A DNA stretch of 64,000 nt, taken from NCBI GenBank assembly GCA_003427395.1, contig BFEA01000013.1, positions 4,869,759 through 4,933,758 of the forward strand. The letters are read 5' to 3'. The notes under the pieces are model-generated. The model saw nothing but the letters and a program-made list of their open reading frames with translations. It had not been told where the DNA came from and did not search any database. This DNA comes from Chara braunii. Lineage: Eukaryota; Plantae; Charophyceae. Position 1 is the first letter of the stretch, and every line of letters starts with the position of its first letter. A program made the position numbers and the translations under genes. Shown in pieces: positions 1 through 64,000 of the stretch.

Positions 1-1493
1 CCCTTCGTCCATCGTCCTTTATAATGGAGAAGACTTCAACTAGTACCTGTGATTGATTAGTCAGGTGCACGTACCCTACTTCCCCCTCGTGGCCAGGTAG
101 CCCTCCTCATTCATCTTCTCTTGCACCGGGGCCTTTCCTGAGGGTGATGTACTTGTGGAGAGGGAAGTTGTCAATCAACTCGTTGAGTGCTCTCTCAGTG
201 AAGTGGCAGTACCGCAGGGTTGCTCTTATCTTGTCCGTGCTTTTCCAGTTTCTTTCCTCTGTGTCCCAGAGATCTCCAACCCTTCGGATCTCGTGTTTCA
301 CCCACCCTTTCCATGGGGAATCTGAAGCACATCGTATCCGCCCTCCCGGGTCCGTTATCAATTGATTGCCGAATAAGGGCTGCCTAAATATTTCTTCCCA
401 CCTCTCAGGCGCGGGTCGGTCGGGGGGCGGGAGCTTCCTCCAATATTTGTTCGTGGGGTCGCCATTCCTGTACTTCTTGGGTATCCTCCAGTACATGTCC
501 TCCAACCATATGCGGGGGTAAATTTCCGGTGGAGATTCTGGAGCGAGGTCTGAAATCTGTGCCAAGGCGAGGGGGACCCATGGCAACGTCGGTGAAAAGA
601 CGATGTGTTGAAGCCAGCGAGAGGGTCTGGAATTGCGTGGCTGGGTCTATAATACCCAATCCGCCCCTGTTCTTGGGTTGAATCATCGAGTCTCATGCTA
701 CACGACTTATGGCGTGGGTATTATTGTTGTCGCCCCTCCACAGGAAGGCCGCAAGTTGTTGTTTCAATACTTTAAGCCCTCCGTTACTCATGGGCCATAG
801 GACGGATTTGTACCATAGAGTGGCCAGGACCACATTATTAATGACGAGCGCCCGCCCAAAGATTGATGTTCGTTTATTGTTCCATTTTTCCAGCTTAATG
901 TGTGCTGGTCCTGTCAGCCATTCATCATTGGATGTTGGTCTACCTCTGACGGTAATTAATGCCCCTAGGATTCTCAAGGGGTCTTCCGGAGTGAGCCACG
1001 TGATACGTGGGTGTTCCCAGAGGTCTGCCCCCTTGATGATGCAACTACCAGCCCGTGGTCTTTTGTGCCCAGTTAATGAACATGTCTGACAGGCAACATA
1101 ATTTGTTCATGAGTTGCTAAATTTCCTTCATATTTGCCTCGGTTGCATCCACTAATATGGTCAGGTCGTTAGCAAATAGAGAACAGATAGGTATCGCCTC
1201 CTCGGGGATGTTTGATATCGCAATACGTGTGAGGTCTTTGTTCTGGCGCAAATTAGCTGATAGCGCTTCCATGATTACGAGGAAGAGGTAGGGGGCGATA
1301 GGGTCCCCTTGTCTTACTGACCGTTGGAGTTCAAAGGGGGGTGCCACAGAGCCGTTGATTTGGACGCAAGTGGTGGTGTTTTTATGGAGGATCTTAACCC
1401 AGCGCCGGAAGGAGGGTCCAAAATTCATTCTTTCTAAGCACATATCTAAAAAACCCCAGTCCACGTGGTCGTAGGCTTTTTCGAAGTCTATAA
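1..1493 (-). mobile_element. LINE (L1/Tx1-like) ORF2 pseudogene fragment: RT domain and downstream region, 5'-truncated
   Basis: Minus-strand peptides IDFEKAYDHVDWGFLDMCLERMNFG, RSVRQGDPIAPYLF, LFANDLT (FADD motif) and GGLGIIDP, with stops and frameshifts. Runs off the window start. Confidence 0.92.
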
Positions 1494-1924
1494 CCTCGTA
1501 ATCATGGAAGCGCTATCAGCTAATCTGCGCCAGAACAAAGACCTCACACGTATTGCGATATCAAACATCCCCGAGGAGGCGATACCTATCTGTTCTCTAT
1601 TTGCTGACGACCTGACCATATTAGTGGATGCAACCGAGGCCAATATGAAGGAAATTCAGCTACTCATGAACAAATTATGTTGCCTGTCAGACATGTCCGT
1701 TAACTGGGGACAAAAGATCACGGGCTGGTGGCTGCATCACCAAGGGGGCAGACCTCCAGAACACCCACGTATCACGTGGCTCCCTCCGGAAGACCCCTTG
1801 AGAATCCTGGGGGCATTAATTACCGCCAGAGGTAGACCAGCATCCAATGATGAATGACTGACAGGACCAGCACAAATTAAGCTGGAAAAATGGAACAATA
1901 AACGAACATCAATCTTTGGGCGGG
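1494..1924 (+). repeat. Inverted duplicate of LINE RT segment 851-1282 (foldback)
   Basis: Near-identical reverse complement of 851-1282, encoding LVIMEALSANLRQ...LFADDLT. A 211-bp spacer (1283-1493) separates the arms. Confidence 0.92.
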
Positions 1925-1934
1925 AACTATGATC

Positions 1935-3607
1935 CACCGTGAAATCTAATACCTACCGAGTCCTAAGTTACTACTCATCGACCATGTCTCCAATTATCCT
2001 ATTTAGCCTTCTAAGCCGAAGGCTCGGATCAGATCATCCATTCGGATTTGATGCTCCCTCCTCAAATAGTCTCCACTGCCTGCCTCCTGCGGCCTGAACC
2101 TGAACCCGAGGACCCAGGTTTTGCCTCTAGAGAACCAGATCCCACTGCAATTGCCTATCACAACTAAACTACCGTTTCCACATCTACTACAAACTATTCA
2201 ACTAAGCACAAGGAAGGCAGAGGGACCTGGTAGTAAGGGAGTCTGTAACCCGAGGTCCTATACTGGACTAGACTCTCTACAACCCTTTAGAGGCTGAAAA
2301 AGGGTCCAAGTTCAGCTTGCCATCCGACCCGATCGTCGCCAGGTAACCATTGGCGCCGCTGCCTGCATTCAGTGACTTGGTGTCCTGAATCAATCCACCA
2401 GAATCTGTCTCTGAAGGAACAAAATGAAGGTTGAGCGAGTTTGCTTCTTTGACCATTCTTTGCCATCAAACACTCGGTAACCGTTGTTCCTGCATTGCCA
2501 AATTACCTGGAAGCCGCACGCTCTGAATACCTGCCATATGTACTCCCAGGGACCCAGCCTTTAGCGAGCCTTTCCTTGGTTGCCCTCCCAGCAAGATCCA
2601 CTCCTTTTCCCATGGAAAAGCTGAATTAGAGACTTTGTTCCAGTGCTCAGCGATTCATCTCCATACTCGATCTGAATTAGGGCAGTCCCACCACATGCAC
2701 ACGAGACTCGACAACCCAGTGACAACGTTGACATTGTACGTCTAGTTTCATTCCTCTTTCCGCCAGTCAAACCGCTGAGGGGATAGCTGTGAGAGATACT
2801 AACCATAGGATAGAAGCCTGGCGTTGACATGGGATAAGCTTCAGTTGTTTCCAACAATATCTGAGAGAACTGTCTATCCCGGATGGATCCAGACCAAGCA
2901 GTTGAGACCACCTGTGTCTGGCTACCAATACGGGATGTTTGACTGGAGGCATATGCCATATGGTCGTAGCCCATCTTCTGAATATATCCAGACGAGCAAG
3001 GTTTTCTCCCTGAACACCCTTTGCTCGCCATTCACGAATCCTGCGAAAAGAGTGAAAACAGGGATGTCTCCTGCTGAAATATGCTGAATAACTCTTACCT
3101 GTACTGGAGTGGAGCCGGCTACGGGCTGTGTATCATGTTCCGGCTCCATCGTTAGGCCAATGGATTCAATATCCCAGACCTAAAATACACGTCTTCCATC
3201 CTCCAGGAAGCTATTTAGTTTCCATACTCTGGCCACTCCAGGCTCCTCGTCCACGTACCAAGTACCTGCTGGGTCAACTGTGATTGAGAAGAGGAGATTC
3301 TTCCATTCTGTCGGAATGGCAGTTATCAGCAGTGCCGGTCCCATGAACGTGGCCGGCTGGTCACCGGGGCCAAAATCGTTCACGGGTTTTCCGCCCACGT
3401 GGACGGTGGTACGGTCGGGATCGGAGCAGGAGGGGGGTGGTGTGGGGGCCTTCTACACCCCCGTGCCTTCAAATCTTAAAAGAACAAACAAAAAAAAAAA
3501 CAGATGGGGGATTAAGAAAAAAAGAATTTGGGGGGTGGAGGTCGGGGGTGGAGGTGGGGGGTGGAGGTGGGGCAGGGCCCTGGTAACACCCCACATAGCA
3601 CCCATAC

Positions 3608-3689
<82 letters not shown>

Positions 3690-3692
3690 CGT

Positions 3693-3733
<41 letters not shown>

Positions 3734-4550
3734 ATGAGAGGGCAATGAATGACGGCCCTCGTTGCGGTTGGTGCTTTATGGCACCACGAAATGGAAATGG
3801 CCTGGTCCTCGTGTGGTCGACCTCCGCCTGGGGAAGGGCCAACCCTCCTGTCGGGAAACGAGGCCCGACAGTTTTTTTTTTTTTTTTTTTTTTGGTCGTA
3901 TGGCGCTGGCATAGTGTCATGATGTCATAATTTTTTATTTTGAAATAACTGCGCCGGTGACGGCTGCACAGTTTCAAATCCGCAGGAATAACAGTCTACT
4001 GCAAGCTTGGGCGAAGACCAGTTCGAAACTGCAAGAAAAACAGTACCATAATTGGCAAAAATGGGAGATAATTGGCAAAAACGGGAGGTGGCTGTCGTGT
4101 TTTTTGTTTTGTTTCGTTTTGTTGTTGTTGTTGTTTTTTGTTTTGTATTGTTTTGTTTTGTTTTGTTTTGTTTTGTTTTGCGCCTGCTTATGCCACGGCT
4201 GCGCTGTCTAGGCCACACCCATGGTTGGGCCATGGCCGAGATGTCTTGCCCACGCCCATGACTGGGCCACGGCCGAGATGTCTAGGCCATGGCTGGGTTG
4301 GAACCTGAGTCTGAAAGGGGAGGGCAGGGAGCAGAGGAAAAAGATCGAACAGTACATTCCGGTGAGTTAGGGCCGCATTCGGGGGGAGGTCGCCTACCGT
4401 GGTGTCAGTAGTGAAGCGGCCGTCAGAGAAGAAACTTTGTTTTTCCGTTTGGACCCCTGTGGTGGCCAGAGTGTGGAGACAGGACCGACACAGTTGCATT
4501 TGCTGATTTGCTGAATGAATCGGCCGTTGCAGCATGGCAAGATACACGAA
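1935..4550 (-). mobile_element. Decayed LINE ORF2 C-terminal part (zf-RVT-like region) and 3' UTR, interrupted at ~3440-4287
   Basis: Minus-strand peptides YCWKQLKLIPCQRQASILWLVSLTAIPSAV and ...QWLPGDDRVGWQAEL resemble the C-termini of the other LINEs here. Boundaries are approximate. Confidence 0.6.
3440..4287. mobile_element. Probable non-autonomous DNA-transposon remnant with (TC)n, (TA)n and (GTTTT)n microsatellites
   Basis: Interrupts the LINE reading frame. The right end has repeated GGCC(A/C)(C/T)GGCCGAGATGTCT motifs like the subterminal repeats of the large hAT and ends ...GGAACCTG. No left TIR or TSD found. Confidence 0.4.
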
Positions 4551-4877
4551 GTTGCAAAAAAAAAAAAAAAAAAGTTGNAAAACGAATCTATCTAGATACA
4601 GCTCCCGCCGTTCTTACCTAAGATAGAGTTGTGACAGTGTGAAGGATGCATATCCCGCTGTAGATTCCCGGATTTGACGGCAGGATAGTTGTTGTGAGAG
4701 GTTCCCTGCTCGCAGCAAGTGAAAGTTTTCAGAAAAAAAACAAAAAGAAAGTTTTTTGTTTTTTTGTTTTTTTAATTTAAAGGGGAGCTTTTTCAATTAC
4801 AAGCTGGGAAACGGGCCCAGCGTCTGTTACATGCTGCGCCTGCAACAGGCTGCACGGGCCATTTTCAGGCCCGTGTC

Positions 4878-5168
4878 ATTTTCAGCCTGAAAGCTTGAAA
4901 ACGAGGGCCTACAGACCGCATGTTGTTTTCAGGCCAAAAGCCTGAAAACAAGGGCCTACAGGCTCCGTGTCAGTTTCAGCCTGCAAGCCTGAAAACAAGG
5001 GCCAACAGGGCCCGTGTCAGTTTCAGCCTGAAAGCCTGAAAACAAGGGCCTACAGGCCCCGTGTCAGTTTCAGCCTGAAAGCCTGAAAATAAGGGCCTAC
5101 AGGCCCCGTGCCGTTTCAGCCTGAAAGCCTGAAAACGAGGGCCTACAGGCCCTGTGTTGTTTCAGGCT
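4878..5168 (+). repeat. ~6 tandem copies of a 47-bp unit in the LTR U3 region
   Basis: Unit TTTCAGCCTGAAAGCCTGAAAACAAGGGCCTACAGGCCCCGTGTCAG, repeated with few substitutions. Confidence 0.9.
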
Positions 5169-5584
5169 AAATCAGGGTCTTTCCGGCCCTGAGTATTTTC
5201 AGCCTGAAACTGAGGGCCATTTTCAGGCCCTCATCAGTTCGACCTACCCTGAAACTCAGGCACCAGACCAGGGTTTTAGCTCAGGCCATTTTTGGCCTAT
5301 TCAATACAACCTTTGTTTGAGCTTCAACCCCTGGGTCTGGAACGTTTTGGCATTGGCAAGAGCAGCCTCCTGAACGGGCCAACACTATATAAGACTGGCC
5401 CGCCCTGCAGGGTGTAGGTAGTTGGGAGGTAGTTCATAGGTACTTCCCAGGCACTGCACATGCAGTTCAGGAGGCAGGACATAGTCTTCAGGATTCGGCA
5501 GCAGCACTCTGGAGGAGTGCTAGCAGAGAAATAGAGTATGAAGATCAAGAAGTCCCAAAGTCTGAAGATCAAGAAGTCCTAAAA

Positions 5585-8500
5585 ACAATAGCTGAAGAAC
5601 TCCTATGTTTGGAAGACCAGTTGTTGACTCAAATGGAATATAGATGGCAAGGTTTGAGAATAAGGGGTAAACTCAAAATTCAGAATATGGAAGGAGCTAT
5701 GGATGCACGTTTTTTTGCTATGGCCAGAGCAAGTGCAGGAAGAACTATTATTGAGGCTTAAGAAGATCCGTTAGATCCGGACAAAAATCTGGTTACCTCG
5801 TCTGCTGCATGCTCCAAAGTAGCCAGAGATTTTTTCAAATCACTTTTCACTTCACAAAACAGTCATATTCCGAAAGAGAGTCGTATCATAGAAATGGAAG
5901 AATTCATTTTGCCTCTTAATAAAACTTTAACAGAGAAACAGAAAGAAATGATGGAAAAACCCCTGGGAAAGGAAGAGGTGTGAAAGTCTCTTTTATTAAT
6001 GGATGAGGAGAAATCGCCAGGCATTGATCGTCTCCCAAAGGAATTTTAGGAATCGACGTGGGATTTCATATCTCAGGATCTAATGGATTATTATCAGGCT
6101 GTTTGGGAATTAGGAGAGATGGGGGAATTTGTGGGTCAGGGAGTGCTTACTCTTTTGTATAAAAAGGTGACAAGACTAATATAAGAAATTATCGCCCAAT
6201 CACTCTTCTTACAGTAGTTTATAAACTCATATCTAAGTCACTTGCAAATCGTATGTCCAAAATAATACCAGAAATTATTCACGCATCTCAGACGAGATTT
6301 ATAACTGGCAGAAACATTCAAGATAATATCCTTCTTGTAAATGAACTCCTTAAAATATCTCGTCAGTCCAAACACAATGTAGCTTTCATATTCATCGATT
6401 TTGAAAAGGCATACGACCATGTCGATTGACTTTTCATTGACAAATGCTTGGAAAAGATGAATTTTTTGCCCCAAACTTTCGAAGATGGGTGACAATCCTA
6501 CATCATAATGCCACCACAAGAGTGATGGTCAACAATAATGTAACTCCCCCCATCCCTCTAGAAAGATCGGTTCGTCAAGGGGATTCCTTTGCACCCTTTC
6601 TATTTGTAATTATTATGGAAGCACTAGCGGCAGATTTGAGACAACACAAAGACATTAGTCGCATTCAGGTTACGAGTATTCCACAAGAGGCTATTCCAGT
6701 ATGTTCCTTATTTGCTGACGATCTCTCCCTTATGGTTGAGGCTACTTATGAGAACATGATAGAAATTCAGAATTTAATGGATAAATTTTGTCGCCTCTCA
6801 GATATGAAAGTTAATTGGGGGAGTAAAACAACAGGCTGGTGGATACATCATCAAGGTGGGAGACCGCCAGAATTACTAAGGATAAAATGGTTATCATTAG
6901 ATACTCCAATTAGAGTATTAGGAATCTCTCTATCAGATGAAGGTAAACCAAAGAATCATAATGAATGAATTACCCAATCTGCTCTGTCCAAAATGGAAGC
7001 GTGAAAAAATAAACACACCTCTATTTTTGGACGTTCACTGATCATTAATAATGTTATTTTGGCATCTTTATGGTACAAGCCAGGGATTTGGGCTATGGAC
7101 AATGACTCCCTCAAAAATTTTCATAGACAGTTGCCTGCATTTTTATGGAGAGGAAATCATGAGTATAACAGTGTGATCAGCAGGGTAGCATGACAATCTA
7201 TTATTCAACCAAAAGAAAGGGGAGGATTGAGGATTATTGATCCCTTAATGCAGACTAAGGCACTATCTATCCAATGGTTTCAATGTCTTTTATTTAACCC
7301 CCAGACCCTATGGGCACCGTTGGTCTTGGAACAAATTAAGTGTTTAACCCCTCCTACAGTTGCGGGAATTGATCCTCTAACATGGTTGGGAAACAGATCT
7401 TGGACTATCCCAAGGGGTAACTCCAAATTGGCAATAACAGATGAATGCTGTAGTAGGAAGGCTGTCAGACAAGATTTGAAGAATGACTCATTTTAGGTGA
7501 CTATGCTTAAGACCTGGCGACAACTTCCCCTAACAGACAAATTGTCATCTGAAAGGTGGGAGGAAGTGTGTCAACAACCTTTATTTGATAATAGGTGGAT
7601 TCGTGACTCCCAGGGATATGTCCTCCATTGTATGCACTCACCCTGGAAATGATGGATTAACAATGGTATTATGAGGATAAATGATACATGGGATAAGGAA
7701 ATAAATGACTGGATTGATCCAACTAAACTAAGGGGGAGATTAAGGTACTGTCATCACTTGAAGGAAGCCCTAGAAAGGATAATAGAAATTGTCGCACTAG
7801 AATGGATTCGTATTTTGAGACAAGGTCATAAATTAATGCTAAATTACTGGGTAGCACTTAAATCTCAGTCCCAGTTAATTGGTAGAATCCTTGAACAGGG
7901 TCAAAATGGGGATTTTCTTTTACAAATTTTCTCTCTCTTTTCTTCCAATACTGTCCTTCAAATGGGGCAAGAGGAAACTCGATGGGTCTAGGCTTAGCAG
8001 ATTTTCAGAATAAGGGTAATCAAAAGTAAAGACTCTTTGATTGCCTTCAAACCAGAGTGTCCTATCCCATTACTTCCTTTTGACCCGGCCAACTGGGTAT
8101 GGGGTACAGTACCAAGAAAAGGAAGTAGTAATATATCATTCAAGAGGGTCATTCACACACTTAAAGTTAAAACAGCCTATCGTATGCTGCGGCTAAGAAT
8201 CAATCTGAAAAACATAGTTTCCACCAGATGGATGAAACATCTTAATATAAGTAAGGAGGAGCTAAGGCAAGTAAGATGGTTCAAAACAGCTAAAGGTAAA
8301 CCAGCCAAAATATCCTTCCTTCAATGGCAAATTGAACATAGGTGTCCTCCAACCAATGACTGGCTCATTGACAGATCTTCTTTAGAACAAAAAGGACTGG
8401 CATCAAGATGGTGTAAGCTCTGAAGATCAGCCTTCCCAAGTAAATCAATTCCTGAAACCATAGAGCACATCTTTATGCAATGTCCTGGTTCTATCTGGTT

Positions 8501-9545
8501 ATGGAGATGGTGGGATCGCGTCTGGTCACAATTAGTCCCACAGATTTCATGGCCTTGGGGGTGGAAAAAAATTCTTCTCGAGGCATGGAACCCTGATGAA
8601 GAATTAGTGGAGGGTAATGAAGAATTTGTGAAAAATCTTTATCGCATAGGGAGAAGAGCAGTAATGTGGGCTATCTGGTCGAGGAGGTGCACTTATGAAT
8701 GGGAAGGGGCCAGGTTAGATGGGCCGGATTACATAGAGACCATCAAGCAGCAAATTCAAACAGATGTATTAGCAAAATGGGTTCAAATAAAAGAAAAAGT
8801 TCAATTTTTTTCAGATAAATCAGAAATTCAAAAACATTTTACAAAATTTAGTCGTAATTGGCTGGGCGGAAACCTGAAAAGGGAGAATTGGGAATGTCAT
8901 ATGGAATGGGGCAAAGCAAGATGATGATGCTGAAATCAAAAGAGATTACAATGTGATATTTGGCGAATGGACTACAATTGAGGCTTCAATACCTATGCGT
9001 CCTCTAGTAGAATTCCCAGATCCTTTCCCTCCCCCTGCACCTATCCTTGATCCAATTTCATGGTATGGAGAATAGAGTTAAAACATTTGTAGCTACAAAA
9101 GATCAGTATGGCGTCCTGAAAATAGGATGAAGAGGCAGTGTTTTCTTCAATTTTCTGGTGACTAGTTTTCAACTTTCTGGTGAAAAAAGAGAATAGTCGG
9201 TAAAGTGATAATCAAAAGGACGCTGAGCCCGGTCCTCAACAATATTGTGATTGGTTAAAAAAACTAAATAGATCCAGACCCTGATAGGTTAACATGGCGC
9301 CCTGTTTTGAGGGTGAAGAGGAATCTATTTAGGACTGCTCAGTCAATCCCCTGGATAGTAGGGCAATCAATGTTGGCTGACAGATCTCATTGATACTGCT
9401 TATTCTCAGTCATATTCACTCTCTGTAAAAGGGACGCTTGACCCGTTTTCCAGCAGGTGATGCTCCCCACCAATAGATGGAGCTTCCCGCCTGGTGGTAG
9501 TGGTGTCTGCTATTACTAGCAACACTATCACCGATGGGGGTGTTG

Positions 9546-9576
<31 letters not shown>
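5585..9576 (+). mobile_element. 5'-truncated LINE (L1/Tx1-like): RT, zf-RVT, 3' UTR, poly(A)
   Basis: Peptides KSPGID, NYRPITLL, IDFEKAYDHVD, RSVRQGD, LFADDL and WCKL..ETIEHIFMQC. Poly(A) at 9549-9576. Multiple stops. Confidence 0.93.
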
Positions 9577-9577
<1 letters not shown>

Positions 9578-10382
9578 ATATAGAGGAGCGCTGCAGGATT
9601 AGTATTAGCGCTAGCAGTAATCTTCAGCGCTGGGCGCTTTGTAGCGTTAGCAGTAGTCTTCAGCATAGGGCGCCATAGCTAGAGTAGTACTAGAGAGAGA
9701 GAGATTGGGCGGAGATCAGGGATACTTACCTCCAGCGCTGTTGCTCCAGCTTCGTCTTCGAGGTACCTGCAACACAACGCCATCTTCACAGGTTAGTATC
9801 TGACACATGAGAGAGAGAGTTCTTATTCTCCTCTTCTCAATCTACCATCTCCTTCTCACCCTCCCGCTATCTGACTTCAGTGCATCAGCAGACTACGAGA
9901 GAGAGGATCCAGACTTGACATTGGACTGCAGACATATCGAAGAGGGATTATTTGAGACTTGAAACGAGACTTGGTGTTGACGACTTTCCCATCTCCCCCT
10001 TCCTCTTCTTCGTCTGATCCCCTCCTCTTCGTCTGTGTATGTATGGACTTGGTGCCTCTTTCCTGTGTATAGCGCCAGACTCCTTCACACCTTGTGATGG
10101 ACATGATGCATGTCTGGTCTGCGTTTAAACATTGATTGGGCTAGTCATTTGCATTCTAGCATTCTGCTTCGCTATCTTGTGCTACGTGAATGAGGTCAGT
10201 CCCGGTCAGGTCAGGACTTGTATCTAAAGTCTTCCCTGCGCTATAAAAGCACCATTTTGTATGTATCAGAATGCACATTGCTTGTTGAGATTCTACTTGT
10301 ACTGCATTGTCCATTCAATTTTTTTTATCACATTGCGGATCCTCGGTTATTATGTACATCGCCCAACTGGGCATGTAACAGT

Positions 10383-10394
10383 TGGTATCGGAAC
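10383..10394 (+). promoter_or_regulatory. Primer-binding site (tRNA-iMet-like)
   Basis: TGGTATCGGAAC, 2 nt after the LTR end; 10/12 match to TGGTATCAGAGC. Confidence 0.75.
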
Positions 10395-13300
10395 ACCGCA
10401 CGTGAATCAGGACAACCTGATTTGACACGTGTGCGGGGACTAGGTAGATGGTTAATTTTGATTGATTGATTAGAGCACACTAGTTAGCCCCCAAAATCAC
10501 GATTTTTACCTCACTGTCAAAAGTCGAATTTTTTTATCTTTTCTTGGATTTTGTTTTCTCGCTATTTCTATTGTGGAAAATCGCAATAGCGCAACATCTA
10601 AAACTTCCGATTTCGTTTTTTCTTCTGAAAATTCAAAATTTCGTTGTTGAAAATTTGAAATATCTTCTTTTTCGAAAATTTCGATTTCCTCTTGCAATTT
10701 CCCGTTATTTGGAAATCCAGAATATTTTTATTTCGAAATCTGTTTCTTTTTTTTAAACGGTATGGGAATCCCTCTTGCAGTTATCATTCTTCAACTACGC
10801 TGACTTTTTTTTTTTTTTTTTTTTACAAAAAAGTTGAAAAAACATCCCCCCTGCCAGTGCTAGTGCTGCTGATACGAGCAGTCACCACTAACACCCGGGG
10901 GGAGGCTCCATCTATTGGTGGGGAGCATCACCTGCTGCGTCCCATATACCGAATCAAAAATAGAGTTGTTTGAGAAGCATGATTATGAGGCCTGCCAACA
11001 TTGATGACCCTGTCTCTAGGGGATTAACTGAGCATGTGTGTGTATCCAAAACTATAGCAATGTAGCCTTTGTCTTCCGTATCTCTTCACCCCCCAGAGGG
11101 GGGCACCAGATGACCCAATAAGCGTTGATACCACTTCGAGAAGTAATAAAATTGCGTAGCAGGAAAACTCCCTGGGGGCCTCAAGGGGAGGATTCCTTAT
11201 ATGATTAAGACATGTGAGTAGAACAAGGTTGTGGGGTTTTATCATTCAGGACAGGGTCTCTGCCAGGGAAAGGGCATGGGGCGGGAAAGGGTCTGGAAAA
11301 TCAGCAGAGGGGCGAAGTGGGAAAGAAGGTTCTATGTTCATCCAGTCTTTGAAAATTAGGCGATAGTCTCTCATCTCTTCCAAATCCCTTTGTCCCTCCC
11401 CCCCATCCTCGCTCCATTCGACTTTTGCAATCCATCCTTCTCTCTCCCCTCCCACCCAATCTGTGCAAAATGTCGTAATCAGTCTCCTAACTTCTCCTAC
11501 TTGTTTAAAAAGATCTAATTGTGCTTTGGTGTCCCGCCATCTTTGTGCGAGTTCGAAATGCACCTGCTGCTGGATTTGTTCAGTAATTTCTGGCACCTCT
11601 ACTCTCACCTTATCCATAGCCAGCGTACATCTCTGCCAACAAAGTCCCAACATCACCGCCCTCCTTCCAAGTTTGTACATGTTCTCTATGAAGGTCGTGG
11701 TTGCTTCTGCGTGTGGCCCGTGGCCAGCCAATATGGCTTGCCAAGACCAGGGCCAGGGAACTGTAGGTTCCATCTTTCTCCATATGCGATCCCACCACCT
11801 CCATATGAATTGGGCGATCGGGCATTGCATGAAGATGTGTTCGATGGTTTCCGCCTTTTTGTGAAAAGCGAAAAGGCTCTAACGCTGTTGGCACCATGAA
11901 AGCAGTAGACCTTTTTGCTCTAAATTAGTACGGTCGGTCAACCAGTCATTGGTTGGCAAGCAGTGGTGGGCGATTTGCCATTGCAGAGAAGTGATTTTCA
12001 TGGGTTTTTCCTTCTGTCCCTGGAACCATTCGATTGGGGTCAGGAGGGAGCGATCCACGTTCAAGTGTCTGGCCCATCTGTCGTTGACTACGTCTCTCAG
12101 CCGTCTCTTGGGTCTGAGCATTTGATAGGCTGATTTGACCGACAACTGGTGTAGGCTGATGTGACCTGCTTTGGGACCTCCCCTCTGCTGGGGGAGTTTC
12201 CAAGACCATTCCGTTGGGTCCAGAAGGGTTGTAACACCACCCTCTGCCCTTTCTCTTTTAAGATTCTCATTCTATACAAGGATGCTCTCTCTTTCCATTC
12301 AAGGGGGGCTTTGCTACCTTGGAGGGTGTTAGTTCCAGTGATTGCGTAGTGTTCGACTAGGACAGCCTGGGGTGAAACCATGTGTATTTGCCTTATCCTT
12401 TGAGGAGACTCCTTGCTGGCTACCCAGTCCCCTTCCTTTAAGGAGGGGCCTTGCTTAAGGGTTTGATACCATGCCAGCAGGATAGCTTCAATCAGGTCAT
12501 CCAAATGCTCCTTTACGCGGTGTCAGTATCGTAGGATTCCTAGCATTTGGTCTCCTGTTTTCCAATCTCTTCTGTCATTATCCCAGAGGTCCCCGACCCT
12601 GAGCACCCCTCTCTTTACCCAGCTCTTCCAAGGCAAAGCTGAGCTTGTCATGATACAGCCGCTTAAGGTAGTCACCCATTGGTTTCCGAACAAGGATTGT
12701 CGGTAGACTTCCTCCCAACGGTCGGGGTGAGTTCTGTCTGGAAGCGGGAGTCTATGCCAGGTTTCCAATAAGGAGGGTCGGAAGCTGTCCAGAACCCGGT
12801 TGCCTCCGTCCAGCCCTTTCCTTGCTCGGGGAAACTTTCGTGGGATTGTCCAGAATCGGTCCTCCAGCCATATCAACGGGTGGGTGGATTGGGGGGTTTC
12901 TGGGGCCAGTCGGGCTAGATGTTCCAGAGCTTAAACGCACCATGGACTCTTGGGGGCGAAGATGAGTTTTTTAATCAATTTTAGTCGTAGTGCTTGCACT
13001 TGCGTGGCTGGGTCAATTATTCCTAAGCCTCCCCCTGCCTTAGGTTGGATAATGAAATCCCACGCCACGCGGTTGATTACGTTATTTTGCTCACCATCCC
13101 CCCTCCATAAGAAAGCAGTCGCCTTTTTCTTTAGGCCTTTTAATGTTGTTTCGCTTAGTGGCCACAATAGTGATTTGTACTATAAAGATGCGAAGACTAC
13201 GTTATTAATTACTAATGCGCGACCGAAAAGGGATGTGTGCTTATTTTTCCAGTGCTCTAATTTTTGTCGTGCCGGGTTGCTAATCCATTCATCGTTGGTT

Positions 13301-13831
13301 GGTAGGCGTCCCTCGGCGGTCATGGAAACATCAAAAATTCTCACTGGGGTCTCTAAGGGCATCCATTTAATTCTAGGTGACTCGGGAGGACGTCCCCCTT
13401 GATAATGGATCCACCACCCTTGAGTTTTTCTCCCCCAGTTGACTGTCATGTCGGACCCCTTGGAACACTTTTCCATCATTCACTGAATTTCCTCCATGTT
13501 GTTGTGTGTAGCTCCCGCCAAGATGGTGAGGTCATCCGCAAAAAGGGAGCACACCGGGATTGCCTCCTTTGGGATGTGTGTGACTCGAATTCTGGTAATG
13601 TTCTTGTTTGCCCGGAGGTTGGCGGCAAGTGTTTCCATGATGACCAAAAACAGGAGGGGGGCAGCTGGGTCCCCCTGACAGACCGAGCGTTCCAGACGCA
13701 GGGGTGGTGTCATACACCCGTTAACTTGAATGCAGGTGGTTGCATTCTGGTGAAGGATCTAAATCCAGCGTCTGAAGTCTGGTCCAAAATTCATTTTATC
13801 CATACATTTGTCTAGGAACAGTCAGTCTACG

Positions 13832-14744
13832 CTATGTTGCACGCCCGGTCATGACCGGGGATGAAAAATCGGCCGCGGTCATGGCCGACGATCGAATCGC
13901 GGGTTCGGCCACGGCCGACCAACCATGTTTGGTCCAACATTTTTTTTTCCTATTTTAACGCATAAATATATATNNNNNNNNNNNNNNNNNNNNNNNNNNN
14001 NNNNNNNNNNNNNNNNNNNNNNNNNNNNNNNNNNNNNNNNNNNNNNNNNNNNNNNNNNNNNNNNNNNNNNNNNNNNNNNNNNNNNNNNNNNNNNNNNNNN
14101 NNNNNNNNNNNNNNNNNNNNNNNNNNNNNNNNNNNNNNNNNNNNNNNNNNNNNNNNNNNNNNNNNNNNNNNNNNNNNNNNNNNNNNNNNNNNNNNNNNNN
14201 NNNNNNNNNNNNNNNNNNNNNNNNNNNNNNNNNNNNNNNNNNNNNNNNNNNNNNNNNNNNNNNNNNNNNNNNNNNNNNNNNNNNNNNNNNNNNNNNNNNN
14301 NNNNNNNNNNNNNNNNNNNNNNNNNNNNNNNNNNNNNNNNNNNNNNNNNNNNNNNNNNNNNNNNNNNNNNNNNNNNNNNNNNNNNNNNNNNNNNNNNNNN
14401 NNNNNNNNNNNNNNNNNNNNNNNNNNNNNNNNNNNNNNNNNNNNNNNNNNNNNNNNNNNNNNNNNNNNNNNNNNNNNNNNNNNNNNNNNNNNNNNNNNNN
14501 NNNNNNNNNNNNNNNNNNNNNNNNNNNNNNNNNNNNNNNNNNNNNNNNNNNNNNNNNNNNNNNNNNNNNNNNNNNNNNNNNNNNNNNNNNNNNNNNNNNN
14601 NNNNNNNNNNNNNNNNNNNNNNNNNNNNNNNNNNNNNNNNNNNNNNNNNNNNNNNNNNNNNNNNNNNNNNNNNNNNNNNNNNNNNNNNNNNNNNNNNNNN
14701 NNNNNNNNNNNNNNNNNNNNNNNNNNNNNNNNNNNNNNNNNNNN

Positions 14745-14818
<74 letters not shown>

Positions 14819-17800
14819 TTCATTTTTACAGCTCCCAAGTTGCCGCGACGCCGCCTGGCCGCACGTGCCGCCGCCGCCGGTCACCCGTTGAGCCCCGCGC
14901 CACCATCTCCCGGTCGCTGCTCGGTCGCCATCGCCGCGCGGCGATTTCAGTGCCCTGTCGTGACCGAACTCGACCGAACTCAACCGAACTCGACCGATCG
15001 CGACCGAACTTAACCAGACGCGACCGAATTGGCCACACTCACCTCGATGGCGGGGGGGGCCACGGTTGGGATCGCTTGGGCGGGCCGACAAGGTGCTGTT
15101 CGGGGTGGGGGGCCGCTCGAGTACCGGCAAGGGGCCGTTTTCCAAACGGGTGGCGATGATTTCATCGACGGTACGGAGGGAGCAACGACATCGACGGACG
15201 GGCCGAGGACTTTGACGCTCAGAGTTGGATGTGCATAAGGGGTTGGGGGACGATGATGGGTGCTGCGGGGACCAGCGGTGCAGGGGGGTCTGCGGGTGGG
15301 GTGTTCATCCCACAGTCTGATAGGGAGATGGCGAAGTTGAGGCGGGGCAACTCGGTGTGGAACTTCATCACTGCGGGCCAACTTGTGGGGGACCAAACGA
15401 AAATGCATGGGGACCGAAAGTTGCGTTGCAACTTTTGGAACCACGTCTGGCAGGGGAATGCGACCAAGGCTGCTCGCCATTTCACGCAGTCGAAGTACTG
15501 CAAGGTTGCGGGGATGAGAGTTCTCGCGGATGTTTGGAACGACACCGACTACAAGTTCACGGACAACACTGCTCGGCGGGTGCAAAGGTGGTTGGAAGAC
15601 GAGGGGATACGGGATACGAGAGCACCCGCGGGTGGGCAGCGGCCACGGATGGACGAGGCAGAGAGGGACGAGATGCAGGATGTCCTCGATGAGCAGGAGG
15701 GGGGGCGAGGGTAGGGTCGGTGAGGCGGGGATGCGAGGGGACGCAGTTGGAGGCTGCGAGCCTGACCTGCTTGGGGAGGAGGTAGTGATGACGTCGAGAG
15801 GGGTTGGGGCAGCGGGACACGCTGTGAGGGCGTCACGACCTGAGTTGGACCGCACGACGAGGGAGAAGAGGGCATGCCAGACGACGATCGAGGAGATGTA
15901 CGACAAGGAGAAGTTAGCCGAGTTCTCAGACGCGTGGCTGCAGTGGATCTACGCGAAGGGGTTTCCATTTAACGCCTTCAGAGGGTCGGAGTTCCAGAGG
16001 GTTCGCCGGGCGGCGGAGAGAGTCCCCCGCACAGTCCGGTTTCAGTTTCCCTCATACATTCAGTGGGCGCCGGGATCCCTTTGCAGAGGACGAAGGTAGC
16101 GTCGATGGTGAGCGAGGTGCGCTCCGCTTTCCAGCACACCGGTGCCACCATCCTCTCCGACGGAAGGAAGTCGCGTAGCGGCAAGCCGTTCGTGAACTTC
16201 CTCGCCGGGGGCATGAACGACGCCCTTCTGTATGCCAGCGTCTCACGTGAGGGGTCTGTCCCCGATATAGCGGATGTTGTGTATCGCAGGTGGCGGGCCA
16301 TCATCTTGTCCTTTCCTGCAAAGGACGTGATCGGCTTCTGCACGGACTCCGCCAGTAACTATACGGCGGTGGCCTGCAGATTCGCCACAGACCCCGACGC
16401 GGACATTAGGAGGATCACTTGGCTTCCTTGCTCTACCCACGTCTGCAACTTGATGTTGTCAAATGTCGGGACACGAGTGGGGTGGGTCAAGGAGACCATC
16501 ATCCGTGCCCGAGCATTAGTGCGATTTATTAAATCGCACGGCGCTGCTCACGCTCTTTTCAGGAGGATGAGCCCTCGTGTCATGCTCGTCGAGCCCGTTG
16601 AGACCCGGTTTGCATCGGTTTTCTTGATGCTGGCGTGTCTAAAAGGTCGGCGGGACGCGCTGGAGAACATGCTGCACGGCAACGCGTGGGCGCTCATCCC
16701 GTGGGAGCGAAGCTTCTCGGCCAGGCGCAGTGGATGCAGCAGCAGATCAGCGACGGGGAGTTCTGGCGATTCATTGATTGTGCCATCCGCGTTATGGTGC
16801 CCATCCACCAGCTCTTGAGGAGGATGGATAGAGGTGGGATGATGATGTTCATCGTTTACGAGTGGAGTTAGCATCTGCTCGAGTTGATGAGGAGGGTGGA
16901 TGTGCCGGCGGACATGGTCGAGCCGTACGTGCGCGAGGTTGTCGTTCGCAACCTCCACATGCTCGAGCCCGCACATGCCGCGGCACACCTCCTTAACCCT
17001 CGCCGACGGTCTCTCCGATATTATGAGTCGTTGCAGACGACCAGTGACGACGACCGTGTGGTTGAGGAGTGCCACAGATTTCTGCTCGCACAGACCAGCG
17101 GCGATCCGGTCGGCAGACTGTACAGGACTGTGCGCGACCAGATGAGGCATTTCCACTCTCGGCGGGGAGATTGGGGAGATCGGCATCTGTCCGATGCCGA
17201 GGCGGACGATTGTCGGGGGGACCACGAGACCGAGCGTTGTGCGGCGTGGTGGTTTGCTCACGGACGTCATCACCCTGAGTTGCGTACCATCACCATCCGT
17301 GTGATGCACTTGTGGACGTCCGCCTCTCCTGCGGAGAGGAACTGGGCGCAGCACGAGCGCATCAACACGGCAAGGCGCAGCAAGCTTGGCTTTGCCAAGC
17401 TGGCACAACTTCTTGAGATTGCCACCAATCTCAAACTGGCCGCGTGCACGCAACAGGGTGGTGGCTACGTGTTGCTTTGGGTTATGGGGACCGGTCGGGA
17501 GGGGACGGCGGGAGGGGAGGAGGACGACGAGGGAGACGTGGAGCCCGACGTGTGGGGAGCGCGACCTGCTGGCAGTGTTAGCGAGCAGGACATCGAGCGC
17601 CAGGTCGTCGCTTTCCATGCCTGCCGACCGTCCAGAGCCGACCCGGTTGAGGACGTGTTTGGCAAGAGGGCGGCGGAGCTACGGTCGTGGCCGGAGTACA
17701 CTGCAGGGGCTGACGACACTCCGGACGCTGATGCGGACGACGACACATCCGACGACCAGTGGACGGACGATGACGACGCTGATGGCGACGCAATGGCGGA

Positions 17801-20800
17801 GCGGGTGTATTTCACTTATGGTGGAGGACGTGACGGCATGGCTCCACACACATCTGTCATCACTGATGATGCGCCGTCGGCTGGACAGGCCTGTGGCACC
17901 GACAGAGTCGGTGATCGTTGTCCACGACGTCCGCGTAGCGACGAGGACGTCGAGGACAAGGAGCCACTCTGGGGCCTTTGGCAGACTGGCAAACATTGGG
18001 AGGTCAGGAGCGACAGCGAGCCGGAGAGGGAGGAGGAGGAGGAGGAGGTGCCCCTTCAGGATCGTCGGTACTCTCCCTCTTATCATCGGACAACGGGACC
18101 GCCCGAGCATATGAGGCGTTCGGCGAGGTTGGCGTCGGCAACAGGGGGACAACAAACACATGATAGTGAGGACCGTGAGGGGGCGAGGTTTGTGGACATG
18201 CCGGACGTGGAGAGGACTCCATCTGGCGCCAGTCTCCTCCGCCGCTCGCCGTCGGAGCTCCGTACCGACGACTTTGACGTCGGGGGATCAGGTGGGGGCT
18301 TGGGGGATTTTAGTGCCTCGAGACTTGGGGGTGCCTCGCCGTCGGAGCTCCGTACCGACGACTTTGATGTGCGGGACCGTGTGGAGACCGCAGAGGAGCG
18401 GGATGCCCGGCTGGACAGAGAGGAGGAGGAGCAGCTGCATACTTTGTCGGGATGGGAGGGTCGGTTCGCGTATCTGGAGGAGCAGCGTCGACTGAGGGAG
18501 TTGGAGACAGGGGGGGTGGCGGCGGTGACGCCGGCGACGTGGGTGTTCGTGGGGAGGCTGTTGTGGGAGAGGTCCGAGAGGGTGTTGTGGGAGAGGATAT
18601 CGACGTGGGTGGCGGGGGAGAGGGTGTCCCTGCGGATGTTGAGGGTGAGGGTGTCGTCGTGGGTGGTGGGGGGGAGGGTGGACCCGGTGGAGATGTCGGC
18701 GGCGACCATGGCGGCGAGGACGAGGGGGGTCCGACGACCACGACGATAGTGGCGACCACGGTGGCAACGACGATGAGGAGATGCTGGCTTTGGTCGTGAG
18801 GTACCCTTCACTACCTCTCGTACGTCCCGAGGACTTCGAGCAGGTTGTGCTCAATGCCGACGATTTGGCGCGACTCGGTTCACAGGACCCTTACCCTCAT
18901 ACGGGCCGCAGGAGCGGCGAGAGGCGCCCCCCTGGAGGGGCGTATTCACCCCCGGCCCACGTCGTGCAAAGCCCTCGATGGTCGGGTTCGTCGCTCAGCG
19001 GCATCAGAGGGAGGGAGTCGGGGGGGGGTTGAGGGCGGGCCGGGCCGCCGCAGTGACGGTGGCGGATTTGCCAGGTCGATGCCCCCACCACCCGCACGGA
19101 CCGCAGAGGCGGGCAACGATGCAACGATCGCCCGTGCGCACATTGGTGGTTCCCCGCCGCCTGTCCCAGGTGGTGTCACCGGCGGATGGGCAGCTAATCG
19201 ACGGGTCACAGACCGGATGAGGGCGGATTACGATGCCGGGAGGGGCGCCTTCGCAGGTCATTTGTCACCACGGACTTAGGTTGCGGGCAGCAGCGAGGGT
19301 GGCTCCGGGCGTCCAAGTCTTCACATGGCAGGCCGCATGCTCGGTTTGTCACGATCGGCGACGAGGAGATCCTTGATCCTCCCGGCCGCAGGGACATCTA
19401 CGGACATGCAGCAGGGACATCACTACACATCGGGCGAGGAGGGGTTGCTGATGCATCGTGGGACGAGACGACACAACGCCATCACGGAGGTTGAGGCTTG
19501 ACTCGCAGCAGATATCACCGCCAGCCAGGCAGCATTGCACGCGATTCAGAGGCAGCGAGAGATGATTGCTGCAGAGGAGGCCGAGGGCGAGGACGCAGAC
19601 ACAGAGTCCGAGCCGATTGATAGTGCGGTCCATAGACACAGAGCGGTCGTGGCCGCGACAGCCGCAGCAGCACAGGCGACATACATCAGCGATGCGGAGG
19701 GCACAGGTGCTGAAGGGGGCCCGGGAGGAGCGCAGAGTCGACAGTCCACTGGGAGAGGCCGCGCGCGTCCTTCTGCAGGCAGAGGTTCTAGTACACCGTC
19801 GGCAGGGCGGGGCGCGGGCCGCTCATCTGGAGGGAGACAACTACGTTAGTGCCTTTTTTTTTTTTTTTTTTTGCAGGACGTTCTTTTGATAGGGTAGTTT
19901 CATAGTTATGTTGATGTTGTTGCTCGATGTGCAGCACGAGGTCCACAGTCACGGATGGTATGATTGCATTACTTTTTTGTTAGCTACTGTGTGTTACGGT
20001 TCAGATGACGGGTCCGGTTTTTGGCTTCAGACATGCACGTACGCATTTCCACTGGAGTGCTTTTTCACTGCTTTGTTCTTCTCCACGTTCCTCTTCTACC
20101 CTCACTTTTGCATGTGAGTCGCTATTGTTTGGTGAGTGGTTTGTTGTCGTGAATGTCCCCGATACATCGGGTATTGTTGTCACAATGTTGCAAATCGTCT
20201 CTTTGTCTAATGCCACACACATGCATGTAATGTTTGCCCACATTGTGAATGTGTTGTGAATTTCGTATGCCAAATAGGGATGATATGTTAATGAATGTGT
20301 TGTTTCATCAGCCTCACGAATGAAATTGATGCCTGCCTCTGGTCTGCCATCCGCACCCCCACCCAGCCCCCACCCAGCCCCCNNNNNNNNNNNNNNNNNN
20401 NNNNNNNNNNNNNNNNNNNNNNNNNNNNNNNNNNNNNNNNNNNNNNNNNNNNNNNNNNNNNNNNNNNNNNNNNNNNNNNNNNNNNNNNNNNNNNNNNNNN
20501 NNNNNNNNNNNNNNNNNNNNNNNNNNNNNNNNNNNNNNNNNNNNNNNNNNNNNNNNNNNNNNNNNNNNNNNNNNNNNNNNNNNNNNNNNNNNNNNNNNNN
20601 NNNNNNNNNNNNNNNNNNNNNNNNNNNNNNNNNNNNNNNNNNNNNNNNNNNNNNNNNNNNNNNNNNNNNNNNNNNNNCCCCGCAGAGGCCGCATTTTTTT
20701 TTTTTTCCATGTGTTGCCGACCCTCCCCCCTACGCACCTGCGTCGACGAACCGCAATTCGGGGGACGCATGAATTTTCCCGACCCACCCTGCTAGACCCA

Positions 20801-21007
20801 TGTTTAGGACCCCCCCGTTTTTTTTTTTTTTGTCGGTCTGCCACTTTGAAGGGGTGCCCCGTCCCCTCCCCACCTGAAACCCGCTCCCCGCTCCTGAAAC
20901 TTCCTCCCCGACCGGCCTCGGTCGAGGCCGAAAGTTCATGACCGGAGCAGCCACGGCCGGCGGTCGCGGCCATGCCCGAACTTGGCCGCGGCCAGGGGGG
21001 AACACAG
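13832..21007 (+). mobile_element. hAT-superfamily DNA transposon (~7.2 kb including gaps)
   Basis: 8-bp TSD AGTCTACG at 13824-13831 and 21008-21015. Imperfect TIRs CTATGTTGCACGCCCGG / CTGTGTTCCCCCCTGG. Subterminal CGACCGAACT and GGCCRCGGCC repeats. Confidence 0.92.
15253..18749 (+). pseudogene. hAT transposase (BED finger, DUF659-type core, dimerisation domain, long acidic tail), frameshifted
   Basis: VWNF...LRCNFWNH...ARHF...YC (BED-like); GATILSDGRKSRSGKPFVNF; CTDSASN; WLPCSTHVCNLML; ETRFAS; WWFAHG..PELR....SASPAERNWA. Confidence 0.9.
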
Positions 21008-24000
21008 AGTCTACGTGATCGTAAGTTTTTTCAAAATCAATGAAGATTAATGTCGTGTTCTAATGGCAGTGTTTTGTGAGTTGGAGTACTTCATGGATTA
21101 AAAGGATATTCTCTTAAATATTCATGTTCTCCATAAAGCCTGTTTGAGAGGGATGGATGATATCTTCCATTCTAGGGATCATTCTGTTGGCTAAAGCTTT
21201 TGACAACATTTTGTAGATGACTGTGAGAAGTGTGATAGGTCGGTAGTTTCTAATATCCATTTTATCTCCCTTTTTATATACGAGGGTTAATACTCCTTGC
21301 CCCACCCTTTCGCCCATCTCACCCATGATCCACACCTCTTTATAGAAGTCCATGATGTTCTGGCTTAAGAATTCCCATGTAGTTTCCCAAAATTCTTTGG
21401 GGAAACCGTCAATCCCTGGTGTTTTTTCCTCCTTCATTTGAAGGAGGGCGGTCCAGATTTCCTGTTTGGAGATTGGGGCTTCTAAAGAGTCACATTGTTC
21501 AGGTGTCAATGACTTGTTCATTGGTTCCAAAAAGTCTTTTAGTTGACGATCGTGGTCCTGTGGGTCAGATCTGTCGATGTGCGTGGTAAAAAGGTCCTTG
21601 TAGAAGTCATATGTTATCTTAGCGCACCTTGCCGTGGAAATGGTCGGATCCGATTCCATGGCTTGTGGTTCCTAGAGCGCATCGATCGTTGTTCTTTTGA
21701 AATGAGGACTCGCTAGGTTGAAAAAGTGAGCATCCATTACTCCTTCGGTTGAGAGTCTGGATAGTCTTGCCCTTATCTGGGCTCCTTGCCAACGATACTG
21801 TGCGTGTTTGAAGAGCTGAGTTTTTAGATCTAGTATTTGAGATTGTAATTCGTCGGGGTTTGATTCCTGCCCTGATTCCTGCCCTTGCGAAAATTGTTTT
21901 TGTTCGGTCTCCATGAGGTTTTGCATTATCATGATTTCGTGTTGGTATCTCTGTGCGGCTATATGTTTGGAATATTCGTTGCACTTTTTTGCCAAAAAAA
22001 ACAAACCATTGTTAAACCATGCAATTTGAGAGTCATGTTGGGAGTGGTGATCCTTCCAGAAGGTCCAAACCTATTGCAGGTACTTCTGGAAGGATTTAAA
22101 ATGAAGCAGAGAAGTGTTAAGTTTGTAGTAGCTGACCCCCTGATCTGGTCGTTTTCGGAAAGTCCAGACTGCCATGCACATCATGTGGTCCAGGTCTAGG
22201 TGCAGGCTGATCGGCAGTATTGCCGCCATGGTAAGCCCTCCACTCAAGTCCTCTGATGCGAGGATTAGATCGATTCTAGATTTTGACAGTCTGTTGGGGT
22301 TACTGTTGCGTAAACAAGTAAAGGCCTTTTCGGTCGGTTGGCTACGCCTGAAGGTGTCAAAGAGTGAGAGGGAGGTGCACAAATCCTTCAGTATCGCTTC
22401 GTCCTCCTCTGCGTTGCGTGCGGTGGTAGGAAGGATTCTCCAACGATCCAGCCATCTATCCGGTGTGGCATTGAAGTCTCCTGCTAATATTACCGAAACA
22501 TCGGGGATAGGGATCATCTCGATCTTTTCCAAAAAAACCCTTCTTTCCTGGGGGTTGTTAGGAGCATAGATGGATACAATGCAAACTATTTCTAACTCCA
22601 GCATGCCCAGCACTTTAACCCACCTTCCTTCCACCTTGTCTTATTCTCAGTCGAGAACTTCGAAGCGAGATTCGGGCGGAATCCATATGGTCACCCCTGC
22701 ACTCCCTGGAATAGGGAAAAAAACCTGATATTTTTGAAAGGGTCAGACTTGTTTGTGTGTCTATGATGTTCTGGTGTGTCCATTAAGTGGGTTTCCTAGA
22801 TGCAAATTATGTCCGGCCACGTTCTTTCCCCCACCCCCCGCATCAGGTCCCACAACACATTATTCTTTTCCGGGTTGCGCGAGGCTAGACCAAGTACATT
22901 GATTGATCGAATATCTAGGTCTGCCTGCTGAAGGGTGTGTTTCCACTTTTTGTTCTTACCATACACCACTTCCACCCAATCCATTTTGCCTCGTGTGTTC
23001 CCTCCCACTATTTTGCTTGGAATGGTGATCAATCCTGTGCATCCCAATCTACTCCCCTGTTAAGAATGTTGTTCCTCAATATTGTACATATACAGGTGAG
23101 TAGGTCATCAGTTGACCAAATATTGCTAGGCTTAATTTTTAGTTGGTGAGTGTCCAGAAGCAGGTTGTGTGTGAGCCATTGCAGCCCTGCTTCTTTGTTA
23201 TCTTCAAATGTTACGTATATGTCTTTATAGGCCATCTTCAGGTTCTCCGAATGTACGCTGATGGTGGCCATTGCCCCTGGCTCGTATTGATTTGTGATAA
23301 AGTTTGTGACTTCGTGGATTCGTAGTGTCCCCTCCCTTTTCATGTGCCAACCTTGCAACGTCATTCCTCCGTAAGTGGGGCATATGAGTCTTCTGAGTCA
23401 GCCGGTGACAAACCCAGTTCCCATTTTCCGGTCCTCCTTCTCATGGGGAGTACCAGCACTTTGTCCTCTTTCAGTAGGCTTTTGTGGTACAATCCCTTCT
23501 CAATGAGGTGACGTGTTTTTAATCCTCTGGAGAGTCTTGTTTCATCTGCATTTTGTGCCTCCTCATCCTTCCTTTGTTCGGTTATTTCTGCGTGTGCTGT
23601 TGGCTGGTACTGTCAGGAGCGAAGGGTTTGTTGGTGTGGCCTGAACCGTCAGTGTCTTCGGGCAGATCAAGTGTCTCCGATCTGATGTTTCAAGCTGGTC
23701 AGGAGCTTTTGCGGTTTCGGGAGGCTGAAATTTGAGGTTTACAATGTTCCAGATTCTATATAATGCTGATTGCCAATCCAGATTCGGGGACAGGCCTTGC
23801 CCCAGGGCTTATTTCAAACTGGGACTTTCGTCTAATAAGGAGAATAATTGTACGTAAGCCTCGTCCCAGTATACTTCTGATTGGCCTGAATATAATGACT
23901 GAAGATGACTAATTAGCCATTCCGCCAAACCCTTTAGCTTAGTCTCGATATCCACCTCCCCTTGTCACCCCCAAGCCTCAGGTGTGTTGTCCATCGTTTC

Positions 24001-24775
24001 CTCATCGGGGGAGGCCCCCGGAGGTTCCCAATCCATGGGTTGGGGTCCGAATGCTTGAAGGAACGGGTCTGTTGTCGAGGATGTTTTCCCTATGGCAGTC
24101 GAAGGCATGATTTCAGACGGGCTCATTTTGGGGAGCTGTTTTTGTGGGCTCTGAGCCATTTGGGGAGGATCTACTATTGCTGCCTCCTCCGAGGCCCGGT
24201 GTATAATCCCTTATTGGTTATCCTCCTTTTCCTTTCCTTTCTCCTTCCCTTCTCCCGCCCCCTCATCTTTTTCCCCTTTGTACTTTACCCGTTCTTGAGT
24301 CTTCTTTCTCCTTCCCCCACCCCATGGCTCAACTGCTCGTACTCTCATCTGTATGATTACGAAATTCTTTTGTACTTCATTTTCTGAATTCTTTTATCAA
24401 AAAATTATTTGCGGTCTGAAAGTCCGAATTTTTTTTAATTTTGCACTTCAAGGGAATTAGGGGGCCTACTGAACTTGCAAACGAGTATTTTTTCTTTTTC
24501 TCAAATTTTTTGCAAAGTTCAAACTTTTTTTTTTTTTTATTAGTGGCTGAGTGTGGCTCCTTATCTGGGCGATATATCCCACCCCGTCCCACCTATGTTG
24601 TTACCCCCTCTAGTTTTCTCTATCCGCCTCCGGTTACCCTCTGCGGCGACATTGGTAAGTTACCACATCAGCAGGCCACGTCAGCAGGACACGGCAACAG
24701 TACCACATCAGCAACCAGTCACCGCAGCAGCAGGTCACATCAGTGCGTGGTGCTCACCCGCTCAAAGACAAGCGG

Positions 24776-26030
24776 CATGGAGCAGTAGTCAGGCGAGATT
24801 ACCGAGGCCTATGAGACCCGCATGCTGGATATGGTAGCAGAATTCAAGTAACGACTAGTGGCGGCAACATCTGCACGTAAGAAAGAAGATGAGGAAGCAG
24901 AGGAACAGCGTCGCCTTGCTGAACAGCAGCGACAGGCGGACGCTGAGGCAGCAAGGAAGGCCGCAGACGAACGCCGTCGACTACGCCGAGACAAACTCCT
25001 CGAATGCGAGGGGGATATCGAGGTGATCGCCGGCGAATGGGCAGTGGCTGCTGAAGAGGAGGGTGCCCCCTCTGCTGTGCGTGGCCTTGCAACCACAATC
25101 GAACATGTGAGCGACTTGGTCACCACCTGTGCAGCACAGCAAGAGGACATTCTCTGTGTGGATACCTTGGTCCGAAAGCAGATTTGAGTTATTGATGAAC
25201 TACTTGACCGGGTACGTCCGCTGGAACAGCAGCTTGCATCAGCCACCCCCGCCGGACCCTCCAACTTGATGGACCGCGTCAACGTCTTGGATATCGACGT
25301 CGAGACTCTCAAGGACAGCGCTTTAACAACAAATCAACAAATTGACCAGCAGATTTGCGCCGCCACAGTCAGTCTAACCGCGACTAATCGCGAGAGCATC
25401 CCGAAGTTTGACGGCCTCCCGATCTTTCGCGATGCAACGAAGACGGACCTGATCCCATAGTGGCGCCAGTTTGAACTGAAGTTGGATATTCACCACGTCA
25501 TCAACCCGAACCGGCACGCATACTTATACTCCCGCTCGGGAGGCGCGTGCCAGGCATGGTTGGACAACATATTCTCCACGCACAACGTCACAGTCTCCGA
25601 GCTGCATACGAAGATCAGTTGGGTTGATCTCAAGGCAGCATGGCATAAGCGGTTCCAAGTGGAGCCGCCCGAGCTTCAGGCAGCCGAGAAACTTCAACGG
25701 TTCTATCAGAACGACCTGCCAAGCACAGACTGGATCACCGAGTACCAACGCTTGGCATCCACGCCCAACTTGCCGTCAACATTTGTCGCTTTCAAACACT
25801 TCTTCATCAGGAGGAGCTGCCCGGCGTTGCAGAACGCCTTGACGCAAGTTGCAGAGACGCTCACCACAAGTGAGAAGCTTTTTCATAAAGCCTCGTAGAT
25901 CGTCGTGACAAACATAAAAGCCAAGAATTTGGGCCATTCGTCTGCTGCAGGCCAGGGCAGAGGACACCATCGACCGAAAGTGACCGTGGTTGCAGCAACT
26001 ACAACAACCAACCTTTCAAACGAGGCTGCA
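24776..26030 (+). pseudogene. Gypsy gag (Retrotrans_gag-like) remnant belonging to the LTR at 4825-10380; truncated before pol
   Basis: Coiled-coil N-terminus, then IPKFDG...WRQFELKL...SGGACQAWL...ISWVDLKAAWHKRF...LQRFYQ...DWITEYQRL, with in-frame stops. Confidence 0.8.
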
Positions 26031-26998
26031 TCATTCGTCTATAGTCTTTACTCCTAACAAGACCAACAATTCTTTACTCCTAACAAGACCAACAGTTCTC
26101 TCCGTTCGTTATCTAACTATTATCACATACTTCCTCCCTCTCACTAGTATCCTATCCATTCACTCTATCGAGGACTAGACCTTATCATTCACCCAACGGT
26201 TTGATCAAACTTCCACATTCTCATAATCAAATAAGTCATATGCATACACAATCATCAACACCATGACACTCTTGCATAATCAAAATTAAAGAGGAAAAAA
26301 AGATTTGTCGTTCTGCCTGGATCATCAGCCTGCAGTTAACCTAGGTTCATTCACTAAGGACCTCGGTAGGCAACCGAGATCCCCGACAACGGTGCCACCT
26401 GTCGAGCGCAATCGATCCCGCAGGGGGACCCTCCCGGCCTCGTAACGGAGGATTTTGCAGGACTTGTCGCGTAGAGCGTCTTTCCGCTCCGGCCGAGTGT
26501 GCCAGTTATACGTCTCGCGAATCCCTACGAGAGGATAGGGCCACGCGAGGTACAACTTACCTCCACCCGCAGGAGTTGTCACCATCGCTTGGGTGGGTGT
26601 ATCCCCGTTGAGCTACCGGACCACATGCAAAAGTTTTTCGTATGCAATCGCAGAGGTGGCCCAGCCGAGGGCGTTTCTCGGTCACCGTAGCATAGGGGGT
26701 ACGTGCAGTTAACGCCCGAATCGAACCCGCACGTGAATCGTCGCTCAAGGCACTGATCTCTCGAGTGCGACCCTACGTCGGTCGACTAGGACGACCATTC
26801 CAACCACGCGATACACTTTCCAACGAAAATTCATTCTTACTTACAATATCGTGCCAGGCCCCTTTTTCTATCTAGACCCCTTACTTTTCTTGAATCGGAA
26901 ATGCACGGATGTCGCACGTGGGGCTTCACATAAATAGGATGTTACCTCACAAGTCTCCTTCATAATAACCATCCATGCACAAGTACATGAGCAGTCGT

Positions 26999-27423
26999 GT
27001 GTTGCTGGTGGTGCTCCAGACAACTCACCAACACTCCAAATTTCCTGCTGCCCTTAACACAATCTTACCCTACACCCTTTGGGGTACCGCAGGGAGCAGA
27101 AGATGGCAGGGCTCTCATACCGTTTTTGCTCTCGCTAAAGGTTTACCCCTTTGAGCGCGCGCTTTAGCCAACGCCTGATCATCGAAGGCGGTTCCATGAC
27201 TCCTACTTGAGTCATGGGACAGCCTTCGATGCTCAAGCGTTGGCTAAAGAGTGCGCTCAGAGGGGTGAACCTTTAGCAAGCGCAAAGGCGACCTTAGAGC
27301 TTTGCCATCATCTGCACCCTGCGCTACCCCAAAGGGTGTATGGTAAAATGGCGTCAAGGGCAGAAGGAAATTTGGAGCGGTAGTGGGTTAAACTGAGTTT
27401 GTTTGGCGCACCACCAACAACAT
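26999..27423. repeat. Long imperfect inverted repeat (~205-bp arms, 6-nt loop at 27203-27208)
   Basis: ...CATCGAAGGCGGTTCCATGACTC-CTACTT-GAGTCATGGGACAGCCTTCGATG...; pairing extends out to GTTGCTGGTGGTGC / GCACCACCAACAAC. Confidence 0.92.
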
Positions 27424-27976
27424 GCTAACCCGGCCGCCCGGAACCTTATCGTTCCACCAAAATAACTCTAAACAAGGAAAAATCAAACCATCGGACTCCC
27501 ACAATTAAAGTAATGTTTGTAAGTCTGACTTATCTGAAATAGGAGTGTGCATCCGTTTACGCACTCGAAGGAAAGGCCTAGTTGCTCGTTGTTTCATTCT
27601 GCGAGCGTTCGTCCCATAACCTTTTTCGTGTGAGGCCCTCAAGTGTAGTCTGGACTTGGATCTACAAGAAGGACCCGTAAACGAGGGTAGGCATAAAATT
27701 CAGTTATGCGAACCCTCACGATCAGTTGTCATGGCAATGCTTCATGCGTTACCCGCAACCGCTCGACCCAGCACGAGAACCAGCGTTGCATACGACACTC
27801 AAGTGTCAGAAATGAGGTATCGTGAGGGGTATTTCCTTCACGATATTGAACGGTTAAAGGATAAGCCATTCGATCCTCGCGGCGCTTCTCACCTTTAGGC
27901 AAAGCGCCACGATGGGCAATGCTCATATGCTCAACGCATAGGGGAAACCCTTTTGTGCTAAGCTAAAACCTGGAAT

Positions 27977-28086
27977 CAGGGTTGTCGAGCCCCGGTCCCA
28001 GGGGCCCGGCGAGGGTCCGGAGGTCCGGGGGTGGGCACCCCCAACCCCGGCTCCGGACCACCCCCCCCCCCAAAAAAAAAAAAAAA

Positions 28087-28119
<33 letters not shown>

Positions 28120-29138
28120 GGGGGGTGCATAGCGAGAGCTCGCAACACGTGGGCTAAACCCAAAAAATGGGGTTTTATGCCCCGGCCCGTACCCCCCCTG
28201 GGGCCACACCCACCATTGGTGGGACCGGGGTAGCTGCTGGTGCGGGGNNNNNNNNNNNNNNNNNNNNNNNNNNNNNNNNNNNNNNNNNNNNNNNNNNNNN
28301 NNNNNNNNNNNNNNNNNNNNNNNNNNNNNNNNNNNNNNNNNNNNNNNNNNNNNNNNNNNNNNNNNNNNNNNNNNNNNNNNNNNNNNNNNNNNNNNNNNNN
28401 NNNNNNNNNNNNNNNNNNNNNNNNNNNNNNNNNNNNNNNNNNNNNNNNNNNNNNNNNNNNNNNNNNNNNNNNNNNNNNNNNNNNNNNNNNNNNNNNNNNN
28501 NNNNNNNNNNNNNNNNNNNNNNNNNNNNNNNNNNNNNNNNNNNNNNNNNNNNNNNNNNNNNNNNNNNNNNNNNNNNNNNNNNNNNNNNNNNNNNNNNNNN
28601 NNNNNNNNNNNNNNNNNNNNNNNNNNNNNNNNNNNNNNNNNNNNNNNNNNNNNNNNNNNNNNNNNNNNNNNNNNNNNNNNNNNNNNNNNNNNNNNNNNNN
28701 NNNNNNNNNNNNNNNNNNNNNNNNNNNNNNNNNNNNNNNNNNNNNNNNNNNNNNNNNNNNNNNNNNNNNNNNNNNNNNNNNNNNNNNNNNNNNNNNNNNN
28801 NNNNNNNNNNNNNNNNNNNNNNNNNNNNNNNNNNNNNNNNNNNNNNNNNNNNNNNNNNNNNNNNNNNNNNNNNNNNNNNNNNNNNNNNNNNNNNNNNNNN
28901 NNNNNNNNNNNNNNNNNNNNNNNNNNNNNNNNNNNNNNNNNNNNNNNNNNNNNNNNNNNNNNNNNNNNNNNNNNNNNNNNNNNNNNNNNNNNNNNNNNNN
29001 NNNNNNNNNNNNNNNNNNNNNNNNNNNNNNNNNNNNNNNGTTTTGGCAGGGCCGGGGGTCGGGTAGCCCCGCGGCAGGCGTCCGGAGGTCAAACCCCTAC
29101 CCCGACTTAGGCCCGGGGATCCCCGCGTGACAACCCTG
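27977..29138. mobile_element. Non-autonomous hAT-type element (MITE-like), mostly an assembly gap
   Basis: TIRs CAGGGTTGTC / GACAACCCTG. 8-bp TSD CCTGGAAT (27969-27976) / CTTGGAAT (29139-29146), 1 mismatch. Confidence 0.85.
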
Positions 29139-30467
29139 CTTGGAATGTAAAGGACAAGGAACTCGAATCCAGTTTTGGACCAACATACGACCAAACTAAA
29201 TCAAGTAGCAAATACGGGTGGGCGTGTGATCGCGGTGTCGCGAAACTCGGTTAACCACACTTCCTCCTAGCTGTCACAGTTATGCAAATCAAAAAGGTTC
29301 AATCTACAACAAAAAAGTAGTGTGGTATCAAACAATCACTATCACAACAATAGTATGACTTATCCGTCTGCATTTACGCAATATACAAGCAATCACCATA
29401 GCTCAATCTGATTCTTTCATCCATACATGGGATCACATAGTTTAAAACAACATCGCATTCACTACGGGAGTTAACTTTACCGTTGTTTTTGCGACTCATA
29501 CCCTGCCATTTGCACATAAGCCCTAATCACCTTTCCACCACCCCAACAATAAAAGTAGTCATTTTTTTTAAGGAATGACCATTCAGAAAGAAGTATGGGT
29601 GAAATTCCCAAGAAAACATAAAACCCACAACGGCTAAGGCCTTAGGTTGAGATGCAGCAGCCGGGAAGTTGTGTTGCAACCGACCTGTTATCTAGGGATA
29701 ACAAAAGAATGATCCTTCATAGGATCCGACCGAACTAATCAAGCCTTCAATCGAGTTTGTAGACTTGCATCACAGTTCAGACCAAAGGGGACCAAATACT
29801 ATGTTCAAGACAGATGGAGGGCAAACACCTCTTCATATCCTAACGCCTTTGCTAACGTTTCCCTCTGAAGTCATTGAGAACTTTGGCATCACCTCGACAA
29901 AGTCTTACCTAGCAGAAAATAATCTAACTCTCCAAGTTTGATAAAATTTCAACAGCGCTTCCCGTAGAAAAAAGTGTCTTTTCATAATTTTTACGACCTA
30001 AAAAATGACTAACGCTTTTCAGACTTGTAGAAATTTCAGCAGCGCTTTCCGTAGGAAAATGAGGCTGCCAAGATTTATACAAAGTTGGAAATATAAAAGC
30101 AAAGTGCAACTATACCTGAGACTAACTGTCAAACACTTATCTAGTAGTTAGAACTAGAGATAGTCTACACGATCTCTCTCTTTGAAGGTGGGATCGTGAG
30201 CTAACACTAGTGCCAACTTCTCATAAGGTCAGACCTACCTTATCCCAAACTTCCCTTCCCATCATCCATTCTAGTCTATCTATGACTCCAACACTCTGGA
30301 AACATCTAAGAAAGTAAAGTTATCAAGATATGTCTAAAATTGATTGTCCCTCAATCAAACATGCATAACCAACATCCATTTCTCAATCGTACACTTGCTT
30401 TGGTCAAATAGTTCGTCAATCTCTCAGTTCTTTTAACCCTCAGTAAACCCTCCTTTCCAATGACATA

Positions 30468-31755
30468 GGATCAGACTGCTCGATCTTAGAGGTACGCCTG
30501 ACCTGCCTTAGCAAGTGACTAGGGTACACACAACTAGACTACCCAAACTTAGGGGTATGCCTAACTTACATGACTGAAACGTGTGTCCAAACTGCCCCAA
30601 CTGAGGGGTATGCCCAACCCAACATAAACTATGAACATAAAGAATATGACCAGACCGCTCCAATTGAGGGGTACGTCTGACTTCTGTCTAACTGACGACA
30701 GTAGGCATAAGGCTAGACTGCCACAGCTTAGAGGTATGCCGAGTCAACCTTAAATGAATTTTACGTATGACATAGGATTATACTGCCCCAACTTAGGGGT
30801 ATGCCTAACCTTTCTAAATAGACACAAACGACGAATGGTCGGACTGCCCTAACTTAAGAGCACGTCCAACCTACATAACATTAACGACAAAAGGCATATC
30901 GCTAGGTCGCCCCAACTTAGGGGTACGCCTAGTTAGCCTATACAATTTATGATACACAAGGCAATGTGGTCAGACCGTCTCAACTTAGGGGTACGTTTGA
31001 CATGCCTAACAAGTTACAGACAACGTATGACTAAACCTTCCTAACTTAGGGGTACGCTTAGCCGCCGTAACAACAGTTTAAACAACCATACATACTTTCC
31101 ACAAACTTTACAACTTTATTTCTTCTTAGGCAGATGATCAGACCTATCCAACTTAGGGAGACATCCAGCCCTGCCTTAGTTGTTCTTAGAAAAATAAGGA
31201 GATTTTATACCAACTCTTTGCCTTTAAGTTATCAAGGGTATAGGACTCAACCGCCCCAACTTAGGGGTACGTTCAGTTTGTCCGGGTTATTTTCACATTA
31301 TATTCTTCATTTGTTTTTCTTCTCTTTTTGTCATACCTGACTCACTGACTAGACATCCCAACTTAGGATGTTAATATGTCATACGCGTATATAACATGTT
31401 TATCATTTTTTTATACTTTGGATTACTTTTCAAGTTCATAGTTTATGGCTAGGCCGCACCAACTTAAGGGTAACCTAGTCTCATGTTGTTGTCCCACTCA
31501 TAATAAAACGCACAGATCTGGGTCTACACAACTTAAGATATTCCAAGTCCTGTTCCACTAACCCAAAAGAAACATTAAGAATCTAAGCCTTCCCAACTTA
31601 GGGCGTTCATCCTCCTGTTCAGAAACCCCAAAAAAAACAACTGGCTGGACCGTCCAACTTAGGATAAGCCCGACCCTTATAGGTCATGCATTCAGCCCAA
31701 CATACATGAATAAAACATAGCACTAAACCCACTGAACTTAGAGGGATTCAGCCTT
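30468..31755 (-). repeat. Array of ~18 conserved ~31-nt stem-loop repeats separated by unique spacers
   Basis: Plus-strand consensus ~YAGACYGCCCC-AACTTA-GGGGTAYGYCTRAC. Loops at ~30483, 30546, 30599, 30662, 30725, 30790, 30851, 30914, 30982, 31043, 31150, 31258, 31360, 31461, 31530, 31595, 31656 and 31735. Confidence 0.9.
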
Positions 31756-33344
31756 GGTTTGACCCAGTCAAACACAAGCAGAACACCTTCCCCTCGCCTT
31801 CCCCCATTCATTCTGTCCGAATTCACACAAATAATTTGGGTTATTATAAATACTTCTAAATTTTACCTTTCAGATCATGTCCTCAACTCAAAACAAACAA
31901 AAGTAGCTAGCTTTCTCAGTCATACTTGCAGCCTCACAATAACAAAAGGCAGTATAGTTTTAGATGATGGATCACACGTGTAAAACGAATTTATACCTGA
32001 GTGTTCCCTGCCTCCAGAATCCCGCATAAGCTTCAGCAGAGTTCCCACAGTCGTGGGCAAACTCCCCATAGAGTCTTGGTTCAGTCCTACGGGTTGCAAT
32101 CTCATGTGCCGTCTTCCTCTTGTAACCTTAGACTAAACTTAGAGTAAGAATGGCAGAAGGAGAGGTCTCTTAGTCTCTCAAATGCAAGAAGGGTACTCAC
32201 AGACTCACATGAGAGGGCCTTGTAGCCTTCGATCTCCTTAGGGGTCCGCAGTGGTGGCCAATGACACAACGGAGGTTCCCAGATCTTGGTCAAAATGCAG
32301 AATAACAATCTTCCAGACGGTCCTCCAAGTCGCAGTAATAATGCCTCTATGGAGCTTAATCACTCTCTTGAACACAACGTCGTTCCTCGTGGCCGAATCG
32401 CCGCTACGCAACTTAAAAAGGATGCGTTCAAACAACGCACACTTCCCTCCCCAGTGCTCTCTCCAAACTGCAGGCAAATGAGGCAAGCCCGGCAACTGCG
32501 TGCAGGAATAAGCGCAACGGATAAATACAGTTAAAAGCTCACCAGAACAACAATGCACGTCTCTACGTATAGCAATACACAGCGTGTATGGTAGTACTGG
32601 TCCCCAACATCGTAGGTCGAGTAAAGGGTCCACAACCTATTAACCCTGACTGTGTAGTGATGGTGGCAGCTATCTGACGAAACTGTAACTTGATCTAGGA
32701 AAGATGGTCGCACATTGCACAAGATCCACAGTATAGTGAACATAACCCAATAAGTTAATAACCGTCTCAACCGAATATCTGCCCAGTCGTGGTTGTCATA
32801 GCAAGAATCCAGAGTCTATCTATCTTTTTTGGAAACACTAATAACAACTTGCCTCTACAACCACAACAGTTTGGAGTTTATTCAACATTAAAGGCTTGTT
32901 GAAAAGATCAGTACTATGCAGCGGTCCGCCCAAACGCTCGATCAACAATACTTGAACTCACAGTAGTAATGTTGGAGTATACAAAAGCAACATTTAGTCA
33001 TGCGGCACCCGCAAATCGTTAAGGAAACAAAAGTTACATAGAACAACAATAATATATAACTCCTGAAGAAGAACTGTCGCAGTATAATAACGGTGGTAGT
33101 AGGTCTCAAAAGTTGTATGGAATAAAATCACCAAGTTGGAAATATCGCAGCAGTCTAAGTTTCCTGGCAGCATCACAACCTCCAACTCCTCAGCAACAAC
33201 TCTCTGAAAAATAATAGTTTATCGAACTTTATTCAACTAAGGAACAACAACGGTCTTGCCCCAACTCTAAACATGTTATTCGTTAAAATAGGAGATTATA
33301 TTGTGTCATTTTTCTAACGAATTCATTTTTGGCTACAGCCTGAG

Positions 33345-33905
33345 CAACGTAGGCACACCCATCTAGGACTTATCCACATGCGGAAGCTTGCTGAGATCCA
33401 TACTTGTTAAACTTCATAAACGAGATGAGCAAGGTGTCATGATTGAATCCTGGTTGTATAATATAATTATTTAGGTGAGGACTAATTTGTACAAGCATGT
33501 TCATCCTTCGCCTACGACGGTTGTTTGGATGTTCGATGAGATCTGGACGAAGTGTTCTTCAGAAGACCTAGTGTAACGATAGGCACGCCCATCTGGGAAC
33601 CCTGAGCAGAAGTGTGTTGGGATCTATACTTGTTAAAATTAAAGTTTACAAATGTGATGAGCAAGGTGTCATTATTGAATCCTTGTCGGATAATACATTT
33701 GTTTAGGCTAGTCGCTAAGTTGTGCGGGTTTGCCAATCATCTCGCCCGAGATGGTTGTTTGAATGTTGATGAGATCCGGACTTCTTTACAATACTTAGAG
33801 AGATGATGGACCCGCCCATCATCTAGCCCGATGTGTGAAAGTGTGCTAAGATCCATACTTGTTTATAATTGTGATGAGCAAGGTGTCATGATTGTATCCT
33901 TGTTT
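33345..33905 (+). repeat. Left subterminal direct repeats (3 copies, ~225-bp period)
   Basis: GATCCATACTTGTT...GATGAGCAAGGTGTCATGATTG at ~33395, 33620 and 33850. Confidence 0.75.
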
Positions 33906-34669
33906 GACAAATTGACATGTTTGCTTTGAACAATGTGTCATTGTAAACTTCGAGTAATGTAACAGTTAGAGTAGTAGTCGAAGTAAAAGTCAAAGATGTT
34001 CACCGTTCGTTTTGTAACAAACAGTCAGTTTTGACATACAAGCTCGTTTTCTACGACAACACCTATCATATAGCACAAGAACTTCAAATTTTGCACATTT
34101 TTGATTGAATCCACACTTTAATTGGTCATGGACAAAAGGCTTCGGCACGAATGCAAAGTTGTTGGGTACATATAATGTAGGTGGTCACAAGTCATATGAT
34201 TCTATGCAGACGCCAGAGATGTGATGTTAGTGGTTTTTGCATAATAAACCCCACACTCACACACTCACCGAGATTTGTCTTGCATCCACACACCAAATTG
34301 TCATGTCGCACTACAATTACCGATATTATTTGATGTCAATCACATGTAAACACAATTCGAAACGAGGAACACAATGCGCACTTGCTCCGCCGCATGAGAA
34401 ACGGTTTGGACGTGACAAAAATTCCAAAGTCACCACGTGACGCCAGACTGGCAGTGGACATGCCAAAGATAACTCAAACTCACAACCGTAAAAGAAAACA
34501 ATGTCGTTGTGAAAGCGACAGTTGAGTTATATCAGGATTTACAGAATATAATCATTAATGAATGGACTATTTTCGAAAGAAAGTTTATAAATCAATCAAA
34601 TCCATCAAAGACAACGACGTTCTAAAATACACGATGTCAATTGTCGTCTAATAAGTGGAATGTCTTCAC

Positions 34670-35390
34670 AAGAGGACCTAAAAGGTAGTCGATCACCACG
34701 TTGCAATAGTGTCGCAAACATCAACATGAACACCCCACAACTAGCTCCATTCACTTGTCTTGGAACTCCTTTCACCGCAACATTTGTTGCTATCGACTTC
34801 TAACTCCTACCCGACCGCCTATGTAATGTTTGAAGTTTCAAATACTATACAATCAACTTGAAAACACTAAGGTAAAAACTCGAATCAGCTATAACGCGAG
34901 GAAAATAATCAAAATTTTCGAGGACATTATCTCTGAAGTTGATGGAAAGGAAGATCCAGTGATCATTATCTTTGTAGACAGGAACAAACATAATATCATA
35001 TTGAAGCAGATCTACGTTTTTAGCCCACCTTTCCACCCCACCGTATCCTTGAAGTTGCGGTTTACTGAAGAAGAACGAATTAAAGTTCAAGACTTGAAGG
35101 TCTGACGAGATGTCACATGTCGCATATGCGGTCGATCCTAATAGCGCCATGTAAACATTGACCACCTCATCATTCACCCTGTCGTCGATATAGCAAGAGG
35201 GTGAGAAAAGTTTTGCTGCAATTCGCAACTGGCTATCGACGAGGGCAGAGGGAGCAGTGTGAGGTGGCACCAAGCCTCGTTTAATGTCGTATAAAACCCG
35301 CAAGCTTCTAGGCGCAGTCGCCGCAACGAATCTTCCCCCGCGTGTTTCGCGTGTTGTGGTCCGCACTACACAACATCGAACAAAGGACAC
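34670..35390 (-). pseudogene. Ulp1/SENP-type SUMO protease (peptidase C48) carried by the transposon
   Basis: VNDEVVNVYM...FNSFFF...GYGGVERWAKNVDLLQYDIMFVPVY..DHWIFLSINF...NFDY, then GVPRQVNGASCGVFML at ~34720-34770 (His/Asp/Gln/Cys set present). Stop at 34845. Confidence 0.9.
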
Positions 35391-37694
35391 GCGGGGCAGT
35401 GAGAAACGGAGTGTCTAAGCATTGTCCTTCATCACATAACGCGTTACTAAGTATTTTTCAAACATGGCCTGAACCCTACTCACAGATCGTGGATATGTCC
35501 CTTTCTCTCGGGCAGAAGGGAAAAACACTCCTCAATGGCAATGGCATGCTCCTTCTTCCCGATCTCGACATGAATCCCTGATGCTTTTAATATATCCTTA
35601 TGTTTTGTTGTCAACCCGGCTACTTTCTGCAATATGTGTTCCGAAAATTACAAGAACCTCCATGTTCGAGATGACCCTACCCCTGTACAACAGAAGAAAG
35701 AAACGAAAAATGAATACACATTTCCCAACACGAGTCCGACGAAAGTGACAATATAAAAGAACCACATAATCTACAAGACGCAGAACCTCTCCAATTATAA
35801 AACTCCGATTTTGCATGGCCATGAGCACGGAGCTGCGTATGCGCGGCTGGACAACAGAATGACATACGCATTCGAGCTTGACACCCCCGACCTTTTCAAA
35901 GGAAAACAACAACAAACCACAGAAGCGGAAAACCAACATTCCCTGGAGTTCGGATTCCGACGGACTTTTTCCCACAGCAGGCACACATTGACTAACCACA
36001 TTATGCATTGACATAGGAAGTGCGGATTCCGGCGGACTAAAACCACCACTCTCTTCACGAAGAAAAACCGTAATTCGGATTTTTGCGGACTTTTTCCCAC
36101 AACAGGCACACAGAGACTAACCACATTACGTATCAACATGGGAACTGCGGGTCTTAAACCATTACTCTCTCCAAGGAGAAAAAAACTCCATTCCATTGAG
36201 TTGCCCAGGTTCTTAGCTAGGGGGCGAGTACGTCGTGGCGTTCATCACTGCTTACCAGCGGGTTTATCCCTTTGCTCCTTCGTCGGTGACGTTGGTGCTA
36301 GTAACGCCAACACGTCGAGAGCTTGAGTGCCAACCGTAGATTTTTTCGGGGACGTGACATGTTGCCTGCCCCCGACTTCGCCCTCCCAGCTGGCGGCGAA
36401 GGTGGCGCGCAATATCGGAGAGTTGGGTGGTGAGAAAACAGTGGCGGAGGGCACAAAAGGTGTGACATTGCGGGGGTCGTCCATGATAGGTGTTGCAAAC
36501 CGTAGTGCGGACACCTGCTCGTCGCCGAGTATGCCATCGATAACTTCAACGATGCTTATACGTTGACTTTGTTCAGCCAGGCTCACGGCAACGGAAACCT
36601 CTCGCACCGGTGTTGGAGATCGACTGTAGCTGTCAGCGGTTGAACCTCATAATCTTCAGGGTCTGCTGAAAGGTCACTGACCACCTGCATCTCCATCTCC
36701 ATTGTTGTTGCATCGTCGTCGACATCACGCCCGTGATGCTCTGTGTACAACAGCCCGAACGAGTTAGACGACTCTTTGCGGTCGGCATCGTCCTCACTGT
36801 CCACCCGTTCCTCGTCTTCAATATCGAAATCCTCTTGTTCACCCTCTTCTCCTCCACGCAATAGAAACAACTATTTTTCTCTTTCCTCCCCTTCTTCCCC
36901 CTTTTCCCCTTCTTCCCCTTCTTCCCCTTCATCCCTCCGTTCTCCCGAAAGCTTGTCGAATCCCACGGACCACTCTTCCGTCCCCACACAAGTAGCCCCT
37001 CCCGCCGACATGACAACCCGTGTCTATGGACCCCTTTGTGAAGAAGTCCGGACCCCGGCGGAATTTGACGTATCTAGGTGATTCGGCGCTCCACTCGCTC
37101 CTGGTGCCTCGGGCGACGTAGTTCGGATGCCGGCAGACTTCGCCACATGTTCCTTACCGGACCTGGCAGTTGCATGTCCAGCAAGGGTCCCCCCCCGCTC
37201 CCCGCCACTGCGTTCCATTGTCCTGGCCTCCTGGTGAGGTGAAACCTATCCCCTATCAGTGGTCCCCTCTACTGTNNNNNNNNNNNNNNNNNNNNNNNNN
37301 NNNNNNNNNNNNNNNNNNNNNNNNNNNNNNNNNNNNNNNNNNNNNNNNNNNNNNNNNNNNNNNNNNNNNNNNNNNNNNNNNNNNNNNNNNNNNNNNNNNN
37401 NNNNNNNNNNNNNNNNNNNNNNNNNNNNNNNNNNNNNNNNNNNNNNNNNNNNNNNNNNNNNNNNNNNNNNNNNNNNNNNNNNNNNNNNNNNNNNNNNNNN
37501 NNNNNNNNNNNNNNNNNNNNNNNNNNNNNNNNNNNNNNNNNNNNNNNNNNNNNNNNNNNNNNNNNNNNNNNNNNNCCCTGTGGTCCAATCGCGGGGCGCA
37601 CCTTCCAGTCCACCCATCCCTTCGAAGGGCTTGTGTTGAGGTCGTAGAATTCGTCCGAGAGTTCCAACCACTGCTTGTCCTGAAGTTCTTGAAA

Positions 37695-40600
37695 CTAAAG
37701 TTCAGTAGTGGAATCGATGGCCGGGTCGGCGGGTTGAAGGTTGGGATTTGCATACCTCACTCTGTCGATCACCGAACTCCTTGGGAGTTCCAGGTACTCG
37801 GCCTTGGACTGGCATGGGTACGGCTCCCACAACCCTTGGTCGTTGATGAGGGCCATGATCCACTCGCCCTTCTGGATTGCCGGCTGGATAGTTCCCGAGT
37901 GCCAAATCATGTCATGGCCCCAGTCCGCCTCGCTCGATCGAGTGTGGTCGAGCCCTTCGAAGTGAATGGTATCATCCTTGCGAGAAGGATTATCCAGCGG
38001 AACCGAACTCCCGGGACGCAATGGAGGCGGGGCGGCAGGCCGAGGCGTCAGTCTCGCCGCCAGCTTACTCAGGGTCTTACCCAGGGTGAACGTGAGCACA
38101 GGTGATGCCTGGGTGGCCTGGCTTGTTGAGGGACCGACCGACGAGGAGCCTGGGGCATAAAACACCGGAGCATGATGGTAATCGATCTCGATGTCATCGG
38201 TGTTGCTGTCCTCCTCCGACGTAGAGGTGTCGAAAACAACGCCTGTCTCCGCCTCGTCGTCCGTGGAGATCAAGGCACCATAACTCTCGAGCTTAAGCAC
38301 GTGCTCGGACTCGGTGAAGTACAAACACTCCAGCCGGTCGAGGAAGTTCTTTGCGTTCTTGCGCAACGATAACATGTGTTCCTTGCGGCGCGTGTACTCA
38401 GCGTCGTTGTCCCTCCTGGACCGCGTTTCCAAAAAGAGGAAGTCGTAGATCATGTTCCTCTTCCGCTCACTCAACTTGAACCACATGTCCGAAGATGGTT
38501 CCCGAACGCGTGTTGGTTTCACGCTCCTCGAAATGAACTCGCAGCGGTTGGCTCCAGAGTTGACCTCGCTTTTGAGGAACTCCAACGTGTATTGCAACAA
38601 CTCAGAATTCCCTTCCAGCGCGACCACGTGTCGGCCACTCTTCAAAACCCCCCACATGACTCGCTCGTGTAGCTTGCCAAGGAACATGACGCCCTCCCCC
38701 TTTTTGCATACAAATTTCAGCAGATGGGCCAATTCAGTGGGGTTCTGCTCCATCTCCTTGTAGACCTTCCTGTCAACTCCAGGCATGACCGACGCCCACT
38801 CGCAAGGGTCAAAGGGAATCTCCGATATATCTGTCGGGGTCACTTTCTGATGTGCCCCGGCAGCCGTAGTATCACCTGCCGACAACCTAGCATCATAAAC
38901 GACACAAGTATTCTTCCGCAAATCATCACCTTTGAAGAGAACGTAAATGTGTTCGTCAACCGAGTACAAGTTGTTCCCCACTGGAAAACTTTTCTTCTGC
39001 TGCGTCCTCCTAACCCACTTCTCTGCGATTGCCTTGACAATGGGCTAATGGCGCAGGGCCGCAGGCTGGTCATGAAGGAGTAGTCCCAACGCCGAGGGAT
39101 GAAAGCGACGACCGTTCAGTGTGACGGAAACAATTGCTCAAGGGGGGAATTCAAACTCTCGAAAGTTTTTGGTGTCCACTGTTTGAAGTCCAGCGGCTCG
39201 CACAGATCGAGAAAGCATGTGTGACATTTGGCCATCACCAACGAAAAATAAGAACGAAGGGCAGCGTTCTGCTTCTTAATATTGTCCTCGCCCTTCTCAT
39301 CAACTAGAATCCACAAGTGGTTGTAAGGCGTCTTGTGAAGCGTCTGCGCACACTGCCGCACATAACTCACGATATTTCTGCACTTGAGCTTATTTCCCGC
39401 TTGGGTTCCTCGTAACTGTTTTTGGGAAACCCTTTTCCTTCCACAGCCACCGAATGTCCTTCATTGACAGTTTTTAGGTGTCTTGGAGGTGCCTTCAAGT
39501 CCTTCTTGTTGTCCTCCGAGGCGACCAGAAAATACCCCTCGAACTTCTCGTCCGAGAAGTAAACCATACGTGCAGGCCACCTCTCGAAGTTGTACCTCAA
39601 TGCGACGTCGCTGCCGAGATGCGTCCTGGCTGCAGCCGCTTTGTGCTGGCCGGAAACAACGTAATAATAGTATTGGTCTACCAACTCGTCCTTCCTGTCC
39701 TCTGGCTTCAGACGATCCGCTCGTATGCCTGACTTCGGTTTTTCCAGCCCGAGTGGCGCCAGCTTAAGGGTAGGCAACTCGTACGTCTTTTCGGCTTGCG
39801 AGAAGGTCATCCTCATCGCTTCAATGATGAGCTGCGTGTGCACGGGATCCAGCGACCGCTGGTTGTACGAGGCTTCCCACTCACCAATGTCGACGACCCG
39901 CGACGAGTTAATAAAGAACTCCCGCTTTGTCCGCACGCCATCTTTCCATTCCAGGAAGTACGAGGCGTTGATGTTGATGAGGCCCTTCGCCTCGACAGCA
40001 CCCGACTGAGGCTATTTCTGCGCCGACGCCGGGCGCTTCGGACCCGATGTGCCCTCTTGCCCCTCAACTCCCTTCCTTTTTCCCAACATCGTCTGGGGGT
40101 TCCTTGCCTTATGTTTCTTTGCAGAAACCGCAACCTCTTCCTGAGGATCTCCGCTTCTCTTATGCACAGGTTGTTGTACACCCTCTTCGCCCCCCCCGAC
40201 TGACGCCGACGGCCGGTCGTGAACAGGGGTGTGCCCTTCCACCCCAGGAATACTGAGGATAGACTGGTCTCCCCGCCTAAGCGGCGAAGCCCGCGTCTGC
40301 TCTTGTTCTTCATCGAAGCGACTATGGGCCCTGCCCCGGTGGAGTTAGGAAGAAGGACCGAAACCCAAATCTCCCCCTTCCGTGGGAGCACCGCTGGATT
40401 CGAACCCGATGCACATTTGAAGAGGCTGCGACAACTCTTGGTTGAATAGAATGTGGCAGGATCCTCCAGGTTGATGTTCCTCTGCTCCACCAAGTCAAAA
40501 AATTCCCTCGCCGAAACAACACCTTCTACTGTGAGATCTTGGTAGAAAGGGGTCTTCAACAACCCCCGCGCCAGACCTCTGGAACAGGTCGAAAGACAAA

Positions 40601-40904
40601 ACCGCCCCTTTGGAATTGGCAACAACGTCGTTCTTCGAACTGTAAACAGTGTGCAACTTATAATATTGCGTGTTTTCCTTTTTTGCAGGGTGCCATCCGG
40701 CAACCAACCCAAACACTCTTTACGCCTTTTTTTGTCTTCGAGGAATATAAGAGGGTCGCACAGAGGTTTGGTCGGCTCGGACTCATCCCCGCAACACCAA
40801 TCGACGAACCATTTGGTATGCACATGATAGGACCACGATTTGGAGGTTTGTGATTCCCTCACCGATGTTCCGGTCGGCTGCTCCTCGCCCCTTGATGTGG
40901 ACAT
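37695..40904 (-). pseudogene. Large cargo gene: ParB/Srx-like domain (~39500-39930) fused to a degenerate beta-class N4/N6 DNA-methyltransferase-like domain (~38560-39230)
   Basis: ParB-like: YNQRSLDPVHTQLIIEAM...LPTL...YYVVSGQHKAAAAR...WPARMV. MTase-like: CFLDLCEP...VVAFIP...EHIYVLFKG...EQNPTELAHLLKFVCKKGEGVMFLGK...GRHVVALEGN. Frameshifts and stops present; probably continues as low-complexity sequence to ~36245. Confidence 0.55.
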
Positions 40905-41099
40905 CGTGTCTGCACCGGTCCAAGAGACCGAAACGATCCAACACACGGAAGACATACATAACCCACCCCACCAGAGAACTATGGTTTCCAGAGGACCACA
41001 TATTACGCACCACCAAAAGAACATCAAACTCGTCGAATGCACATAGGGTTTCAAGATTGTTCAAGTTCGAATACGCATAGGTATTCACATGCGTTTTCA

Positions 41100-42225
41100 C
41101 GCTCTGTGCGAAGTTCGGATACCGGCGGACTTAATGAATTACTGGCGGACTTGACGAATTCGCTGGACACTCTCGCAGACTGATAACGACGTGCAATGTT
41201 ACGGAGCGTGAGTCGGTTCGCTGACTGCTAGAGTCTGTCGTTCACACGCTCAGACCCAACAAGAAGGCACACCAAACTCGCTTCAGTAACGTTTGAACAT
41301 GACGGTAGACTGCACGAACAGTTGACAAGTTCGTCGGCATCCTCACTTGTTCACATCCTCTTCATGCTTTGTGCGAAGTTCGGATACCGGGGAACTTGAC
41401 GAATTCGTCGGACAATCACGCAGACTGACAACGACGTGCGGTGTAACGGAGTGTAAGCCAGTTTGTCGACTGCTAGATTCTGTCGTTCACACCCCCCATA
41501 CCCAACAAGAAGGCACACCGAAGTTGCCCCAGTAGTGTATAAGCATGATGAAAGACTGCACGAACAGTCAACAAGTTCGTCGATATCTGAACTTCTTCAC
41601 ATCCGTCTTCACGTTTCATGCGAAGTTCGGATACTGGTGAACTTGAGGAATTCGTCGGGCAATCACGCAAACTGATAACGGCGTGCGATGTCACGGAGTA
41701 TGAGCCGGTTTGTCGACTGCTAGACTCTGTCGTTCACACGCCCAGACCCAACAAGAAGGCCCACCAAACTCGCCCCAGTTGTGTTTGAGCATCGCGAACG
41801 ACTGCCCGAACAACTGATAACCTACGGGAACTGGAGGGGAATTTTGTTTGTGGAGTGCGAGACTCGGCTCAAAACAGATCCAGATCCAACAAGAAGGTCC
41901 ACCAAACTCGCCCCAGTTGCGTTTGATCATCACGAAAGACTGCCCGAACAACTGATAACCTGCGGGAACTGGAGGGAAATTATGTTTATGGAATGCGAAA
42001 CTCTGCTCAAAACAGATCCAGATCGAACAAGAAGGCCCACCAAACTCGCCCCAGTTGCGTTTGAGCATCACGAACGACTACCCGAACAACTGATAACGTG
42101 TGGGAACTGGAGGAGAATTCTGTTTATGGAGTGTGAAACTCTGCTCCAGATCAAACAAGAAGGCCCACCAAACTTGCCGCAGTTGCGTTTGAGCATCACG
42201 AAAGACTGCACGAACAACTGATCAC
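41100..42225 (+). repeat. Tandem repeats (~250-bp units, then ~138-bp units) upstream of the cargo gene
   Basis: Recurrent CCAACAAGAAGGCCCACCAAACTCGCCCCAGTTGCGTTTGAGCATCACG at ~41255, 41500, 41747, 41888, 42026 and 42154. Confidence 0.85.
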
Positions 42226-42529
42226 CAAGGTCCCTTAAGAGTGCTTTTGGCAATCCGCAAAGACAACCACCGACTGTCTGGCACTTGTTGTAGGTGGTCG
42301 GGCGACAAACACATCAGGATTGAAGCTATTCGGCACCCCGACGTCTACTCCATTGGTGAGACAAGAATTTGTGAAGTCCGGATTCCGGCGGACTTAGATT
42401 GTGGGCATGTAGAACAGGAATCACAGGGTGGCGCTGTTCGAAGCTGGCACCGCTCCGGCAACGGAACTGAAGTTGAAGTCCGCCGTCGTCAGAGTACACC
42501 GGCCAAGCAGTACACCGCCGTGGCCCGAC

Positions 42530-43870
42530 TTCACATATTCACCAACAGTGGCAACGAAAGAAGTTCGGATGCCGACGGACTTGGCGGTATTCCTGGTAAC
42601 TCGTCAGGAGTTATCCGTTTTCACCAGTACGTGAAGTTCGGATGCCGACGAGCTTCGTGTTTCCACACAACCTCCGCTGCAACTAGGGTCTTCCTGGTCC
42701 AGCATGGGAGCGGGGGACAAAAGAAGCTCGCCGACATCCAAACTTCACGTTTTGTCTGCGGGGGCTGACTGAAGAAGTCCGCCCGCATCCGAGATTCAAT
42801 GCATGGCCTCCTCTGCATTCGAACTTCATGTTCCAGGTGCGAGGGCTGACTGAAGAAGTCCGCCCGCATCTGAAGTTCAATGATTGGGCTACTATGCTGC
42901 TCTACAGTTATCATTCGCCAGTATCCTGACTTGAATCGTTGTCTAAACATTGCAACTGGAGAGGCAAGGGTGAAGGCTAACTCGACGAAGTGGATGGTTG
43001 TGGAACTGATGTTTTTTCGCATTACAGCCTCACGTATTGTTGCTCTGCGGCTATTGTGGAAGTCTGTGGGCATCCAGACTATTAGAATGAACCCTTGCCT
43101 CTCCAGTTGCAATGTTTAAACACGATTCAAGTTCGGATACCGGTGAACTAGAACTGTTTAGCAGCTGAGTACGCCAATCATTGAAGTTTGGATGCGGGCG
43201 GACTTCTTCAGTCAGCCCCCGCAGCCGGAACGCGAAGTTAGGATGCAGAGTAGGCCAAGCATTGAAGTTCGGATGTGGGCGGACTTCTTCAGTCAGCCCC
43301 CGCAGACAAAACGTGAAGTTCCGATGTCGGTGAGCTTCTTTTGTCCTCCGCTCCCATGCTGGACCAGGAAGACCCTAGTTGCAGCGGAGGTTGTGTGGAA
43401 ACACGAAGTTCGCCGACATCCGAACTTTTTCCGTTGCCAATGGTGGTGAATATGACATTGTGAAGTTCGGATGCCAACAATTCAGAACTACAACTTTTTA
43501 GCAGCAGAGTAGGCCAATCCTTGAAGTTCGGATGCGGGCGGACTTCTTCAGTCAGCCTCTGCAGCCGGAACGCGAAGTTTGGATGCAGAGTAGGCTAGTC
43601 ATTGAAGTTCGGATGCGGGCGAACTTCTTCAGTCAGCCCGCACAGATAAAACGTGAAGTTTGGATGCCGACGAACTTCTTTTGTCCTCCCCTTCTGTGCT
43701 GGACCAGGAAGCCCCTAGTTGGTTGTGAGGAAACACGGAGCTCGCTGGCATCCGAATTTCAAATACTGGTGAGCAAGGATAACTGTTGACGAGCTGCCAG
43801 GAATACCGCCAAGTCCGCCGGCATCCGAACTTCTTCCGTCGCCAATGGTGCTGAATATGTGAAGTTCGGA
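42530..43870. repeat. Large inverted repeat with a duplicated right arm
   Basis: 42530-42971 pairs with 43091-43470 and again with ~43480-43870; loop ~120 bp. Confidence 0.85.
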
Positions 43871-44577
43871 TGTTGACGAACTTCGTGCATTCACGCATAG
43901 TCTGCAGTGACTACAGGCTTTTGTGCTTGCGATTGGACCCCGCACGGCTGTTGCGATATTTTAAGTTCGGATCCCGGCGAACTACAACAGCGCTTGGATG
44001 GGGTGTTCAATATGCGTCCTTTCTGAGTCGGCTTAAGCACTCGCTGCACTGCAAAAGCGGCTGGATGGATTCCGATGTGGTTCGATGATGAACAAGGTTC
44101 GATAATGTCCGATGGCCGATGCTGGACAAGATCCGATGGAGTCTGATAGATTTTCGCTTCACATAAGCGCTCGAACAAAAAGCCACACACGATCTCTCAT
44201 TCAGTCAGTCAATGAACACATCGATCACTGACCGACAATCAAACAGTACATCAAGCAAGAGATCGACCACGCTCTGTTGATCAGTGGACTAGTTGATTGG
44301 ACGGACGGTCGTGTTTTGATCGATCACTTGTTTTCGTAGTTGAGGATCGTGGGGTGCGACAATAGCGAGGCGTGTTTATGCACACACACAAAAAGATACA
44401 CGATGGTATGGTCCGCGTTTGATATTGGTTGTTCACTTGTTTGAGCGCCCGGTTCAAGCTATCGATTGGTCGACTAACTTATTGGTTGAACGATCTATTG
44501 ATCAAACCGACTACGGATGATGATGTGTTGATCGAGCGGTTTGTTCTGTCAAACTGGTACGAACACCGGTTGAATAT

Positions 44578-44835
44578 GACAAGCAAGCGATCAAACAAAC
44601 ATCGCACCCTCAGAGTGATCAATCGGTCGATTAACGAACAGATCGTTCCGGATAATTAACTTGCTCGACGAGTTCATGCCCGTTCATTTGCGCATATCAA
44701 ACACGCGCGTGTTTGATCTGCAAAAATGAATGGGCATCAACTCGTGGAGCAAGCTAATTATCATGAACGATTTGTTCGTCAATCAACTGATTGATTACTC
44801 GGAGGGTGCGATGTTTGATCGATCGCTTGCTTGTC
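44578..44835. repeat. Loop-less palindrome with ~129-bp arms, centred on ACACGC|GCGTGT (44706/44707)
   Basis: GACAAGCAAGCGATC...ATCAAACACGCGCGTGTTTGAT...GATCGCTTGCTTGTC. Confidence 0.9.
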
Positions 44836-47800
44836 GTAATCAGTTGTTCATCTTTATGGAGCATATCGACTAATCGGACATTCGCTTACATAATACTCAC
44901 ATGCGCACGCTCACTTTGGCACGCGCGCACAGACCCATATACACACACCCGCACACACTTTTTTTTTTTATCTGAGAGGTTTGTCGACTGTTCGCTTCGT
45001 GGATTCGACGAGCGCTGTTGATCGTACCGACTCCACCACCGCAAACACATGCATGCAACAACGTCGGCGCGATCACATATTGTATCTCAAAACATAAACT
45101 CGCCCAGTCGATCGGCTCTTTCGTTCCTTTAGACCTCCGGATCTTTGTTCTTTTGATGGCAAGGTGGCTCATCCAATCAACCGGCCGACCAATAGACAAA
45201 TAAATAAACGATCTGTTGATTGCTGGAATGGTTGATTGGATCATTCATTCTTTGGTTGGGCGCCAGTAGATACGATGTGTCAATGGGGCCGATTGGAGGA
45301 ACCGCCTTGTTGTGAGCGAGTGAGGTTCAAGAATTTCTCCACACAGTCGCATTGACACATCCACATATGCTCGCACGAGTGCACACGTGAAAGCACACAA
45401 TACAAAAAAAAAAAAAAAAAAACATACCAAAAACGCAAGTCGCCACACACACACACACGTCCGAATGCAGGAAACCACAACAGGCACGGACAAATGCATA
45501 AGGTCACTCGAACGTGCACAATCATACATACAAACACACACGACATCACTCTCACACAACCACGGGTGTTTACACACGTAAACGAAACGCGTTGGGAACA
45601 GGAAGGTCGCGTTCCATGAGTCCCCTTTTCGATCGACACTCACCACGATGAAGGTGTCGTCTAGAGAACGGATTGTGCGCACCTAAAGTAAAGCCGTGGA
45701 AATCACTATGGAAGTGGCGCAACTTGCGTGGTGTGGCGGCAAATGAATTGAGTTGAACGAGCAGCGCGCATGCGAAGCAAGCCCATCAGCAGGTCGCTGC
45801 TTGGCGTGAAAGACGACGCTGAATACCAGAGAACGCGATAAGAAAGGTGTTTTGCGATGCAAGTGCGTGTAGTTTCGCGGTGGTTGGATGACATGGCGCA
45901 GCGCTGAAGATTGTGATGACGTCAATCACCGCGTTTCTCAGAGAGAGAGAGAGTGCAGGTGGTCGGTCCGACAACATCTCCCCACCGAAATGTGATGCTG
46001 CGAAATGAGCATTGGGGGGGCGAGATTTGTTTCATAGACTCGCACGGCTTGGGTACACAAAGGGCTTTCCGCGTGGAAAGGAAGGCCTTTTTCGAAATCG
46101 AAATTGGGGGCCCGGATGGGGGGCGGGAACATGTGACCCATTGGACCCAAACGAAAAAGCGCTGGAGTCCAGGAACCGTTGGATTTGCCCAATCGACGAC
46201 CAGGGTCCTTCTGCGCATAGGGCCTACATACAACACGACGCGTTATGAGGGTCGTTGCTGACAATCGTTGGCGGGCCTTTCCGGGCGCTACCGGCCCTGC
46301 CAAGCGACTGAAAGGTGGGAGGGGGGGCTTTTCGCTGACGGCAGGAGGACCATTGCACTGGACGGCAAACGAAATGGAAGGCCATCCCTGGTCAAGCCGT
46401 CCGATTTGCGTATCGCAAGGTCATTTCTCGCCAGGGCACAGGGCCTGCGGGGTGAACGTCACACTGGATAGCGACCCGGAGGCTACCAGGAGGATGAACG
46501 TCACACAAGGGAGCAACCCGGAGGCTGCAGCAGGAAGTTTTCCACACAACTGCCCCCCCCAGTTCACCCCCCCCTTCCCTGAATTACATCGTGCTCGACG
46601 ATAGCTCCGCTACGCTGCGCCATTGTCGTCGTTCGTCCCAAGCTGCGCCGCGCCGTCGTCGTCCTCGGTGATCGACCTCCTAGGTACGTCAGAGTTGCGC
46701 TCGAAGACACCATGGCGTCCGAAGACCGTCGCGCGTATCACAAATTTTGCGTGAGACTTCTTCCGCGTCATGACAGTCTCGCAATGTTGTGTGTCGTCGC
46801 CAATCTGAATTTCGAGTCTCCCTCTCCATCCTCTCATGTCTCCATTTTCTCACCGCCCCCATGATTTGTTCTTTAGTAATGTCCATTACACGTACTGTTG
46901 CTCCTTGTATGTTCGCTCCTCTACTTATATCTCTTTAGTAATGTCCATTGCACGCACTCTTGCTCCTTGTATGTGGTGAAACCAATCGCGGGTCCCCACG
47001 TGGCGGAAGAAAAAGGCCACGAGTACTGTGTGCCACGAGCGGGCGACCTGAGCCATCGCTACCCACCGTGCACTCTTTTTTAACGAGCAAATCTGCTTGC
47101 AACGGGAGGCTAGGACTACATGCTGATGACCAATCCCATGGCGGCATGATCGCGCGAGCATGAACGTAGAAAAGTCTTTTATGCGTTCGTGCTAGCGCGT
47201 TCATGCCACCATGGAATTGGCCGTCAGCAGGCAATGCTTGCTTATCGTCGTGAGTTGTTTTGTTCGTTAACGAAGAGCGGACGACGGATAGCGATGGTTG
47301 GGGTCGCCTGCTCATTGACAAATTCCTCGGTTCATCTTGACAAAGACTAGTGGTGTGTGTATCACCTGTTGGCGCGCATTTTCGTGATCACGTATCTTCA
47401 TGATCACGTGATCATGACAACACACGGACTATTCGGAAGCAACGATTGTTTGCGAGGAGGGGGCAACTCTGTTCGTTGTCCAGGTGTGACGTCGATGCAA
47501 AACGAGGTTTTCGTCAGCTATAGAAGAGCACGAGGCGGAAAACGATGGCCCAGTTGTATACGCACGCACTCCCGTCGGTGCGAAACGAGGTTTTCGCAGT
47601 GGTCTGCCACGTGGACCGCAGCGCTCTCTTCGTTGTTGGATGAGAACCTCGTTCCTCATCGACGACATTGCTTGATAACGAATACAGCTTCCTCCTTCGC
47701 TCGTCCTCTGCGATCAAGCGTGTGGTCGTGAGTGCGACACGTGTGATTTCTCATGAACAATTGCCCATGAGTGCGACACGTGTGATCAAGAGTGTGACAC

Positions 47801-49699
47801 ATGTGTGATCAAGTGTCCTACAGTCTAGTACAGTGTAGTCGTCATCTCACAATCGCGATAAACGCACAACAGGCACGGTCAAGTGTTTGATCGCGAGTGT
47901 GACACGTGTGCCTTCTCATGAGCAACTGTCCGTGAGGTGATTATCGTGGTCCGTCGGGATCCTATCTTGGACGTGTGCCTTCTCGTGACCACATGAAGTT
48001 TGGATGCCGGCGGACTAGCACGACTGCAAGTCTTTCATGGCTATGGAGTCTTAGGTTGGTGACGCCTTTCTGAGGCGGAGACATCATTGTTGAATTGTGG
48101 TGGTCGAGGTCGTGAACATGAAGTTCGGATCCTGGCGGACTTGTGGTTTGGCAACCGACTAGAAACGAGCGCAGTAGACAAATGGTTCTTAAAGTAGTTG
48201 GGCCGGGATACAGGTTTCCTGCGAGTCCAGTTTCGGACGGTTTGCGGGTTGCAACCTCCCCGCGACACCGCCAACTATGTCATCGTCCTCTGTTCTCTCT
48301 CTACTGTGCGCTGGTGGCACGACTGCTAGCTTTTCGCACAAGCAGTTAGCCTCAATTGCTGAGAACCCTGATTTCATAAAGTTCGAATCAAGGCGGACTT
48401 TAAGTAATTTGTACTGCCAAATCCATCGCCTCAAAAGACCGCAATTCGGCAACATCAAATGTGGTTGTCATTGCCAACAAGGTTTCTGAGGAGCCACAAA
48501 AATTTTCCACTCCGACCCCTATGAGCCTCAGTCACCAACGATTACCCCATGTTTCGCGGAGACGTCGCTTCGCAAAACACCTTCCTGCAACATCAGGGTC
48601 TGACAGTCATTGTTGGTGACTTGCGAAAAATAAGAGAACGGTCGTCCTCGACACCGGTAAAGCCCACCCACCAATCCTGTCCTCCCTCCCGTCTCGACCA
48701 AAGTTCGCAGGAATCCCAACTTCCGCATCCACGGTTGTGGCTTGGCGCCACAGACCCGCTGTTCTCCTAGTCTAGCAGGGGGAGTAGGTGACGAATCTGG
48801 ATCAGGGAGGACCAAAAGCTTGTAGTGGGCGTGCACAATATTTGGACAGACCTGTCCACCATACGTTTCCACCCACTACGGGCCCGCTATGACTCACCAT
48901 GTGTTGGTGAAGGACACATTAAATGGGAACTCCATCCCCTACAAGTTCGGATCCTGGCGAACTTCACGTAAAGACCCCCAGCAAGGGCAGTATCGCGGAC
49001 ATCATTCGACAATGAGCTAGCTCTCCTCGTTAATAACCCTCTCCTCGTTTAAAAACCCCTTCGGGTCCAAGCAAATGTTTTCCTTGCCAACGAACGACAT
49101 CTCCTCATTTGAAAACCCCTCCGGGGTTTTGTGGGGTCTGCTGAGGGCCCCAACAACCATGTTCTTCTTAGTCCCCTGACGTGTGCGCTAGGAGTGGGAA
49201 ACAACGGGAATCCAACTGCCGCCGCGGGGAGAACCGCGGGTTCTTAGGGTTTAGGGGGTGGCTGAATCGGGTTTTGTGGAGGTTGTTGAAGGGGCCTTTA
49301 CCCTTGTTCTTTTCTAATCGTGCACAATTGTTGAATGACCTCCCGACAGTACACTGTTCGGGATCGCGGGACCCCGATCGCTGACAAGTTCGGATCCTGG
49401 CGAACTTCGAGGATCGCGCTTTGTTGTGGCCATTCGCGGAATCCGCCATCGATTTGTCGTGGTTGACGCACGACCGTTGCGAGGACTGCAGAAGTGGGCA
49501 TTGCTAGCACACGTGAGTGCGGGTTTGTGGGGGATGCAAAAGGGTCTTGGAGCTCTGGTCGTTTTTTGTACCGCCGCCTTGTCGCTGGAGTTACAGAATG
49601 GGGGTTTGTGGGGGATGCATAAGGGACATTGCCAGCACACGAGCTCGCCTTGTCGCTAGTGTTCATCAGGGTTTATAGGGGGTCGCTTGAGGGACCTCA

Positions 49700-52600
49700 A
49701 ACCATGATTTTCATTTTTGCAACCAGACATGGACCTGCTGGTGATGGTAAACTTCTCTATGGATGCAATTATTGTCGCCAGAGTCGATGCAAGAAATATT
49801 TAGATGCCCTTCGACATATACAATCAACGCAGTCGACGGATTCCAAACTCTGCCAAGTTCGGACGTCGGCGCACTTCACATGTCGCGATTTGCCAGATCT
49901 TTCGTGTCACCCGACTGCAATTTCGCGCCTTCTTTTTGCGGCATTGGGGATTTGTGTAAGGGGGGGGGGAGGTTGGGGTTAAGGGGGGTGTGGTGACGGG
50001 TGGTGTGGGGTAAAAGACGCATATTCTTGGTATTCATGCTTACAGTTTTCTCGGCTCTTTTGCAGGGTGTGGAGACGAATTCGAATTGCCCGTTCACTCC
50101 GCACCGAACAGTTCGATCGATTTTCCTAACGAGAATCTCGTCCATGACACCGATGGCTACATGACAGCAGAAAGGACGGTTCAACAAACGGCCGCATGAA
50201 CCAGGCTATGGATGCTCAACGGGCCATCGACTTGCATTTTCACCTACAAGAACTGGAGTTGTCCCCAACGAGCTCTTCCGACAGTTCGCCGTTCCAACAA
50301 TCCAATGCCAGGTTTACCAGAAAACGAAGTCTCCCTTTTCGTGAAAGCTTTGGGGATTGCATCCATTTGCTTAGGGGTTTTGCGACACCTTCTGCAAGCG
50401 AAGAGTCGTTTGCCTCCCAAAACGAGTTCCACGTTCCTGGCGAGGTGCACCCCCAACTTCGGCGGACAAATGTTGCGTGTCGATGACTGTTTCTTTCACA
50501 ATCTCTGATGCCGAGAGTGAGAAGTTGGTGGTCACTGGTTACTCGTCTAGACAACAATCCTCTTCCAGTGTGTCGTTACAGCAAGCTAGCTACAGTGGTA
50601 CGAAGTTCGTTGCCACCGACTGTTCTTTGGAGGAACCGTCCACAGCGCGAGCGAGTCCAATGCAAGTGCGATCTCATAATGTGATTCCTGTTGAGAGTCG
50701 GTCTGGGTCGGAAGTGTCTGGCAGGAGCGATAAAGAAAAAATGACAATACTACAATTTTTGCTTGCACCTCTGTCACGGGAGAGAAGACCTTATAGCATG
50801 GCTAATAGGAATGCTAGGAAGGTAGAGAAGTACAAAAGAGCAAAAGACATGCTGTCCGAAAAGAAACTACTTATAGTACGTGGCATGGCATGTTGCAAAG
50901 CTCGTTGTTGTTACAACGTGTCGCCGGAGGAAATCCGAAAGGTTAGACAAGGATTGTACATTAAGAGTCTTGAAGAGCAAGCGGAGTGGTGCATGAGACG
51001 CCTTAAAAAATTCATGTTGAATAAAGGTGGATCGAAACATGTCCGTCCCGTAGAGTTAGAAGTTAGGACGTTAAATGTGCATCAAGACCTACTGCAATGT
51101 TCTCGGTGTCTCTCGTAATACGTTTTATAGCTATAAAAAATGATTGGACAATGGCTTTGTGCGTTGCGAGCATGGGCTAACGGGTAGATAACAACCAAAA
51201 GACAAGACAGTCACCATGCTTGCCCGCATGAAAACATTCATAGACTGTCATGCGGATAGCATGCTGAATGAGGTTGCTCATCAACATAGGGTTTAGAAAC
51301 CGAAACTTCGACTGCCAGCTACTTTTACGAAGCGTTCAATTTATGAGTCCATCAAATCAGGCTTTGTTGCTATCGACCTCGAAGTCGTGTCTGGATCAAA
51401 CTTTTATAAATTGTGGCAGAAACACTTTTATCACGTTTCACTCGCACACTCGGACACATTCACAAAATGTGTCGTCTGTCATGAACTAAACGAACGTATA
51501 CAATACAGTGTTCTTTCTCGAGATTGAGAACGAGCTTAAGAGGAGATGAAAGCTCTCCAAAGACGGCAAGTTGAACACAGACTGGACTATAGTCGAGCGA
51601 AGACTGATTTGATGGTTTGTCCAAACGAGCGTTTGTGTCTCATCATTGATGGCATGGATTAGAAGAAGACGACTATCCCGCATGTTGGTCATACGAACTA
51701 CTCGAAAGCACTTAGGCACGAGATGATGATGAAGACGAATCTGACAGGTGTCATTGCACATGGTACAGACCTTAGTATTGATGTCTACACGTTGTTTCTG
51801 TATTTCTAAACATGATTCGAACACAGTCGCTTCTTGTCTTATGAGAACCCTCATCGAAATTCAAGCGAGGGGGACGCCACTGCTATCGTTTTTGCGCATT
51901 CAAGCAAATAATTGTTAGCGGGAAAACAAGAACAAGTACATATGTGCGCTACCTGCACTCTTGGTTAAGTTCAAAGTTTTCAAAGAGGTAGAAATAGGTT
52001 TCATGATGGTGGGACATACACATATACAGACGTTGACGCTACTTTTAGCGTTTTCTCGAATAAATTAAAAGACGTAGACGTTTATACTATGGATAAGTTC
52101 TAGGAGCTCATAGAGCAATCCTACAAAAAGTCTCTCAAATGTATTTTCCTCGATAGACTAGCGGATTGGATAAGTATAGTAGACTCATGTGTTGCGTCAG
52201 ATATTACTGGTATCTCGAAACCGCATTTGCTTAAATTTTATATGGTTGGAGATAATCTGGACATGCTATAAAAGGAGTTTTGCGATGACCACAACTGGTT
52301 TAGTCTAGTTGTCCGAGGAAGGTCTATCAAAACCCCGATGAAAGCTACGCAGATACTTCCCGACCATTTGACCCGCCTCCTGTGCAACCCCTTCCTCGAA
52401 ATGACTATTATAATGGCAAAAATGGTGTTATTCGATTCCGCAAGTTGTTGGAGAGCAGGCGGTTAACGTGGTGCACTTACAACGACCATGAGGTGAGTAG
52501 GAGATAAAAAACTTTGTGTTATTCGGAGGAGGTTATCAAACATGGCGACAAGATCATCACCAACAGGTTGTCCTGACAACCTTTGGAAAGTTTTTGACCA

Positions 52601-53120
52601 AGACCACGACTGCTCGAAAACGATCGACAACCTTCTTCTGACAGTGCCAACATCGATGACAGGGAACCCCTGTTTATTTGACGAAGAAAAGATCGCTCGA
52701 AGACCAGTTTCGACCCCCTCGTGCATGTTGACATGGACACTTTTCTTATCCTTCGCCCCGCCGATGATGATCTGTCCAGCAACGTGCCTATTTGGGTGGG
52801 CAAAGCTCTCTCTCGTGGTTGAAAAAAATTCACAAAATTAGAATCAAGTGCTAGTGGAATATTGGGTGTCGATTGGGAGAGCAAAGATGCTTCAAGAACA
52901 GTATGATAATGTGTGAGAGAAAAGATGGAAAATAACTGACTAGACACAATGGAAGCATGCTGACTCGATCACTTTTGGCTGTGAGAGACCGGCCAGAGGT
53001 ACAAAACCGTTCACGACTGAACTTCCCATTCCTTCCAATGTTCGACTGAATGCTCAAGCTGCACTTCGAGATCTGAGTCCATCTACTGAAGGGAGTGTCG
53101 ATGCACGGGACAAAAGCGAC
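49700..53120 (+). pseudogene. Sola/DUF7869-like DDE transposase, decayed; probable N-terminal Zn-finger exon
   Basis: GCNYC...ALRH exon and TTTGCAG acceptor at ~50067. CCKARCC; FTKCVVC; LIIDGMD (~51650); LTGVIAHG; DSNTVASCL; IQANNC*RENKNKY (~51900); GFMMVGHT...DVDATFS (~52000). Confidence 0.8.
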
Positions 53121-53622
53121 GAGTGCACATCATATGTCTTGTCCGTCCGCCCAATAGGCGAGGGAGTAGGATTTTTGAAAATGACTATTCGGACGGAAAT
53201 TTTGAAGGGAGCATATTCTCTTTTAACTTAGTGAATTGCGATGATTCTGTGGTACGACAAGGTGACGGATTTTGTTCACGGTCTAGGGTTGATTTTTGTA
53301 TTAACTTAGTGAATTGTGATGATTCTGTGATACCACAAGGTGGCAGATTTTGTCCACGGCTTAGGGTTGATTTTTATAAGATGGTTGGTTAAGCAATTTA
53401 TGAAGTTAAGTTAATCGTGAAGGCGATTTTTTTACTTTTTCAACATTTTATTTTCGTTTGCGTTTGCATGTCACGTCTTGTGTAGGGAGTGCGACCGAAG
53501 TCATGGCCGATTGGCATGATTATTCGTATCCCATTCGCCCTTGCGCATGTGGATTGCGTGGTGCAGGCGACGATATAAAAATTATCGGGCCAATGACAAC
53601 AAAATTCGAAAACGACCCATGA

Positions 53623-54108
53623 ATGAGTGTTGTCCCCTTTTTGGACAAACCTCTTGATGCCTGGTCCAGGGCAGAATGGGATAGAGCGATCTTGGCAAGG
53701 AAATGTCCATGGCATAAGGAGTATAAGTTTGCTTCCGCGTCGGAGTGGGGGAGTCTAATCAAAGTACCTCATTATGTCAATGGTGTCAGACAACTTCCGT
53801 CTCTGCGCGCCGCACTCGGACATGAAGAGAATAAGCGGTTTTACCTTCTCATGAAAAACGTCACAAGGTCACCTCGAGTGTGGTCTGCGGACTTGAAACA
53901 AGAGTTGTTGGACTGTGCATCGTACAATCCATTTTTGGAACTATATCTGCTGCGTGGTGCTGGAATGGAGCGACAGGGTGTGTCGTACTGTTGCATACGG
54001 GTTGTCTTTGGTCGGTTCCGACTTCTACAGAGTGTTGTGTGTGGCATGTTCGAACCTAAAGCGGACTTTGGTAAATGCTGTAGTGCTAATTTCTTCCAAC
54101 AAGCTTAG
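53623..54108 (+). CDS. Unknown ORF (161 aa) downstream of the transposase, inside the element
   Basis: ATG-initiated ORF with protein-like composition; no recognisable motif. Confidence 0.35.
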   Translation: MSVVPFLDKPLDAWSRAEWDRAILARKCPWHKEYKFASASEWGSLIKVPHYVNGVRQLPSLRAALGHEENKRFYLLMKNVTRSPRVWSADLKQELLDCASYNPFLELYLLRGAGMERQGVSYCCIRVVFGRFRLLQSVVCGMFEPKADFGKCCSANFFQQA

Positions 54109-54594
54109 AATCTATGGTCGCAATATGGGGAATCTGCGCCTTCTCGACGAGAACGGCACTCCGATTTGGTGATTGTCGGTCAAATTGATGAGGTTGACAA
54201 GTGGCATGAGGTAGAGCAAGTGGCATGTTGTGTGCGTGACGCCATCGGTAAGTCCTTGGCAGGTTTGGTAGGTTCGTAAGGATGAAATACATTTCAGTGT
54301 TCTCGGATGTGACGACGAAGGGACAACCACAAACCCTTGCTTTCGGGTTGTCAATGAATGTCTTATACGGGTTTGGTTCTCATAGGACGCGGGGACACTT
54401 GTAAATGCTTTAAATTTGTAAATAATAGCGTTTTAGAAGATTTAGATTACGGCGACTTGTAACATTTTATTTAGATGTAATTCAATTTAGAGTTGACTCG
54501 TAGCATTTAATTTAGACGTAGTTCGATCATGCATTTACGATTTCTCACACGTGTGCATACGATTTTTAATTTTTAATTTTTTATGAATATTTCT

Positions 54595-55385
54595 TGAAGT
54601 GCGACCGAATCCATGGTACTCACTTGACTTCAAGTTTATGACAATGTCATGTAAGTTTATGATAATTTGTCGAAGTGCAACAAAATTCATACTTAAACCA
54701 ACTCGTTTACCGTGTGATTGCATAAACTCTTCAATTGACTTCCAGTTTAGGTCATTTAAAATACGTCTGACTCAATGCTCAGTGATATACAAAATTAATC
54801 GAAGTGTGATGCAGACTTTGAGGTCATTCACAACCTTCTCGTTCAGTGTCTCATGACATTTATCGTTCGAGTGAATCTCACTGTATAACAATGGCATGCC
54901 AATTACGTATTTTAAGTAACATAAATTATCGAAGTTCGATGAAATCCATACTTAAACCACCTCGTTTACAGTGTGATTGCTTTGAATTTTACTCTTCGAT
55001 TGAGTTTCAATTATGCAAGTGACACCAGTTACGTCTTTTATGTTACATAAATTATTGAAGTGCGATGAAATTCATACTTAAATCATATCGTTTACCGTGT
55101 GATTCTCTTAAAGTTACTCTTCGATTGAGTTCAAATTTATGCAAGTCACAATGTCATATAAAATAGTTTTGACTCAATGTTCACACAAAATTTTGAAGAC
55201 CCGCGAAATAGTTGTTCAATGTCTCATTGCAGTGAGTGTTGAATTCTCTTGAGTTTCAATTTCTGACAACTCCATGTCAATTACCGTAACGACTTTTAAG
55301 TTACAAGATTTATGGAAGTGCAATGGAATCCACACTTAAACCATCATGTTCAGTACGTGATTGCCTCAAATCTTTAGTTCAATTC
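54595..55385 (+). repeat. Right subterminal direct repeats (4-5 copies)
   Basis: GAAGTGCGATGAAATTCATACTTAAACCA..TCGTTTACCGTGTGATTG at ~54672, 54931, 55057 and 55316. Confidence 0.75.
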
Positions 55386-56099
55386 CAATTTATGGCTTGT
55401 CAATTGCATTTTTCGAGTTTACTACTTATATCCTAGGTTCCATTTAAGTCCAAAATATGGTGATTTTAACATGAAATTAATAGCTTGCAAATACCGATTT
55501 AAAATATAATGTCTTATTTTAACGAATAATATGTTTCTAATCTATTACAACAAATCACTACCTCTCAACACCTCAAAGGGTCAACAACGGCCACACACGC
55601 AACAACTGCACCAAAAACGTAACGATTTTGTTATTGAGAAGTAACACTACCGCTGCCAAGGATATGGCAGCCTATCCGCTGGGTGAACCACAAGTCCTAA
55701 TACTGAGGGGCAACCAACCAGTTTGCCAGTCAGTGGTGGTGGCAAAAAACCACTGTCATCGATGTTCTAAAGCTTGAAACAACGGCTTGTTCTTCCTTGT
55801 CAGTGGCAGAATCACAACTACTAGGCTCACGACAAGTAGGGGTCGCAATAACGGATGACACGATGTACATAGGCATTGTTCGTCGTCATAGTGGTCAAGC
55901 TCTATCAGGATCACGAAAAAGGATGTGTAGTTGCATCTAGGATCATGGCGGTAACCATTAGTAATAACCTTAGGCTCTACTTCTGCTTTTACCAAATGCT
56001 CAAAAAGGAGAAAGAACCTTACGCTAAAATATGGAAAAATACATCGTCGTTCGTCTCTTACTCTCGCTTTGCCTCTTTGATGAATAGTCAGCGCCTACG

Positions 56100-56162
<63 letters not shown>

Positions 56163-57675
56163 TCTCTCTCTCTAGCGGATTCCCTTCTTAGTTCGAAGCA
56201 TGCTCTTGTTGCAATGTAGGTTTCTCAGACGGAAATGGTCCCAACAATAAGCATCGGGATCGGGACACCGAGTAGAGCTCGGATGAAAGTCCCAGCCTCA
56301 ACGTTACTATGGTGATCCGAATAACTAGAGGGAGGTGAGCATCCCGCCGATCAAGCCGCCAAGCTTGACCAACACGAACACCAAGATTGAAGACGACGGC
56401 ACTTGGGGATGACGGCAACAATCGGAGCGAGCAGTACTACCACGACCTCGAGTAGCATCAACATGTCCTTCCAAGCAAAATGAAGAATGAAATCTTTATG
56501 CCAACACTAGGCATAAGCCTCACGCCAGAAGAATCGGAAGGTACTCCTTCGATGAGCAGTTCATCTGCTCACCTGCGTACATAGTCTCCTGCTCGTTGTC
56601 CTCTTATACGCCTCTCACACATGCTCGACCCGCCATGCGGAAGACCATTCGCGACTGCAGCTGAACTGTACCTTTGGTTGGAACATGGGAAAATACACAT
56701 GCAGCTTTGAAGCGAATCTTCTGTTGGAGCACGACCAGATGCACTGACCCCAAGAAAAAGCAAGCGCGATATCAAACAATGGGCGATAAACAAGATGAGT
56801 GGCATCGGACTGGAGTTGTTTGTGTCATTGAGCACATAGGTAGGTAGATTCGAGCGCTACCTCGACTACATTGAAGGATATGAGGATCATCGCAATTGGA
56901 CAGCTCAAATGACGAACGAGATGATTTCAACGACGAGTCCGATAGCCAAGACTGCCAACCTTTACTACCCTCCACAAGTATAAAGATGGGAATGACTCTT
57001 TCCTCAAAATGAGGAAAGATACATTATCATGAAAACGACAAATACTTCGCTAGAGAAGCGCGACGTATGGAGCCAGTATCCTGCCGTCTCCGATATCACC
57101 CTCCACAATGTCACCCTCCATTTGAGCACAATGACCCCTCCTGCGAAGCATACAAACTTGACGATAGGTTAAGTAATGCTGACCACGACATGCGTGGTGG
57201 TTATCACAACAGGCTCGAGGACGTGCACCTTCTCCTCTACACACCGGGGTCCCTTGCTCGTCAAAGTTCTCCTTTTCTCCCCCTATCTCCTTCCTTACGC
57301 GGCTTCTGTTCGTTTTCTCCCCCACTCTGTCCTCACGCCTCCTCGTCACCGCGCACCTTCTGTTTTGCCAGCTTCCTGTAACCTCCTCCTCCTACCGCTT
57401 ATAGCCCCGCCTTGATAATAACTATAAAAAATGACCACGATGACTACGATAAAAAGTATTCTAAAAAATAGCGGCAACCGACTTGATCATGGCTAAGTAG
57501 CCCGCTCCGGCCCACCACAATCAATCAAGTAACACCAGAATGTATCTTCCGCTAGAAACCAAGAAGATACATTTCAGGTGAGCACTTCTTCCTTTCTGCT
57601 CCTCACCCCTTTCCTAGTGTACTGCGTGCCTTACGACTCTCACTCTGACCGAGAGCAAACTTCGAAAATCAGCAA

Positions 57676-57687
57676 CTCTTGATACCA
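57676..57687 (-). promoter_or_regulatory. Primer-binding site (tRNA-Met-like) of a minus-strand LTR element
   Basis: Minus strand reads ...GGGGGGCA-G-TGGTATCAAGAG. Confidence 0.7.
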
Positions 57688-57688
57688 C

Positions 57689-58680
57689 TGCCCCCCGAGG
57701 TCTTATAATTGCCCCGCTGACCCTTTCGACTAAAGGTGGGAGTACTACCTGGCCCACCGACACCAGCTATTCCGTCCGACTCTTCCCCTACATTGTCCCT
57801 TATTTTAGCGAATGTCCCGAAGAACCGAACCCAGACAATTGCCCCGTGATACCACCATAGTACCGAACGACCCTTAGCAATTCATAAATATCTGGTTTTA
57901 CTCATCAAGGTTGATCATCTAGGTTCCAACACCGTTCTGTATTTCAACAGTTCTATGGTGTACCCACTGAGCTAGGCTCTTGGGTACCAAGCCGGTTCCG
58001 GAACCGGTACCGGAGCCAAAATGAAAAATGAGCAGGGAAGAAAGAGAGGAACCTGCTTGTCCCCCTTTGGTCTTACCTGACCCTCAACCCGTTAGTTTCT
58101 TCACAAGACGCTCCTCTGCTCCTTCACTATCGACTGCTAGCTTCGATCCCCGAATCTGCAGACTGGAAGTTTGATGCAGGCCTAAGGCCGGGTGTAGTAG
58201 ATGCGGATTCCCTTATAAAGAGTACCCGCTCTGCTCCTAAGTCAGTCGGACAACACTAATAAACATGCTTTGGCACGTCGGCCATTTCTTCGACTCCCAC
58301 GCTCCTGGCCCTGCCACATGAAGGGATCAGTTCTACCTGTGGCCACCATGCCTGCGACACAATCATGCTGTTGCAAAAACTCTGCCCCTTTTCAGTAGGC
58401 TATTTTCCCAAAAGGCCGTACTTTTACCCTTCTAGCGTCGAGAAAACGTGGCTTTCATCTATATCACATCCTTACTTATGTCCACCATTCCAAGGTCGTT
58501 CGCCCACTCCTACCGCTGGCCAAAACATGGTCAACATAGGGATTCACACACTTCGTATAGCGCTGATCCTAATGCCACCTCTGGTAAGTCAATGGTTCTA
58601 ATGACTAATTCCTGACATTGGTCGCCTAACGCCAGTCCCGGCACGAATGCACTTTGAGTTTGCGCGATACTTAGCCAACA
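57689..58680 (-). mobile_element. LTR of the minus-strand retroelement; its interior continues at 57675-55540 and 33265-~26030
   Basis: Ends in CA next to the PBS; TATA-like TTTATAAG at ~58215 (minus). The interior is rejoined once the TSD-flanked 22-kb transposon is removed. Outer boundary uncertain. Confidence 0.55.
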
Positions 58681-59389
58681 TCATACCCCCCCCCTCACTC
58701 GCGCAATCAGGCGCAGGTATCGCTCATGCAACTAGCTTATAACATAAGCAGATGCTTGCCTAAAACCCATGCGTGGTGTCGAAGTGCACGCCCATGCAGT
58801 TTCTAATCTGATCAAATGTGCGTCTGCCATTCCCAAGTTCTGAGTGTTGGTTGTGGTCGCTCAGAAATGAGACATTCTCACTTATTATAAAAAATGCATC
58901 TCATGCGAGATGCAAGAATACACATAAATACCCTTGTAAGGTGTCCATGCTGACAACGTTGATGCAGATGAACATTTTGGACGTGAGCCATCCGATAAGC
59001 GAGCGTCCTTTTTTTCCCATTTGTTTTTGTTTCTGCCTTTTTTTTCCTTTTATTTTTGTTTGTAAGGTGTCGTTTTGCATGTGGGGCACACGGTCGACGT
59101 TGATGTGGATGAACATTTTGGAGGTGAACCATCTGATAAGTGGGCGGCCTTTTTTTCCCTTTCATTTTCGTTTCTGCCTTTTTTTCCTTTCATTTTTGTT
59201 TGTTGGGTGTCATTTTGCGTTTCATGTTTTTTCTTCTATTTGTGTTTGTTGGGTGTCCTTTTGTGTTTCATTTTTTCTTCGTTCTCTTGGCCGCTGTGTC
59301 GTTTTGTTTCCTTGCCCGATGTATTGTTTGCTTTTCACGTGCAGCGTTTCCTTTTGTCTCGCTCACCAAAAAGAAAAAGAAAAGTGTGC

Positions 59390-60853
59390 GCCCGCCTGCC
59401 TACCCACACACATGCACGCACGCATAGACACACCCGCCCGCCCGGCCGCCCGCCCGCCCACCCACCCACCCACCCACCCACACATCTAAATATTTTGAAG
59501 TTCGTTGCTGACTGTTGTAATTGACGTTTGAACCCACACACAGATTTGAGAAACCCAACGGCCTGATGAGATAACCATTGAGGCAGATTGGGTCCCCATG
59601 TGGTTTTTGGGACCTTTTTTTTTTTTTACGTGTATCATGTGTCAGGCAGCTGGCACGTCAGGATGTGTCTGTGTGTCCAAACCCTAACCTTGCAAAGTGG
59701 AAAACCAAACAAATGGCTGAAATGCAAAGTGTGTCGAATCGCCACCATGATGCATTTTACAGCCAAAAGGAATTTTATTTATTTTTAAATATTTTTTCTA
59801 AACAGATTACAATGAAATTTATGGACTCTGAAGTTTTTTTATTTTTCCATACATTCTTCTGAGCTAAAAAAATCACAGAAGATGTAGGACTTTGTAGTTG
59901 GACGGCACATGGCATAGCAGCGAAAATGAAAAAAGTGACGAATTCGCGCGGTGGTTATTTGACAGTCGAAATAATTTTTTATTAATTTAATTTTTAAAAA
60001 ATATTTTTCCTGAAAAAATCACGACTTAATCTACATGCCCTCCGATTTTCACAATTGTTAACGCATTCTTCTGACCGTAAAATAGCACTGAACTTTACTG
60101 AAGTTAGGGTACTTTTTCAATCGGCCCACACGTTGAAGAGTGGCAAAAATGGAAAATGCACCGAATTGGCATGCTAACCATTTCAGCATCATTTTTTTTT
60201 TCCAGTTATTTTTCGTAGCAATATCAGCACCTAATATACAGTTCCATTAATTTTCAGGATTTTCAACGAATTCTTTCTGAGCTGGAAAAATCATTAAGGT
60301 TAGGGTATTTTTTCTATTGGCCCACACGTCGTGGAGTGGCAAAAATGGAAAATGAACCAAATCGGCTCGACAACTATTTCAGGGTCGAAGCTATTTTTCT
60401 TTGTTTTTTGTATATGCTTCCCAGAAAGATCACGACAGCGGGTTACCAAAACTTCAAATTTTTCTGATTATTAGTCTAAGCGCAAAAAATCGTCAAAGCT
60501 AGGGTACTTTTTAGTTGCGGGACTGGATCCCCAAGAAACCAACAATCGCCTCCCTTCTGAAAAACCTCGCCCTAACTCACTGGAGGCAAGTTTTCTGTGG
60601 CGGGGGATAGGTGGTTTAAACCACCAGTACCTCGCCCAGCTATCAAGTTCGAGGCTCGAACTACCAGTAGCCCATGGAAAGAAAAAAACACTCCTCAGAC
60701 AACCGGTCGTACATCATGGAAAAAGAAAAAAAAGAAAAAAAGAAAAAAAAAACGAACAACATTCTCCAAAAAAACAAAGGAAATCAGACATACCCCACGA
60801 GAATGAATCTTCCTCCATAAAGAGGAAGATTCATTCTCATGGGACGTTTACAG

Positions 60854-60948
<95 letters not shown>

Positions 60949-60977
60949 NNNNNNNNNNNNNNNNNNNNNNNNNNNNN

Positions 60978-61043
<66 letters not shown>

Positions 61044-61175
61044 TGGTGCGCCAAACTCAGCGCCAGACAGTGGAGAATGTCACCACGCCACTCTCCAAAT
61101 GTGCAAAATGAGAGCGAGAACATGGGTCGATGCGCCCACCACTTTTTGTCTTTTTCACATCACAAGTGTTGTGGA

Positions 61176-61253
<78 letters not shown>

Positions 61254-61298
61254 GTCCCACCGAGAATGAATGGAAGATTCATTCATTCTCGGTGGGAC

Positions 61299-61353
<55 letters not shown>

Positions 61354-61524
61354 CACATTTTGACGCCGAATTTGGTGCGCCAAACTTGGCACTAGACAGT
61401 GGAGAGAGTCGCCATACCACTCTCGAAATGTGCAAAATGAGAATGAACTTGCTGCGACAACACGGGCAGATGCACCCATCACTTTTTGTCTTTTTCACAT
61501 TTCGAGAGTGCTGCAGCGACTCTC

Positions 61525-61583
<59 letters not shown>

Positions 61584-61701
61584 GCGCCACCGAGAATGAA
61601 TGAAACTTCCTCTACACCGAGAATGAATGAAACTTCCTCTACACCGAGAATGAATGAAACTTCCTTTATAAAGCGGAAGATTCATATATTCTCGGTGGGG
61701 C

Positions 61702-61765
<64 letters not shown>

Positions 61766-61982
61766 AGCGAGAGAGAGAGCCAGACAAAGTTTGACGCCGA
61801 GTTTGGTGCACCAAACTCGGCGCCAGACAGCGGAGAGAGTCGCCACACCACCCTCCAAATGTGCAAAATGAGAATGAACTTGCCGTGAGAACACAGGGAG
61901 ATGCACCCACGACTTTTTGTCTTTTTCACATTTCGAGAGTGGTGTGGTGACTCTCTCAGTCTCTCTCTCTCTCTTTCTCTCT

Positions 61983-62043
<61 letters not shown>

Positions 62044-63480
62044 CACACACACACTCCCCCCCTGCCACGCCCATTTTTTTTCCTGTTCGTTTTCGTCAAC
62101 GTTTTTTGTTTTTTCCCCCCTTGTTTTTTCGGGAATACCGCTCGTTTGTCCTTAGGTACCCCGCCTGATGCAGCGTGTTAACGGTCGCATTGGATTTTTT
62201 TTAGTTGGGCGAGGTACTGGCGGGGTTTAATGAGTAGGGGAGCAAGGCCCACGGTGTCCATGGGAGTTGAAGTTGGCTAAAGGCTCCCCGGGAGCTGAAG
62301 CTGGCTAACGGCATCACGACACCACTCTCTTTTATCCTACCCCTTAAGCGCGAGCGGCCCGTGGGGGGAGGTCGTGTTCCGCTGCGGGCCAGAATCGGGC
62401 CGAAGTTTTCATTCGGGCCGGCGGATGAAGGCGATCGAGGGAGGGGGAGCCCGCAGAGTGGCGCGCGTACCGAATTGTTCACAGCGCGCCAAGAAATGAA
62501 GGAGCGCGCCCACGGGGCCGAGCGGCGGCGGGCGTCGATGAAAGGGTAAGGACACCCCCTTTTTTTTGTTTAATTTGCAAACTGCATTTTTAATTTTTCT
62601 TTTTTTTTTTTGTAATTGCGTTTTTAAATTTTTTTTTCTTTGCATTTTTTTTCTTCAGTTTCCAACTCCAAGTTTCCCTTTTTTTTGTGGCGGTTTCTTT
62701 TCCCTTTTTTTTTTGTGGCGGTTTCTTTTCAGTTCTGGGCGGGAAGAAAACAACAAGTCCAAAAGAGAATAGAAGCCACGTGGCCTCCCAACATACCCGC
62801 CCGCCCGCCCGCACACACACACCACCCACCCACCCACACGCACGCACGCACGCACGCACCCACCGACCCACACACACACACACACAAATATATATATGTT
62901 AGTATTGAAGCTTGCTGACAATGGTTGTGGTCGGGTTGGGGTTTGAACCCACACACAAATTTTGAATACCCAATTACCCGAAGAGATAACCACTAAGGTG
63001 AACTGGGTCCCTGTTTGCTTTTGGGGGCTGCTTTCTTTTGAAGTGTCTCCGACGTCAGGCAGCTGGCACGTCAGGATGTGCTTAAGTGTGCAAACCCTAA
63101 TATTGGGTCTCCAATTTATTTCGTGGTTTAAATTATTTTTATATTTTTGTTAAATATTTTTCCTGAAAAGATCAGAAGCAAATCTACGAACCCTCCAATT
63201 TTCAAGGTCTTTGGAGCATTCTTTGGAGCGCGAAAAATCGTTGAAGTCGGAGTACTTTTCCCGTTGGCCCAGAAATGGCAGAGTGGCAAAACTGGAACAT
63301 GCACCGAATCAGCGCGGCGATTGTTTTGAGGTCAAAATGAATTTTTACAATTTTTCTGATATTTTTCCTAGAAAGATAACGAGAAAATCTACGGACCCTC
63401 AAATTTTCAGAGTTTTCTGAGAATTGTTTCAAGAGCGAAAAATAGCCAAAGTCGCCGCTGTCAAAATTGCAGGACTAGGC
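59390..63480 (+). repeat. Two diverged direct copies of a non-coding repeat (~59390-60500 and ~62790-63480)
   Basis: Both have (CCCA/CG/CA)n tracts, GTTTGAACCCACACACA, GAGATAACCA, TGGGTCCC and GTCAGGCAGCTGGCACGTCAGGATGTG...CAAACCCTAA. Confidence 0.75.
60795..62040. repeat. Three tandem modules of palindrome-(GA)n-core-(TC)n
   Basis: Core TTGGTGCGCCAAACT...ATGTGCAAAATGAGA...CTTTTTGTCTTTTTCACAT occurs three times; palindrome CAACGTCCCACCGAGAATGAAT...ATTCATTCTCGGTGGGACGTTG. Confidence 0.85.
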
Positions 63481-63754
63481 TTGTCGTTTCGGCCTCCAGT
63501 TGTCGCCCTCCCTATTACCATTCAAGGAAGGGGGGACCGTCGGATATCAAGAAAATGTCGTTTTGTGCCCTGCCGCGTTTTTCTTTTTCGTTTTCGGGTT
63601 TTCTATTCAAAGAGGAAAAAAAAAGGGAAAATAATTTATGGTTTTTTTTCTTTTGTTTCTTTTTTTTCCCGGTAATCGATTTTACTTTCTTTTTTTTGGG
63701 TAATCCAATATATTTCAGTTTTTACTTTCTTTTTTTTGGGTAATCGAATATATT

Positions 63755-63818
63755 TCAGTTTTTTGGTAAGGCACGCAAGTGGCATTCTGGAGGTCGTGGG
63801 TTCAATCCCCATTGGCCT
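63755..63818 (+). other. tRNA-like fragment (possible SINE head or pseudo-tRNA)
   Basis: TGGTAAGGCAC...GGAGGTCGTGGGTTCAATCCCC (T-arm / B-box). Acceptor and anticodon stems do not pair. Confidence 0.4.
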
Positions 63819-64000
63819 CATGTACCTTCCTGGGCATGCTTGGCGCCCGCCACCTAGAGATAGCCCGTTGGTCCCCCCAACTGGCATTAAAAATATATAT
63901 ATATATATTTTAGTTTTTTTTCCTTCTCGTGTGTCGGGCTGTCGGGTTGTCCAAATTTCGGTGTTTCGTCGTTTTGCCATCCACGGAGGCAGGTGGACGG

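What the first reader, a model, noticed from the sequence alone, without database searches (positions are those of the whole stretch)
30468..31755. CRISPR-like geometry in a eukaryotic retroelement: ~18 covarying stem-loops with unique ~30-nt spacers
Seen: ~31-nt repeats with a strongly conserved AACTTA loop (UAAGUU on minus). Period is 53-68 nt for the first 10 units, ~100-108 for the next four, then 61-79; spacers look mutually unrelated. Outer stems change in compensating fashion (GGTCGGAC/GTCCAACC, CTAGG/CCTAG, GTCAGAC/GTTTGAC). Plus-strand A.C mismatches such as TAGAC/GCCTA become G.U pairs on the minus strand, which is the sense strand of the host LTR element. Inference: structure selected at RNA level, either a multivalent protein-binding/packaging array or a precursor cut into small guide-like RNAs. 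No cas genes are present.
Basis: partly seen in the sequence, partly recalled or inferred. Interest (0 to 1): 0.85.

Follow-up and report, generated by a model that had tools for sequence, protein, structure and literature searches.

The report
Same-loop hairpin array in algal transposon
Eighteen small hairpins with one shared loop and stems that differ yet still pair lie in tandem in the non-coding tail of a multi-copy repeat, likely a retrotransposon, of a Chara alga; they likely act as a repeated protein-docking signal on its RNA, and they are not CRISPR-like because the spacers are related to each other and inherited.

Summary
The array is real: 18 hairpin units at 30471-31753, periods as reported, loop AACTTA (UAAGUU on minus). 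Stem covariation in units 1-12 exceeds a tree-aware neutral model (P<=0.0125 in 9 of 9 settings). The CRISPR analogy fails: spacers are homologous to each other (0 of 1000 shuffles), recur in other genomic copies, and those copies run collinear over 5-6 units without gaps. It is an old ~63-nt tandem repeat whose hairpin and loop were kept while the rest diverged. It belongs to a high-copy repeat family of a Chara braunii-like genome, downstream of a decayed minus-strand ORF; related copies give a few minus-strand poly(A) reads. G·U asymmetry alone does not fix the strand, and the LTR host is not proven. Best reading (0.55): a multivalent RNA cis-signal, likely bound by the element's Gag or a host protein. 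Closest known: unexplained 3' tandem arrays of plant Ty3/gypsy elements. This scan noted similar same-loop hairpin arrays in retroelements of four other genomes. New variant of a known kind; interest 0.5.

The parts
30471..31276 (-). Hairpin units 1-12: outer stem, bulged purine, inner stem with a fixed A·C pair, loop UAAGUU; many with a further basal helix
31344..31753 (-). Hairpin units 13-18: same loop, shorter or shifted stems
30502..31030 (.). Spacers 1-9 (22-37 nt): homologous to each other, recurring in other genomic copies
   Evidence: (table 5c, 8)
31920..32815 (-). Decayed ORF of unknown family ending just 5' of the array on minus (2 stops in 238 codons against 11.9 expected for 32102-32815); its 3' part is high-copy and transcribed in related copies; no homolog found
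32061..32101 (-). About 40-nt stretch shared by the most copies of the family and by most RNA reads
29340..30460 (-). Multi-copy non-coding sequence 3' of the array, with a very high-copy part at 29674-30341 (two 36-nt repeats at 29944 and 30031; TATA-like heptamer at 30073-30079)
26380..27000 (-). Very high-copy LTR-like stretch ending in ...CGACA at 26400, followed by a primer-binding-site-like 18-mer at 26397-26380; candidate (unproven) end of the array's host
   Evidence: (depth, loose ends at 26411)

Best explanation
The array is an old ~63-nt tandem repeat in the non-coding tail of a high-copy repeat family, likely a Ty3/gypsy-type retroelement, whose 18 same-loop hairpins likely fold on the element's minus-strand RNA and would serve as a multivalent docking site for one RNA-binding protein, most likely the element's own Gag/nucleocapsid (packaging or RNP assembly) or else a host export or stability factor. 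Shown: 18 units, homologous spacers, covarying stems, kept loop, many genomic copies with the same order, a few minus-strand reads from related copies. Inferred: origin by tandem duplication followed by selection on shape and loop; function at RNA level; the class of the host. Untested: the partner protein and the step of the life cycle. This copy is decayed; other copies carry better-paired stems.
For: Watson-Crick excess 12.4 against 0.2-0.9 (sd 4-5), P<=0.0125 in 9 of 9 simulation settings on a star-like tree. Loop identity 0.87 while outer stem arms are at 0.57-0.59. Of 16 listed variant places in stems or loops of units 1-12, letters of other copies give a Watson-Crick pair at 8, the common loop letter at 4, a linked C-G to T-A double change at the loop-closing pair of unit 4 (2 places) and the fixed A·C pair at 2; none gives a new mismatch. 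Contigs of other copies cover 340 and 351 bases of the array with 60-61 other letters and 0 gaps (table 8). Run X7: first mate on + in 9 of 19 array bins (depth 0.35-1.58) and 0 on -, and 24-31 against 0.2-0.3 over the ORF tail; X5 alike; by the tool's stated convention that is minus-strand RNA, the sense of the decayed ORF. Position matches the pol-3'LTR tandem arrays of Retand and Ogre (PMC11963269, PMC3305785, passages read).
Against: No partner protein or assay. Host not defined: no gag-pol or LTR pair is linked to the array, and the upstream ORF has no homolog. Fold energy does not fix the strand: plus folds as well or better in several units, the 621-nt z-score is -3.5 on plus and -1.8 on minus, and pairing with G·U read on plus is as significant (p 0.0003) as on minus (p 0.02). 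RNA over the array is only a handful of reads, 92 of 105 X7 reads under 90% alike and none at 95% or more; X6 shows both directions about equally and follows DNA depth; library strandedness was not checked on a control gene. The variant places are the tool's best-supported rows (28 used; 2037 and 265 further rows not shown), and majority letters tend towards the ancestor with or without selection. The count of double changes alone was not significant in 5 of 9 settings (P>0.05). PMC6317226 reports no non-chromoviruses in the algae it sampled.
Confidence: 0.55

Rival explanations
1. Neutral decayed minisatellite: a palindromic 63-nt unit was amplified in a hypervariable retroelement tail, and apparent compensation comes from template-switch correction of quasi-palindromes during replication or reverse transcription, without function.
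For: Spacers are homologous; unit gains and losses occur among copies (joints 30537-30591 skipping 53, 30880-30825 going back one period); such arrays are common and family-specific in plant gypsy tails (PMC11963269); total Watson-Crick count alone is reachable at matched divergence (P 0.13-0.30).
Against: Loop kept at 0.87 and a non-canonical pair fixed in 9 of 12 units, neither of which palindrome correction would keep; covariation excess; order and non-uniform periods kept without gaps in copies 18% apart.
Confidence: 0.2
2. The hairpins act on single-stranded DNA (reverse-transcription intermediate or extruded cruciform) and are read by an element protein such as integrase, a recombinase or a nuclease.
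For: Both strands fold; covariation is carried by Watson-Crick pairs; several G·U cells of this copy are Watson-Crick in other copies; 12-13 bp arms round a 6-nt asymmetric core recall recombinase sites (recalled, not tested).
Against: Outer-stem columns 6-34, 9-31 and 12-29 hold 15 G·U and 0 A·C cells on minus, whereas the fold-back at 27000-27422 has 11 and 10 G·U pairs on the two strands; no recombinase or HUH gene was found nearby; the core motif order is the reverse of attC (by eye, recalled consensus).
Confidence: 0.15
3. Double-stranded DNA binding array (enhancer in a long U3, or target of an anti-silencing protein, VANC-like) belonging to a large LTR or to the Ulp1-bearing transposon upstream.
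For: A TATA-like heptamer and a very high-copy stretch lie 400 bases downstream; a Ulp1 (Peptidase_C48) gene remnant lies at 34605-35414; VANDAL/VANC arrays are recalled, not read.
Against: Sequence-specific dsDNA binding predicts constant arms, not covarying ones; single-copy-depth DNA at 32346-33013 separates the array family from the Ulp1 element.
Confidence: 0.06
4. CRISPR-like precursor cut at the hairpins into small guide RNAs carrying the spacers.
For: Repeat-spacer geometry with a kept loop; small RNAs cannot be seen in the oligo-dT runs laid here, so processing is not excluded.
Against: Spacers are homologous to each other and inherited in place; they are partly the basal helix; no match elsewhere in the window or in 50,697 phage records; no nuclease or effector gene nearby; no pile-up of read ends (weak for short RNAs).
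Confidence: 0.04

Closest known systems
Tandem-repeat arrays between pol and the 3' LTR of plant Ty3/gypsy non-chromoviruses (Retand, Ogre/Gmr9; PMC11963269, PMC3305785, PMC6317226, passages read; Macas et al. 2009 recalled)
   Same: Family-specific array of short units just downstream of an ORF in a long non-coding tail of a high-copy element; unit number varies among copies; function stated as unknown (PMC11963269).
   Different: Here units are so diverged that Tandem Repeats Finder misses them while loop and pairing are kept; the words 'hairpin' and 'secondary structure' occur 0 times in the main text of the two array papers; the host's LTRs and pol are not shown; the genome is a charophyte alga.
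Multi-stem-loop viral packaging signals, e.g. the alphavirus signal with repeated GGG-motif stem-loops (PMC6283419, passages read)
   Same: Several hairpins present one loop motif on variable stems, a design for multivalent protein binding.
   Different: Those lie in coding RNA of a virus, are fewer and not tandem duplicates, and are tested; here 18 regular units in non-coding sequence with no known partner.
3' UTR cis-elements of LTR retrotransposons such as the Evade ENE (PMC12501189, abstract read)
   Same: A structured RNA element in a retroelement 3' region.
   Different: ENE is a single element that binds poly(A); no U-rich internal loop is seen here and no Rfam family matched.
CRISPR arrays
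   Same: Short palindromic repeats at regular spacing.
   Different: Spacers are homologous and inherited, repeats vary with covariation, no cas genes, eukaryotic repeat DNA.

Membership tests
CRISPR array | Unique spacers unrelated to each other | tested here: not met
   0 of 1000 shuffles; middles 8 of 1000
CRISPR array | Near-identical repeats | tested here: not met
   mean column identity 68-76%
CRISPR array | Spacer content differs between copies by acquisition; spacers match foreign DNA | tested here: not met
   collinear copies and recurring spacers; no phage match
CRISPR array | cas or other effector genes nearby | tested here: not met
   Pfam on 39 and 25 selected frames; not all 115 frames were scanned
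CRISPR array | Processing into unit-length RNAs | not testable with these tools
   only oligo-dT 101-nt reads were laid
Retand/Ogre/Athila-type pol-3'LTR tandem array | Tandem origin, variable unit number | tested here: met
Retand/Ogre/Athila-type pol-3'LTR tandem array | Lies in a high-copy element downstream of an ORF | tested here: met
   summed contig depth 130-9,943 against about 12 in the flank (a rough measure); decayed ORF
Retand/Ogre/Athila-type pol-3'LTR tandem array | Host has an LTR pair, TSD, PBS and PPT | tested here: inconclusive
   one LTR end with PBS-like 18-mer at 26400 on the same strand, linkage to the array not shown; no second LTR in the window
Retand/Ogre/Athila-type pol-3'LTR tandem array | Host RT/RH/INT fall in the non-chromovirus clade | not testable with these tools
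   no pol linked to the array; no genome held
Multi-hairpin packaging signal | Repeated loop motif on covarying stems | tested here: met
Multi-hairpin packaging signal | Present on the element's RNA | tested here: inconclusive
   few one-directional reads of related copies in X5 and X7; X6 two-directional
Multi-hairpin packaging signal | Binds capsid protein and is needed for packaging | not testable with these tools
   no partner identified
Hammerhead-bearing retrozyme or Penelope-like repeat | Hammerhead catalytic core in the repeats | tested here: not met
   no core-like match inside the array; no Rfam hit
Coding repeat (21-aa period) | Periods in multiples of three and an open frame | tested here: not met
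   periods 53, 65, 61, 68, 61; stops in all frames

The most novel reading that the evidence does not exclude
The long-unexplained tandem arrays in retrotransposon tails can be selected, multivalent RNA signals: here 18 same-loop hairpins form a modular platform that the element's Gag (or a host protein) coats cooperatively, a retroelement counterpart of multi-site viral packaging signals, and one member of a class that recurs across eukaryotes.
Probability: 0.3. Interest if true: 0.72.

Novelty: new variant of a known kind. Interest (0 to 1): 0.5.

Why it matters
Tandem arrays in the 3' region of plant gypsy elements are common and their function is stated as unknown (PMC11963269). This array separates what is kept (loop, pairing, one fixed non-canonical pair) from what is free (stem letters, spacers), so it yields direct mutants and a direct question: what binds UAAGUU hairpins, and does valency matter for packaging, export or stability of retroelement RNA. 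It is not a eukaryotic CRISPR.

Tried and rejected
No genome held, so no genome-wide model search. Rfam: one chance-level hit outside the array. ARAGORN: no tRNA. Collection scans: viral 2 loci and metagenome 9 loci, all unrelated simple repeats with no blastn hit of the 9 to the window; prokaryote genomes 0. Phage blastn: none. Homolog searches for frames upstream of the array: none; Atlas hits at 0.80-0.81 only. Run search: no RNA holder listed among indexed runs, not used as evidence. Earlier findings on this genome or sequence: none. Literature searches listed no paper on this array; the Chara genome paper is not held; supplements were not read and may list this repeat family. Rejected: CRISPR-like spacers, coding repeat, hammerhead repeat, attC-like order, the stretch at 27977-29138 as an LTR (it has terminal inverted repeats and an 8-bp target duplication), and G·U counts as proof of strand.

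Full report
Observation. A three-unit pattern occurs once in the window and in 0 of 100 shuffles. Tandem Repeats Finder does not report the array even at score 30. On the minus strand units 1-12 read as an 8-bp outer stem, a bulged purine, a 6-bp inner stem with an A·C pair in 9 of 12 units, and the loop UAAGUU. Units 13-18 keep the loop with shorter or shifted stems; a covariance model from units 1-12 finds 14 and 17, three others weakly, and misses 15.

Covariation. For units 1-12, 79.8% of 168 cells pair, 7 of 14 pairs change on both sides, 13 cells do so, 8 of 500 shuffles reach that; the covariation score alone is weaker (36 of 500). Watson-Crick cells number 104 against 91.6 by permutation (p 0.0017). 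On a tree of the 12 periods (86% terminal branches) independent neutral evolution gave an excess of 0.2-0.9 (sd 4-5) against 12.4 observed, P<=0.0125 in 9 of 9 settings; the plain Watson-Crick total and the count of double changes were not significant in all settings. The pairing register was chosen from these same sequences. Mean identity is 0.87 in the loop, 0.81 in the 5' inner arm, 0.55-0.59 in the other arms.

Spacers. Ten spacers score 16.8 pairwise against 11.4 +/- 0.6 in dinucleotide shuffles, 0 of 1000; the middles of 8 spacers alone give 8 of 1000. Contigs from other copies run over 340 and 351 bases of the array with 60-61 other letters and no gap, and letters between joints are homologues of spacers 1 and 4. 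Single periods are lost or doubled in some copies. So spacers are diverged parts of one ~63-nt unit and are inherited; the CRISPR analogy fails. No phage match, no match elsewhere in the window.

Genome and host. All 20 homologues of the frame at 37695-39041 are named Chara braunii proteins. Laid contigs show summed depth 130-9,943 over the array against about 12 in the single-copy flank, with peaks of 33,000-54,000 at 31147 and 32081 (run X2); the tool warns that this is no copy number, but hundreds of copies at 80% or more is the plain reading. Similarity fades at about 32285; 32346-33013 is at single-copy depth. A minus-strand frame at 32102-32815 has 2 stops in 238 codons against 11.9 expected (P 0.0006, chosen after looking at six frames) and ends just 5' of the array; no homologue was found. 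Downstream on minus follow multi-copy non-coding DNA, a hAT-like insertion (27977-29138), a 420-base fold-back (27000-27422) and a very high-copy LTR-like stretch ending at 26400 before a primer-binding-site-like 18-mer (the motif is recalled). That the array sits in the tail, or in a very long LTR, of that family is plausible but no contig shown links them. The gag-like frame at 25461-25898 is on plus and is another element; the Ulp1-bearing element upstream is separated by single-copy DNA.

Strand and expression. Structure alone does not decide: 30 G·U and 23 A·C cells on minus, outer stem favouring minus and inner stem plus; minus is G+T-rich in spacers (0.59) and flanks (0.55-0.57) too; folding z is -1.8 on minus and -3.5 on plus. 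Three outer columns hold 15 G·U and no A·C on minus, while the fold-back control is symmetric, 11 and 10. In run X7 first mates lie on + in 9 of 19 array bins (0.35-1.58) and never on -, and at 24-31 against 0.2-0.3 over the ORF tail; X5 agrees; X6 has both directions and follows DNA depth. By the tool's stated convention this is minus-strand RNA. The reads come from other copies (92 of 105 under 90% alike, none at 95% or more in X7), are few over the array, cover only 6-13% of each run, and cannot show small RNAs.

Other copies. Of 28 listed variant places in or between units 1-12 (best-supported rows only), 16 fall in stems or loops: 8 give Watson-Crick pairs, 4 the common loop letter, 2 form a linked C-G to T-A change at the loop-closing pair of unit 4 (27-44% of depth in X2 and X3; both changes in one loose end), and 2 give the fixed A·C pair; none adds another mismatch. 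This copy is therefore a decayed member, and three of its G·U cells are Watson-Crick elsewhere. Majority letters lean to the ancestor with or without selection, so this shows the family state, not selection by itself.

Mechanism. Best reading (0.55): tandem duplication of a hairpin unit, then selection on loop and shape, giving a multivalent signal on the element's RNA, likely read by Gag/nucleocapsid or a host RNA-binding protein. Shown: units, covariation, kept loop, homologous spacers, multi-copy family, some minus RNA from relatives. Inferred: RNA-level action, retroelement host. Untested: partner and role. Rivals: neutral minisatellite with palindrome correction (0.2), ssDNA signal (0.15), dsDNA binding array (0.06), guide precursor (0.04).

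Comparison and novelty. About half of recently active Retand elements carry family-specific tandem arrays between pol and the 3' LTR, of unknown origin and function (PMC11963269, passages); soybean Gmr9/Ogre has one just downstream of its coding region (PMC3305785, passages); PMC6317226 (passages) notes such arrays in non-chromoviruses and found none of these elements in its algae. Neither array paper uses 'hairpin' or 'secondary structure' in its main text. The alphavirus packaging signal has repeated GGG-motif stem-loops (PMC6283419, passages); Evade has a 3' UTR ENE (PMC12501189, abstract). Nine literature searches (listings seen) showed no description of this array; the Chara genome paper and all supplements were not seen. 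Earlier notes of this scan describe similar same-loop arrays in retroelements of four other genomes; they are unchecked and are not counted as support. Verdict: real, selected-looking, not CRISPR-like; new variant of a known kind; interest 0.5.

Noticed in passing
window 27000-27422: About 420-base imperfect fold-back (187 predicted pairs, about -312 kcal/mol on either strand), multi-copy at a depth like its flanks; MITE or intrinsic long hairpin; no clear target duplication.
   Followed up: partly
window 27977-29138: hAT-like non-autonomous insertion: 10-bp terminal inverted repeats starting CAGGG, 8-bp target duplication with one mismatch, assembly gap inside.
   Followed up: partly
window 34605-41060 (minus): Decayed multi-copy element with a Ulp1 (Peptidase_C48) remnant and long frames found only in Chara gene models; parts look ParB-like and methylase-like by eye (no Pfam support); flanked by 81-, 138- and 246-bp tandem repeats at 41084-43872 and ~230-bp repeats at 33346-33910.
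   Followed up: partly
window 26380-26400 (minus): LTR end followed by a primer-binding-site-like 18-mer of the Athila/Tat type (recalled motif); of note because non-chromoviruses were reported absent from sampled algae (PMC6317226).
   Followed up: partly
window 32061-32101: About 40-nt stretch far more conserved across copies and RNA reads than its flanks; coding constraint or a separate RNA signal.
   Followed up: no
window 27800-27950 (minus): Strongly structured 150-nt window (z -5.2 on minus, -3.3 on plus) with short hairpins.
   Followed up: no
window 33269-33302 and 55503-55536: 34-bp inverted match (91%), perhaps the end of another repeat family; may mark the upstream limit of the array's host.
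   Followed up: no
window 15973-16818 (+), 21114-22640 (-), 1117-1512 (-), 6441-6968 (+): DUF659 (hAT-type) frame and several LINE endonuclease/RT remnants.
   Followed up: no

Follow-up and report, generated by a model that had tools for sequence, protein, structure and literature searches.

We analyzed a 64,000-nucleotide stretch of the Chara braunii genome (the window; assembly GCA_003427395.1, contig BFEA01000013.1, positions 4,869,759–4,933,758, forward strand), in which the original prediction had placed a Sola-type transposon at 33270–55535. This interval carries a broken transposase gene, a Ulp1-type protease gene, a gene encoding ParB-like and methyltransferase (MTase)-fold regions, an orphan gene, and a long non-coding spacer containing most copies of a 22-bp palindrome. 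It is almost certainly a dead, decayed copy of a family of ~22-kb, multi-gene Sola1 cut-and-paste transposons to which the cargo is integral. Its features, in window coordinates, are:

33266–33269, no strand: left target-site duplication (TSD), TCTA, from the sequence
33270–33302, plus: left terminal inverted repeat (TIR), starting AACAT; start base shared by L002, L004, L005, L007, and L009
33344–33925, no strand: left subterminal repeats spaced ~230 bp apart; every repeat includes a variant 22-bp motif (33384, 33610, 33839)
34608–35686, minus: Ulp1/C48 protease gene (PF02902), decayed by stops and frameshifts; catalytic domain 34608–35354
35946–49876, no strand: 32 dispersed internal 22-bp palindromes, consensus AAGTTCGGATNCCGGCGRACTT; two within the coding tail
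36245–40904, minus: gene for a ParB-like, helical, and beta-class MTase-fold protein with a low-complexity tail, decayed
37276–37575, no strand: assembly gap within a Gly-rich coding linker, unbridged in this copy
38560–39230 (approximate), minus: predicted beta-class amino-MTase fold; motif IV LDLCEP, motif I FLGKxH
39500–39980 (approximate), minus: predicted ParB/sulfiredoxin (Srx)-fold domain; motifs YNQR and GQH[N/T]
40905–50300, no strand: non-coding spacer separating the cargo genes from the divergently oriented transposase gene; site of most palindromes
41140–42226, no strand: tandem arrays of 246-bp and 138-bp units
42528–43865, no strand: long inverted repeats in a nested arrangement, with 306-nt arms (89%), composed of motif-bearing 81-bp units
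44571–44842, no strand: loop-less hairpin, 136-nt arms; also in L001, L004, and L010
50310–53120, plus: Sola1-type DDD transposase pseudogene, DUF7869 match
53464–54398, plus: orphan gene with no assigned fold; L009 has an orthologue
54640–55373, no strand: right subterminal repeats containing variants of the motif (54673, 54932, 55058, 55316)
55503–55535, minus: right TIR, pairing with the left
55536–55539, no strand: right TSD, TCTA, from the sequence

The element is a decayed Sola1 transposon with integral cargo

An inverted-repeat search of the window paired 34-nt arms at 91% complementarity at the predicted 33-bp TIRs. Four other copies start at the identical base with different 4-bp flanks, which independently fixes the boundary and confirms the ends first proposed. 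L009 is a second complete copy, with both TIRs, a TSD of ACGT, and the same gene order, and we therefore regard the cargo as integral to the element. TIRs with a 4-bp TSD, the combination expected of Sola1, are thus found in both copies (TCTA here, ACGT in L009). The cargo is present, in unchanged order, alongside a matching TIR in L002, L004, L005, L007, and L009; this constancy, together with the lack of any TIR or TSD belonging to the cargo block itself, led us to reject an independent nested insertion.

The plus-strand DDE-type transposase called from the sequence matches DUF7869, though several frameshifts and no fewer than 15 stops interrupt it, and its second catalytic Asp is Asn. All three Asp residues are kept in L006, where the motifs are intact (DGMD, DNCWRENKNK, GHTHxDxD). 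Compared by eye, the catalytic motifs agree with Ectocarpus Sola1 and not Sola2, and with the DUF7869 match they assign the transposase, at the level of sequence, to Sola1. A protein search with its N-terminal piece, subject to length limits, gave no match. The distant locus L012 encodes a transposase of 55% identity; a TIR pair sought there was not found. Decay had been predicted for the present copy and extends beyond the transposase: frameshifts and stops also interrupt the Ulp1 gene, and the ParB–MTase gene bears a real ~880-bp internal deletion (about 870–885 bp, at 39231). A tRNA and Rfam search returned no RNA matches, no transcripts were found in the portion examined (6–12%) of each of two poly-A runs, metagenome and viral contig scans yielded no further loci, and a prokaryote scan gave a single weak match (29%).

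Cargo genes evolved under purifying selection

The predicted SUMO-protease gene matches PF02902 on the minus strand (E 1e-8; 35.4 bits, cut-off 20.7) and retains the His-Asp-Cys triad. It follows the ParB–MTase gene in distant subfamilies too and in an intact metagenome contig; P0101, an intact homologue of the ParB–MTase cargo protein, is likewise adjoined by an intact Ulp1. The original prediction of a transposase plus two mutually divergent cargo genes required revision: these two genes lie in tandem on the minus strand, divergent only with respect to the transposase, and a fourth gene, the orphan at 53464–54398, had been overlooked. In at least 12 other copies, the spacer holds a paralogue of this orphan (35–43%).

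The ParB–MTase cargo evolved under purifying selection, with dN/dS of ~0.2 (0.15–0.21 per domain; MTase domain, 0.21), and values for Ulp1 and the orphan are about 0.3; neutral cargo evolution is ruled out. No contig bridging the gap at 37276–37575 was found, which leaves continuity and frame across it presumptive for this copy. Homologues are collinear with the sequence on either side, and the corresponding segments, 283 bp without N in L003 and 133 bp with one N in L010, form a single Gly-rich frame. With these homologues reading through, a chimera across the gap is unlikely.

A methyltransferase fold without its canonical motifs

The P0101 model (pLDDT 84; an earlier model from a shallow alignment reached only 42) contains the permuted Rossmann fold of beta-class N4/N6 DNA methyltransferases and superimposes on CcrM with Z 16.5 and rmsd 3.7 over 219 aligned residues. 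Residues 1–164 of the model are matched by PadC, KorB, SerK, Pnob8 ParB, SbnI, Atu1540, and sulfiredoxin alike, at modest scores (Z 5.4–6.8 each, with the domain as folded within the whole model). Because each score is modest, the predicted ParB-N/Srx fold rests on the agreement among these matches. The ParB–MTase-like fusion that had been proposed is thus borne out by the models in both of its folds. The signatures DPPY and FxGxG are lacking throughout the family. Across at least eight clades, catalytic motif IV ([DNS]PP[YFW]) occurs in 0 of 58 family rows and SAM-binding motif I (FxGxG) in 0 of 55; with every row affected, decay of one copy is ruled out as the cause. The GxxR nucleotide-binding box of ParB CTPases is also absent, nearly all rows reading GQH[N/T] and missing the second Arg. 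No known DNA-binding helix-turn-helix matched the helical region of the model, and sequence searches of Pfam, NCBIfam, and PDB with the cargo returned nothing.

A subfamily-specific palindrome populates the spacer

The ~9 kb of structured non-coding DNA noted previously corresponds to 40905–50300, with its tandem arrays and long inverted repeats; the inverted repeats at 42528–43865 recur in L001, L004, and L010. The palindrome AAGTTCGGATNCCGGCGRACTT has 30 matches at three or fewer mismatches against 0 expected. Counting the variants at both ends, 37 copies fall inside the element and none outside (0.39 expected), in keeping with the proposal that the motif is the element's own. It occurs in all 10 close loci and in none of their flanks where checked. 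Among other copies the motif has diverged by 17% versus 29% for adjacent DNA (19 of 25 sites, p = 0.023), a comparison in which alignment seeds can inflate conservation, and its conservation has sharp edges. A CpG-decay test gave no signal either way: decay was not reduced around the motifs, and nowhere in the element did it much exceed the level of other transitions.

L012, a distant subfamily at 39% protein identity, contains 81 copies of a different 22-bp palindrome and none of the AAGTTCGGATNCCGGCGRACTT type. The motif thus changes between subfamilies as VANDAL motifs do, upholding that part of the suggested parallel. This swap involves two motif types and one distant locus, and since kin share traits, it is not proof of co-evolution.

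Relationship to known systems

Contrary to what the original prediction had implied, a ParB–MTase gene in a Sola element is not unique to Chara. Ectocarpus Sola1-1_Ec32, a brown-algal Sola1 of 21.5 kb with AAC...GTT termini and a 4-bp TSD, carries a gene for a ParB-like and N4/N6-methyltransferase protein opposite the transposase strand, for which self-modification was proposed (Dinatale et al. 2025, PMC12477816). The Chara element shares its class, giant size, termini, TSD length, and opposite-strand gene (cargo compared by description), but its TIRs are 33 bp rather than 282 bp, and it adds Ulp1 and orphan genes, subfamily-specific palindromes, and at least eight clades to the simpler Ectocarpus plan. 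Methyl-transfer motifs are absent from the Chara family as a whole. ParB cargo is also present in Bostrychia Plavaka (EnSpm) elements, giant DNA transposons with PAG2/PAG3, ParB-domain and amino-methylase accessories, and inverted-repeat arrays, for which the VANDAL analogy has already been drawn (bioRxiv 10.1101/2025.02.11.637652). These resemble the Chara element in size, accessory types, and arrays, and differ in transposase superfamily, in fusing ParB to a 2OG-oxygenase and the methylase to SET, and in having no reported Ulp1.

Arabidopsis VANDAL/KIU elements likewise combine a transposase, an accessory, and Ulp1 with family-specific motifs in non-coding DNA; the VANDAL accessory is sequence specific, KIU is a VANC with a Ulp1 domain, and hypomethylation has been demonstrated for these elements (PMC13317346). 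VANDALs are non-TIR MULEs, in contrast to the Sola transposase and TIRs of Chara, and VANC is of neither ParB nor MTase fold, unlike the Chara cargo, which has a ParB/MTase fold and no Pfam family match. Given these three precedents, the Chara element is not a new class. Phage proteins of ParB_N plus N6_N4_Mtase architecture and the beta-class methyltransferases CcrM, PvuII, and BceJIV share the domain order and fold of the cargo; identity to it is only 6–11%, and the cargo differs in its altered catalytic and SAM motifs, a ~320-residue helical insert, and its eukaryotic transposon context. The Atlas clusters nearest the ParB-like part (score 0.95, by features without alignment, and a lead only) are fungal DUF3723 (PF12520), which we take to be a Starship accessory gene.

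A candidate self-recognition system

The combination of a phage-type, DNA-binding-type protein shaped like a disabled methylase, a SUMO-type protease, and dozens of its own palindromes suggests an element that recognizes its own DNA and manages it. In the family's active period, the ParB-pseudomethylase would have bound as a dimer to the 22-bp palindromes, leaving them unmethylated, and coated the spacer, promoters, and ends; Ulp1 would have stripped SUMO from silencing proteins, and together they may have kept copies of their own subfamily transcribable and mobile, by analogy with VANC/KIU of VANDAL and TnpA of En/Spm. We give non-catalytic binding coupled to anti-silencing roughly even chances. 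The wider scenario is more tentative and, on balance, doubtful: a phage-derived ParB-methylase would have become a non-catalytic, sequence-programmable reader that co-diversified with a 22-bp palindrome in each subfamily and brought a SUMO protease as a shield against silencing, amounting to another arms-race system of the VANDAL kind, independently evolved among streptophytes, and possibly pairing the element's ends.

Because variants of the motif occur at both ends, a function in transposition itself is as live a reading as anti-silencing. In its specific form, the cargo would act as ParB does on parS, loading, spreading, compacting 20–40 kb, and joining the ends for the transposase. In all copies with retrieved ends, variants with an AAGT..GGAT..ACTT core lie 100–900 bp inward of both TIRs, the elements reach great lengths (22 kb in this case), the ParB/Srx fold is predicted, and we count in its favor the precedent of En/Spm TnpA, which binds subterminal repeats and aids excision. 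This form is nonetheless unlikely: most motifs surround promoters in the central spacer, away from the ends, the CTP-binding box, here GQH[N/T], is missing its usual Arg, and Ulp1 is left unexplained.

Somewhat less probable still, the palindromes may be sites for the Sola transposase or the orphan protein, with the ParB-pseudomethylase directed at host chromatin proteins, RNA, or another target. Transposase-binding subterminal repeats are common in DNA transposons, and because the L012 transposase has diverged along with the cargo, the motif swap fits the transposase equally; but thirty internal copies distant from the ends would be unusual for transposase sites, and the Bostrychia arrays adjoin the ParB gene, not the transposase. 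That the MTase fold is instead active through atypical chemistry, marking the palindromes or their vicinity with 4mC, 6mA, or some other modification, appears improbable. By sequence position, conservation is largely kept at the first Asp of motif IV, a Gly in motif I, and the motif II acidic residue, the domain is constrained, and the Ectocarpus protein is predicted to be a 4mC/6mA enzyme (PMC12477816); against this, no row has either canonical motif, the motif IV region varies freely across distant clades, and a rotifer enzyme loses its activity when the catalytic Ser and Tyr of its SPPY motif are substituted (PMC8885841). Finally, many copies sit within tandem arrays and long inverted repeats and seeding may exaggerate their conservation, but isolated copies in unrelated settings (coding DNA and both ends among them), the sharp conservation edges, and the equal-length palindrome of the distant subfamily make it very improbable that the motifs are partnerless by-products of local tandem and inverted duplication, with the cargo unrelated.

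According to bioRxiv 10.1101/2025.02.11.637652, no transposon other than VANDAL has been shown to bind its own copies and lift their silencing, and the brown- and red-algal ParB cargo roles are proposals. The Chara family makes the idea of self-recognition testable: it comprises several subfamilies, of which at least two have palindromes that match in length but exclude each other, and it offers the intact P0101 with its adjoining Ulp1. At stake are programmable self-recognition modules in giant algal transposons and a methylase fold that may have been repurposed as a reader. It also follows that the related proteins in databases, some 200 in number and for the most part "hypothetical" gene models of Chara, include many that are transposon cargo and not host genes.

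Boundaries and gene layout of the element

Inverted-repeat comparison within the window recovered the 33-bp terminal inverted repeats (TIRs) of the original prediction, and TCTA flanks the element on both sides as a target-site duplication (TSD). Four further copies share this left end to the base but are preceded by AGGT, ACAA, GTAC and GACT, and a second complete copy (L009) has two TIRs with ACGT at either side. Together, the common start and the ACGT duplication show the element boundaries and a 4-bp TSD of non-fixed sequence.

Features of the element (window coordinates)
33270–33302 and 55503–55535: TIRs, 33 bp each
34608–35686, minus strand: Ulp1 protease gene
36245–40904, minus strand: large cargo gene
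50310–53120, plus strand: transposase pseudogene with a DUF7869 match
53464–54398: fourth (orphan) gene, with an orthologue in L009

The transposase lies on the plus strand as predicted, but the cargo and Ulp1 genes, thought to be divergent, share the minus strand. Transposase motifs, compared by eye, agree with Ectocarpus Sola1 and not with Ectocarpus Sola2, and all three catalytic Asp are kept in the L006 copy. Adjoining the complete L009 copy is a sister Sola1 transposase (48152–50005; 617-aa ORF, all three Asp intact). The terminal part of a further gene model combining cargo and Ulp1 (P0142; 55665–55807) lies there on the same strand as this transposase, and the element's palindrome is absent from this neighbouring sequence. 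Family and fold searches gave no assignment for the orphan gene. In other copies the spacer holds a paralogue of this gene upstream of the cargo (L002 10127–10777, L006 10157–10807, L007 5289–5923), which the window copy lacks.

Relative to six other copies, the window cargo gene is missing ~880 bp at 39231, a junction confirmed by single contigs. No contig bridges the assembly gap at 37276–37575, so continuity and reading frame across it are putative in the window copy; our conclusions are independent of this gap. Five homologues are collinear with the sequence on both sides of it, and L003 (283 bp, zero N) and L010 (133 bp, one N) cross the equivalent interval with a Gly-rich frame linking the same flanking peptides. 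The assemblies of L001, L002 and L005 are themselves interrupted by gaps there, as expected for a G-rich, hard-to-read stretch.

Nine database gene models combine cargo and Ulp1 sequence, whereas the intact metagenome contig L008 (JGI 3300064063, 1–6445) carries an intact 1419-aa cargo ORF followed by a separate intact Ulp1 ORF; a spliced fusion is thus possible. VANC is joined to Ulp1 in KIU-type VANDALs (PMC13317346).

Co-occurrence and distribution

Left TIR, Ulp1 and cargo are joined in identical order in L002, L004, L005, L007 and L009, and cargo is joined to transposase in L002, L006, L009 and L011. The expected co-occurrence holds among loci collected via the cargo gene (L002, L004–L007, L009, L011), a sampling that cargo-free copies would escape. 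L012, a locus of a distant subfamily, keeps the layout of divergent transposase, long spacer, cargo and Ulp1.

Every named homologue of the cargo protein is a C. braunii gene model. A profile search against 1.84 billion representatives yielded 196 matches; the 30 looked up comprised 27 from C. braunii and three JGI metagenome proteins. Besides L008, P0164 and P0159 are JGI members. A 4.6-kb contig from a Sedimenticola MAG (L013, 1423–3300) has a weak (29%) Sola1-like transposase match, possibly through contamination. Our literature search turned up no publication describing the Chara family. Size, termini and an opposite-strand ParB-MTase gene are already known from Ectocarpus Sola1-1_Ec32 (PMC12477816), and Bostrychia Plavaka elements likewise carry ParB cargo, there adjoining inverted-repeat arrays (bioRxiv 10.1101/2025.02.11.637652).

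A constrained cargo protein lacking methyltransferase motifs

Broken genes were queried piecewise; protein pieces were joined solely to provide coordinates for tblastn and for counting codons. We modeled the intact homologue P0101 (23–37% identical to the window pieces; alignment of 141 pieces; pLDDT 84). In the model, residues 1–164 resemble seven ParB/Srx structures (Z 5.4–6.8) and residues 489–775 beta-class amino-methyltransferases (Z 16.5); in the Atlas, phage methylases come closest in shape, and several of them carry ParB_N. A feature-based lead (0.95) places fungal DUF3723 clusters of the Atlas nearest to residues 85–270.

The motifs [DNS]PP[YFW] (0/58 rows) and FxGxG (0/55 rows) are absent across at least eight clades, which makes their loss ancestral to the Chara radiation rather than a product of decay. 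Neutral cargo evolution, which would have told against the original prediction, is not what we found: median dN/dS between subfamilies is 0.17 for the ParB part, 0.15 for the helical part, 0.21 for the MTase fold and 0.19 for the C-terminal helices. Ulp1 and the orphan gene lie at about 0.3, and the three long transposase comparisons at 0.19–0.33 (simple counting after trimming of poorly aligned columns; non-independent pairs).

A palindrome confined to the element

Within the element we count 37 occurrences of the palindrome core AAGT-NN-GGAT-N8-ACTT, against zero in the remaining 42 kb of the window (0.39 expected). It is found in 10/10 close loci and is absent from their flanks where checked. 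L012 has none, and instead carries another 22-bp palindrome 81 times, counted with a pattern derived from L012 itself.

We favor, at about even confidence, a reading in which the cargo protein would bind the element's own palindromes without catalysis while Ulp1 would counteract SUMO-dependent silencing. A variant accounts for seven of the 37 occurrences; it lies in the subterminal repeats at both ends and is conserved across element copies. End-pairing, unlikely in our judgment, is compatible with self-binding and anti-silencing. Binding of the palindromes by the transposase seems somewhat less likely still, and atypical catalysis by the motif-less methyltransferase fold improbable. Among other copies the palindromes diverge by 17% against 29% for adjacent DNA (p=0.023), and we give very little credence to their being by-product repeats. 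CpG decay is 0.12–0.20 throughout, close to GpC transitions. In partial read samples, one RNA run gave zero reads on the element and the other 19, mostly partial and none at 99% identity.

Four palindromes (35946–35967, 36018–36039, 37044–37065, 37119–37140) lie in or just after the cargo low-complexity tail and translate as a recurring KSAGIRT-like peptide, so a peptide repeat in the family is a read-out of the DNA motif. The L012 spacer contains a tandem array of 28-bp units (10200–11250). Outside the window element, to its left, lies a weak Ty3/gypsy gag match (25482–25898), and 30460–31755 holds ~18 short repeats spaced ~60 bp apart, which share a conserved core and have flanks that are in part self-complementary.
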